The notes beneath the pieces are model-generated. The model saw only the letters and a list, made by a program, of their open reading frames with translations. It was not told the DNA's origin and ran no database searches. The position numbers and the translations under genes were made by a program. A stretch of 63,917 nt of DNA, filler included, from Psammoneis japonica (Eukaryota), in the NCBI GenBank assembly GCA_008632985.1. It is 3 parts of 3 records of this genome, joined end to end, with 100 filler letters (N's around TTAATTAATTAA, not from the genome) between each part and the next. Parts side by side here need not be neighbours in the genome. Positions count along the whole stretch, not along the records: positions 1 to 26,945 come from QPGO01000420.1; positions 27,046 to 54,433 come from QPGO01000415.1; positions 54,534 to 63,917 come from QPGO01000495.1. One strand, written 5' to 3'. Below, one piece after another: positions 1-63,917 of the stretch. Within the stretch, counting starts at the first letter, position 1; the number at the start of each line of letters is the position of its first letter.

Positions 1-2228
1 AAACAACATGTTTGTTTTCCTTGAAAAGACACCTTTGTTTTCTCTGAAAAGACATGCTTGTTTTCCGTGAAACGACATGTTTGTTTTCCTTGAAACCACA
101 TGTTTGTTTTCCTTGAAACCACGTGTTTGTTTTCCTTGAAACCACGTGATTGTTTTCCTTGAAAATGCATGTTTGCTTTCCTTGAAACAACACGTTTGTT
201 TTCCTTGAAACGACACGTTTGCTTTCCTTGAAACGACATGTTTGTTTTCCTTGAAACCACATGTTTGTTTTTCTTGAAATGACACCTTGGTTTTCTCTGA
301 AAAGATGTGTTTGTTTTCCTTGAAACGACACGTTTGTTTTCCTTGAAACAACACATTTGTTTTCCTTGAAAAGATGTGTTTGTTTTCTTTGAAACAACAT
401 GTTTGTCTTTGAACTTTTCACTGAAACGACATGTTTGTTTTCATTGAAAAGACACGTTTGTTTTCCTTGAAAAGACATGTTTGTTTTTTTTGAAACAACG
501 TGCTTGTTTTTCTTGAAACGACATGTTTGTTTTCCTTGAAAAGACATGTTTGTTTTCTCTGAAACCACATGTTTGTTTTCCCTGAAACAACACATTTGTT
601 TTCCTTGAAAAGACATGTTTGTTTTCCTTGAAAAAACATGTTTGTTTTTCTTGAAAAGACCTGTTTGTTTTCCTTGAAACGACACGTTTGTTTTCCTTGA
701 AAAGACACATTTGTTTTCCTTGAAAAGACACATTTGTTTTCTTTGAAAAGACATGCTTGTTTTCCATGAAACGACATGTTTGTTTGTTTTCTTCGAAACA
801 ACGCGTTTGTTTTCCTTGAAAAAACACGTTTGTTTTTCTTGAAAAGACATGATTTTTTTCCTTGAAAAGACATGTTTGTTTTCCTTGAAACGTCACGTTT
901 GTTTTCCTTGAAAAGACATGTTTTTTTTCTCTGAAACGACACGTTTGTTTTTTTTGAAACGACGTGTTTGTTTTCCTTGAAAAGACATGTTTGTTTTCTC
1001 TGAAACCACATGTTTGTTTTCCCTGAAACAACACATTTGTTTTTCTTGAAAAGACACGTTTGTTTTCCTTGAAAAGACATGGTTGTTTTCCATGAAATGA
1101 CATGTTTGCTTTCCTTGAAACCACATGTTTTCCTTGAAAATGCATGTTTGCTTTCCTTGAAATGACACGTTTGTTTTCCCTGAAGTGACGTGTTTGTTTT
1201 CCTTGAAAAGACGTGTTTGTTTTCCTTGAAAAGACACACTTGTTTTCCTTGAAACAACACATTTGTTTTCCTTGAAAACGCACGTTTGTTTTCCTTGAAA
1301 CGACATGTTTGTTTTTAAGACATGTCTGTTTTCGTTGAAATGACATGTTTGTTTTTCTTGAAATGACACGTTTGTTTTCTCTGAAAAGACATGTTTGTTT
1401 TCCTTGAAACGACATGTTTGTTTTCCTTGAAAAGACATGTTTGTCTTCCTTGAAAAGACATGTTTGTTTTCCTTGAAATGACACGTTTGTTTTCCTTGAA
1501 ACCACATGTTTGTTTTTCATGAAATGACACCTTGGTTTTCTCTGAAAAGATGTGTTTGTTTTCCTTGAAATGACGCGTTTGTTTTTCTTGAATCAACACG
1601 TTTGTTTTCCTTGAAAAGATGTGTTTGTTTTCTTTGAAACAACGTGTTTGTCTTTAAACGACATGTTTGTTTTAGCTGAAACGACACGTTTGTTTTCCTT
1701 GAAAAGACACGTTTGTTTTCCTTGAAAAGACATGTTTGTTTTCTTTGAAACGACACGTTTGTTTTTCTTGAAACGACATGTTTGTTTTCCTTGAAAACAC
1801 ATGTTTGTTTTCTCTGAAACCACATGTTTGTTTTCCCTGAAACAACACATTTGTTTTCCTTGAAAAGACATGTTTGTTTTCATTGAAAAAACATGTTTGT
1901 TTTCCTTGAAAAGACATGTTTGTTTTCCTTGAAACAACACGTTTGTTTTCCTTGAAAGGACACGTTTGTTTTCCTTGAAAAGACGTGTTTGTTTTCTTTG
2001 AAAAGACATGCTTGTTTTCCATGAAACGACGTGTTTGCTTTCCTGGAAACCACATGTTTGTTTTCCTTGAAAACACACATTTGTTTTTCTTGAAACAACA
2101 CATTTGTTTTCCTTGAAAAGACATGTTTGTTTTCCTTGAAACCATGTTTTTGTTTTGCTTGAAACCGCGTGTTTGTTTTCCTTGAAATGACACGTTTGTT
2201 TTCCTTGAAAAGACATGTTTGTTTTCTT
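1..2228 (-). repeat. 23-bp satellite array (monomer consensus TTTCAAGGAAAACAAACATGTCN, read on the minus strand here)
   Basis: Continuous tandem copies of (GA)CATGTTTGTTTTCCTTGAAA with a 23-nt period; the ORF track shows the 23-aa cyclic peptide FQGKQTCLFKENKHVVSRKTNMS in all three frames. Confidence 0.97.
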
Positions 2229-3185
2229 TGACTTCAAATCCTTGAGAGGAACCCAGGATGCAGTCCCATCCTTCCACTCGACTTGCAGGTCCCAGCCTGC
2301 AGTCGTCCTCCCAGGAGCACGCCTGCCAGTCTTGGTCATTGTGCACCCGTCATTGGCCGTTGCAGCACGGTGCAATGTGCAGCTGCCAATGAGAGTTGAT
2401 GCATCATGGCAACGTGCTGCAATTTAAATGTCACAAAGGTCGTGACAAAAACAACCTTTTGTCTGCATGCATGCTGCATCATGAATTTTTGGCGGAGTGG
2501 TTCATCGCAACCATTGGGCAGGAGGCCAGGGGTTCGAAACCCTGAGTGGGAGTTGTCTGCAGCAACGTTGATCACTGTCGAGCGCACAAAACTCTGTGCA
2601 GTTCTGTGTGTTCCTTTGCACGCACCCACACTGTTCCACCAAAACCGCGCAGTGTCAGTGCACGTCAGCAAAGAGCCGCGTGGATGCGCGACACATGGGG
2701 ATGAGTGCAGTGTGCAGCTGCTGACAAGAGCCAATGCATCACGGCGACGTGCTGCAATTTAAATGTCACAAAGGTCGTGACAAAAACAACCTTTTGTCTG
2801 CATGCACACTGCAACAGGCATCACGTCAGTGATCGACTGTTTCCTTCATGATCTGGCGGGCATTCCCTTCAGAGTCGATCTGAGTGAATGGGTTCTCTGC
2901 AGTTGTGTCAGCAGCATGGGAGTCGTTGGATCCATCAGGGAATTCCACGTCGCATGTCCTCAAGTCATTCCCAGTGCCAGCAGGAACCCCGTCACCATCT
3001 CACTTGTGTGCAATGACCCCAGCATGAGTCAGCTCGCCTCCTCGTGGTGACATGACTTGAGCTGTGAGACACCCATCCAGCCCTTCCAGGGTGTGCTCAT
3101 CAGCTTCCGGTTTGGAAGCGTCGGGTTCCACAGGTTTGACGGCATCGTCCCATTTGTCCATGAAGTCATCAGGGAGTTCAGGGAA
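2229..3185 (-). mobile_element. Ty1/copia (CoDi-like) pol fragment, integrase-RT linker region, interrupted by a tRNA-like repeat (about 2375-2808)
   Basis: Minus-strand peptides EADEHTLEGLDGCLTAQVMSPRGGE, VEFPDG...AENPFTQIDSEGN and TTAGWDLQVEWKDGTASWVPLKDLK resemble motifs of diatom Copia polyproteins; frames are broken. Confidence 0.75.
2375..2808 (+). repeat. About 335-bp tandem unit with tRNA-like A/B boxes (SINE-like); second copy at about 35786-36157
   Basis: TGGCGGAGTGGTT (A-box-like, about 2490) and CAGGGGTTCGAAACCCTG hairpin (B-box, about 2527); TTTAAATGTCACAAAGG recurs at 2423 and 2758. Confidence 0.55.
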
Positions 3186-4806
3186 GCCATGTCGTTTCAA
3201 GGAAAACAAACGCGCCATTTCAAGGAAAACAAACATGTTGTTTCAAGGAAAACAAGTGTGTCTTTTCAAGGAAAACAAACATGTCGTTTCAAGGAAAACA
3301 AACGTGTGAACGACATGTTTGTTTTCATTGAAAAGACATGTTTGTTTTCCTTGAAACGACATGTTTGTTTTCCTTGAAAAGACACACTTGCTTTCCTTGA
3401 AACAACATGTTTGTTTTCTTTGAAACAACACGTTTGTTTTCCTTGAAAAGACACATTTGTTTTCCTTGAAACAACATGTTTGTTTTCCTGGAAATGGCAT
3501 GTTTGTTTTCCTTGAAACGACATGTTTGTTTTCAAGAAACGACGTGTTTATTTTCCTTGAAACGACATGTTTGTTTTCCTTGAAAAGACATGTTTGTTTT
3601 CTTTGAAACCACATGTTTGTTTTCCTTGAAATGACATGTTTGTTTTCCTCAAAAAGACATGTTTGATTTCCTTGAAACGACATGTTTGTTTTCCTTGAAA
3701 CGACATGTTTGTTTTCCTTGAAAAGACACATTTGTTTTCCTTGAAACAACACGTTTGTTTTCAATGAAACGACGTGTTTGTTTTCCTTGAAAAGACACAT
3801 TTGTTTTCCTTGAAACAACATGTTTGTTTTCCTTGAAATGGCATGTTTGTTTTCCTTGAAACGACACGTTTGTTTTCAAGAAACGACGTGTTTGTTTTCC
3901 TTGAAACGACATGTTTGTTTTCATTGAAAAGACATGTTTGTTTTCCTTGTAACCACATGTTTGTTTTCCTTAAATTGACACGTTTGTTTTCCTTGAAACA
4001 ACATGTTTGTTTTCATTGAAAAGACATGTTTGTTTTCTTTGAAACGACATGTTTGTTTTCCTTGAAACCACGTGTTTGTTTTCCTTGAAAAGACACATTT
4101 GTTTTCCTTGAAACAACATGTTTGTTTTCCTTGAAACCACATGCAAACGTGTCTTTTCAAGGAAAACAAACGTGTCTTTTCAAGGAAAACAAACGTGTCG
4201 TTTCAAGGAAAACAAACAGGTCTTTTCAAGAAAAACAAACATGTTTTTTCAAGGAAAACAAACATGTCGTTTCAAGGAAAACAAACATGCCATTTCAAGG
4301 TAAACAAACATGTTGTTTCAAGGAAAACAAATTTGTCTGTTCAAGGAAAACAAACATGTGGTTTCAGGGAAAACAAACATGTCATTTCAAAGGAAATCAA
4401 ACATGTCTTTTCAATGAAAACAAACATGTCGTTTCAAGGAAAACAAACATGTGTTTTCAAGGAAAACAAACATGTGGTTTCAAGGAAAACAAACATGTGG
4501 TTTCAAGGAAAACAAACATGTCGTTTCAAGGAAAACAAACATGTTGTTTCAAGGAAAACAAACATGTCTTTTTAAGGAAAACAAACATGTCGTTTCAAGG
4601 AAAGCAAACGTGTCATTTCAAGGAAAACAAACATGTGTTTTCAAGGAAAACAAACTTGTCTGTTCAAGGAAATCAAACATGTCTTTTCAATGAAAACAAA
4701 TGTGTGTTTTCAAGGAAAACAAACACGTTGTTTCAGGGAAAACAAACATGTCTTTTCAAGGAAACCAAACATGTCTTGAAAACAAACATGTCGTTTCAAA
4801 GAAAAC
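3186..4806. repeat. 23-bp satellite array with internal orientation switches (about 3307 and 4141)
   Basis: Monomers read + at 3186-3306, - at 3307-4140 and + at 4141-4806. Confidence 0.95.
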
Positions 4807-6170
4807 ACTCCTCCCTTGGCCGGATGTGCCACATGGCACCAACCCATCCTGCCTGACAGAGGGAGTGCATGGTCAAATTTGCAAGTCCGCTGTGCAGATG
4901 CGCCACATGGCGACAACCCATCCTGCAATGAGAGGGAGAGTTGGACAAATGCTGTGTGATGATGCTGTGCACAACACATGCATCAGAGTGCAAAAAATGT
5001 CAAAAATGTGTGGATTTGCATGATGACAATTTGTCAAAATGTTGCAAAAAATTGTTGTTGCACAATGACAGGCCAACCTCTGGTTGCAAGTTTGCTGCGC
5101 CAATGTCACGACAACTTGTTGAGAATCATGTGTGCCATTTTTCACTGTGTCCACATCGCCGTTTCTGCCTCCACCTTGTTGCCATGTGCCAGTCCGTGGT
5201 TGCATTGCCGCACAATCCTTGGTTTGTCAATTTTTGCAAACAGGGGTGTGATCACAGAACCACTTGCATGCCTGCTTGTTCCTTCGTTTGCTGCCGGCGA
5301 CAGTGTCTGGGCCAAGCAGATCCCNNNNNNNNNNNNNNNNNNNNNNNNNNNNNNNNNNNNNNNNNNNNNNNNNNNNNNNNNNNNNNNNNNNNNNNNNNNN
5401 NNNNNNNNNNNNNNNNNNNNNNNNNNNNNNNNNNNNNNNNNNNNNNNNNNNNNNNNNNNNNNNNNNNNNNNNNNNNNNNNNNNNNNNNNNNNNNNNNNNN
5501 NNNNNNNNNNNNNNNNNNNNNNNNNNNNNNNNNNNNNNNNNNNNNNNNNNNNNNNNNNNNNNNNNNNNNNNNNNNNNNNNNNNNNNNNNNNNNNNNNNNN
5601 NNNNNNNNNNNNNNNNNNNNNNNNNNNNNNNNNNNNNNNNNNNNNNNNNNNNNNNNNNNNNNNNNNNNNNNNNNNNNNNNNNNNNNNNNNNNNNNNNNNN
5701 NNNNNNNNNNNNNNNNNNNNNNNNNNNNNNNNNNNNNNNNNNNNNNNNNNNNNNNNNNNNNNNNNNNNNNNNNNNNNNNNNNNNNNNNNNNNNNNNNNNN
5801 NNNNNNNNNNNNNNNNNNNNNNNNNNNNNNNNNNNNNNNNNNNNNNNNNNNNNNNNNNNNNNNNNNNNNNNNNNNNNNNNNNNNNNNNNNNNNNNNNNNN
5901 NNNNNNNNNNNNNNNNNNNNNNNNNNNNNNNNNNNNNNNNNNNNNNNNNNNNNNNNNNNNNNNNNNNNNNNNNNNNNNNNNNNNNNNNNNNNNNNNNNNN
6001 NNNNNNNNNNNNNNNNNNNNNNNNNNNNNNNNNNNNNNNNNNNNNNNNNNNNNNNNNNNNNNGAGCTTCTTGTGGGGTGCAGATGCTGTTCTCCTGCACA
6101 TGGAATCGTGTTGGTTTGCTTCCGTCAGTGCATTCTTGCACAGAATTCAAGGCAAACTCATGTTGTTTTA
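4807..6170 (-). repeat. Copy of dispersed repeat family A spanning an N gap (5325-6062)
   Basis: 4807-5324 matches about 23665-24180 directly; 6063-6170 is the reverse complement of about 13630-13740. Confidence 0.85.
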
Positions 6171-7600
6171 AGAAAGACAAACGTGTCATTTCAAAAAAAA
6201 AGTCAATTCAAGGAAAACAAATGAAAACAAACATGTCGTTTCAAGGAAAACAAACGTGTCATTTTAAGGAAAACAAACATGTGGTTTCAAGGAAAACAAA
6301 CATGTGGTTTCAAGGAAAACAAACATGTCTTTTCAAGGAAAACAAACATGTCGTTTCAAGGAAAACAAACACCTCGTTTCAAAGAAAACAAACATGCCAT
6401 TTCAAGGAAAACAATCATGTTGTTTCAAGGAAAACAATTGTGTGTTTTCAAGGAAAACAAACATGTCCTTGAAATCAAGGAAAACAAACATGTCGTTTCA
6501 CGGAAAACAAGCATGTCTTTTCAATGAAAACGAGCGTGTCTTTTCAAGAAAAACAAACGTGTCCTTTCAAGGAAAACAAACGTGTTGTTTCAGGGAAAAC
6601 AAACACATGGTTTCACAGAAAACAAACATGTTTTTTCAAGAAAAACAAACATGTCTTTTCAAGAAAAACAAACATGTTGTTTCAAAGAAAACAAACATGT
6701 CTTTTCAAGGAAAACAAACATGTGGTTTCAAGGAAAACAAACATGTGGTTTCAAGGAAAACAAACATGTCTTTTCAAGGAAAACAAACATGTCTTTTCAA
6801 GGAAACCAAACATGTGGTTTCAAGGAAAACAAACATGTGGTTTCAAGGAAAACAAACATGTCTTTTCAAGGAAAACAAACATGTGGTTTCAAGGAAAACA
6901 AACATGTCGTTTCAAGGAAAACAATCACGCCATTTCAGAGAAAACAAACATGTTGTTTCATGGAAAACAAATGTGTCTTTTCAAGGAAAACAAACATGTC
7001 GTTTCAAGGAAAACAAACATGTTGTTTCAAGGAAAACAAATGTGTCTTTTCAAGGAAAACAAACATGTTGTTTCAAGGAAAACAAACATGTCGTTTCAAG
7101 GAAATCAAACATGTCTTTTCAATGAAAACAAACATGTCGTTTCAAGGAAAATAAACACGTCGTTTCAAAGAAAACAAACATGCCAAGGAAAACAAACATG
7201 CCATTTCAAGGAAAACAAACATGTTGTTTCAAGGAAAACAAGTGTGTCTTTTCAAGGAAAACAAACATGTCGTTTCAAGGAAAACAAACATGTCTTTTCA
7301 ATGAAAACAAACATGTGTTTTCAAGGAAAACAAACACGTTGTTTCAAGGAAAATAAACACGTCATTTCAAAGAAAACAAACATGCCATTTCAAGGAAAAC
7401 AATCATGTTGTTTCAAGGAAAACAAATGTGTGTTTTCAAGGAAAACAAACATGTCGTTTCAAGGAAAACAAACATGCCATTTCAAGGAAAACAAACATGT
7501 TGTTTCAAGGAAAACAAATGTTTCTTTTCAAGGAAAACAAACATGTCTTTTCATTGAAAACAAACATGTCGTTTCAAGGAAAACAAACATGTTGTTTTGA
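6171..7600 (+). repeat. 23-bp satellite array
   Basis: Tandem 23-mers. Confidence 0.96.
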
Positions 7601-7604
7601 AAAA

Positions 7605-8212
7605 TGCTGGTGTGCTGACACAAACACAGGCAGTTTGTGTGCTGTTGGCGATTGGTTCACTGTTGCTTGATCAGTGGCCCCAATGGCGCAACATCTCACA
7701 ATTCTAGAACCTGCTGATGCTGCTCAACACTCTGTCTTGTCTTGCGCCCAATTCTCAGCCATCATGGTGGCATTTGGTCGCTTTGTCACAGCCAGTGCAC
7801 TGTGATGTTCATCGCCTGGAACGGGCATTGCAAACGGTCTGATGGCATCATTGCGATCAATTGATTTTTGTGGCAAGCGCCATGTTGGTCCCATGGTTGC
7901 TCGCGCAATTGCTGAGTCCTTTGTGTGTGTCAACATTCATGGACATGAACAACATGCTCTTGGAGACCAGAGCTGTGATCCGTCAGACATGACGTCATCA
8001 CACGAAATGTTTGATCATGTGGATGGAACATGTTGGCTGAGACACGCAAACATTCGTGATGAAGACAACACAATGATTTGTGCACTGTCTGTCATTTGAC
8101 CACACACATCTCATCAATCAAAGTGCATCATCAAATTGTTTGGACGCTGCACACGTGGATGCATGTCTGTTGGACATTGTCGCTTGGGGGCAACGCCACC
8201 TGCTCATGGGTT
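7605..8212. repeat. Unclassified dispersed repeat (family B); related copies at about 19727-19905, 39210-39693 plus 40220-40320, and 41279-41765
   Basis: Shared blocks such as GGCGATTGGTTCACTGTTGCT and CACAATTCT(A/G)GAACCTG. Confidence 0.8.
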
Positions 8213-8323
8213 CGCCAAGCAGAAACCGCCAAATCGGCACGAGAGCCATGCATTTTTCTCACTTTCCTCCACTCACACAAGTGGATGCTCACGCATCGAA
8301 ACGCGAACAACTGCTGATGCGCC

Positions 8324-11059
8324 ATGGCCGCTGCTGCAGCCTTTGTTGCCTGTCTTGCGCGTTGTGGGCACAGTGCACAGACGCGCACCCACATGGCCCG
8401 TCAAGGCTTTCCTGCTGTCGAGGACCTGGAGCAGGTCCCTTTGACTGAAATTGCCGACATGACGAAGGGCACCATGAAAAGCGTGGGTGCCGCTGCCAGC
8501 CCTCAAGTCCGCTTTCCACACCTGGCAAATCGAAAGCTCAAGGCACTGCACGCATGGATTGACTGCCGCAGAGCCTGGAACCAACAGCCGACCGCTGCTC
8601 TCTTCGCTGGCGACGTTGTTGGAACATGGGCGGCACGTCTGATGGAACTGGAGCAATTCAAGTCCGCCGACTCGGACGACGAATTGGCTGCCAAAACGGC
8701 CGTGGAGCTCAAGAACCCACACAACTGGCCCACCTTCCAAGAGTTGCTGGAGACCGAACTGCGCCACCACCGCAGCACCGTCGCCGGAGTTCCCCTCATC
8801 TGTCCAGAGTCTTGGCTGCCACCTGCGCTGCCATTGACGAGGACCTCATTGCTGCCACCCACCTTGCGGGCGCTCAGCATGCGCAGGACAGGCAACGACT
8901 GCATGATCTCCTGAAGAAGTCAGTGATGGGGGGGCCCGGATGGGCTTTTGTCAAACCTTCCAATCGCAGCCGCGATGGTCGCACTGCTTTCTTTGCACTT
9001 GAGAGGCAGGCGGAAGGATCAGCCGCCGCCACCACCCAAAAGAACCATGCTCATGCACAGATTGCTGCCGCGAAGTGCACCGGACGGGGTCGATTTGCAT
9101 TTGACCAGCACATTCAGCGTCATCAAAAGGCTCACAACGACTTGTCTGAGCTTGATGAACTGGTGGCCGAGACCAAGAAGGTCTCTGACTTTCTGAAGGG
9201 CATCTCCGACCGGAGTGCTCTTGACGGTCCCGAGTGAGAGCAAGTCCAAAAGCTCCGCGACGCCAAGAAGGCCAAAAAGAAATGCAAAGCTGCTGCTGTG
9301 TCCTTGGAAGCTGAGTCGGTCGATGCCGAAACTCTCGCTGTAAAGAAAGCGGCTGTTGCCGAGCCTGCTGCTCAACCTGCTGATGCACCGAAAGACTCCG
9401 ACGAGCCTGGCGAACCTGCCGCCAATGCAGGCACCCAGTTTGGATGCAGCGCACATGAGAAACCTCAGAATGAGGAATGAACAGTTGCGCCAGCACTGAA
9501 AGGCACAGAGCCGAATGTCGCTAAACCTGCTGGCACTGTTTGTTTGTCTGGGTGATTCTCAAAGGATGTGCGTGTCTCTCTGTCATCTGCTGGAAATTCA
9601 GATGATGAAGCCACCACTGATTTAGACTCGCACGCTGACACGTGTGCTGTTGGGTCCAATTTTGTGATGTGCTCTGACATCGACAGAACTGTCGTGGTGC
9701 ACCCCCACTCCGAAGAGCACGCACCAATGGAAAACACTCCTGTTTGCACGGCTGCTGCCGTGTGGGTTGATCCAACTGATGGACAACCGCGCTTGCTGCC
9801 AGTCCACGAGGCCATGTTTTTTGGGGACAAGATGACCAACACCCTTCTGTGCCCCAACCAACTGCAAGCAAATGGGCTGATTGTCCACGACACCCCTTGC
9901 CAGTTTGATCCGACTGGCAAGCACTCCATTGCTTTCCCTGGCTTGAAGATCAGGGTGCCGCTGCAAACAAGAGGCGTTGCTTCTGTCTTTGATTCACACG
10001 AGCCAACAAATGAGGATCTGAAGAACCTCCCCTGGCTGGAACTCACATCGCCCCCAAGATGGGAGCCTTCTGCTGATGCCATGGCGCAAAAGGAGGAAGC
10101 GCGTGCATGTGCCAGTGTGCGCCAAGGATCAGCAAAGTCGGGCGGATGGTCGACGACAATGAATGTGACCAGGTGTGTTGCTTCCATTCATTCACACCAA
10201 ATGTCCTGTCATGATGAGAGCGTCATTGTGGACACTGATGACAACAATTCATTGCATCGCCGCATGGTTGCTCAGGTGAATGTCTCCCACAACGACACCG
10301 AGGGAGACGGGCCACATGACCGGCATGACCTGGATGTCCACCTGGATTGTGCCGAGCGGAAACGGGTGCATGCACTGTCGACCTTGAGTCGTGCATCAAC
10401 TGTCACGCCCGAGACACTCTCTAAAAGGTGGAACATTGGCCTGACGGCTGCTGAGAACACCATCAGAGTGATGACCCAGGCAGGGGTCCGCAATGTCTGC
10501 ACACCATCCGAACGGAAAGTCCGGAAGAAAGCCCCTTGGCTCAAGTTCCCTGCTGTCAAGGGACGACTCTACTCTGACCAGATGTTTTCAAAGGTCAAAT
10601 CAACACATGGCAAGATGGGAGGAAGCGCACTTGCCAACGGAAGAGGGTGTGACAGGTTCCATCCTTGGAAGAGGAAACAGGACCACCCAGATGCCGTCAT
10701 GTCATTTGTGCATGACGTTGGCACACCACAGGTCCTTGTGTCGGATGGCATGCTGGAAATGGCGGAAGGCCAGACCAAGGAGATCTGCAAGGAATGCAGG
10801 ATGCACCAGGAGGTGTCCACTCCATGCAGCCCCTGGCAGAACCTGGCAGAGGCATCCATTTGTGAGTTGAAGAAAAGAGTCCTTGTGACTCTGCGCTGGA
10901 CTGGCGCTCACAGACGACTTCAGCCCCACAGTGCCAAATGGACATTTGACATCCGACGCATGATTGCAGCCAGTGTGTCAGACATGGGAGGGCGAGTCCC
11001 AGAAGAGGAGGCAAGAGGTTCAACACCCAACATCTCTTCCCTCTCTCTCTTTGATTGGT
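8324..11059 (+). mobile_element. Decayed Ty1/copia (CoDi-like) gag-protease-integrase, truncated by satellite at 11060
   Basis: Gag-like ORF pieces 8324-9480; aspartic protease motif LDSHADTCAVG (about 9622); integrase motifs LVSDG and TPCSPWQNLAE; ends at LFDW; several frameshifts. Possible degenerate PBS (CGGCACGAGAGCC) at 8235-8247, low confidence. Confidence 0.88.
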
Positions 11060-13277
11060 GAAAACAAACATGTCTTTTCAAGGAAAACAAACATGTTGCA
11101 TCAAGGGGAAAAAAGTCTTTTCAAGGAAAACAAACATGTCGTTTCAAGGAAAACAAACATGTGTTTTCAAAGAAAACAAACATGTCTTTTCAATGAAAAC
11201 AAACATGTCATTTCAATGAAAACAAACATGTCATTTCAAAGAAAACAAACACGTCGTTTCAGGGAAAACCTTCACCAAGCATTCTTGTCGTTTGTTGCAT
11301 GTCGCCGTCAGCTTGGCTTCCGCCTTCCTCTGTTGAGATGATTTCCAAGAATCAACATCGTGCCCGTGAACCAACTTGTTGTGCTCTTCCCAAAGTTCCC
11401 ACCAGCACCTCTGCCATGTTTGTTTTCCTTGAAACGACATGTTTGTTTTCCTTGAAACCACATGTTTGTTTTCCTTGAAAACACATGTTTGTTTTCCTTG
11501 AAACGACATGTTTGTTTTCATTGAAAAGACATGTTTGATTTCATTGAAACGACATGTTTGTTTTCCTTGAAACCACATGTTTGTTTTCCTTGAAAAGACA
11601 CATTTGTTTTCCTTGAAACAACACGTTTGTTTTCCTTGAAATGGCACGTTTGTTTTCCTTGAAACAACGTGTTTGTTTTCCTTGAAAACACACATTTGTT
11701 TTCCTTGAAACAACATGATTGTTTTCCTTGAAATGGCATGTTTGTTTTCTTTGAAACGACGTGTTTGTTTTCCTTGAAACGACATGTTTGTTTTTGTTGA
11801 AAAGACATGTTTGATTTCCTTGAAACGACATGTCTGTTTTCCTTGAAACAACAGGTTTGTTTTCCTTGAAAAGACACATTTGTTTTCCTTGAAAAAACAT
11901 GTTTGTTTTCCTTGAAATGGCATGTTTGTTTTCCTTGGCATGTTTGTTTTCTTTGAAACGACGTGTTTGTTTTCCTTGAAACGACATGTTTGTTTTCATT
12001 GAAAAGACATGTTTGATTTCCTTGAAATGACATGTTTGTTTTCCTTGAAAAGACACATTTGTTTTCCTTGAAACAACATGTTTGTTTTCCTTGAAATGGC
12101 ATGTTTGTTTTCCTTGGCATGTTTGTTTTCTTTGAAACGACGTGTTTGTTTTCCTTGAAACTGCATGTTTGTTTTCATTGAAAAGACATGTTTGATTTCC
12201 TTGAAATGACATGTTTGTTTTCCTTGAAAAGACACATTTGTTTTCCTTGAAACAACATGTTTGTTTTCCTTGAAACGACATGTTTGTTTTCCTTGAAAAG
12301 ACACATTTGTTTTCCTTGAAACAACATGTTTGTTTTCTCTGAAATGGTGTGTTTGTTTTCCTTGAAACGACATGCTTGTTTTCCTTGAAACCACATGTTT
12401 GTTTTCCTTGAAATGACACGTTTGTTTTCCTCGAAACAACATGTTTGTTTTCATTGAAAAGACATGTTTGTTTTCTTTGAAACGAAATGTTTGTTTTCCT
12501 TGAAAAGACATGTTTGTTTTCCTTGAAAAGACATGTTTGTTTTCTTTGAAACCACATGTTTGTTTTCCTTGAAACGACATGTTTGTTTTCATTGAAAAGA
12601 CATGTTTGATTTCCTTGAAACGACATGTTTGTTTTCCTTGAAACGACATGTTTGTTTTCCTTGAAAAGACACATTTGTTTTCTTTGAAACAACATGTTTG
12701 TTTTCCTTGAAACGACATGTTTGTTTTCCTTGAAAAGACACATTTGTTTTCCTTGAAACAACATGTTTGTTTTCCTTGAAATGGCGCGTTTGTTTTCCTT
12801 GAAATGACATGTTTGTTTTCCTTGAAAACACACAATTGTTTTCCTTGAAACAACATGATTGTTTTCCTTGAAATGGCGTGTTTGTTTTCTTTGAAACGAC
12901 GTGTTTATTTTCCTTGAAAAGACATGTTGTTTTCCTTGAAAAGTTTTCCTTGAAACGGCACGTTTGTTTTCCTTGAAAAGACATGTTTGTTTTCAAGAAA
13001 TGTTTGTTTTCCTTGAAACAACATGTTTGTTTTCCTTGAAAAGACATGTTTGTTTTCCTTGAAAAGACGTGTTTGTTTTCCTTGAAATGACATGTTTGTT
13101 TTCTTTGAAAAGACATGTTTGTTTTCCTTGAAACCACATGTTTGTTTTCCTTGAAACCCATGTTTGTTTTCCTTGAAACGACACGTTTGTTTTCCTTGAA
13201 GAGATGTGTTTGTTTTCTTTGAAATGACGTGTTTGTTTTTCTTGAAAATGCATTGTTTTCCCTGAAACCACATGTTT
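11060..13277. repeat. 23-bp satellite array (+ at 11060-11268, - at 11416-13277)
   Basis: Tandem 23-mers flanking a 147-bp non-satellite island. Confidence 0.95.
11269..11415 (-). mobile_element. Possible non-LTR retrotransposon ORF2 C-terminal fragment
   Basis: Peptide WQRCWWELWEEHNKLVHG resembles the W..LW..RN..(V)HG motif at the C-terminus of L1/Ambal-type ORF2 proteins. Confidence 0.4.
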
Positions 13278-13629
13278 GGAACACTGCACACTGTCCTGGT
13301 GAGTGCAGGAGGTTCTCAACAACCCAGCAAAGAAGTTGCCACTCGGCCAGCTGTTGAGCCCCTTCTCCGCACACACATTCAGGCATGTGTTGTGCGCAGC
13401 ATCGTTGCACAGCATTTGTCCAACTGAACATGTCCTTTCAAGGAAAACAAACATGTTTTCCTTGAAAAGACATGTTTGTTTTCCTTGAAAAGACATGTTT
13501 GTTTTCCTTGAAACCACATGTTTGTTTTCCTTGAAACCACATGTTTGTTTTCCTTAAAATGACACGTTTGTTGTTTGTTTTCATTTGTTTTCCTTGAGTT
13601 GACATTTTTTTGAAATGACATGTTTGTCT

Positions 13630-15680
13630 TTTTTAAAACAACATGAGTTTGCCTTGAATTCTGCGCAAGAACGCACTGACGGAAGCAAACCAACCCGATT
13701 CCATGTGCAGGAGAACAGCATCTGCACCCCACAAGAAGCTCGTGCCTGTCCCCAAGTTCAGTTGGATCCATGAGACTGCAATGTGCAGCAATTTGTGGGG
13801 TTGATCCTCTCCCAGATGAAAATGTGTGACACCTCTGGAGTGCTTGAGCAGCACCCACAATTGAGCAACTCCATTTTTGATGTCTGGCGGTCAAAACCTG
13901 CCACCGCCAATCCAGCACCACCGGCAAAGAAGAGAAAGAAAAATGAGACTGATGCTTCAGGCAGTGTTGAAGAGAATGGGCACACAGGCAGTGCATGGTG
14001 CGCTGAAACCAGAAGTGGAGAAGGTGGCTGGAAATGATCTCTTTTCACAGGTGAAGTTTCTCAGTCCATCAGAATTGGCAAGCAGTGGGAGCGTCTCAAT
14101 GTTTGTCAAGAAACAGATTGCTGGTGGCAACGTGGACACTTCAAATTGGTCAGGAACTTGGGAGGAATGGGCAAAAGAGGCGGCAAAAAGGCAAGTTGAC
14201 AATCTCAGAAACACGGTGTGCTCGGCTGTTGGGGCGGAGGCAATGGCCCGCAAGTTGGGTGACCAATGTGTGTGGCTCAAGAGTTGCGCGCATCTCACAA
14301 GAAGATGACGGTGATGCTTTGTCTGTGCAGGCGTTGTCGCCAAGGAAGAGGGAAAGGAAAAAGAAAAGAAACTCAAGGCGGCAGTCAAGAGGAAAAAGCA
14401 AGGCAGGAAAAAGTCAAGCCGTGACAAGAATGAAAAGAAAGACATCCCGATTGTGCCGACATGGGATCTGCTTGGCCCAGACACTGTCACCGGCAGCAAA
14501 CGAAGGAACAAGCAGGCATGCAAGTGGTTCTGTGATCACACCCCTGTTTGCAAAAATTGACAAACCAAGGATTGTGTGGCAATGCAATCATGGATTGGCA
14601 CATGGCAACAAGGTGGAGGCAGAAATGGCGATGTGGGCACAGTGAAAAATGGCGCACATGATTCTCAACAAGTTGTCGCGACATTGGCACAGCAAACTTG
14701 CAACCAGAGGTTGGCCTGTCATTGTGTGACAACAATTTTTTGCAACATTTTGACAAATTGCCATCATGCAAATCCACACATTTTTAACGTTTCGTGCACT
14801 CTGATGCGTGTGTTGTGCACAGCATCATCGCACAGCATTTGTCCAACTCTCCCTCTCATCGCAGGATGGGTTGTCGCCATGTGGTGCATCTGCACAGCGG
14901 ACTTGCGAATTTGACCATGCACTCCCTCTGTCAGGCAGGATGGGTTGGTGCCATGTGGCGCATCCGGCCAAGGGAGGAGTGGGTTCGAAGCCCAGCCGCC
15001 CACCCCGGATGGGGTTGGAAAGGGGCAGGCCGAGAAAGAAAAGGAGGCTTGGATTTGAGGCCGATTCGAGCCAGCGACCTCAGGAAGCGCAAAGACTCAC
15101 AACCACTCAGAACGCTGCACACTGCCCTGGTGAGTGCAGGAGGTTCTCAACAACCCAACAGGCAAAGAAGCTGCCACTCGGCTGGCTGTTGAGTCCCTTC
15201 TCCGCGCACACATTTGGGCGTGTGTTGTGCGCAGCATCGTCACACAGCATTTGTCCAACTCTCCCTCTCGTCGCAGGATGGGTTGTCACCATGTGGCGCA
15301 TCCGCACGGAGGACTCACGAATTTGGCCATGCACTCCCCATGTTGGGCAGGATGGGCCAGCGCCATGTGGCACATCCGGCCAAGGGAGGAGTGGGCTCGA
15401 AGCCCAGCTGCCCACCCTGGATGGGGTTGGAAAGGGGTGGGCTGAAAAAGAAAAGGAGGCTTGGATTTGAGGCCGATTCAAGCCAGCGACCTCAGGAAGC
15501 GCAAAGACTCACAACCACTCAGAACACTGCACAATGTCCTGGCGAGTGCAGGAGGTTCTCAACAACCCAAGAGGCAAAGAAGTTGCCACTCGGCCAGCAG
15601 TTGAGCCCCTTCTCTGCACACACATTCAGGCATGTGTTGTGCACAGCATTGTCAGACAGCACTTGTCCAACTGAACATGT
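13630..15680 (+). repeat. Dispersed repeat family A: degenerate ORF region followed by a 412-bp tandem unit
   Basis: TGTGTTGTGC recurs at 14809, 15221 and 15633 (period 412); 13955-15330 is the reverse complement of about 23315-24688. Confidence 0.88.
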
Positions 15681-18265
15681 CCTTTCCTTTGAGCCAATGA
15701 GCCCTTTTCCTTGAAAAGACATGTTTGTTTTCCTTGAAAAGACATGTTTGTTTTCTCTGAAAAGACATGTTTGTTTTCCTTGAAACAACATGTTTGTTTT
15801 CCTTGAAATGACATGTTTGTTTTCCTTGAAACGACATGTTTGTTTTTCTTCAAACGACATGTTTGTTTTCCTTGAAACCACATGTTCGTTTTCCTTGAAA
15901 CGACATGTTTGTTTTCCTTGAAAAGACATGTTTGTTTTCCTTGAAACGACATGTTTGTTTTTCTTTAAATGACATGTTTGTTTTCCTTGAAACCACATGT
16001 TCGTTTTCCTTGAAATGACACGTTTGTTTTCCTTGAAAAGACATGTTTGTTTTCTTTGAAACGACATGTTTGTTTTTTTTGAAACGACATGTTTGTTTTC
16101 CTTGAAAAGACATGTTTGTTTTCTCTGAAACCACATGTTTGTTTTCCCTGAAACGACACATTTGTTTTCCTTGAAAAGACATGTTTGTTTTCCTTTAAAA
16201 AACATGTTTGTTTTCCTTGAAACGACATGTTTGTTTTCCTTGAAAAGACATGTTTGTTTTCCTTGAAACCACATGTTTGTTTTCCTTGAAAAGACATGCT
16301 TGTTTTCCTTGAAACAACATGTTTGTTTTCCTTGAAACAACATGTTTGTTTTCTCTTTCTCTTCTTTGCCAGCGGTGCTGGAGACGACATCTTGATCTTT
16401 TCACAGCAGGCCTGTTCCAGCTCCAGGTGCTCCGCGCGGGTTCGATTCCCGTCATTTGGAAATTTGTGCATTTGGCGCAATTGACTTTTTCCAAATCCGT
16501 TTTTTGCCAAACATGTCTTTTCAGATAAAACAAACGTGTCATTTCAAGAAAAACAAACATGTGGTTTTAAGGAAAACAAACGTGTCATTTCAAGGAAAAC
16601 AAACATGTCTTTTCAAGGAAAACAAACGTGTCGTTTCAAGGAAAACAAATGTGTCTTTTCAAGGAAAACAAACACGTCTTTTCAATGAAAACAAACATGT
16701 CGTTTCAAGGAAAACAAACATGTTTTTTCAAGGAAAACAAACATGTCTTGAAAACAAACATGTCATTTCAAGGAAAACAAACACGTGTTTTCAGTGAAAA
16801 CAAATGTGTCGTTTCAAGGAAAACAAAAGTGTCTTTTCAAGGAAAACAAACATGTCGTTTCAAGGAAAACAAACACGTCGTTTCAAAGAAAACAAACATG
16901 CCAAGGAAAACAAACATGCCATTTCAAGGAAAACAAATGTGTCTTTTCAAGGAAAACAAACATGCCATTTCAAGGAAAACAAATGTGTCTTTTCAAGGAA
17001 AACAAACATGTCGTTTCAAGGAAAACAAACATGTCGTTTCAAGGAAATCAAACATGTCGTTTCAAGGAAATCAAACATGTCGTTTCAAGGAAAACAAACA
17101 TGTCGTTTCAAGGAAAACAAACACGCCGTTTCAAAGAAAACAAACATGCCATTTCAAGGAAAACAATCATGTTGTTTCAAGGAAAACAAATGTGTGTTTT
17201 CAAGGAAAACAAACATGTCGTTTCAAGGAAAACAAACGTGCCATTTCAAGGAAAACAAACATGTTGTTTCAAGGAAAACAAATGTGTCTTTTCAAGGAAA
17301 ACAAACATGTCGTTTCAAGGAAAACAAACATGTTTTTTCAAGGAAAACAAACATGTCTTGAAAACAAACATGTCATTTCAAGGAAAACAAACACATGTTT
17401 TCAGTGAAAACAAACGCGTCGTTTCAAGGAAAACAAGTGTGTCTTTTCAAGGAAAACAAACATGTCGTTTCAAGGAAAACAAACATGTTGTTTCAAGGAA
17501 AACAAATGTGTCTTTTCAAGGAAAACAAACATGTCGTTTCAAGGAAAACAGACATGTCGTTTCAAGGAAATCAAACATGTCTTTTCAATGAAAACAAACA
17601 TGTCGTTTCAAGGAAAACAAACACGTTGTTTCAAAGAAAACAAACATGCCATTTCAAGGAAAACAATCATGTTGTTTCAAGGAAAACAAATGTGTGTTTT
17701 CAAGGAAAACAAACATGTTGTTTCAAGGAAAACAAACGTGTCATTTCAAGGAAAACAAACATGTCTTTTCAGAGAAAACAAACATGTCTTTTCAAGGAAA
17801 AGGGCTCATTGGCTCAACAGTCTCATTTTTCTTTCTCTTCGTTGCCATCGGTGCTGGAGACGACATCTTGATCTTTTCACAGCAGGCCTGTTCCAGCTCC
17901 AGGTGCTCCGCGCGGGTTCGATTCCCGTCATTTGGAAATTTGTGCATTTGGCGCAATTGACTTTTTCCAAATCCGTTTTTTGCCAAACATGTCTTTTCAG
18001 ATGAAACAAACGTGTCATTTCAAGAAAAACAAACATGTGGTTTCAAGGAAAACAAACGTGTCATTTCAAGGAAAACAAACATGTGGTTTCAAGGAAAACA
18101 AACATGTCTTTTCAAGGAAAACAAACGTGTCGTTTCAAGGAAAACAAACATGTCTTTTCAAGGAAAACAAACATGTCTTTTCAAGGAAAACAAACATGTC
18201 TTTTCAAGGAAAACAAACATGTCTTTTCAAGGAAAACATGTTTGTTTTCCTTGAAAAGACATGTT
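15681..18265. repeat. 23-bp satellite arrays interleaved with family A fragments (about 16352-16510 and 17800-17985)
   Basis: - orientation to about 16352, then + orientation; the two islands match each other and 24695-24878. Confidence 0.92.
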
Positions 18266-18711
18266 CAGCTGGACAAATGCTGTGCGACGATGCTGTGCAC
18301 AGCACATGCCTGAATGTGTGCTGTGCTTCCTGAGGTTGCTGGCTCGAATTGGCCTCAAATCGAAGCCTCCTTTTCTTTCTTGGCCTGCCCCTTTCCAACC
18401 CCATCCGGGGTGGGCAGCTGGGCTTCGAACCCACTCCTCCCTTGGCCGGATGCGCCACATGGCACCAACCCATCCTGCCTGACAGAGGGAGTGCATGGTC
18501 AAATTTGCAAGTCCGCTGCGCAGATGCGCCACATGGAGACAACCCATCCTGCGATGAGAGGGAGAGTTGGACAAATGCTGTGTGATGATGCTGTGCACAA
18601 CACATGCATCAGAGTGCACGAAATGTCAAAAATGTGTGGATTTGCATTTCAAGGAAAACAAGCACGTGGTTTCAAGGAAAACAAACGTGTCATTTCAAGG
18701 AAAACAAACAT

Positions 18712-19545
18712 CCCTTGGATGGGAACCTTCTGCTGATGCCATGGCGCAAAATGAGGAAGAGCGCGCATGCGTCAGTGTGTGCCAAGGACCGTCAAAGTCC
18801 GGCTGCATCACTGCTTGGCTGCTCAGGCCAGTGTCTCTCACAATGACATTGGGGGAGACCGGCCACATGAACGGAACAATCTGGACGTCCACCCCTCATG
18901 TCCTCCTGCTTGGCGGCACCATGAGTTGGACACCTGGACGAGGTGCTCCACATCTTTGCATGCTTGAAGGCTCGCTCTGAGTCTGCGCCAGTGTTCGACG
19001 ACACTGAGCCCATCTTTGATGAGAGTCGCTTTGCCAAGTGTGATTGGGAAGAATGTCGCCCTGGCGCGGCTGAGCCAATGCAGCCAAATGTGCCAGAGGC
19101 ACGCGGGAACAGCGTGACCACTGCTTGCTTTGTCGGCACTGATCACGCCGGATGCCGTGTGACGCGCAGGTCCCACACTGGGATCCTGACATTTGTCCAA
19201 CAAGCACCCATCTTGCATTGCTCCAAGCGGCAGAATGCCACAGAGTCCTCTGCTTTTGGGTCAGAGTTCGTGGCTGTGAAGACTGCAGTGGAGCAAATCG
19301 AAGCCTTGCGCTGCAAGCTTCGGATGCTCAGAATCCCCATGGATGGGGCCGCTGATGTTTTCTGCGACAATGAAGCTGTCTTCAAGAACTCAACCAAACC
19401 GGAGTCCACTTTGAAGAAGAAGCACAATGCAGCCGCCTGTCACAGGACTCGCGAGGCACAAGCCGCTGGAACAGTGCGCATTGCTTGGGAAGACGGGCAC
19501 ACAAATCTGGCAGACGCGCTGACCAAGTTGTTGAGGTCCGGGAAA
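18712..19545 (+). mobile_element. Ty1/copia fragments: partial copy of about 10055-10345 joined to RT-end/RNase H
   Basis: DHAGCRVTRRSHTG, SKRQNATESSAFGSEFVA, FCDNEAV, KKKHNAAACHRTREAQAAG and NLADALTK are Copia RNase H motifs; no Tyr in the 259-aa ORF. Confidence 0.9.
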
Positions 19546-19906
19546 TCACAAGTCACATCCTGTGGTGAGCCCCAAAAGGGGACAAACCAAACGGGTTTGC
19601 CACGCAGGTGCGGCACTTCCCACCCCCAAAATGTGGCTGCTGCCCTGGAGTGGGGCGGCACCAGGTTGCATTTGTCTGTCGATCTGACCCAAGCAGAGCC
19701 AGCGTCAGTTCAAGGGGGCTGAATGAGTGCTGATGTGCTGTCACAAATGCAGGCAGTTTGTGTGCCATTGGCGATTGGTTCACTGTTGCTCAATCAGCGG
19801 CCACAGCAGCACAACATCCCACAATTCTAGAACCTGTTGATGCCGTTCAACGATCTCTGTCTTGTCTTGCACCCAATTCTCAGCTGTCATGGCAGTGTTT
19901 GATCAG

Positions 19907-22900
19907 TTTCAAGGAAAACAAACATGTGTTTTCAAAGAAAAAAAACACGTGGTTTCAAGGAAAACAAACATGTTGTTTCAGGGAAAACAAACATGTCTTT
20001 TCAAGAAAAACAAACATGTCTTTTCAAGGAAAACAAACATGGTTTTTCAAAGAAAACAAACATGTCTTTTCAAGGAAAACAAATGTGTCATTTCAGGGAA
20101 AACAAACATGTGGTTTCAGGGAAAACAGTCATGTCTTTTCAAGGAAAACAAACGTGCATTTTCAAGAAAAACAAACATGTCATTTCAAAGAAAACAAACA
20201 TGTCTCTTCAAGGAAAACAACGTGTGTTTCAAGGAAAACAAACATGTGGTTTCAAGGAAAACAAACATGTGGTTTCAAGCAAAACAAACATGTCTTTTCA
20301 AAGAAAACAAACATGTCATTTCAAGGAAAACAAACATGTCTTTTCAAGGAAAACAAACATGTCTTTTCAAGGAAAAAAACATGTTGTTTCAAGGAAAACA
20401 ACATTTCTTGAAAACAAACATGTCTTTTCAAGGAAAACAAACGTGCCGTTTAAAGGAAAACAAACGTTTTGTTTCAAAGAAAACAAATGTGTCTTTTCAA
20501 GGAAAACAAACATGTCTTTTCAATGAAAACAAACACGTCATTTCAAGGAAAACAAACATGTCGTTTCAAGGAAAACAAACATGTGTTTTCAAGGAAAACA
20601 AACACGTGGTTTCAAGGAAAACAAACATGTCGTTTCATGGAAAACAAACATGTCTTTTCAAGGAAAACAAACATGTTGTTTCAAGGAAAACAAACATGTC
20701 TTGAAAACAAACATGTCTTTTCAAGGAAAACAAACATGTCGTTTGATGGAAAACAAACATGTCTTTTCAAGGAAAACAAACATGTTGTTTCAAGGAAAAC
20801 AAACATGTCTTGAAAACAAACGTGTCTTTTCAAGGAAAACAAACATGCCGTTTCAAGGAAAACAAACGTTTCGTTTCAAAGAAAACAAGTGTGTCTTTTC
20901 AAGGAAAACAAACATGTCTTTTCAATGAAAACAAACATGTCATTTCAAGGAAAACAAACATGTTGTTTCAAGGAAAACAAGCATGTTGTTTCAAGGAAAA
21001 CAAACATGTCGTTTCACAGAAAACAAACATGTTTTTTCAAAAAAAACAAACATGTTATTTCAAAGAAAACAAACATGTCTTTTCAAGGAAAACAAACATG
21101 TGGTTTCAAGGAAAACAAACATGTCTTTTCAAGCAAAACAAACATGTCTTTTCAAAGAAAACAAACGTGTCGTTTCAAGGAAAACAAACATGTGGTTTCA
21201 AGGAAAACAAACATGTCTTTTCAAGGAAAAAAAACATGTTGTTTCAAGGAAAACAAACATTTCTTGAAAACAAACATGTCTTTTCAAGGAAAACAAACGT
21301 GCCGTTTAAAGGAAAACAAACGTTTTGTTTCAAAAAAAACAAATGTGTCTTTTCAAGGAAAACAAACATGTCTTTTCAATGAAAACAAACACGTCATTTC
21401 AAGGAAAACAAACATGTCGTTTCAAGGAAAACAAACATGTGTTTTCAAGGAAAACAAACACGTGGTTTCAAGGAAAACAAACATGTCGTTTCATGGAAAA
21501 CAAACATGTCTTTTCAAGGAAAACAAACATGTTGTTTCAAGGAAAACAAACATGTCTTGAAAACAAACATGTCTTTTCAAGGAAAACAAACATGTCGTTT
21601 GATGGAAAACAAACATGTCTTTTCAAGGAAAACAAACATGTTGTTTCAAGGAAAACAAACATGTCTTGAAAACAAACGTGTCTTTTCAAGGAAAACAAAC
21701 ATGCCGTTTCAAGGAAAACAAACGTTTCGTTTCAAAGAAAACAAGTGTGTCTTTTCAAGGAAAACAAACATGTCTTTTCAATGAAATCAAACATGTCATT
21801 TCAAGGAAAACAAACATGTTGTTTCAAGGAAAACAAGCATGTTGTTTCAAGGAAAACAAACATGTCGTTTCACGGAAAACAAACATGTTTTTTCAAAAAA
21901 AACAAACATGTTGTTTCAAAGAAAACAAACATGTCTTTTCAAGGAAAACAAACATGTGGTTTCAAGGAAAACAAACATGTGGTTTCAAGGAAAACAAACA
22001 TGTCTTTTCAAGGAAAACAAACATGTCGTTTCAAGGAAAACAAACATGTGTTTTCAAGGAAAACAAACATGTGGTTTCAAGGAAAACAAACATGTCATTT
22101 CAGGGAAAACAAACATGTCATTTCAAGGAAAACAAACATGTCTTTTCAAGGAAAACAAACACGTCGTCTCAAGGAAAAGAAACATTTCTTTTCAAGGAAA
22201 ACAAATGTGTGTTTCTAAGGAAAACAAACATGTCTTTTCAATGAAAAAAAACATGTCGTTTCAAGAAAAACAAACATGTGTTTTCAAGAAAAACAAACAT
22301 GTGGTTTCAAAGAAACCAAACATGTCGTTTCAGGGAAAACAAACATGTTGTTTCAAGGAAAACAAACATGTCGTTTCACGGAAAACAAACATGTCTTTTC
22401 AAGGAAAACAAACGTGTCTTTTCAAGGAAAACAAACGTGTCTTTTCAAGGAAAACAAACGTGTCTTTTCAAGGAAAACAAACGTGTCATTTCAGGGAAAA
22501 CAAACATGTGGTTTCAAGAAAAACAAACATGTCTTTTCAAGGAAAACAAACATGTCTTTTCAAGAAAAACAAACATGTTGTTTCAAAGAAAACAAACATG
22601 TCTTTTCAAGGAAAACAAACGTGTCATTTCAAGGAAAACAAACATGTGGTTTCAAGGAAAACAAACGTGTCATTTCAAGGAAAACAAACATGTCTTTTCA
22701 AGGAAAACAAACATGTCGTTTCAAGGAAAACAAACATGTCATTTCAAGGAAATCAAACATGCGTTTTCAAGAAAAACAAACATGTGGTTTCAAAGACACC
22801 AAACATGTCGTTTCAGGGAAAACAAACATGTCGTTTCAAGGAAAACAAACATGTCTTTTCAAGGAAAACAAACATGTTTTTTCAAGGAAAACAAAGATGT

Positions 22901-23310
22901 CTTTTCAAAGAAAACAAATGTGTCGTTTCGGGGAAAACAAACATGTGGTTTCAGAGAAAACAAACATGTCTTTTCAAGGAAAACAAACAGCATCATTTCA
23001 AGGAAAACGAACATGTGGTTTCAAGGAAAACAAACATGTCTTTTAAAGAAAAACAAACATTTCGTTTCAAGGAAAACAAACATGTCTTTTCAAGGAAAAC
23101 AAACGTGTCGTTTCATGGAAAACGAACATGTGGTTTCAAGGAAAACAAACATGTTGTTTGAAGAAAAACAAACATGTCATTTCAAGGAAGACAAACGTGT
23201 CATTTCAAGGAAAACAAACATGTTGTTTCAAGGAAAACAAACGTGTCGTTTCAAGGAAAACAAACATGTCTTTTCAGAGAAAACAAACATGTCTTTTCAA
23301 GGAAAACATG
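19907..23310 (+). repeat. 23-bp satellite array with an 856-bp higher-order repeat
   Basis: Near-identical ORF pairs offset by 856 nt (20469/21325, 20581/21437, 20759/21615). Confidence 0.95.
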
Positions 23311-24880
23311 TTTGTGGCCAAATTCGTGAGTCCTCCGTGCGGATGCGCCACATGGTGACAACCCATCCTGCGACGAGAGGGAGAGTTGGACAAATGCTGT
23401 GTGACGATGCTGCGCACAACACACGCCCAAATGTGTGCGTGGAGAAGGCACTCAACAGCCAGCCGAGTGGCAACTTCTTTGCCTGTTGGGTTGTTGAGAA
23501 CCTCCTGCACTCGCCAGGGCAGTGTGCAGCACTCTGAGTGGTTGTGAGTCTTTGCGCTTCCTGAGGTCGCTGGCTTGAATTGGCCTCAAATCCAAGCCTC
23601 CTTTTCTTTCTCGGCCTGCCCCTTTCCAACCCCATCCGGGGTGGGCGGCTGGGCTTCGAACCCACTCCTCCCTTGGCCGGATGCGCCACATGGCACCAAC
23701 CCATCCTGCCTGACAGAGGGAGTGCATGGTCAAATTCGCAAGTCCGCTGTGCAGATGCGCCACATGGTGACAACCCATCCTGTGATGAGAGGGAGAGTTG
23801 GACAAATGCTGTGCAATGATGCTGTGCACAACACACGCATCAGAGTGCACGAAACGTTAAAAATGTGTGGATTTGCATGATGGCAATTTGTCAAAATGTT
23901 GCAAAAAATTGTTGTCGCACAATGACAGGCCAACCTCTGGTTGCAAGTTTGCTGTGCCAGTGTCGCAACAACTTGTTGAGAATCATGTGCGCCATTTTTC
24001 ACTGTGCCCACATCGCCATTTCTGCCTCCACCTTGTTGCCATGTGCCAATCCATGATTGCATTGCCGCACAATCCTTGGTTTGTCAATTTTTGCAAACAG
24101 GGGTGTGATCACAGAACCACTTGTACACCTGCTTGTTCCTTCGTTTGCTGCCAGCGACAGTGTCTGGGCCAAGTGGATCCCATGTCGGCACAATCGGGAT
24201 GTCTTTCTTTTCGTTCTTGTCACGGCTTGACTTTTTCCTGCCTTGCTTTTTCCTCTTGACTGCCGCCTTGAGTTTCTTTTCTTTTTCCTTTCCCTCTTCC
24301 TTGGCAACAACGCCTGCACAGACAAAGCATCACCGTCATCTTCTTGTGAGATGCGCGCAACTCTCGAGTCACACACATTGGTCACCCAACTTGCGGGCCA
24401 TTGCCTCCGCCCCAACAGCCGAACACACCGTGTTTCTGAGATTGTCAACTTGCCTTTTTGCCACCTCTTTTGCCCATTCCTCCCAGGTTCCTGACCAATT
24501 TTAAGTGTCCATGTTGCCACCAGCAATCTGTTTCTTGACAAACATTGAGACGCTCCCATTGCTTGCCAACTCTGATGGACTGAGAAACTTCACCTGTGAA
24601 AAGAGATCATTTCCAGCCACCTTCTCCACTTCTGGTTTCAGTGCACCGTGCGCTGCCTGCGTGCCCATTCTCTTCAACACTGCCTGAAGTCTCAGGCTCA
24701 TTGGCTCAACAGTCTCATTTTTCTTTCTCTTCTTTGCCGGTGGTGCTGGAGACGACATCTTGATCTTTTCACAGCAGGCCTGTTCCAGCTCCAGGTGCTC
24801 CGCGCGGGTTCGATTCCCATCATTTGGAAATTTGTGCATTTGGCGCAATTGACTTTTTCCAAATCCGTTTTTTGCCAAAT
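23311..24880 (-). repeat. Dispersed repeat family A, inverted copy
   Basis: Reverse complement of 13955-15330, plus the block seen at 16352-16510. Confidence 0.9.
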
Positions 24881-25149
24881 CAAAGGGTGAGTGTGCACTT
24901 CACATGCATTTTTGGGTGTACACTCACCTTTCGATTTTCGAAACGATCAAAATTGAAGGAGTCAATTGCGCTAAACTGCGCAGAAAATCGGCCTCTCGAG
25001 TGATGAAAAGCAGAGCACCTGGAGCTGGAACAGGCCAGCAACAATGAGAGGAGCACTGCTGTTCGACAGTGCAGCCGTCATTTGGGTCGTGTGGAGACAG
25101 CCAGCCACTCCATTTTTCTCCGCAACATTGAACAAACTGTTGTCAGCAA

Positions 25150-25420
25150 CCACGCTGCTGCAGTGCATCCTTGCTCCGAAGAGCGCGCACCAATGAGGAA
25201 TGTCCCCATTTGCGTGGCTGCTGCCATGTGGGTTGATCCAGCCAATGGACAGCCACGCCCACTGCCAGCTGACACCCTGCTGTGCCCCAGCCAACTGCGA
25301 GCAAGTGAGCTGACTGTCCACGACACCCCTCGCCAGTTTGACCCCAACAGCGTGCACTCTGTTGTTTTCCCTGACTTGAAAATCAGGGTGCTTTTGCGCG
25401 CGCAAGGTGAGTTGAGTGCC
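25150..25420 (+). mobile_element. Copia fragment homologous to about 9690-9960 (protease-adjacent)
   Basis: VHPCSEERAPMRNVPICVAAAMWVDPANGQPR...TLLCPSQL...VHDTPRQFDP aligns with the 9568-11061 ORF. Confidence 0.85.
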
Positions 25421-25467
25421 AGAGCGGGACTTGGGCCTGTCTGCAGAGAAGACTTCAATGTCAAGGT

Positions 25468-26060
25468 CAAACAAACATGTCTTGAAAACAAACATGTCTT
25501 TTCAAGGAAAGCAAACATGTCATTTCAAGGAAAACAAACACGTCGCTTCAAGGGAAAAAAATGTCTTTTCAAGGAAAACAAATGTGGCGTTTCAAGGAAA
25601 ACAAACATGTGGTTTCAATGAAAACAACCACGTCTTTTCTGGGAAAACAAGTGTGTCGTTTCAAGGAAAACAAGCATGTCTTTTCAAGGAAAACAAAGTC
25701 TTTTCAAGGAAAACAAACGTGTCATTTCAAAGAAAACAAACATGTGGTTTCAAGGAAAACAAACATGTCTTTTCAAGGAAAACAAACATGTCTTTTCAAG
25801 GAAAACAAATGTGTCATTTCAAGAAAAACAATCACGTCGTTTCAAGGAAAACAAACATGTCTTTTCAGGGAAAACAAACATGCCTTTTCAATGTAAACAA
25901 ACATGTCGTTTCAAGGAAAACAAACATGTCTTTTCAAGGAAAACAAACATGTCGTTTCAAGGAAAACAAACATGTTGTTTCAAGGGGGGAAAAAATGTCT
26001 TTTCAAGGACAACAAACATGTCGTTTCAAGGAAAACAAACATGTGTTTTCAAGGAAAACG
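25468..26060 (+). repeat. 23-bp satellite array (further short patch at 26616-26670)
   Basis: Tandem 23-mers. Confidence 0.93.
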
Positions 26061-26945
26061 TTAGATTGGACATTGGATGTTTGCCGCTTGAGACAGCACA
26101 GAGCCAACAGAGACAAAATTTGCCAGGGGCCCCACTCAAGATGGTGCCTGCCACTCAAGACTGGATGTTGAGCACTCGAGACACTGCAGTTCACCACTTG
26201 AGACGATGACAGATGCGCTCCAGGTCCAGGTGGGACCTCGCACTGCTGAGCTGTGACATCGACAGTTTTTTGAATCACGTCGCATGTTGCGCATGCAGAT
26301 TTCTGCGTGATTTTTTTGACATTTTTGGTCATTTTACGGTGCACTCATTGAGCGATCCGTCCAACAACTTTTGACATTTTTTGTTGCAGCAAGATTCTAC
26401 AATGTCTTGAGAGTCGCACAGGGCAGGCGCACCTGCAAAAACGTCAAGTGGCAAGAGGCACAATTGCACCACAAACTTGGCAGTTCATTTGATGTTGAAG
26501 ACAAACACACCCATTGGTCAAATTCTCACACTGCGGAGCTCGCACGCAGAATTCTGTGGGCCCAATGTCACACGGAGTCCCATCCAGGACTGGAACCCAT
26601 TGTTTTCAAGTGAGACAAATGTGTGGTTTCAAGGAAAACAAACATGTGGTTTCAAGGAAAACAAACATGTCAACGGGTTCCAGCCCCAGGTGGGACTTTT
26701 TGTGACATTTGCCCCGTGGAATTCTGCGAGCTCTGCAGTTCGCACTCTGGTTGATGGACACATTTGTCTTCAACATGAAAAAAACGGCCAAGTTTGTGGC
26801 ACATCTGTCCATGCAGTGCTCGAAGTTTTGGACAACACGCCTGCCCTGCGCCATTGTCAAGACACTCGAGAATGGCGCAGAAGAAAAAAATGTCAAAAGT
26901 TGGTCAATGCATGGCCTGACAATTGCTGTAAAATCACACAAAATT

Positions 26946-27045
26946 NNNNNNNNNNNNNNNNNNNNNNNNNNNNNNNNNNNNNNNNNNNNTTAATTAATTA
27001 ANNNNNNNNNNNNNNNNNNNNNNNNNNNNNNNNNNNNNNNNNNNN
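26946..27045. other. Artificial scaffold linker N-TTAATTAATTAA-N
   Basis: A 12-mer with stops in all six frames embedded in Ns; the same 100-nt construct occurs at 54434-54533. Confidence 0.95.
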
Positions 27046-30000
27046 CCTCAAGGCCTTCTTGAGCCACAGCTTGCTTGCCAACAACAGCTTTCACAGTGCT
27101 GGACGCAAACTCTGCTGCGATGGTCAATTTGTCACCAGCTGGCCCCAGGAAGAACACAGTTGCTGCTGCAAGTTGCAGCTGTGATCACGCATGTTGTGCA
27201 CTGAATGACAAAACCCAATGGCGCTGACAAGTTCAGCACCACTCAACCTTCTGTGGTGTGTGTGCACAATGCACTGTGCTCATTTTTGGCAAAAACACCT
27301 TGCACTTTGCAAGGCATCCTGAACTCAACATCAATCTGTTTCTCTGGGACACGTCAAAACATCGCTCAGTGCAAAGGAACCTTTCAAACATCTGCTCTGG
27401 TGCACTGTGCTCAAAGGGCAAGTGCAAAGGAAAGCAGAACAAAGTGCAAAAAGTGGAAAATGTGAGACCAAATTTTGCTCTGTGATTTTTTGTTTCCCGG
27501 AATGAGCCCTCAATGGCCTGAAGCTTCTGCGTTGCTTCCGCAGACTGAAGGCTTTTTGGAGAATGTGGTCATGACAACAGACAGTCCAAATGCCGCTGGC
27601 GTTGATGCATGAAATGGCAAACATTGTCTGTCAATTGCCTCCCCAATTGAACACTGGAGTCATTTGTCAAGTTGAGTCATTCAACAGACATTGACAGCAT
27701 CAATGATGTCTCCACATCAGCTGCGCTGTGCTGCTGGCAATGACTGTTGTTGTTTTGTGTGGGCCACACAGGGCCACTCCAATTTCCAAATGTCTTTTGA
27801 GAGTGACATTGTTTGTTTGTGTCTGGCCTTGCGCATTTTACACTGCAACTGCGCGGGTGTTGCGAGACTGTCTTTTTTTCCAGTGTGAAGTGGGCACGCA
27901 TTGTGCGCCAATCTGTCACAAATTTTTTCAAAGCTTCTTCAGACAAGACAATTTTGTCCTTGTGACATGAGCACTTTTTGATCTTGCTTGCCTCCACGAA
28001 AAGTGTTGGCAAGATGTGTTGCATCTGGCAATTTGGAGGAATTGTCATCGTCTTGTTTTAAAGGCAGGACATTGTTGCAGGACTTCAAAAGGCTCAATTT
28101 TCTTCACAGCAAGTTGGCTGAATGCTTCTGCTGCAACAACGTTCGCCATGCCCTTGTTGTGTGCTGCATCAATTTGCCCACCCATCACTCTGTTTGTTGT
28201 GTGTTGTGAACCATGCACGTGTCAATGTGTTGGCCAAACAGTGCATTCCGGAATTTCCCAAGTGTTTCCACCATGGACAGAGAAGCTCTTTTCCGTTGTG
28301 ACGTGAACGCCAAATTTCAGGCATGATGGTGGTGCAGTTTTTGACATGATGCACTCCATGTTTTTGGAGACTTTTGTTCCGCACTTGACCTTCATTGAGG
28401 TGGATTTGGCTTGAAGTGTGCAGGAGATCATTGAGACTGCATGTCTTGACATCAGTGATGTGTGCTGAGACAAGATGTTGCAGTGTTCTTTGTTTTTTTT
28501 TTTCAGTGCAATGAGTCTCAGAGCAACCCATGCTGAGCAACTTCATTTTTAAAACTCCAATCTTTCACAATTGGAAAAATTTCTTTCAAATGGATGCCGC
28601 CAAAGACTGTGATGGGAGAAGGTTCTCACACATTGTAGAATTGCACGAGAATTTTCACGGTGAGATCCACTGGTTCTTCCCACACTCATTTGTCCAAGGA
28701 ACTTTTCCAAAGGATTTCAAACCTGTTGAGAAGAAGATTGAGTGGGTTGCATTTTTTTGGGTTGGACGCATTGCTGTTGCTGTCACTTGATTGGAGTCAA
28801 CAGTGCAACAATGTGATCCAAGGGCCGCTGGTCCTGTTGTTGACTCCATTCACAGTGTCACAATTTTCAATGTGATTTGCACTCAGCTGGAAAATGTTGG
28901 TGTCAAAGAGTGCACCAACATTCTTCATGGGGCAATTGCTGCACCCCATCCAATTTCTTCATTGCTGGACATCAAATCACGTCCCTTGGCTCATTGGTCA
29001 GTGGGTTGGTTGGTTGGTTGGTTGGTTGGCGGGTCGGCAGGTCGGCGGGTCGGTGGGTTGGCGGGTCGGTGGGTCNNNNNNNNNNNNNNNNNNNNNNNNN
29101 NNNNNNNNNNNNNNNNNNNNNNNNNNNNNNNNNNNNNNNNNNNNNNNNNNNNNNNNNNNNNNNNNNNNNNNNNNNNNNNNNNNNNNNNNNNNNNNNNNNN
29201 NNNNNNNNNNNNNNNNNNNNNNNNNNNNNNNNNNNNNNNNNNNNNNNNNNNNNNNNNNNNNNNNNNNNNNNNNNNNNNNNNNNNNNNNNNNNNNNNNNNN
29301 NNNNNNNNNNNNNNNNNNNNNNNNNNNNNNNNNNNNGCCGGTGGGTCGGCGAATCGGTGGGTCGGCGGGTTGGCCGGTCGGTGGGTCGGCGGGGGTTGGT
29401 GGGTCGGTGCTGAAGTTCCTTTTCATCCCATGCCCTGATTCTTCTTGTCTCTGATGGGCTCCAGTCCCAGGTGGGACATTTTGTGACACTCGGCTTGTGG
29501 AATTCTGTGCAACTTCATTTTCAACACTCCAATCTTTCGCAATTGGAAAAATTTCTTTCAAATGGAGACTGCCAAAGCCTGTGATGGGAGAAGGTTCTCA
29601 TGCATTGTAGAGTTGCGTCAGAATTTTCACAGTGGACGCGCTCCAGCTCTGGGTGGGACCTCGCACCACTGAACTGTGACGTCGACAGTTTTGTGGATTG
29701 CACCGCATGTCGAGCATGTAGAAAGGTGCGCGAATTTTGTGAAATTTTGCATCATTTTGTGGTGCACTTGTTGAGCGATCCGTCCAACAACTTTTGACAT
29801 TTCTTTCTTCTGACCCATTCGCAAATGTCTTGAGAATGGCACAGGGCAGGCGCACTTGCAAAAACGTGAAGTGGCAATGGTCGCAATCATTTGATGTTGA
29901 AGACAAAAACATCCATTGACCAAATTCTTGCAATGCAGAGCTCACACGTAGAATTCTGCGGGCCCAATGTCACAAAAAGTCCCGCCCAGGACTGGAGCCC

Positions 30001-32428
30001 GTCTGTGAGATCCGCTGGTTCTTCCCACACTCGTTTGTCCAAGGAACTTTTCAAAAGGATTTCAAACCTCTTAAGAAGAAGATTGAGTGGGTTGCATTCT
30101 TTTGGTTTGGATGCATTGCTGTGGCCATCACTTGGTTGGAGTCAATGGCACAACAATGTGATCCAAGGGCCGCTGGTCCAGTTGTTGACTCCATTCACAG
30201 CGCCACATTTTCAATGTGATTGGTGCTCAGCTGGAAAATGTTGGTGTCGAAGAGTGCACCAACATTCTTCATGGGGCAATTGCTGCACCCCATCTCATTT
30301 CTTCATTGCTGGACATCAAGTCACATTGGTTGGTTGGTTGGTTGGTTGGTTGGTTGGTTGGTTGGTTGGTTGGNNNNNNNNNNNNNNNNNNNNNNNNNNN
30401 NNNNNNNNNNNNNNNNNNNNNNNNNNNNNNNNNNNNNNNNNNNNNNNNNNNNNNNNNNNNNNNNNNNNNNNNNNNNNNNNNNNNNNNNNNNNNNNNNNNN
30501 NNNNNNNNNNNNNNNNNNNNNNNNNNNNGTTGGCAGGTTGGCGGGTCGGCGGGTCGGTGGGTCGGCAGGTTGGCGGGTCGGTGGGTCAGCACTGAAGTTC
30601 CCTTTCATCCCATGCCCTGATTGTCCTTGTCCCTGATGGGTTCCAGTCCTGGGTGGGATGCTCTTTTGTGACACTCGGCCCACAGAATTCTGCGTGCGAG
30701 CTCTGCAGTGCAAGAATTTCATTGATGGACATTTTCATCTTCAAGTGCATTTGTGCCTGTCCACACTCAAAGTTTTTGGCAATCCGCCTGCCCTGCGCCA
30801 TTCTCAGTGCATTTGCAAATGATGCAGAAGAAAAAAATGTCAAAACCTGTTGAATGGATCACCCAGCAATTGTGCCACAAAGTGGTGCACAATGCCGCCA
30901 AAGTCACGTAGAAATGCACATGCACAACACACAGCACAATCCAAAAAAATGTTGGTGTCACATTTCAGCAGTGCAAGGTCCCGCCCAGAGCTAGAAGAAC
31001 GCATCCCCTGACCCTTTTTTGAGCCTCAGAAGTGCTCAAAGTGGCCAAACCTTCATCGCCAACCAACCGACCAACCAACCAAAAAACCAACCAACCAACC
31101 AACCGACCAACCAACCAACCGACCAGATGACCAGCCAACCAGCCAACCAGCCGACCAGCCAACCAACCGACCAGCCAACCCGCTGACTGAATGACTGGCT
31201 TGCTGGCTGAATGTGAGACATTGCATTTTGTTGCCAGCTGCAACATTCTCTCAAGGCAAGCCCAAATTGACCGTGTGTTCTGCCTCTTTGCTCCGTTCCC
31301 TCAAGGCCTTCTTGAGCCACAGCTTGCTTGCCAACAACAGCTTTCACAGCACTGGATGCAAACTCTGCTGTGACAGTCAATTTGTCACCAGCTGGCCCTG
31401 GGAAGAACACAGTTGCTGCCGCAAGTTGTGGCTGTGACCACGCATGTTGTGCACTGAATGACAAAACCCAATGGCACCAACAAGTTCAGCACCATTTCAC
31501 CTTCTGTGGTGTGTGCGCACAATGCACTGTGCTCATTTTTGGCAAAAACACCTTGCACTTTGCAAGGCATCCTGAACTCAACATCAATCTGTTTCTCTGG
31601 GACACGTCAAAACATCACTCAGTGCAAAGGAACCTTTCAAACATCTGCTCTGGTGCACTGTGCTCAAAGAACAAGCGCAAAGGAAAGCAGAACAAAGTGC
31701 AAAAAGTTTGGGGGTGTGAGATCAAACATTGGAGTCATTTGTCAAGTTGAGTTGTTCAACGGACATTGACAGCATCAATGTTGTCTCCAAGTTGACTGCA
31801 TTGTGCCACTGGCAATGACTGTTGTTGTTTTGTGTGGGCCAAACAGGGCCGCTCCAATTTCCAAATGTCTTTTGAGAGCAACATTGTTTGTCTGTGTCTT
31901 GCCTTGCACATTTTTACACTGCAGCTGCATGGGTGTTGCAAGACTGTCTTTTTTTCCAGTGTGAAGTGGGCACGCATTGTGCGCCAATCTGTCACCAATT
32001 TTTTCAAAGCATCTTCAGACAAGACAATTTTGTCCTTGTGACATGAGCACTTTTTGATCTTGCTCGCCTCCACGAAAAGTGTTGGCAAGATGTGTTGCAT
32101 CTGACAATTTGGGGGAAATGTCATTGTCTTGTTTTAAAGGCAGAACATTGTTGCAGGATTTCAAAAGGCTCAATTTTCTTCACAGCAAGTTGGCTGAATG
32201 CTTCTGCGACAATGTTCACCATGCCCTTGTTGTGTGCTGCATCAATTTGCCCACCCATGACTCTGTTTGTTGTGTCTTGTGAACCATGCACATGTCAGTG
32301 TGTTGGCCAAACAGTGCATTCCAGAATTTCCCAAGTGTTTCCACCATGGACAGAAGCTCTTTTTCCGTTGTGACGTGAACGTCAAATTTCAGGCATGATG
32401 GTGGTGCAGTTTTTGACGTGGTGCACTC

Positions 32429-33600
32429 CTCAGTTTGGTTTCACCCATTTGGGGATTCCCCAAAATGGCCAGGGTGAGGGAGAGTCACCTTGCCCTTTTG
32501 ATGGAATCCCAGGAAATGAGGGTAATTTTTCAGGAAGGAAAGCCTGAAAGGGCTCAGGGGAGGGGAACAAAAAGCGAATGGAGTGCGGAAATCTGTGATG
32601 ATTGCAGTTGGGCGGGTGTGCTTTTATCCCCATGACTGTCGTGTGTGGCACGCACTGTGCAATGCATGGACACACAGACACAAATTGCCCCCTTGTGGCA
32701 GAGCAAGGAAAGAAGAAACATTGCCTTTAAATCAGCCATGTTAATGTTGCTTGTGTGGCGCTCTGTTTTTGCCTTGTCCTTTGCTCTGGCGCCATTGTGG
32801 TTTGCATTTGTGTCCACGCCACACAAGAAGGAACACGTGGCACACTGTGCTCTGCACACAAGACAGGTCAAAGGAAAGAACAAGCATGACCACTCAATCT
32901 GCCATTTTTTTAGCAGCCTTGTGAGGTTCTGATTTTTCCTTGGCCTTCATTCCAGACGCCTCATGGTTTGCATTTGCAGCTGCACGACATCAAAGCAATT
33001 CCAAATGACTTGCTTCGTTCTGCACATGAGATGTGTTGATTGGAAAAATGAGCAAGACCATCCAATCCGTCACATTTTTGTTGGCCATGCACAGTTCTGC
33101 TTTTGCCTTGGACTTTGCCATGGATGCCGCATGGCTTGCATTTGTGTCCGCACGACAAAAGAAAAAGTGCAACGATCTGCCAACACACCAGTTTTCTGAA
33201 CGCAGTCCATCAAGCTTCTGCTCATTTTATGTTTTGTGCTGTCGACCACAATGTTGTTCACCAGATTGACTGGTGTCATCATTGTTTGACAAAAGCCATC
33301 ACAAATGGGGTGCGAATGCTCCATGGCGTGTTGCCCATTTTTGCTGCGTTGTTCGATTGTTGATTTGCGCATCTGATGTGTGGTTCCGTGCATGCTGGCA
33401 CGCAGAACACACAGAAATGCATGAGAGGGGCAGCACGGGGAATTGCCAATGTGTCATTTTTTATTCGTGTGTCAAGCACACATGTGACGAAGGGCAGTTT
33501 GTGGCAACTCCCTGGGAGTTCACCCTTTCCACAGAAAAACAGGGTGGGGGGTGGCAATCCAGGGGAATTTTGTTCAAAAACACGGCAAAACCAAACTGAG
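32429..33600. mobile_element. Non-autonomous TIR DNA transposon (1172 bp) with degenerate 8-bp TSD
   Basis: Left TIR CTCAGTTTGGTTTCACC, right TIR GGCAAAACCAAACTGAG; flanks GTGCACTC (32421-32428) and ATGTGCTC (33601-33608); the empty site ATGCACTC is present near 28349 and 33813. Confidence 0.82.
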
Positions 33601-34715
33601 ATGTGCTCCATGTTCTTGGAGACTTTTGTTCTGCACTTGACCTTCATTGAGGTGGATTTGGCTTGAAGTGTGCAGGAGATCACATGTCAATGTGTTGGCC
33701 AAACAGCGCACTCCTGAATTTCCCAAGTGTTTCCACCATGGACAGAAGCTCTTTTTCCGTTGTGACGTGAATGCCAAATTTCAGGCATGATGGTGGTGCA
33801 GTTTTTGACATGATGCACTCCATGTTTTTGGAACTTTTGCTCCGCACTTGACCTTCATTGAGGTGGATTTGGCTTGAAGTGTGCAGGAGATCATTGAGAC
33901 TGCATGTCTTGACATCAGTGACGTGTGTTGAGACAAGATGTTGCAATGTTCTTTTTTTTTTCAGTGTTGTGATCACCTGAGTTGCCTCCATTTTCTTTGC
34001 AGCTGGGTGCACACCATCATGCGTGGAAGTCTTGATGGTTTGTTTCAAGTTGAGCGGTAAAGGACTTTTGGTTGTCAACCTTCAAAGCAGCTGTTCTGGT
34101 TGTGTGAACGTCTTTTCAATTTTTTTTGCAAAGGTGACAAAATGCTGAATGTTGAGCAAAGGGCTCACCATGTGTGCAAACCTTTTGCTGAGCTTCTGAG
34201 AGTTGGACAAGGTCAAACTTGACCCTTTTTCCTTTGACAATGAGTCTCAGAGCAACCCATGCTGAGCAACTTCATTTTTAAAACTTCAATCTTTCACAAT
34301 TGGAAAAATTTCTTTCAAATGGATGCCGCCAAAGACTGTGATGGGAGAAGGTTCTCACACATTGTAGAATTGCACGAGAATTTTCATGGTGAGATCCGCT
34401 GGTTCTTCCCACACTCATTTGTCCAAGGAACTTTTCCAAAGGATTTCAAACCTGTCAAGAAGAAGATTGAGTGGGTTGCATTTTTTTGGGTTGGATGCAT
34501 TGCTGTGGCTGTCACTTGACTGGAGTCAACAGTGCAACAATGTCATCCAAGGGCCGCTGGTCCTGTTGTTGACTCCATTCACAGCGTCACAATTTTCAAT
34601 GTGATTGGCACTCAGCTGGAAAATGTTGGTGTCGAAGAGTGCACCAACATTCTTCATGGGGCAATTGCTGCGCCCCACCCAGTTTCTTCATTGCTGGACA
34701 TCAAGTCACGTCTCT

Positions 34716-35275
34716 TGGTTGGTTGGTTGGTTGGTTGGTTGGTTGGTTGGTTGGTTGGTTGGTTGGTTGGTTGGTTGGTTGGTTGGTTGGTTGGTTGGTT
34801 GGTTGGCTGGTTGGTTGGTTGGTTGCTTGGTTGCTTGGTCAGTGGGTCGGTGGGTCGGCGGGGTGGTGGGTTGGCAGGTCGGCGGGTCGGTGGGTTGGCA
34901 GGTCAGCAGGTTGGTGGGTCAGCAGGTCAGTGGGTCGGTGGGTCGGTGGGTCGGCGGGGCGCTCCATCCAATTTCTTCATTGCTGGACATCAAATCACGT
35001 CCCTTGGTTGGTTGGTCTGTGGGTTGGTTGGTCAGTGAGTTGGCGGGACATTGGGTTGGTGGGTCGGTGGGTCGGCGGGTCGGCNNNNNNNNNNNNNNNN
35101 NNNNNNNNNNNNNNNNNNNNNNNNNNNNNNNNNNNNNNNNNNNNNNNNNNNTGGTCGGTCGGTGGGTCGGTGGGTCGGCGGGTTGGCAGGTCAGCTGGTC
35201 GGCCGGTTGGCGGGTTGGCTGGTCAGTGGGTCGGCGGGTCGTTGGGTCGGCGAGTCGGTGGGTTGGCGGGTCAGC
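34716..35275 (+). repeat. (TTGG)n microsatellite grading into GGTC/GGCG/GGTG variants; also at 29004-29410, 30327-30590 and inverted at 31060-31180
   Basis: Direct reading; three N gaps fall within these tracts. Confidence 0.92.
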
Positions 35276-35644
35276 GCTTGAGTTTCTTTTCATCCCATGC
35301 CCTGACTCTCCTTGTCCCTGATGGGCTCCAGCCCCAGGTGGGACGTTTTGTGACACTCGGCTTGTGGAATTCTGTGCAACTTCATTTTTGACACTTCAAT
35401 CTTTCGCAATTGGAAAAATTTCTTTCAAATGGATGCTGCCAAAGCCTGTGATGGGAGAAGGTTCTGACGCATTGCTTTTCCTTCCTGCATGGCTCAGCTC
35501 CCCTCTTGCTCTGCGTCTGCCCTTCCCTCCATGCCACCAGATGACGTTGCACGCAAAACTCCTCATGCGCGCGTGCCACCAGGCAGTCCCCCCAACCATC
35601 AAAACACACACTCAAAAAGGCTGGGAGTGTTGCAACCTTTTGAA

Positions 35645-37190
35645 GTCAGTCAAAAAGGTTGTCACAACTTTTTCAAACAAGCAAAAAGGTCGCCACAACT
35701 TTTTCAAACGAGTCAAGAAAAGGTTGTCACAACTTTTTCAAACAAGTCAAAAAGGTTGTCACAACTTTTTCAAACGAGTGCAACACACAGCTGCTGACAA
35801 GAGTCAATGTGTCACGGCGACGTGTTGCAGCCTTTAAATGTCACAAAGGGCTTGACAAAACAACCTTTTGTCTGCATGCGTGCTGTGTTGTGAATTCACA
35901 GCGGAGTGGTTCATCTCGCAACCATTGGGCAGGAGGCCAGGGGTTCGAAACCCTGAGTGGGCGTGCTGCGTTGTGAATTCACAGCGGAGTGGTTCATCTC
36001 GCAACCATTGGGCAGGAGGCCAGGGGTTCGAAACCCTGAGTGGGAGTTGTCTGCAGCAACGTTGATCACTGTCGAACGCGCAAAACTCTGTGCAGCTCTG
36101 TGTGTTCCTTCGTGGGTGCCCACACTGTTCCGCCAAAACCGTGCGGTGTCAGTGCACAAAGGTTGTCACAACCTTTTCAAACGAGTCAAAAAGGTTGTCA
36201 CAACGTTTTCAAACAAGTCAAAAAGGTTGTCACAACATTTTCAAACAAGTCAAAAAGGTTGTCACAACTTTTTCAAATGAGTCAAAAAGGTTGTCACAAC
36301 TTTTTCAAATGAGTCAAAAAGGTTGCCACAACCTTTTTCAAACAAGTCAAAAAGGTTGTCACAACTTTTTCAAACAAGTCAAAAAGGTTGCCACAACCTT
36401 TTCAAACAAGTCAAAAAGGTGGTCACAACTTTTGCAAACGAGTCAAAAAGGTTGTCACAACCTTTTCAAATGAGTCAAAAAGGTTGTCACAACTTTTTCA
36501 AATGGGTCAAAAAGGTTGTCACATCTTTTTCAAACGAGTCAAAAAGGTTGCCAAAACTTTTTCAAACAATGCAAAAAGGTTGTGACAACCTTTTCAAATG
36601 AGTCAAAAATGCTGTCAATCTTTCTGAGTTGGTGGAAAAGGTCGCGTGCTTTTCCTTGCCAAATTGAGTGAAAAAGGTTCTCACACACAGCCACATTTTC
36701 AAGTGGGGCAAAAGAAAAAACGACAAATCTGATTTCAAGCATTTCTCCGCCCATCTGCCCTCCAGCTTCTGGTCAAAAAGGTTGTCACAATTTTTTCATG
36801 TGATTGAAAAAGGTTGTCACAACCTTTTCAAACGAGTCAAAAAGGCTGTCACAACTTTTTCAAACAAGTCAAAAAGGTTGTCACAACCTTTTCAAACAAG
36901 CAAAAAAGGTTGTCACAACCTTTTCAAACAAGTCAAAAAGGTTGTCACAACTTTTTCAAACAAGTCAAAAAGGTTGTCACAACTTTTCCAAATGAGTCAA
37001 AAAGGTTGTCACAACTTTTTCAAACGAGTCAAAAAGGTTGTCACAACTTTTTCAAACGAGTCAAAAAGGTTGTCACAACTTTTTCAAACAGGTCAAAAAG
37101 GTTGTCACAACTTTTTCAAACGAATCAAAAAGGTTGTCACAACTTTTTCAAACAATGCAAAAAGGTTGTGACAACCTTTTCAAATGAGTC
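35645..37190 (+). repeat. 32-bp satellite with internal palindrome (GTCAAAAAGGTTGTCACAACYTTTTCAAACRA), in blocks 35645-35780, 36157-36608 and 36772-37190
   Basis: GTCAAAAAGG starts at 36185 and 36217 (period 32); AAAAGGTTGT-C-ACAACCTTTT is a perfect 10-bp inverted repeat. Confidence 0.95.
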
Positions 37191-39693
37191 AACAAGGCTG
37201 TCAATCTTTCTGAGTTGGTGGAAAAGGTCACACGGTTTTCCTTGCCAAATGTGGTTGAAAAAGGTTCTCAAACACAGCCACATTTTCAACTGGGGCAAAA
37301 GAAAAATGACAAATCTGATTTCAAGCATTGCCCCGCACATCTGCCCTCCAGCTTCTGGGCTGGTGTGGGCCAGCCCACACACTTCTGGCCGCCACCAACA
37401 GTTGATGCCATCCTCTGTCCTCCTTGCAGCAGAGCGGGGCTGGCATTTCTCAAATGAGTGCACAAGCACGTCAGAGGCAGCAACACAGTGGCCCCCACTT
37501 TCCTTTGTAAAATTTTTAATGTGCGCTGTCAAAATTGTCAACAAACAGAATTTGACAAATGCCGCCAAAAGTGCTCCACAAAATGAAGCTGTTTTTTTGC
37601 ATTTCATCTGATGTCTCGTCAACTTTGCTTGCGCAATCATCAATCAAATGCGTGCAACATCAAATTCAATTGGGGTCAAAATCCATTTTTTGTGATGCAT
37701 GGTTTTTGGTTTCCTTTCAACTGCAATCAATTTGAGCTTGGTTTTGGCTTTGTCCTCCTTGCTCACATGCATGTGACTTTGCACGTGTGCAGTCTGCAGC
37801 ACTTCATGCACACATGTGACCCACCTTCATTTCTCTTCAAGTTTCCCAGATTTGTGCAGCCCGTTGGTCCACGGCATTTTCAGTGTGTGTTTTGCATGCA
37901 TGATTTTCTGCACACTTCACAACAGTGCACCCTCTTCCCAAAGTTTGAAAAACAAGAGCGTGCGCTGTTGTGACTCACGTGGATCCCATGCATGGTTGCA
38001 AATCTGCAAATCAACAACCGGCCATGGTGGTGAAAGACTTCGCCCAATTGGCCGATGACAGCATCTCAATGCATGGCGAAACATGCCATCCTTCTGGTTG
38101 GTCAAGGTGGGATTTCATTTGGGTGCAGCTTGAATTTTGTGATCGCGAGTGTGCTGTCACGAATGTGCGCCACATCCAGAATGCTGAGCTGCTGGCATGT
38201 TGTGATGTGCGTGCACTTGCTCTTCTGCAGCACTGGTGTGATCGTGTGCAGACAAGCAGGTTTTACAATCCAGCAACACATTTTTGTCATGTGTGCAGAT
38301 GTTGCAACATCGTGCACTCTGATGCAGGCAGTGCTTGTTCCCACAGCTGTTCCAGCAAGTGCATTGTGCGGCACTTGAGATTTTTTTGCTTGCTTGCATG
38401 CTTTTTTTTCTGTGTTTTCTTTGAGTTGCAGGGGTGGAGCTGGGTGCTCAATGTCTTGCACCATGCGCCAACGTCCATGTTGCTCCAGAATCAGTGGCAC
38501 CAGATGCGCCAACACACCGGCAAGTGTGTGTTGTGGCTCATGCCAGTGCACTCACATTGTGCTCTCACAATGTGCTCTGTGCTTTTTGGCAATGCATGAG
38601 ATGGGTCAGAGGAGCAACAGCACTTCTGCTGCAAGCTTGCCTGCTCCAGAATCAGCGGCATTGGATGCACTTGTGTGCCCATGTTGCCATTCCCATGGGT
38701 CATGTTGGCTCATCTGTGCAAATGCTCTCACAATGTGTTTTGCTCTAATTGGCAATGAGTGAGGTGGAACAGAGCAATGGCACTTCAAACACTGAAGCAG
38801 CAGCTCCTGCCACAAACACGCCTGTTCTAGAGTCAGCAGTGCCGGGTGCACCTGTCGACCTGTGCATGCAAGTGCAAGCCTTGGTGGACTGTGGAGGGCA
38901 GTGATGCCATTTAACTCCCACACCAGTGTCGACTGGAGTGCTGTCAGCAGCACCTCCGCTGGGCTTGTGTCTCTGGATGACAAGCCTCAGGCATCATGGT
39001 GTTGTCCCCGTGTGATGGGTTCCAGCCCCAGGCGGGACTTTTTGTGACATTGGGCCCGCAGAATTCTGCGCGCAAGCTCTACAGTGAAATCATCAAGCAA
39101 TGGACACATCAATGATCACCAACAGAAAAAGAGGCAATTTTGCAAACGCATCTCCTCCTGCACACTTGAAGTGCATTCTTCACAGTGTGCCCGGGTGTGT
39201 TTGAACAAATGCTGACACACTGTCACGAATGTGGGCAGTTCATGCACTGTTGGCGATTGGTCCACTGTCGCTTGTTCAGTGGCCCCGGCAGCACAACATC
39301 TCACAATTCTGGAACCTGTTGATGCTGTTCAACACTCTGTCTTGTCTTGCACCCAATTCTCAGCCATCATGGCAGCATTCATTCACTTTGTCAGAGCCAA
39401 CGCGCTGTGATGTTCATCGCCTGGAATGGGCATCGCGAACGGTGTGACGGCATCGTTGCGATCGATCGATTTTGCAGCAAGCGCCATGTTGGTCCCATGG
39501 TTGCTCACGCAATCGCTGAGTCCTTTGCACACATCAACATTCATGGACATGAATGATGTGCTGGGACGTTGGTGGACGCAATGTTTGATCGCTTGGATGA
39601 AATGTGTTGGCTGGGGCATGCAAACATTTGCGACAAAGACAACACAATGATTTGTGTGCTGAGGTCTGTTTTTGACTGTGTGCATTTGATTGA

Positions 39694-40219
39694 CACGGGA
39701 TCCACGGGTGCACCCAGGAATTGCAGGATGAAAGGGGAAAGGGGCAAATGGGAATGGTGGGAAAGTGAGGGGCTGTCATTGTGCCTCAAGGGTCCCTTTA
39801 GTGAGCCGAACACGCATGTTTCTCATCTGACCATCACAGGTCCGTCTTGTGGGGGGTGTCAAAATTTTGCAACGGGATGCGTCTTGAGGATCAATGGCCA
39901 CATAACATGTGTGGCTGTGAAGGTCATACAAAGTTGAAAATTCACTTTTTCATGTGTGTCGTTTTCAGATTTGTGTGACATTGATGGTCTGGAGAAACAC
40001 ACAAAATTGTTTCTCGAGACCGCGTCTGCTGTCACAATTTGACAACCCCCAAAAGGATGGACCTGCGAGGGTCAAATCGGCAACAAGCATGTTTGGCTGA
40101 CTGAAGGGTCCCTCAAGGTAAAACAACAGCATGCCACTTTTCCACCATTCACGCCTGCCCCTTTCCCCTTTCATCCCGCATTTCTCGCAGATTCCCCTGG
40201 TGCATCCACGGATCCCATG
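39694..40219. mobile_element. MITE with about 200-bp imperfect TIRs and TTAA-type TSD (piggyBac-like), copy 1
   Basis: Ends CACGGGATCCACGGGTGCAC... and ...GTGCATCCACGGATCCCATG; flanks TTGA (39690-39693) and TCAA (40220-40223); empty site TCAA at 8114-8117. Confidence 0.82.
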
Positions 40220-41765
40220 TCAACCAAAACACGTTGTCAAAATGTTTGGACACTGCACATGTAGATGCATGTCTGTTGGATGTTGTCACTTGGGAGTGAC
40301 ACCGCCTGCTCGTGGGTCAGGTGTGGGGCAAACTCAGTCATTGCCACATGACTTTGTCGTTTGCGCAGCACCTTGCACAGTGTGGCATGCATGCAGGCAG
40401 CACTTGTTTCCACAGCTGTTCCAGCAAGTGCACTGTGCGCCACTTAAGATGTTTTTTGCTTGCTCGCATGCTTTTTTTCTGTGTTTTCTTTGAGTTGCAG
40501 GGGTGGAGCTGGGTGCTCAACATCTTGCACCATGCGCCGACGTCCACGTTGCTCCGGAATCAGTGGCACCAGATGCACCGACACACCGGCAAGTGTGTGT
40601 TGCGGCTCATGCCAGTGCACTCACATTGTGCTCTCACAATGTGCTCTGTGCTTTTTGGCAATGCATGAGATGGAACAGAGAAGCAACAGCGCTTCTGCTG
40701 CAAGCTTGCCTGCTCCAGAATCAGTGGCATTGGATGCACTTGTGTGTCCATGTTGCCACTCCCATGGGTCATGTTGGCTCATCTGTGCAAATGCTCTCAC
40801 AATGTGTTTTGCTCTGATTGGCAATGAATGAGGTGGAACAGAGCAATGGCACTTCAAACACTGAAGCAGCAGCTCCTGCCACAAACAAGTCTGTTCTAGA
40901 ATCAGCAGTGCCGGGTGCACCTGTCAACCTGTGCATGCAAGTGCAAGCCTTGGTGGACTGTGGAGGGCAGTGATGCCATTTAACTCCCACACCAGTGTCG
41001 ACTGGAGTGCTGTCAGCAGCACCTCCGCTGGGCTTGTGTCTCTGGATGACAAGCCTCAGGCATCATGGTGTCATCCCCGTGTGATGGGTTCCAGCCCCAG
41101 GCGGGACTTTTTGTGACATTGGGCCTGCAGAATTCTGCGTGCGAGCTCTACAGTGAAATCATCAAGCAATGGACACATCAATGATCACCAACAGAAAAAG
41201 CGGCAATTTTGCAAACGCATCTCCTCCTGCACACTTGAAGTGCATTCTTCACAGTGTGCCCGGGTGTGTTTGAACAAATGCTGACACACTGTCACGAATG
41301 TGGGCAGTTCATGCACTGTTGGTGATTGGTCCACTGTTGCTTGTTCAGTGGCCCCAGCAGCGCAACATCTCACAATTCTGGAACCTGTTGATGATGTTCA
41401 ACACTCTGTCTTGTCTTGCACCCAATTCTCAGCCATCATGGCAGCATTCATTCACTTTGTCAGAGCCAATGCACTGTGATGTTCATTGCCTGGAATGGGC
41501 ATCGCGAACGGTGTGACGGCATCATTGCGATCGATCGATTTTTGCAGCAAGCGCCATGTTGGTCCCATGGTTGCTCACGCAATCCTTGAGTCCTTTGCAC
41601 ACATCAACACTCATGGACATGAATGATGTGCTGGGACGTTGGTGGGCGCAATGTTTGATCATGTGGATGGAATGTGTTGGATGGGGCACGCAAACATTTG
41701 CGACAAAGACAACACAATGGTTTGTGTGTTGAGGTCTGTTTTTTTTGCTGTGTGCATTTGATTGA

Positions 41766-42288
41766 CACGGGATCCACGGGTGCACCCGGGAATTGCAGGA
41801 TGAAAGGGGAAAGGGGCAAATGGGAATGGTGGGAAAGTGAGGGGCTGTCATTGTGCCTCAAGGGTCCCTTTGGTGAGCCGAACACGCATGTTTCTCATCT
41901 GACCATCACAGGTCCGTCTTGTGGGGGGTGTCAAAATTTTGTGACGGGACGCGCCTTGAGGATCAATGGCCACATGACATGTGTGGCTATGAAGGTCATA
42001 TAAAGTTGAAAATTCACTTTTTCATGTGTGTCGTTTTCAGATTTATGTGACATTGATGGTCTGGTGAAACACACAAAATTGTTTCTCGAGACCGCGTCTG
42101 CTCTCACAATTTAACAACCCCCGAAAGGATGGACCTGCGAGGGTCAAATCGGCAACAAGCGTGTTTGGCTGACTAAAGGGTCCCTCAAGGTAAAACAACA
42201 GCATGTCACTTTTCCACCATTCACATTTGCCCCTTTCCCTTTCATCCCGCATTTCGCAGATTCCCCTGGTGCATCCACGGATCCCATG
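41766..42288. mobile_element. Same MITE, copy 2
   Basis: Flanks TTGA (41762-41765) and intact TTAA (42289-42292). Confidence 0.85.
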
Positions 42289-42389
42289 TTAATTGTACAT
42301 AGCTTGATAACCACGGTACTGTACAGCAACGTACAGTAAGAGAAAAACTTTGAATGCTATGTTAACGGTGACTACTGTACATGAAACAT

Positions 42390-43456
42390 TTACATGGCGA
42401 TGCCAAGGCCATACTTGAAGGACGACAAGTCGGTGGGCGAAACAGAGCCACTGGCCGTCAGTGTTACCTTGGATGCAACGTCTTTGACAAGACTCGCAGA
42501 AACAATGCCACTGCCATTGACCTTGGCCTTGATCACACCAAATGGAGCCGAGTATGCTCCACCAATAGCCAAGACGTCGCAAACCTTGTCCGAAGAGTGG
42601 GTGGTGGAAGAGCCAATCTTCAAGGTTGGAGTGGCGTTATAAACAAAGCCTAGGTTGACCTGAGAGAGTTTGGAGGCGGTGGTGATACTTGCAACAACAG
42701 GGCCCGTGCTGTAACTAGCACCAAGGTTGAAAGCAGTGACTCCCGATTTGCCTGACAAGGCATAAGTTCCCTGACCACCAAACACAAAGCCTTTGAGCCC
42801 GTACGCAACAGAGGTGCTAACTCTCGACAAGTCCTTGACGTCAACAACTCCGGTAGCATATAGCGCACCGGTGGTGTAGTCAACACCCAAGTCGGCACCC
42901 CTGTTTCCCTTAAAGTGAACTGTTACGCCTTTGCATGGGCGGATAGAAGTTTCCAACACATGTCCTCCATCTGCCGTCATCTGGGCCTTGTCGACACTCA
43001 ATCCAGAGTAAGCAAACTTTGTGCCAATCTTGGAAGAAAGAGCTCCTCCGCTACCGCGATCAGTCTCAATTGTGACCGCAACCGGACCCGCAGCCTTCTT
43101 ACACTTGAGGTTAACCTTGGTAGAATAGTCATCAACCAAAAGGTCTAATAAACAACAACAACGCAGACGAAAATGTGAGCAAAACTTCTACTTCACAAAT
43201 GATCAAATGATTGCAATGGGAATCAAATATGCGTATGTAGCGCTTTCAGCAAGCTACCTCAGAACTGTTCGTGTGACTTCGAGTATGGTCTCTCGTAGAA
43301 AAGAACAAAAGAGTGCACGAACTTCTTGCGATCAAATTTTGCTTTTTTCTCTTCGCGCGATCAGGACATGATCTCATTCTCTAGCAATAATCAACCATCG
43401 ACATAACTTGACTTACTCTTTGGTGCCTTCGCAATGTCTACAAACTTGGTGGCCAT
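42390..43456 (-). CDS. VDAC: Mitochondrial porin / voltage-dependent anion channel, 264 aa; exons 43456-43417 and 43144-42390
   Basis: Spliced N-terminus MATKFVDIAKAPKNLLVDDY; alternating beta-strand pattern; KAKVNGSGIVS and C-terminal beta-signal FKYGLGIAM; GTAAGT...TAG intron of 272 nt keeps the frame. Confidence 0.93.
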
Positions 43457-44476
43457 GGTGAAATCGTCGGACGTGAACTTGTGGTCAACAAACAACAGGA
43501 AAACAACGCAAAAAATGCCGAGCTTCGATTGACATTCTGATGCTTGCGTCACAAGAATGAGGCTGACGTATGCTATGTCCAATATTAAAAAATTATTCGC
43601 TTCCTAATATGATTCTATGTACCCTCTAGCCGTAACCTTTTGCCTCCACTTTGAATTCTGACAATGACACTCTCATAACCCGACTAATAACCATTTATTA
43701 CCCGTGGCCCGTGGGCGGTAAGCTTAGGTCGTAGGGCCCTACCGTACGGTATGATGTAGTCTACTCTCTAATCTACTCTACTCTAGCTAGTAGCTAGCCC
43801 TCTAGAGCTAGAGAGTATGTAGAAAGCTTTAGCCCTCTCGAAAAGTAGAGCAGAGTACTTCTACGTGGCTAGCCAGCAGCCATGAGCCTCCAGTCTATCT
43901 GTCTGGCTTTGGCTTGCTTTGTGCCCGTACCCTACGTACTGGCAGCGAAAACAACATCGCTCTAGCGAAAATCTCTCCCTCTAGCTAGGCTAGAGAGAGA
44001 TATGTCGTTTCAAGTGGTCGGCACCTCCAGAGGAATAGCCACATAAGAAAAACACAACGCGGTGCGGCAACAGAGCATTTTCCTTTGATTTTGGATCTCT
44101 TCTGAAGTGGCCTGCAGAGCTTTTCTCTATGATTCTATAATGCTGTAGTTGGCGATATGAGCGTCAAGGATCTATAGTCCAACTTCGTGTGTCTCATCTT
44201 CAATACAAGTAGACGATCGATTCAGAATGAATCTCGAGGAAATTCGAAATACGCAGCTTGTACCGTACAACGGAATACGAGCCATAGGTCATAATTGAGT
44301 TGAATTCAAACAGTAAATCGTAAATTTTTTACATCTCCGCGAGCCACCTGACGCACACAAAACCAATAACCTCAACTCTCAGGCGGGTTGTTTGAAACCG
44401 TCAAGCCGGAAGAAACACACTTTTTGAGACGACAATCTTACGAGGGAGCGCCGTGCCATCCACGTTCCTCTCTAGA

Positions 44477-44964
44477 CTATGCAGTTCTCAAAGGCGGCGA
44501 TACCAGTACCACAATATCCCCCCGTACGAAAAGCATCCCCACCTTTCGTGTTGCCTTTTTTACGATTTCCTCTTCCGTTTCTGCATCTATTTCGGTGGTT
44601 GTAAGCGTTTCCTCTACATCTCCCAGAACTAAGTTTAGATGTTGGTCGTAAGCCTAAGGGGAGAAAGCGACAGACAGGCGGATATGAGTTTTGAGATGCA
44701 CACGAGAAAACCCTCAAAACGCGAGGCAAAAACAAAAGATTTTCATTGGATGAATCAAATGGCATGATCGACAGCTACAACACCTGTCTCTAGAGCTGGC
44801 TCCGAAGATTATGCACTAGAAAGAACCAACGAATCATAAGCACACCTGTTTGCCGTCAATCATTTACTTACGTGCAATTTTCCTCGCAACTCACGATCAT
44901 TTCGGCATTTCACATACACACGTTCGTCGATAGAAAGTCGAATTAGATCCAAAGGTTCCTCCAT
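44477..44964 (-). CDS. LSM3: U6 snRNA-associated Sm-like protein LSm3, 89 aa; exons 44964-44872 and 44653-44477 (not in the ORF track)
   Basis: Hand translation: [89 protein letters not shown]; phase-0 GTAAGT...TAG intron of 218 nt. Confidence 0.96.
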
Positions 44965-45542
44965 CCTTTAAATGCGTTTACTTCCCAGGCTTTGAGTCTG
45001 TGTGGTGCGGCTAGGTTAGGTATGCTGTTGTTGGTGCTTTTGTCTGTTGTAGCGGTTTGTGTTTTGTGTGAATCACTCCGACAGCTACGCTGTTTTGGTA
45101 AAAAGAAATTGATCTGATACTACCATGATCACGTAGAACCATACATGTATCTTACGAGGTCTCTCTTCAAGTATCAAGCCCGCGCCGCCGGCAGCTATCA
45201 TTGTACTTCGGCTCTCTCTGTTTCAATGGAGGAACAGTACCAAAGGGCGGCGAGGATGAAGGTCAGGGGCGCTGCGATTATAAGTTCGTGTTCCGAAGCG
45301 TACCTGTACGCCTCTGACACCTACACGCGTACTTTTGAAGTGGCACAGCGCTTTGGTGTGTTATGGGGATGTGAACAAGTTTCAACACGTTTGATCCCAG
45401 AGCGAGGAAGCAACAATAAGCGTCGCCTACGTAGTAAGCAACGTATGCCAGAAGCACGATGGGGAATGGTCTGCAACATGGATTTGCTGTGAGCTTTCTT
45501 GCACTATCCCTTTTACTCTATCATAACACGATGTACGCGTAC

Positions 45543-46740
45543 TCAATACAAAGGCCCAAGGATCAAACGAGGATCGGGGTATGTAACTAGCGCTTCAGGT
45601 CGATCCGCCATCGAAACTGCACCCGGCATGTCATGAGTTTCTGGTGCTTTAGTTGAAAGCTGGAAATGCACATGTGGGAACATCCTTTTGAAGAAAAAAG
45701 TGACAGGCGGCGCGTGCATCAGTGAGGGATATGAGAGCATGCATTTGTGCACGAGTTGGATTTCATTCTTACCAGCCTCCATTTTCGTGAATATCTCCTA
45801 CCCTCCCTATCACTTGACCTTTCTTTACGTGACCCCCGACTTTCTTTCGTTTGATGCTCTTTGAATCTAAGTGACCATACAAAGCCCATATCTTGCAAGG
45901 AGAGGAATCTTTCGATTCCTGCTCTGCTCTAGTTTCGTTCGAGCAAGCCCCATTCAAATCGTGCTCGATAACAACAACGTTGCCATAGTCCCCAAGCTCG
46001 CTGTTGTATCCAGCTGAATGAATGGTCCCAGCACTAAAGGCATATACTTTTGTCCCCACAGGCCCGTCCAAGTCAATTCCAACATGAAGTGTTCGTGCAC
46101 CGTTGCTGGAGCCATCAACGCTATTGCTGTTTTCGCGGAAGATGTCTGATGCATAAAGGTTAACTCGATTCTCGTCGTACCTTCCAATAGCGAATTTTCC
46201 TTTCGGTTTTTCCTTTCGATGCCAAAACTTCCGACGCTTCACTTCTTCCCGTTTTGCATCACGTTGTTCCTCTGTTGCCAATTGGATCGATCCAGAAGTC
46301 TTGGTATGATCCAATACTTCAATGTCAACGGCCCCTTCACTCTGATCAGAATTCTTACTGGGAAATTTGACAACAGGATGAAACGCTTGTCTAGCTTCTT
46401 CAGTGATACCTAGTGGATTCGGGTAGTCGGAGTATGGTCCAGTCAACTCCTGAGGAATATGAAAGCCGTTGTAGTAAGTCACGTTTTCGACAGTCGATGC
46501 GCTTTCTATGGGAGTATCAGGAGTCTGAAAGCTAGAAGTGTCACTGTTGGTGGCAAGTGAGGTCAACAGCAGAATGATACTCAAGATCAAAACAAGCTGT
46601 AGCTTGTTAAGGCCAGGGGATATTCTTGCTGGTGATGATTCGCTCGCGCTCCCAAGACCCAAGCCGTGCTCGATATGTACAGCTGCCTTTGCTTTCGCTC
46701 GAGCTGCTTCACGCTTATTCTTCTTTGTTTGTTTCGCCAT
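45543..46740 (-). CDS. M23-family zinc metallopeptidase with N-terminal membrane anchor, 369 aa; exons 46740-45773 and 45684-45543
   Basis: HVGIDL (HxxxD), YGNVVVIEH, LYGHL, VKKGQVIGRVG and PHVHFQ (HxH); hydrophobic LVLILSIILLLTSLA; 88-nt GT-AG intron restores GGW|MFPH. Confidence 0.9.
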
Positions 46741-47144
46741 TCTGAATGCTCCACCGCGCCTGTAAGGTGGCGACAAGCAAGGAGACGATACGAAGGAAAA
46801 ACAAGGCAAGCGGAACACAAACAGGCAATGGCAGCAATGATCCCACTCCCGGCTTGGGAGGTCTGTGCAATGATCCGTCCCGATGATGAGTGATGCGCGC
46901 TCCGGATGCGCATAGTAGGCCCTACAGACCATCACCGTGTGGTGACACGTGACACCGCGGGGAAATTGATCAAATCTCTCACTGCCGGCGATGGTGACAA
47001 TTGCGTTGCTTCAACAGGTGTCTCAACCATCATCATTTTCTGGACATTTACAACCATTGCTCCATCAGACTGTGTGTTACACCATTGTAAAAGTCCAGTC
47101 GGAGACAAGCATTGCGGCGAGATTTTTTGAAACACGCCGTCCAT

Positions 47145-48158
47145 GCGCGATTGTGCGCAACGAAAATGGACAGAAAAGCCAGGGTCAACCAACTGCAAAG
47201 TTTTTTTCTGCAGCAATCAGATTGCAATCAGTTGATTGCATTGCTGTGGAACAGCAATTGGTCAATTGCAATCGCGCAGCGATTGCGCGGTCTGACGAAC
47301 AGGTTGCAATCGCAGCTGCAACCACCCCGCCGGCCAGGCGCGCCCCCCGCAGAAAAGCCCACCACAGGCGAAGAAATTGAGCTGTTTTGCTGATTTTGGC
47401 TAAAAAAAAGAGCTCGAATTTTGATTGGCTGATTGCAATCGCAGTCGCAAACTCGACTGCAATGACCTGATTGTCGGGAAAGAGCCGAGGTCGCAATCAC
47501 AGTCGACTGTTGCAATCAATTGCAATCGAAATTCGAGCTCTTTTTTTAGCCAAAATCAGTGAAATGGCTCGATTTCTTTGCCTGCCGGCGGGCTTTTCTC
47601 CTGCGCGGAGTGCGCTCTTTCGCAGAGAGCACCCCTGCGCGGGGGGCGCACCTGGCCGGCGGGGCGATTGCCAATCACAATGGGAGTCATTCGAAAATGT
47701 CTCATGGGTCATGATCAATGTTTTGCATGAGGAAAAACACAAAATTGTGTGGAAATGCACACAATGTCATGTGAGAGAGTGATTGGAGCTGGTGACTTTT
47801 TGGGAACTGAGTTGTGGTGCCATCTGGTTGACGGCGTTGGCCTTCACTGTGTGAATCAAAATGTCGTCAATCAGACAGCATTTCAATTGATTTCCCGAGA
47901 AGTTGACATTTGCACACAGATGGACAGACTGACTGACAACAATTGTTTTTAGCACTCTCCTGCACAATTTCTGCGTGATGACTCTCAGGACCTGAATGAT
48001 TCCTGTTGGATTGCAATCTGTTCGTCAGACCGCGCAGCCAACCAATTGCTGTTCCACAGCGATGCAATCATCTGATTGCAATCTGATTGCTGCAGAAAAC
48101 TTTGCAATTGGTTGACCCTGCTTTTTTCCATTTTCTGTCCATGCGCAATCACGTGTCA
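47145..48158. mobile_element. Foldback/MITE-like element with nested inverted repeats
   Basis: 47145-47310 is inverted at 48009-48158; 47324-47430 is inverted at about 47515-47665; repeated palindrome GATTGCAATC. Confidence 0.65.
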
Positions 48159-48747
48159 AAGAGCATGTGCAACACCAGACGGGCGGGACCGACGTGTGCG
48201 CGCACACGCAGACGGAATTGCACCATCCATCCATCCATCCATCCATCCATCAGTCCAGCCATGCATTGACCGTCAAGCAAGAATTTCATCACAAAACGTT
48301 CACAAAACAAGACAGTGCTCCGGGAGCGAAGAAGCAATGGTCCATGGCAAGGCACTGAGGAAGTGGGGAGATGGCGGAGACTGAGATGAGATGCGCAATG
48401 GCAGAGCCCTCCGACCAGGATGAAAGGCTTTCGTCTGACATGCGCTGTCATTGCCACACTTGCTTTGACTGTGAGCGAGCTTGCTTCTCAACAAACAGGT
48501 CTGAACGCAGATCAACAGTGCCCAGCCATGGTGGCATCAACAATCGCCATGGTGAAAAAGAACAGCAACAAAGGCTTTTCAACATTGGATGGTTGTGAAT
48601 CGAGGTGAATGGAAAATTTGTGACAGAAACACAGAGAAATCTGTGAGCGGGCACTTGCCACGACCGCGTGTGGCTCTTGGGGCCTGGCAGGTTTAGCGAC
48701 CATTCTTCTTGTTGTGTTTTTTGATGTGTTTTCAAAAAGCCACATCA

Positions 48748-51700
48748 TGGTGAATTTTTGCCAATCTCAAAGGTTCATCATGACCGGCAAAGCCGAGACC
48801 GTTGCTGTTGGAAATGGTGAATTAAAAGTTCAAACACCAAAATTAGACAGCGCGAAGAAGACGCATGCGTCAGCGCTCATGTGCTCCACGTGAGGCACTG
48901 AAACTGCCGATGGAAGCAGTCATCATTCTCTTTTGACTCTTAGAAAGCATTGTGACAACAAGCTTGTCTATTTTAGCCTCAGGATCAGACCTTGGAGGAC
49001 TGAGGTGGCTCTGGAACAGTCGCCAGAAGGACAAATTACAACAGTTAAAAGAGAACAATCCAGCTGAGAGCTGTGAAAAGAAAGCAAGAAAAGAAAAGAG
49101 TCATTCTCACGGTGTGTGAGACATTTTGCTGCTTTGCCTTCTTTGTCATGAGTGGAAGAGGCAGAGGCGGAACTGGCAACAGAAGCCAAGGAAGAGGACC
49201 CTCAGGAAGAAGGGGAAACAAGAGTGGCAAGCAAAGCCACAAGGGCATCAATGATTGTGCCCACCATGTTGGAAGTGCCAAGCAAGCATCTGATTTTCAG
49301 ATTGCCACTGAGTTCATCATCAACTACATTGGGAAGACTTGTGAGTTTGGAAATGACATTGCAGCTGCACTCAACACTTGCACTCCATGTGACATGAGTT
49401 CTAAGAAGCCGACTTTGCAGGTCAGCTTGACTGGAGATGACAAGGTGGACATGCCAAACAGCATGAAATTGAGTTCAAGACAGAATTTGATGCTCACATT
49501 AAGAGGACCCAAACTCATGAGAACAACCTTGTCAAGGCTCATGCTTTGCTCTGGGAGAGATGCTCCAAGGCCATGAAGAACAAGATTCAAGCAAGAACCG
49601 AGTTCCAAACCAAAATTGAAAACGATCCTGTCGAATTGCTCAAGGCCATTAAGGAGCATGCATTGAACTGCCAAGAGCACAGGTGTGACATGGCTGTCAT
49701 CTCAGATTCAATGAGAGCGGTGCTGGAAACCAAGCAGAAGGAGAAGGAGAGTCTCCAAGATTGCACCAAGAGATTCAGGGTTGCAAGGGACATCATGAAG
49801 TCTCACATTGGAGGACCAATTGTCCTCACCAAGGCAGTGCAAGGCATGTCAGAATGCAACGAGCACAATGCGGGTTCTGTCAAGAAGTGTCAAGAAAAGG
49901 CGTTCAGCCAATTGATGGGTTGCATGTGCTTGGAGAACGCAGACCAGTGCAAGTGCAGATCAATTCTAACAGGATTGAACACTCAGCAGTCCCTCAAGAA
50001 CGACCAACATCCCAAGTCCATTGCGGAAGCCAACACGGTGTTGAGCAACCACACTTTCGACTACGTTGGTCAGCCTGACAACCACCATGACAGGAACAAT
50101 CAAAACAGCAACTCTGACTCCAAGAAACAAGAAGAAAACCAAGAAATCACGCTGTCCTTCGCTCAGTTAGAAGGCAAGTGTTGCTGCTGTGGCAAGGCCG
50201 GACACAATTCCAGCAAGTGCTGGGAAAGGCAAGGAAAACCTCAAGCAGAATGGGCCGTCAACAAGGCCAAAGCCAAGCAAGAAGCAAGCAATGCTCAGGC
50301 AAGTGACGACACCAGTGTAGCCAACTCTTCTGCCAAGGAATCCACTGGAACAAAATCTGCTGTTTCAGGATGGGCTGGCACGCACATCGATGCATCTCTC
50401 TGCCAGGATCAATCTGGCAGCATGAGAGACTGGATTTCACTGGACAACCAGTCCACAACCACAATCTTCTGCAATGAGAAGCTTGTCACAGACATCCGTC
50501 CGTCGGATGAAGCCATGCGTTTGCACACCAACGGCGGAGTCCTGGTCACGACACAAGGCCACGGTGCCAGGGTTTGGCGAGACTTGGTTCAACCCAGATG
50601 CAATCACCAACATTTTTGCTTGCTCTGACATGAAGAAGAAACACAGAATCATGAGTGATTCTAAGCAAGACAACGCATTCACCGTTCATCTTCCCAACAA
50701 GAAGGTCAGGTTCAAGGAGGATGGAAAAGGGCTGCACGTTTACAAGCCCAAGACAAATGACACTGGAACTCAGCTCCAATTTGTGCAGAGTGTGGAAGAG
50801 AACAAGAAGTTCTACACTCCACAACAGTTCAAGAAAGCCAAGAGGGCCAGGGAATTGTTGCACGCGTTGGGAAAGCCAGCCGTGAATGATCTGAAGGCCA
50901 TCATTCGTGTGAACAGCATCAAGAACAATCCAGTCACAACGGAGGATGTAGATTTGGCCGAGAAGATTTTTGGACCAGACATTGGAAGTCTAGAAGGCAA
51001 GGTCACAAGGCAGAAGCCGGAGCCAATTGTGGAAGACTGCGTGGAGATCCCGAAGGAGCTCATTGCAGTGCAGCACAAGGTCACTCTTTGCCTGGACAGC
51101 CTCAAGGTGAATGGATTGCCATTCCTCACCACAGTGTCACGAAACATTTTTTATCGCACGGCACAACCGCTCAAGGACTTGACCCAACTAACTTGTCAAG
51201 AAGCTCTGGAAGATGTGCTGTGAGTCTACAACAAGGCCGATTTGAAGGTCACACGCATTCGTTGCGACAACGGATTCAGGCCCATTGGGAATGCACTAGA
51301 AGACAAATTTGATCTCAAGATGAACTGCACACATGCTCAAGAGCATGCCCCAGAAGCCGAAAGAAACAACCGAGTTGTTCAAGAACGTGCCAGGGCAGTC
51401 CATCATCAGCTGCCATTCAAGCATCTGCCAAAACTCATGGTCAAAGTCATGGTTGCCGAAGCTGCTAAGAAGCTCAATTATTTTCCAGCCAAGCACGGCG
51501 TTTCCTAACATTGCAGTCCAAGAATGATTCTCCATCAAAAGAATCTAGACTGTGACAAGAGCTGCAAGATCACGCTCGGCACTTGTGTGCAAGCTCACAA
51601 TGACCCGGACCCCAAGAACACCCAAGAGTCGTCACGGACCTTGGATTGCATTTATTTGCGCCCCACCGACAGCAACCAGATTGGACATGAGTTGCTGCAC

Positions 51701-54017
51701 TTGCAAACCGGCAAGAAGATCACTCGTCACAAGGTCACCCCTGTGCCCATCACTCCTGCCATCACAAAGCAGGTTCATCGTTTGGCTGAAATGAACAAGA
51801 TGCCCAACGGTCTCAAGATTCAGAACCGCACTGGAACTGTTTTGTACGACAGTGCTTGGCTTGCAGGAGTGGATTGTGATGAAGATCAATTTGAAGATGA
51901 AGATTGTGATCTAGAAGAAGACATTGAAACTGAAGACGACGAGGAAGAAGAGCTGGGCTGGGGAGACTGCGACAGAGTTAGTCAAGAAGAGCTGCAAGAC
52001 ACAATTCGAGAACAAGAATTGGATGAAGAAGCCAGCCACATCAGTGAAGAACAAGACGAGACTCAAGAAGAAACCTCCAATGATGAGCATCTTGGAGACA
52101 ATGACGAAGTTGGTTCTCAACCATCAGACGGCAGTGGAATTTCACAAGAAATCGACGACATGATCAACCACATTGATGAACAACAGAGGCTGGAACAAGA
52201 GAAGGAACACTCTCTGGAAGTGCAAGAGATCATTGACGAAATGAAAGACCTGGAGTCTGATGACGAATCTGTGGAGGAGCAGAGTGAAACCGAAGAAAGT
52301 GTCCAAGAAGAGCCTGTTGCTGCATCCAGGGCAGGAAGGACTCTGAAACCTCCAGTTAGATTCAGAGACTGCCAATGCCATCTACAGACTCAAGCTCATT
52401 CACAAGAAGAAGAGTGCAGCTTGGAAACAGCCAGAATCATGGCCGTGACAATGTGTCAGTGGAACGAGAAGATTAGCACGATTTCCACTGATGAAGAAGC
52501 ACATCAATTCATTCAGACTTGCAGCTTGGCACGAGGACTCCAGAAGTTTGGAGAAGAAGGCCACAAGTTGGCAGTGTCAGAGCTGAAGCAAATCCATGAT
52601 GGAGTGGTTTTCAAACCCATTCACATCAAGGACATGACTCCTCTGGAGAGGAAGAGAGCCATGGAGAGCCTCATGTTTCTCACAGAGAAGAGAGATGGAC
52701 GAATCAAGTCAAGGTTGTGTGCAAACGGAAGCACGCAACGAGAGCACATGGACCAAGACGAAACCACCAGTCCGACAGCATCCACAGAATCTGTTCTCAT
52801 CACAGGAGTGATTGATGCCAAGCAAGGCAGAGACATTGTGACAGCGGACATCCCGAACACATTTGTGCAAACGGACATCGAGGTCAAGGATGAAAAGATC
52901 ATCATGAAGATCCGTGGAAGGATGGTGGACATGTTGCTGGAATTGGATCAGACACTTGCCAGGACTGCGTCATGCATGAAGGCAAACACAAGGTTCTCTG
53001 TGTTGAAATGTTGAAGGCGCTCTACGGAATGCTGGTGTCCTCCATTCTTTGTCACAAGAAGTTCCGCAGGGGACATCGAAGGAATCGGATTTGAGATTGA
53101 CCCTTGTGATCCATGTGTCACCAACCGCATCGTGAATGGAAAACAACACACGGTGACATGGCATGTGGACGATTTGAAGTCTAGCCACGTTGACAGCAAG
53201 GTCAACGATGAATTCAAGATTTGGTTGGACAAAACTCATGCGGATGAGATCGGAAAGGTCAAAGTCACGCGTGGAAAGAGGCACGACCATCTAGCCATGA
53301 CTCTAGATTGCTCCATTCCAGGAGCACTGCAAGTTGACATGGTGCTTCACGTGCAAGGAATGGCCAAGGAGTTCTTCAAGGAATTCCCAGAAGAATTGTT
53401 GGGTGACATGGATTGCCCGTGGAGCGAGAAGCTCAACAAGGTGGATGAGACAGCCAAGAAATTAGATCTCAAGCGTGCTCGAGCATTTTGCACTTTTGTG
53501 ATGAAGGGCACATTTGTGTGCAAGAGAGCCAGACAGGACATTCAGCCTGGCATTGCTTTTCTCTCCACCAGGGTCAAGGGTCCGAATGAATCGGATTGGC
53601 CAAAGCTGGTGAGGCTCATGAATTTCCTCAGGACAACCCAGCTTGATGTCGCAGTCATGTCGGCTGGAGACAAAGTCATCATCAAGTGGCACACGGATGC
53701 CGCACTCACAGTCCATCTGGACCACAAAAGTCACACAGGTTCTACCATGACCCTTGAAAAAGGTGTCATGACATCAGTCAGCACGAAACAGAAGATCAAC
53801 ACCAGGAGTTCTACAGAAGCAGAGATCGTCGCAGGAGACGATGTTTTGGCAAAGGTCCTTTGGACCAAGCGTTTTGTTGAAGCTCAAGGTTTTGAAGTCG
53901 AGCGTAACATCATGCATCGAGACAATCAAAGTTGCATGAAACTACAACAAAATGGAAAGGCCAGCTCGGGCAAACGCACGAGACATTTCAACATCAAGCA
54001 TTTTTACTGACAGGATT
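48748..54017 (+). mobile_element. Near full-length decayed Ty1/copia element (gag from 49148; PR, INT, RT, RNase H), 3' end cut off at 54017
   Basis: Zinc knuckle CCCCGKAGHNSSKC; protease WISLDNQST; integrase CDNGF...EHAPEAERNNR; RT KSRLCANG, ADIPNTFVQ, WHVDDL; RNase H DHKSHTG, SSTEAE, DNQS, RTRHFNIKHF; several frameshifts and stops. Possible LTR/PBS junction CA|TGGTGAATT at 48747/48748. Confidence 0.93.
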
Positions 54018-54433
54018 TGAACAGGATTTGGATGCGCGCGAAGCATCGCGCGCTGTTTAGTTTACCGCGCACAGTTTTGTGTGCTTTAGTTCCGCGCGTT
54101 CACGCGCGATGTAGTTTGCTTTCGAGCCACAAGGCTCACAAGAATGACAACAGTAGCCCGATTGTGCCGACTCACACGTCTTTCGGCTCCTGCAACGGTC
54201 TCTGAGCGGAGACTCATCTGCTATTTAGACAGCAGTAAGGAGTTATTGTTTGAATTCTTGCCATTTGCCTTCAATTTCTATCAGATTAACAGTCTTGCTC
54301 ATTGTCAACCCATTGAGCAACCGCCATCGTCGTCGTTGATTTACCAACGACGCTATTTCAATTCTACGTGGACCTCCGTATATATTCTACATACATCGGC
54401 AAGTCTACGCGCATTCAATACCAGGGCATCGGA
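54018..54433 (+). mobile_element. Possible 5' end (LTR) of a younger element inserted into the Copia RNase H
   Basis: Begins with TG right after codons for TDRI; normal TpA content, unlike the host element; runs into the scaffold linker. Confidence 0.4.
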
Positions 54434-54533
54434 NNNNNNNNNNNNNNNNNNNNNNNNNNNNNNNNNNNNNNNNNNNNTTAATTAATTAANNNNNNNNNNN
54501 NNNNNNNNNNNNNNNNNNNNNNNNNNNNNNNNN
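54434..54533. other. Artificial scaffold linker N-TTAATTAATTAA-N
   Basis: 12-mer at 54478-54489. Confidence 0.95.
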
Positions 54534-56158
54534 CTGCTCCACCGACGTGCATGGGAAATGGTGCCAAGAACGGCAGGTGTGAATGTGCTACCCGGCACAT
54601 GGGCTTTCAAACTCAAACGACTCCCGGATGGCACGCCCTTGAAGTGCAAGGCACGATGTTGCGTTCGCGGCGATTTGCAGAAACACGGGATCGATTTTTT
54701 CGAGACCTGCGCGCCGGCAGTGCAATGGTCGTCCATGCGCCTTCTCCTCACCACGGTGCTCAAGGAAGGTTGGACCACACGTCAAGTGGACTGTGCTGCA
54801 GCCTTCTGCCAAGCTGATGTCAAGGAGAAGGTCTGTGTAGAGCCTCCCAAGGGTTTCCAGCCAAAATCGGGCGCCGATCTGGCACCAAAATTGTTGAAAG
54901 GCCCACACGGCCTACGCCAGTCTCCCAAGTGCTTCCATGAAAAGCTGAGGGACGGATTGCTTGAAAGAGGATGGATTCAATCCGCCATTGACCCTTGTCT
55001 TTATTTCAAAAAGGGCATGTCATGTGTGGCGCATGTTGATGATGCCGTGTTCGCCGGCGCATCGGCCCAAGCCTTGGAAGCAGAGATTGCCAAGTTGGGC
55101 ATTTCTGATGATGAGCAACGCCATGTCTTTGATCTACGTGATGAAGGCAAAGTTGGCAACTTTCTAGGTATCAAGATTCAAAAGCTCGAAGACGGCCGAT
55201 TCCTCCTGACCCAACCCGGCCTAATTGAGAAAGTTCTCCGCACCGCACAGATGACTGAGTGCAACGGCGCACCCACTCCTGCCTTGCCTGCTCCTGCTGG
55301 CAGCGATGCCGACGGGCCACCGTTCGATGAGCCTCATGACTGCCGTTCCGTGGTCGGCATGCTGATGTGTCTAGCGTCCAACAGCCGCCCGGACATTGCT
55401 TGCGCGACCCATCAAGTCGCGCGGTTCTCCTGCGCACCCAAGGCCTCCCACGCTGTGGCCATCAAGCGCATTCTTCGTNNNNNNNNNNNNNNNNNNNNNN
55501 NNNNNNNNNNNNNNNNNNNNNNNNNNNNNNNNNNNNNNNNNNNNNNNNNNNNNNNNNNNNNNNNNNNNNNNNNNNNNNNNNNNNNNNNNNNNNNNNNNNN
55601 NNNNNNNNNNNNNNNNNNNNNNNNNNNNNNNNNNNNNNNNNNNNNNNNNNNNNNNNNNNNNNNNNNNNNNNNNNNNNNNNNNNNNNNNNNNNNNNNNNNN
55701 NNNNNNNNNNNNNNNNNNNNNNNNNNNNNNNNNNNNNNNNNNNNNNNNNNNNNNNNNNNNNNNNNNNNNNNNNNNNNNNNNNNNNNNNNNNNNNNNNNNN
55801 NNNNNNNNNNNNNNNNNNNNNNNNNNNNNNNNNNNNNNNNNNNNNNNNNNNNNNNNNNNNNNNNNNNNNNNNNNNNNNNNNNNNNNNNNNNNNNNNNNNN
55901 NNNNNNNNNNNNNNNNNNNNNNNNNNNNGCCCGTGTGCCAAAATTGTCCCCACAAACCAAGCACATCGGCATTCCCCACCATTGGTTTTGCACTAAAGTT
56001 GAGGCTTTGGAGATCAAAATTGAGCCTGTGAGCTCAGCTGCACAGCTTGCTGACCAGTTTGCTAAAGGATTGACTGTTGATCCATTCCGTGCTGGTCGCA
56101 AAGCCCTCATGGGCTGGTGACTGACAGTTCTCCTTCTCTTTTCGGTTGAGAGGGAGAG
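54534..56158 (+). mobile_element. Decayed Ty1/copia RT-RNase H of a different family, with putative polypurine tract GAGAGGGAGAG (56148-56158)
   Basis: WAFKLKRLPDG..KCKARCCVRGDLQ..GIDFFETCAP, HGLRQSP, AHVDD, RPDIAC, TKHI, QLADQFAKGL; N gap 55479-55928. Confidence 0.93.
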
Positions 56159-57293
56159 TCACGAGTCAACAACCGAGTCTGATTCATGGATGACGCTTCC
56201 GGTCATGGATCTCTTCTTCCGGAAGAAATGTCCGTTGAGTCTTCTAGCGACAGCAATCGGAGTGACACACACGACCGTCAGGTCACAATGTCATCTCCAA
56301 TCCCTCGTGAGATCTTCTCACAATTCGTATCTTCAGCGCATCTCATTGTCCCAAAACTGCTTCTCATCATCCTCTGTTGCACTGTACAACCTCAAGAGAG
56401 TCCTGAACTCTCCATCCTGCACAGTGCATTGTTGCATCCCAAGTCCCCACACACTCTGCAGGGGCTCCTGTAAAAAAACAACAATGTCCATGTGCTGCCT
56501 TTTTGCAATGGGTCTCTTTCTTTTCCAAGATTTGCAATGTTGTTTTTTTTCAAGCACTGCACAATTAGAGCCAACATGGTGGTGGGCAGTGGTTGGTGTC
56601 TTGCTGGCAATCGTGGCAGCAGCCACCACAGGAGCATCGACCCTGTCTTCTTGTGTGAACACTCATGCTTCCATGGGATGGTGCTTTTCCTCACAATCAA
56701 GCAGGGCCAAGCCATCCAGAAAAATCAACATGGGCAAGGGTCTCAAGAGCAACCACAGCCATTGCTTGAGGCTGTGTGCGCGTCGCTTCTTTCTCACAAA
56801 ATTTCTCCTCTTTAGACATTTGCAGACACATGATCAAACAGAGATCTCGATTGGTCAAAGAGATCAAAAGCACAAGAGCACCCCAACAGATTGTGCCAGA
56901 GCCTGTGGCAAAAAACAAATGTCCTGTTCTTGGTCGCACCAGCAACAAAGAAAGAGACTTTTGGCGGCAGCCCGGCAGCCAACAAGGGCTCAGAAGCTCC
57001 TGTCTGGGCTGTCACGTGTGACGTTGTTTTGCTTCCCAAGAACAACATTATGCATTCAGAACAATGGCTCTTTTTGCGTCAGTTAACAGGGTATAAGTGG
57101 AGGTGCTGCTTTGTTTGGTCAGTAGAAAGTTCCAAGACAATGAGGTGTCGGGCCACACTTTCTGGGCGAGTGGAGAACAGCACCCGGAGGCTCGAAGCGT
57201 TCACTGTTGATCGATTCGATTGATTCGATTCGTTCATCTTCAGCGACGGGCGGCAAAGCACAAAAACCCAAAACAAAAAAATCAACTCTCACC

Positions 57294-58552
57294 ATGTTCT
57301 CGTGGTCGTCCAGCGGAAGCAGAAGACAGTCTGCATCGACATACCCCGGCAACAGATCCACACCAGTCGCACAGGTTGTCTCTGGATCGATAAGGCCACC
57401 CACGTATACGCGTCAAGAGCACTTGGATTCGTATTTGAACGATGCAACGCTAAAGCCCTCAACTCGCCGAGTCTCTTCGGGTGAGTGCGTAGAAACTGTA
57501 CTGCTGCTTACGTAGCTTTCTCAAAACGACAACACGACTTACAAGTTTCGAATTCTCGTTTGTTGTTTTCTTGTTGCATAGACGACTCTACCCATGATAC
57601 AGTCTTTCAAACCACATCGGGTGATGCTTTGATTTTACGTGTACGCTTACCACCCGTTGCTCATTCGTCGGCTCCTTCCCGAGCACCCGCAATGTCGTTG
57701 GTAGGGGTCGATGCATCGCATCCGTGGCTAGATTCTCGCATGTGTATCGTGGGGTATTCCGAAATTGCATCCGATGCAGCGTGGCAGTCATCTGGAATGT
57801 TGTTGGGAGTTGCAGTCAACAATGTAGTGCGTCAGCTGCAATTAGAACCGCCTCGTATTCGTAGTATTACCGACCCAGGACTTCAGCGTATTCAGCAACG
57901 AATTAACGGAACAAGCAATCATGATAGCGGCTCGCAACAGCAGAGAGGCACTCCGTCTCGAAACGGTGCAAGGAAACATGGTATTTCCCATCCCGATGCA
58001 CCTCCGGATTACGAATCACTCAGGGTTCCAGAGATTCGATTACCCGACATTCCTACCGAGTTTCCTCAGTTGAACAACAAGTCGCGAGATGAATTGCAGT
58101 CCATGCTAGATGATGAGTTGGATTTCTTGACTATGGTTCATTCGCTGCCTGTGTACCAGCAGACTCAAAAGAAAGCAATAGCAGCAATGGATGAAAACGT
58201 ACAGTTGGCAAAAGCAAACTTGTCCCTCGAATCGGAAACAAAGGAATTGCACACGAGCGTTGTCTCGCTCAAGGAGAATCTCGAGAAGAAGGTTCAAGAG
58301 TTTCAACTTTTGGAACAGCAACAAGATGCCCTGATTGCGCCACCCGATGTAAATGATGTCACGCGAAAGCTGACTAGAGCAAAGAAGGAAGCATTTGAAG
58401 AATCCGAAGACTTAGCCATGAAGTGGATCGACGAAGGCAATGCTGACAATGTGGATGACTTTGTCAAGGAGTTTCTTGAGGTGCGAGCACTTCATCACAC
58501 GCGTGCAGCAAAGCTAGAGCGCCTAAAGGTTGGTACAAGTGCCCTAATTTAA
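57294..58552 (+). CDS. VPS37: ESCRT-I subunit VPS37-like, 385 aa; exons 57294-57480 and 57582-58552
   Basis: N-terminal UEV-like region (HPWLD), Pro-rich linker, coiled coil and Mod(r)-type C-terminus EAFEESEDLA...VDDFVKEFLEVRALHHTRAAKLERL; GTGAGT...TAG intron of 101 nt keeps the frame. Confidence 0.8.
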
Positions 58553-58934
58553 ATGAGTTTTTGTTACTTTGCTGATCTGGTTCAACGAAAAGAAGTGACA
58601 CGACTCGAACTATGTTGTTGCCATGTTGTGTTCGTTCTGTTTGAGCTGGATCGACTCTCGCCCGAGTCGTCGCCTCCATTGCTCCATGATGCCTTCTCGT
58701 ATGGAAGAGGATGACAGTGCCTACTTCTAGATACGATGATTATGCCTCGTATTATCGAATTAAATGAGTCCCTACATGTAATCACCGAGAAGGATAATAC
58801 CACAAAACAGTTGGTTTCCGTCATATTAACTTGTCCCGTCCCGGTTACTTCCCGCCTAAAATTATCACACAAAACCCCTTTTCCCCATTGGCTGTCTCCT
58901 CCTTGTCACCATTCGTGCAGCCAAACCTTAAGGT

Positions 58935-61900
58935 TTACACAGACACACTGCTTTCCATGTTGCGGGGATTGAAACCTCCCATCGGGAACCTTCTGTTCTG
59001 GTTTCGTTTTTCAATTTCATCGGCTAAACCCTCGAGCCTACGCTGGCACGTCTCTAGTGATTTCACTGTTTCGGTTGCGAATACATCTCGCTGCAACATG
59101 TGCTCCCAGCTATCCAGCAAACGTGGTACACGTAGACCAGTTGAACACACCAATGAAATCAGCATTGCATAGGTCTGGATTGAATCCTGTTCCTTGCCTT
59201 CACGAATCGTAGCCCCAACCTCGTATGGGCTCCCAAAGTAGTCCGAGACTTGACCAACGTGCTCATGATATGCAGTCACTGAACAGACAAGAGTCGTGAA
59301 CACATCGCTATGAAATTATTCAAACCGATAAGGGTGAGAATGCGATTCGGAAGAAGAAAGCCCCTCACTGTAGAGGCAACTTACACTACATGATCGAATT
59401 CGGTTAGATCGTCTTCTCGATCAAGTTTGAGATGCTCAGCAAGTTCATCCAAACAATTCTGCATGGCTTCGTCGTCGTCCAGCTGTTGCGGACCGCGGAC
59501 ATACACCGTGGTGAAAACTTCGTGGACAAGAGTTCTCATTATCTGCCAGAACTGGTTCAGGTCGTGATTTGCTGGATACTTTTATCGTCTAAACTCTGCA
59601 TACCAGGATCGATGCGATCTCGGAGATCTAAGAACTTGTAATTGCCAGTGATATCCGCAAAAAGCTTCTGGAGATCATCACTGTCGAAGGCCCAAATGCG
59701 CTCAACATGTCCTCGTTTAATCGTAAGAACCGAGGCAGCATTGTAATTAATGGAGATGGTGCGATATGTGAAGATCTTGAAAAAGGCCCGCAACGGATGG
59801 GTTGCGGGGAGGCATTTTCGTGTTGCCCAAGCTAGAGCACCGGACTCAATCAAGTGGGTGTAGCAAAGATGGTCCCCTACCGTCGCCACAGCAAGAGCGG
59901 TCGTCTTCCATACCCACACTGCATGACTCCACTCTTTTGCATCGTTCTCTTCCTCCCAGGGAAATTTCCGATGCTGTGGCGGAAGCTTCAGCTTCCCGTC
60001 AAAAGACGTAAATATACCTATAACGTTGCAATTGCGATCAAAGTAGGCTCTTGCTCCATACCTCTGATAGCCTTGACGGACCTTGTACCTGCTTAGAAAG
60101 TGATTGTCGTTAACAAAAGCCGAACCTGGTGGCACGTCAGGACCTGCAGTCTGGACTGGCACGGTTCGAAAGCACGCCGCCCCACCAAAGGCTAGTTGAG
60201 AAACCTGGTCTACGGGGGTGAAATTCATGTAATCCACATTTGTAGGCGGGAAGAGCTTCCCAAACCATTTGATCCGCCAGCCGATTGCTTCCTCTTTGGA
60301 TCGAAACTCGTCAGAGTTGTCTTGTGGGGGGCCACCGAGTCGGAGAGTAGATTTGATCAGTGGCACAAGAGGATTTGGAGGTTCGTCCTCGTCATAAACG
60401 GGAAGCTTAAACCCAAAGTCGAGCGTAGCCAGCTGAAGATCTTTCTGCTTTGCATCCCCAGGATACAATGCGTCGGCGGCACCGGGGAAATTGCTGTTCC
60501 ACATCTTCTGGTACTTGTTTGACGAGCGCAGCAAAAACTTGGAAAAGAAGGTCAGCTCATTCTCTTTTATACGGTTGAATCGTTCGTTTGATAGAAGTGC
60601 CCGATGGTGGTTGTCATCCGTTGGCTTAAACCTGTCAACAACATACTGGACAACTATGAGCGATGTATTGTGGCCAGGGCAGCTTCGAGGTGGTTGGTCA
60701 CCTTGTCGGTCCTTCACAATAGACGCCTCAGTTCCGTTCCAAGTGAGCAGCTGATTAAGCTGCTCGATATTGCGATCGAAACGGAAATCACGGGCATCTT
60801 CGCCAAACACGTCTATATCTCTGTTGGCATTCACAATGGAAGCATGCAGAGATGTTCCGTTGGGAATGATATATCTTTTCCCCTTGATGACAATGGTCCT
60901 TTCCATATCATAGTAAGCCTCCATGTTGACAAGAGGCACCTGGTTGTCTAGACGAGCTACTTCCTTTATGAACTTTCGTTTGTTGCTCTCGTACAGCGGA
61001 AGATTGGTGGGTCGATCTTCATAGATTTTCCTCACGGTGGCACTGGACAGTGTCGAAGGCGACACTGCCCCCGCAATAGAGAAGACAATAGCAAGGTAAC
61101 GAACGGTCTCACCGCCGTCCCATCCAAAAGAATCCCCAAGGGCAAGAGCCCTGCGGAGAGAAGGGGCGTTAGGGTATCGAAGCAACGCATCACGCATCGC
61201 TTTGTAGCTCGCCATTGCCCTGCGTTCAAGTATACCTCCAAAAAGGAGGAAATTAAACCACGACGGGAGAAATGGCCCGGGGTTATACAATACACCATCA
61301 AGAGCATCCAGTTCCGCTCTCGTAAACTCTCCACCAGTGAGCAAATGGAAAAGAGTTGCCATGAAAGATTTCTCGATTACCTTATCGTCGACCTTGCTAC
61401 CGTCCTCATTTGGATAAGGCAGGCTCGCATTCAGGTGGGCCCTCGTTGACGGGTTCATGAGGTTCTTGACAACATCTTGGAGCCAAACTCTTATAATCTG
61501 ACGTCCTTGCTTGACCATGAAGCGCTGCTGCTTGATCTGAGGATAGAAAACAGTAGTCTTGTCGGAGAATATATACTGGGCCTGGCTCACGCGCCAACCA
61601 ACACTGTACTGTCCCTTTACAATACTAGGATCCTCAATCAACTTCTTCACTGACGCGTGCGTGGTAAAGCCGATCCCGTTACCCATTGGATACTGAGGCC
61701 CAAACTCTTCCACGAGAACGTCAATATACAACACAACCTTCTTACCGACAATAATATACTCCACAAGGAATGCAAACTGGAGGATTATGGGTAACCACCA
61801 ACCGAAGAGTAGCTTAGCAATAATGCTATGCTTGTTGAAGATCCAAAAGAGGCGCATGTGTGCTCCACCAATCACCAGGTTCTTCGTAGGGAATCGCTTC

Positions 61901-62655
61901 TCTGCAACGCCTTCGAATCCCTTGAAGAACGAGAGGGGACGAGTGAAGGAGTAGTAAAGGATGCAAAACGCCGCATAAGGAATGTAAAGCATCAACAGCA
62001 AGGCAAGGCACGCCAACCCAATCAGGCCGGTCAGTATATACGTTGGTTTCTGTAGACCACGAGGCATGATCTTGTCGATGTAGGTATGAGGAGTTGGGAT
62101 GGGGTCCTTGAGGTCTTCTTGAATAGTCTCCCAGTGAGTCTTGGGCCGGTACCATTCTTCTTGTTTCAAAAGACGCGAGTCCTTCATGATTGTACACCTG
62201 AAGACCCAGTAGGCCGCAGGACCAACGGGTCCAGCAGCAAAGGTTAAGAATAACTGAAACGTAAATACGAGTCGATGAAGTGGCTTGACGTCGTAGTTGG
62301 AATAAAAGTCCAGAGCCATTACGTTTGCCACCAGAAGATCCATGACAGCAAAGTGATACAGGGCCGCCAAGGCAACTTCATTTTGACCAAAGGTCTTGGC
62401 AACACCGTCCAAGGTAAGAAAATCTTCATAGGAAGTCAAATGATTAACCATGCCATAAGCAACTGCGCCCAAGTACCCGACGGCCAGAATCAGCGCAGGG
62501 ACCAACACCGTAGTCAGTGGGTACTTTTTGCAAGGGACCAATACAAGAGAAGCCCATCCAGAAAGCACAATGAATGTCATGGGAAACAGTACATCCGAAA
62601 AGAGTTCTGAAACGTCTTCTACCCCGAAACGATCCAGAACCAAATTCCAAAACAT
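58935..62655 (-). CDS. ABA4/DUF4281-like + cytochrome P450 (CYP74-like) + lipoxygenase fusion, about 1214 aa; exons 62655-59385 (one-base frameshift at 59580-59583) and 59307-58935
   Basis: P450: EVAR (ExxR, 60963-60952), ANRD..F..DARDFRFDR, RSCPG (Cys 60681-60679). LOX: DHLCYTH (59871-59854), LPATHPL, RTISIN, YHEHVGQ (59267-59253), C-terminal SSVSV*. 77-nt GTAAGT...TAG intron. First in-frame ATG at 62655; the true start is uncertain. Confidence 0.85.
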
Positions 62656-63216
62656 GATGACGTTTGGATCTTCAGAAGAGGTGCGATTCCCGACGGATGA
62701 GATGGACGAAGCAAATGTTACTTCTTCGTGATAAAAAGGAGCCACCTTCACAGTTTCTTATTTTCAACCAAACAAGATTTGCGCTGTATGCTTGAGCACG
62801 CACGAAAGATCACCTCCTTGTGATGCCACATGCCACTGCTCATGTTGATATCGTCGCGATCCAACCATCACTTCACAAGATTCCAAATCAGCTGCTTCAG
62901 TATGTTTGCTGTAGAATTCTACAGTTTGTTGAAGCCTCACGAAATTTCCGCCTACCTACCTACCTTGGGTGTCAACTCCACAGCGAATCCCATACTCAAG
63001 TACACACGTAACAACATTACCAGCATTCGTGTATAAAAGCTAAATGTGTAGTCCCACAAACAAACAGCCACCGGCGAAATTTGGCACCCGCCCACCCACT
63101 GAAACAGGAGAGGCCCCAGTTCGTTGAGCCAAAACATTGGGAAGATCAGAGCACACACAGCAACGGCTCTTTAAAATCAGTGGATGAAAAGAGGGAAAGA
63201 CAAACTGCAGACATGG

Positions 63217-63917
63217 CTTAGTTTGGTTTCACCCATTTGGGGATTCCCCAAAATGGCCAGGGCAAGGGGGAGTTGTCTCACCCTTTTGGGGAAATCCCGG
63301 GAAATGGAGGGCGATTTGGCACATGTCTGGTCACACAGGCAGCTCCAAGTTTATGAAAAAAAGAAGAGGAAAAGGAGGAGGAGGAGAGAGGGAGAGATTC
63401 ATTCGTGCCGCAGTGGGGCATGCACGACGCCCAGATGACTGGCGCTTCCGATGCAGGCAGTCGCAGCTCTCCAGCTGGCAAACACTCAAAGAACAGCAAC
63501 ATGCCATGACCCATCTAAATGCATTATCTACTGCTTCGTGCTCATGGAAAATTTACACACACACTGCTGACACTGCCGTTGAGATGCGCAACCGCACGAT
63601 GAGCCAGAACTCCATCACTTTTGAAAGCCGGCTCCACCTCATTTCCTCTCTAGACCCAACTAGATGTGGAAAGCTCCACAATCTGATTCCCAAAGGAACA
63701 AGCATTGTCAAAGGAGTTGAGTTGTGTGGAGCATTGGCACAGAAAGGCCACTTTAAGTGCTTGCAGTCCCAGACATCCATGCTGAAAAAATGACAGGCAA
63801 AATGAAAACATGGTGGAACAACGCACACAACAATTCATTGGGGCAACATGTCACAGTGTGCTCACCAGGGCACCTTTTAGAGGTAGAGCTGAGGCCTTGC
63901 CAATTTTTATGCCCCCA
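63217..63917. mobile_element. Left end of a TIR element of the same family as 32429-33600
   Basis: CTTAGTTTGGTTTCACCCATTTGGGGATTCCCCAAAATGGCCAGGG matches 32429 onward except TTA versus TCA. Confidence 0.75.

Follow-up and report, generated by a model that had tools for sequence, protein, structure and literature searches.

Near-saturated depletion of TpA in repeated DNA of the diatom Psammoneis japonica

In a 63,917-nucleotide stretch of the Psammoneis japonica genome (GenBank assembly GCA_008632985.1; hereafter, the window), TpA dinucleotides are almost absent from repeats, and this depletion is both real and extreme. It very probably reflects a host process that converts TpA to TpG or CpA in situ in repeated, CpG-depleted DNA while sparing the adjacent single-copy genes. 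The near-saturated footprint and the diatom lineage are new here; the signature itself has been reported once before, in an unrelated alga.

Extent and boundaries of the TpA depletion

TpA occurs at 3.18 per kb in the repeats (49,989 bp) vs 44.37 per kb in the gene islands (10,682 bp), as the first-pass annotation had described in calling it rare in the former and normal in the latter. In 1-kb bins, the TpA observed/expected ratio is 0.00–0.11 throughout 1–42 kb, 0.05–0.19 for 47–54 kb and 0.11 in the bin at 56–57 kb, and it reaches 0.54–0.89 at 42–47 kb and 0.51–0.77 at 57–63 kb in the gene islands, which are ordinary relative to the repeats as compared by composition alone. The TG and CA observed/expected ratio in repeats is 1.2–2.4. 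The window holds 684 TpA in total, only 96 of them within positions 1–42,300 (three of these in a linker). The switch between repeat and gene levels is completed within at most 100 bp, at boundaries near 42,292, 47,090 and 57,050, and the boundaries match a jump in copy depth, as judged by the depth of contigs rebuilt independently from raw reads (X1). The depleted ranges proposed earlier are largely correct, with two exceptions: positions 54,011–54,433, a contig end preceding an assembly linker (N44-TTAATTAATTAA-N44, 54434..54533; second copy at 26946–27045), are TpA-normal, and a TpA-poor tract that begins at about 63,100 and continues to the window's last base had been missed. In this tract (63100..63917), where the TpA-poor repeat resumes, TpA and CpG observed/expected are 0.36 and 0.41, with 0–4 TpA per 100 bp, and the repeat matches 32429–32528.

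The depleted block at 1..42292 consists of 23-bp and 32-bp satellites, Copia fragments and unclassified repeats; a Pfam search of the repeats at 26–42 kb returned no family at gathering level. Copia family 1 is represented by a protease-integrase part (8563..11061, plus strand; ORF 9568–11061), which matches full-length Copia polyproteins at 43–48 per cent identity (E as low as 2e-136), and by an RNase H end (18943..19722, plus strand) and other fragments (25007–25618, plus strand; 2829–3242, minus strand) located with tblastn and HMM searches. Copia family 2 (48700..54010, plus strand) encodes a gag with a zinc knuckle, a reverse transcriptase and an RNase H, and is 3'-truncated; its RVT_2 match (E 5e-6) lies under the gathering score, its TpA observed/expected is 0.05–0.19 and its X1 depth is 1270–2870. 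Copia family 3 (54534..57050, plus strand) comprises a reverse transcriptase (54558–55460; RVT_2 match with E 5.6e-34), an N gap, an RNase H end up to 56120 and a TpA-poor tail. The Copia reading frames are broken.

Depletion extends beyond retrotransposons. A TIR/foldback element (47090..48140; inverted matches 47162–47311 and 48135–48009, internal palindrome 47351–47599) has three TpA in 1 kb, at an X1 depth of 970–4750. The spacer between this element and Copia family 2 (48147..48680) contains none, and the count is zero over 48,000–48,599; the spacer has an X1 bin depth of 76, two exact contigs at depth 35 and one diverged X2 copy. All high-copy DNA is depleted, and the low-copy 530-bp spacer is too, where copy number means contig depth in one run.

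The first gene island (42293..47089; X1 depth about 53, with spliced contigs in X2) contains a VDAC gene (42390–43139, minus strand), a spliced gene at about 44.4–45.0 kb and an M23 peptidase (45769–46935, minus strand). The best matches of the VDAC are 60–68 per cent identical and bear diatom names given by their sources, a similarity that puts the host among the diatoms. The second island (57100..63050) encodes a Mod(r)/VPS37-like protein (57485–58552, plus strand) and an ABA4-like protein of 1064 aa (59557–62751, minus strand); these assignments come from Pfam.

Direction of the change

The composition of the repeats balances as a conversion of TpA to TpG and CpA. Per kb, 35,463 bp of non-satellite repeats differ from genes by −40.5 TA, −17.6 CG, +35.3 TG and +28.7 CA. 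Their GC content is 50.2 per cent vs 47.7 per cent in genes, and this gain is the value predicted from the TpA loss minus the CpG loss. TpA drops 14-fold, whereas ApT falls just from 61.9 to 50.9 per kb and AA and TT rise.

Alignments of repeat copies point in the same direction. In 39 intra-window alignments (12,310 columns; the pairs partly share segments) there are 98 adjacent doublet differences. CA<->TG accounts for 71 of them, and each other double-transition class has at most three. Such differences between copies at one site show that TpA was lost independently once the copies existed. Where one copy retains TpA, its partner has TG (13), CA (11) or, once, TC, so that 24 of 25 partners carry one of the two expected products. 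CA<->TG doublets also separate Copia family 2 from other copies (49265/6, 50652/3, 53288/9), and they occur among X1 copies genome-wide, in the same contigs.

Loss of TpA destroys Tyr codons and removes TAA and TAG stops, and the Copia proteins carry this imprint. At 23 codons where Copia relatives conserve Tyr, the window retains Tyr once and has Cys nine times, His six, Arg three (all CGC), Phe two, and a stop and Ala once each; 18 of the 23 have thus become Cys, His or Arg. Other conserved positions are kept in 506 of 704 cases (72 per cent; Fisher p = 3e-11). Specifically, conserved Tyr is replaced in the family 1 RNase H at 18961 (Cys), 19057 (Arg, CGC), 19312 (Cys) and 19438 (Cys), and in family 3 at 54906 (His), 55032 (His), 55341 (Cys), 55368 (Cys) and 55977 (His). 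The family 1 protein at 8563..11061 contains 0.2 per cent Tyr, 3.0 per cent Cys and 4.8 per cent His (about 3.6, 1.2 and 2.5 per cent in relatives), and the Tyr counts first reported, one in the 497-aa ORF, none in the 259-aa RNase H ORF and ten in the VDAC, are exact.

The inference of a TpA to TpG/CpA direction in the first-pass annotation holds on all of these counts, and its individual motifs, as far as the alignments reach (all but WILLD at 50437), fare unevenly. Two are confirmed: Tyr is the residue of 138 of 161 homologues at 55368 (LMYL, here LMCL) and of 63 of 81 at 19312 (LRYKL). An ancestral Tyr is plausible in ETYAP at 54708 (Tyr in 72 homologues vs Phe in 67), as are the Val (74 homologues, 54882) and Leu (79 homologues, 54885) of LVLKL. 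KYKAR at 54645 is ambiguous (Phe in 50 vs Tyr in 32), and PYDPC at 53105 is unsupported, as none of its five homologues has Tyr.

CpG decay is a separate process, as had been claimed, yet it shares the same repeats: alongside the CpG deficit, 71 of 95 polarised C>T changes fall at CpG. It accounts for roughly one-third of the TG/CA excess and is rejected as the sole cause because it cannot remove TpA.

Sequence context suggests, tentatively, a flank preference at TpA. The strand-combined excess is +25.0 for TGC, +17.5 for TGT, +13.0 for TGG and +8.5 for TGA, against 13.2, 17.7, 11.4 and 15.9 expected under random strand choice, and the per-kb ratio of residual TpA in repeats to that in genes is 0.40 for TTAA, 0.26 for CTAA and below 0.01 for ATAT, ATAC and ATAG. 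A hand count of single-hit Tyr codons (n = 15) lends the preference no support, with contests between a 3'-pyrimidine and a 3'-G split 3:3. CpA, chiefly as CAC>CGC, may likewise be a lesser target: with 19 changes, CAC>CGC leads the polarised A>G classes, three Tyr>Arg changes end in CGC, and CGC is not depleted (21.5 vs 21.5 per kb in repeats vs genes). Polarisation from three copies may misassign direction, and the CpA>CpG class may in part be mis-polarised CpG decay.

Nature of the process and alternative explanations

The proposed process would be an A:T>G:C transition at the self-complementary TpA, on either strand of nuclear chromosomal DNA. It has come close to saturation, with about 40 TpA per kb, or some 2,000 sites in the window, lost. 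The chemistry would be enzymatic base editing, a candidate route being a TadA/ADAT-like enzyme that deaminates adenine to hypoxanthine, with modification of thymine equally possible as a route. Targeting to repeats might be through chromatin marks, small RNA or homology. The editor would disfavour a 3' A, acting most slowly on TTAA, and act more weakly on CpA. Its function would be RIP-like genome defence of reverse polarity.

Because TpA reads the same on both strands, an A>G change that follows T cannot be told from a T>C change that precedes A. The earlier description of an adenine mutator is therefore upheld as to the change itself but not as to the base that is hit, and thymine-directed chemistry, in which the T of TpA is modified (e.g. 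by a TET/JBP-type dioxygenase) and read as C, fits all doublet, mass-balance, flank, retained-TpA and Tyr counts as well as adenine deamination does. Oxidation of the thymine would yield 5-hydroxymethyl- or 5-formyl-uracil, which mispairs with G; R-T-A is an equally valid notation for the flank preference, and nothing in the window contradicts this chemistry. We nevertheless consider it unlikely, though worth serious attention, since adenine deamination has a ready specificity in TadA/ADAT, which naturally acts on a U-A step in tRNA, and in the U-A preference of ADAR, whereas no mutagenic thymine oxidase of diatoms is known to us to be specific for TpA.

Satellites and tandem duplicates place the change at the level of DNA. 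The 23-bp satellite forms eleven arrays in both orientations, identified with TRF (6..2231 on the plus strand, 3309–4143, 4144–4807, 6223–7597, 11060–11269, 11415–13278, 15705–16353, 16508–17801, 17984–18238, 19907–23308 and 25484–26059), which sum to 13,350 bp with 22 TpA. Within them, TpA-creating transitions number 5/1036 vs 78/930 for other G:C>A:T changes (p = 2e-20), and TpA-creating T>A variants 1/~2170 vs 28/~1370. The 32-bp satellite (36158..37203; TRF) has no TpA in the bin 36001–37000. In a 412-bp tandem repeat of 2.1 units (14806..15672; TRF), five of six adjacent doublet differences between units are CA<->TG, so TpA loss followed a DNA-level duplication. A tandem pair with a unit of about 1.9 kb (38322..42292; copies at 38322–40223 and 40391–42292, each closed by an imperfect palindrome) is 95.5 per cent identical, and four of its seven doublets are CA<->TG. 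In the gene-proximal final 300 bp of its second copy, six TpA are retained where the first copy has TG or CA, and the reverse is seen at two sites; of the three boundaries inspected, one shows such retention nearby.

These observations bear directly on ADAR/ADAT-type editing of retrotransposon transcripts (A-to-I at UA), fixed by reverse transcription and insertion. Such editing would suit the 5'-U preference, the involvement of three Copia families and the lead of Cys, the product of sense-strand A>G, over His (nine vs six) at conserved Tyr codons. It is nonetheless very improbable, and an RNA-editing origin is largely refuted: Tyr>His (six) and Tyr>Arg (three) are impossible from sense-strand editing, TG and CA are about equal on each strand of the non-satellite repeats, and their labels show no run structure along the strand (lag-1 autocorrelation 0.026). 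Purging extends also to both satellites, the TIR element, the low-copy spacer and tandem duplicates that arose at the DNA level, and the surviving TpA differ between the two positions of one tandem unit. Changes on both strands, together with purging of satellites and tandem duplicates in place, thus argue for a DNA-level host process and not for editing of retroelement RNA.

How recent the conversion of TpA is can be judged in part from the same copies. Most TpA sites are identically mutated in 95 per cent-alike copies (four CA<->TG doublets per 1.9 kb), so much of the loss is older than the last duplications. One mutated founder may have passed on part of the depletion seen in high-copy families and satellites, and that part would not count as independent evidence. 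The satellite purge and the copy differences suggest that the process may be ongoing.

Selection on the elements to avoid TpA, under a TA/UA-specific nuclease or sensor and with no mutator, has a parallel in the selected UpA avoidance that is reportedly known in RNA viruses and mRNAs (PMC3829696). We find it scarcely credible here, as needed residues should then persist, whereas 22 of the 23 conserved Tyr are gone and other conserved residues are kept at 72 per cent, in frames that are broken. Non-coding satellites and spacers are depleted alike, same-site CA<->TG differences mark independent loss after copying, and relatives elsewhere are TpA-normal: the TpA observed/expected ratio is 0.36–0.93 across all 80 loci that metagenomes provide for this Copia clade. 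Together with the purged satellites, these loci bear out the claim of a host process confined to repeats.

A sequencing, base-calling, polishing or assembly artefact, such as a misread modified heterochromatin base, is extremely improbable, even though the scaffold is joined by linkers and has N gaps. The X1 contigs, which represent one sample and possibly the assembly's own data (all three runs found share a single sample), carry the same TpA-poor repeats, at depth 600–19,500 vs about 53 over genes, which makes an assembler artefact unlikely; 735 of 3222 pieces aligned at ≥99 per cent identity. Genes from the same library are TpA-normal, a misread base predicts strand-discordant reads and not the stable CA vs TG alleles seen across copies, and the effects on the encoded proteins are coherent. 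Among repeats, GC-biased gene conversion or an overall AT>GC bias of repair might be credited with the 2.5-point higher GC and with the excess of polarised non-CpG A>G (about 41) over non-CpG C>T (24). This explanation can be dismissed with near certainty, as the loss is specific to TpA while ApT falls little and AA and TT rise, and the GC gain is already predicted by TpA loss minus CpG loss.

Comparison with known systems

RIP of ascomycete fungi is a premeiotic C:G>T:A process, mostly CpA>TpA, that requires RID/DIM-2-type cytosine methyltransferases and raises AT and TA content. The process proposed here resembles it as a dinucleotide-specific transition hypermutation of repeats that inactivates transposons, leaves a footprint and stops at the repeat edge. 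Unlike in RIP, TpA is erased and GC increased, and a process of the fungal polarity is rejected: the 14-fold fall in TpA and the rise in GC from 47.7 to 50.2 per cent run against the C:G>T:A expectation and agree with the reverse polarity first proposed. ADAR hyper-edits repeat-derived dsRNA, and ADAT2/3 or TadA deaminates A34 of tRNA. These enzymes share with our case A>G change with a 5' U/T preference but act on RNA, whereas here DNA is changed on both strands, including non-transcribed satellites and tandem duplicates. Background on RIP is found in parts of PMC2621366 and PMC9998398, and parts of the latter describe methylation-driven CpG decay of diatom transposons, with 5mC deposited by DNMT5a. 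That decay affects the same repeats and likewise feeds TG and CA (CG −17.6 per kb; 71 polarised CpG>TpG changes), but TpA is removed here and CpG decay explains only about one-third of the excess.

The closest precedent, which the first-pass annotation could not have known, is the chlorarachniophyte Bigelowiella natans. According to the abstract, Results and Discussion of the preprint (Mettrop et al., bioRxiv 10.64898/2026.01.13.699255), integrated DNA of NCLDVs and virophages is hypermutated there in mutation-accumulation lines: two viral inserts gained 231 de novo mutations, of which 230 were A>G or T>C, all of these at TpA, at a rate about 1000-fold over background in some lines only. The same sections report that TpA-depleted sequences are enriched in RT and DDE domains and propose an ADAT2-like deaminase, and the Discussion states the U-A preference of ADAR. 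They do not describe a preference for flanking bases, a side activity at CpA, a joint loss of CpG or base-pair-sharp edges, and the words 'context', 'satellite' and 'diatom' were looked for in the paper and not found.

A natural TpA base editor common to diatoms and chlorarachniophytes, and perhaps wider in SAR, might be the main irreversible killer of transposons and integrated viruses, a possibility that we raise tentatively and hold to be rather doubtful. Such an editor would flip out either base of double-stranded TpA in marked heterochromatin, turning A:T into G:C, and its CpA side activity would even regenerate CpG. If so, its patchy distribution would let the enzyme be sought by presence/absence comparison: all 80 related Copia loci elsewhere are normal, whereas among unrelated public Copia proteins three of 223 have conserved Tyr wholly lost to Cys or His, and a fourth cluster partly.

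As far as those sections of the preprint describe it, the B. natans system is like that of P. japonica in that A:T>G:C change occurs at TpA only, giving TpG or CpA by strand, and is limited to foreign or selfish DNA in an otherwise ordinary genome (here, ordinary in composition). The two hosts differ, B. natans being a rhizarian and P. japonica a diatom; the measured targets there are viral inserts, whereas TEs, satellites and a spacer are hit here; and the rate there comes from mutation-accumulation lines, whereas the process here is known from its footprint alone. Finally, the two viral inserts of B. natans are still TpA-rich (Rho 0.45; 3.3 per cent TpA), whereas the repeats of P. japonica, at 0.00–0.19, are near saturation.

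Extent of TA depletion and content of the window

TA dinucleotides are very rare in the repeats of the window and normal in its gene islands, as the first-pass annotation had stated and as both 1-kb bins and per-kb counts bear out. In 1-kb bins, the observed/expected ratio of TA is 0.00–0.11 throughout 1–42 kb, 0.05–0.19 at 47–54 kb, and 0.11 at 56–57 kb, and lies at 0.5–0.9 in the gene islands; in terms of density, TA occurs 3.18 times per kb in repeats versus 44.37 times in genes. The first 42.3 kb contain 96 TA, three of which belong to the first linker, and the Tyr counts previously given for window ORFs were exact on recount. TA density switches within at most 100 bp at ~42,292, ~47,090, and ~57,050. 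These edges match a jump in copy depth in X1 (a sequencing run of one sample, maybe the assembly's own, with contigs rebuilt from its reads), from ~53 over genes to 600–19,500 over repeats in the stretch with reads mapped. The coordinates first proposed for the depleted DNA need two corrections: 54,011–54,433 is a TA-normal contig end, and TA scarcity returns at ~63.1 kb, beyond the end of the range at 57,080.

The window is a stitched pseudomolecule with two N44-TTAATTAATTAA-N44 blocks (26946–27045 and 54434–54533) and several N gaps. The TTAATTAATTAA linkers are six-frame stop linkers of the type used for contig joining, and because the window is stitched, adjacency across them is not established. 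By Pfam, the gene island at 42.3–47.1 kb carries genes for VDAC and an M23 peptidase, and that at 57.1–63.05 kb a Mod(r)/VPS37-like gene and an ABA4-like gene. The VDAC is 60–68 per cent identical to diatom-named VDACs, including those of Nitzschia inconspicua, Seminavis robusta, and Fragilaria crotonensis, and this similarity assigns the host to the diatoms. The porin clusters matched in the protein atlas are generic and gave no taxonomic placement. Introns of the window genes, located by joints in contigs of a second run (X2), are of the GT..AG type and 88–272 nt long; those on the minus strand at 43144–43417 (5' part of VDAC), 44652–44871 (an unnamed gene), and 45683–45772 (M23 peptidase) are absent from X2 contigs and have CT..AC ends on the plus strand. 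Run X2 is labelled 'DNA?' and behaves like RNA (its contigs look spliced); the contigs are near-absent over repeats, from which we take no evidence of silencing. An intron-free ORF of 1064 aa at 59557–62751 (minus strand) has its ABA4-like domain at the N-terminus (residues 59–181), followed by ~880 residues with no Pfam match, and a search of 5.8 billion proteins, confined to lengths of 585–1862 aa, found a single distant relative, with 32 per cent identity over 41 per cent of the query, too little to place the host.

The repeats include a 23-bp satellite in eleven arrays, one 32-bp satellite, fragments of three Copia families, and one TIR/foldback element. Pfam searches with 69 repeat ORFs returned a weak RVT_2 match and two chance-level matches only, and the repeats at 26–42 kb are unclassified. 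An HMM built from homologs of Copia family 1, which lies in the 1–42.3 kb block, did not reach families 2 (48700–54010) and 3 (54534–57050), and its upper-case consensus is sparse. No tRNA genes or Rfam families were called in the window by ARAGORN and Rfam; an 83-bp unit present twice at 35878–36044 contains a tRNA T-arm-like motif, GGTTCGAAACCC, and is possibly a decayed tRNA-derived SINE. Imperfect palindromes of 250–600 bp, with arm identity of 67–75 per cent, lie within the repeats at 39670–40242, 41761–42293, and 47351–47599, and the divergence of their arms is partly CA versus TG at former TA sites.

Direction and sequence context of the change

The first-pass annotation had read the depletion as conversion of TA to TG or CA, and four independent lines of evidence (mass balance, copy differences, retained TA, and outgroup polarization) agree on this direction. 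Relative to genes, 35,463 bp of non-satellite repeats have lost 40.5 TA and 17.6 CG per kb and gained 35.3 TG and 28.7 CA per kb, and their GC content is higher by 2.5 points, the amount expected from the fluxes of TA loss and CG loss. Comparison of copies in 39 intra-window repeat alignments (at least 85 per cent identity; 12,310 columns, with some segments in several pairs) yielded 515 single-site mismatches, together with 98 adjacent doublets. CA↔TG makes up 71 of these doublets, and each other class of double transition numbers at most 3. A CA↔TG doublet marks one ancestral TA, mutated on opposite strands in the two copies; such doublets are seen also against genome-wide X1 copies, where a single contig carries both of the changed letters. 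Where one copy retains TA, its partner has TG at 13 sites, CA at 11, and TC at one.

For outgroup polarization, we used 223 Copia proteins from public collections and considered a Tyr codon conserved if Tyr was present in at least 60 per cent of at least five aligned homologs. Only one of 23 such codons still encodes Tyr in the window; nine have become Cys, six His, and three Arg (CGC in every case), two now encode Phe, and there is one stop and one Ala, whereas 506 of 704 other conserved positions are retained (Fisher P-value = 3e-11). Tyr content is 2.9–4.4 per cent in homologs (the first 40 among the matches listed) versus 0.2 per cent in the window ORF.

Residual TA is concentrated in TTAA and in CTAA/TTAG, with repeats/genes per-kb ratios of 0.40 and 0.26, and the ratio is below 0.01 for ATAT, ATAC, and ATAG. 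TTAA also accounts for 12 of the 22 sites (both strands) with TA kept in one copy, a set that is uninformative on flank preference. Among TGN triplets, the excess summed over both strands peaks at TGC (+25.0 versus 13.2 expected at random strand choice) and is lowest for TGA (+8.5 versus 15.9). Tentatively, the mutated A seems to prefer a pyrimidine (C or T) as its 3' neighbour and to disfavour another A; hand counts at Tyr codons are too few to confirm this preference.

The data also suggest that CpA reacts, more weakly and particularly as CAC>CGC: this is the top polarized A>G class (19 of 89), CGC/GCG is the sole CpG trinucleotide class without depletion, and CGC now stands at three conserved Tyr codons. 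Because polarization by the majority of three copies can mis-assign direction, we regard this reaction as a lead and not a result. The commonest variants of the 23-bp satellite make CpG (45 of 263 units have CATG>CACG, and 96 have GAAAAG>GAAACG), and they may reflect a CpA>CpG side reaction or be mere subfamily markers. CpG decay has proceeded in parallel, with 71 of 95 polarized C>T changes at CpG, which agrees with the 5mC methylation of diatom transposable elements described in PMC9998398.

Copies that are 95 per cent alike have most TG/CA states in common, and therefore most of the TA loss is older than the latest duplications; high-copy families and satellites have in part inherited their depletion, which to that extent is not independent. 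Copia family 2 looks younger, with long ORFs and ~25–55 copies by depth, and its observed/expected TA ratio of 0.05–0.19 is above that of the older block, which fits gradual action after insertion.

A DNA-level process restricted to repeats

The evidence shows a TpA-specific A:T>G:C process in a diatom. It works on the DNA itself, hits both strands, is restricted to repeats, and has come near saturation. The core of the earlier interpretation, a host process confined to repeats, is supported by relatives from metagenomes with normal TA and by purged satellites and tandem duplicates.

Evidence from strands, runs, and non-retroelement DNA excludes, as the main route, the editing of RNA before its reverse transcription. 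Changes of Tyr to His and of Tyr to Arg require mutation of the antisense strand, and outside the satellites TG and CA are about equally frequent on each strand, both of which argue against this route. No strand asymmetry with respect to element orientation was found beyond base composition. Nor do TG and CA form runs along the DNA (the lag-1 autocorrelation is 0.026 in repeats, compared with 0.07 for genes and -0.003 for unmutated Copia loci); a moderate degree of strand coordination of the hits is conceivable, because only ~40 per cent of TG/CA derive from TA.

Non-retroelement DNA is likewise purged of TA, which also speaks against RNA editing. The 23-bp satellite has 22 TA in 13,350 bp; its TA-creating G:C>A:T variants number 5 of 1036 versus 78 of 930 at other G/C positions (P-value = 2e-20), and its TA-creating T>A variants 1 in ~2170 versus 28 in ~1370. 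As TA-creating variants are almost absent, new TA must have been removed or reverted after the arrays grew. Five of the six doublets that distinguish the units of a 412-bp tandem repeat are CA↔TG, as are four of seven in a 2-kb tandem pair. In the 2-kb pair, the unit adjoining VDAC retains, within its own last 300 bp, six TA at which the inner unit has TG/CA, and the opposite case occurs twice; this hints at a position effect near the VDAC gene, seen at one of three boundaries. A 530-bp spacer of low copy number, which separates two elements and has at least one diverged paralogue, contains zero TA; this favours targeting by region over targeting that strictly counts copies.

In metagenome loci of the same Copia clade, the observed/expected TA ratio is 0.36–0.93 in all of the 80 best tblastn matches, a choice that carries selection bias; a low TA content is thus no intrinsic property of the Copia family. 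That the elements themselves were selected to avoid TA is excluded, because conserved Tyr are destroyed and reading frames are broken.

Four of the public Copia proteins (P0231, P0334, P0264, and P0228), out of 223, are poor in Tyr; these proteins come from ENA, NCBI, and Logan records and are 35–45 per cent identical to the window RT. P0231, P0334, and P0264 keep 0/5, 0/8, and 0/12 conserved Tyr, respectively, with replacement mostly by Cys or His, and retain ~80 per cent of other conserved residues. Three members of two clusters show partial loss (P0228 keeps 7/12, P0350 8/12, and P0348 4/12), and five control Copia proteins keep 7/8, 7/7, 11/12, 10/12, and 11/11. No VDAC identical to that of the window was found in the protein collection, so the genome of the window is seemingly outside it. 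Given this and the Tyr-poor proteins, the TpA footprint probably exists in other sequenced organisms.

Mechanism, significance, and comparison with known systems

The process would be enzymatic, carried out by an adenine deaminase or, equally possibly, by a thymine modifier, and may rely for its guidance on chromatin, on small RNA, or on homology. Its role would be genome defence, and it may still be active.

The footprint also carries a warning for annotation, in the form of Tyr loss from transposable-element proteins, vanished TAA/TAG stops, and long false ORFs. Stop triplets in 50 kb of repeats comprise 72 TAA, 43 TAG, and 1082 TGA. With TAA and TAG erased, satellites and dead elements hold many long false ORFs, which would mislead gene callers: 43 ORFs of at least 200 aa lie in the 42 kb of repeats at 1–42,300, and they reach 440 aa within the 23-bp satellite.

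To our knowledge, RIP, which is fungal and changes C to T, is the sole well-understood eukaryotic self-mutation of repeats. The first measurement of a process with the opposite polarity dates from 2026 and concerns a single rhizarian alga, Bigelowiella natans (bioRxiv 10.64898/2026.01.13.699255, April 2026). According to this preprint, two viral inserts took 231 of 302 nuclear point mutations in B. natans mutation-accumulation lines; A>G or T>C accounted for 230 of the 231, all on TpA per the text. The B. natans genome has 124 clusters depleted in TpA and enriched in CpA and TpG, RT and DDE domains are over-represented in its TpA-depleted coding sequences, and the proposed enzyme is an ADAT2-like deaminase (bioRxiv 10.64898/2026.01.13.699255). 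A term search of the preprint turned up neither diatoms nor satellites nor sequence context. In literature outside subscription journals, we found no diatom report of TpA-directed hypermutation, and the Bigelowiella preprint stands alone for any organism.

The diatom footprint means that the process is no quirk of a single species or of viral inserts and that it can reshape all of a genome's repeats, including satellites. Diatoms provide a second, distant lineage in which the enzyme can be sought by presence/absence genomics, and that enzyme may prove to be a natural editor of adenine in double-stranded DNA. Testable details are slow TTAA, favoured 3' C, CAC>CGC, and the absence of strand runs.

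Like the Bigelowiella process, which is defined in the fourth place by a measured de novo rate, the window has the three features that a footprint can show, namely the signature, its presence on both strands, and its confinement to selfish DNA. The defining feature of ADAR-type retro-fixed editing is absent from the window. Unlike RIP, the window is without the C>T change and gain of TA that define that process, in keeping with the first-pass description of the change as opposite to fungal RIP. The process in the window is RIP-like in its working, yet it is not RIP, and the window is a further case, from a new lineage and far more extreme, of a kind that was described once, months ago.
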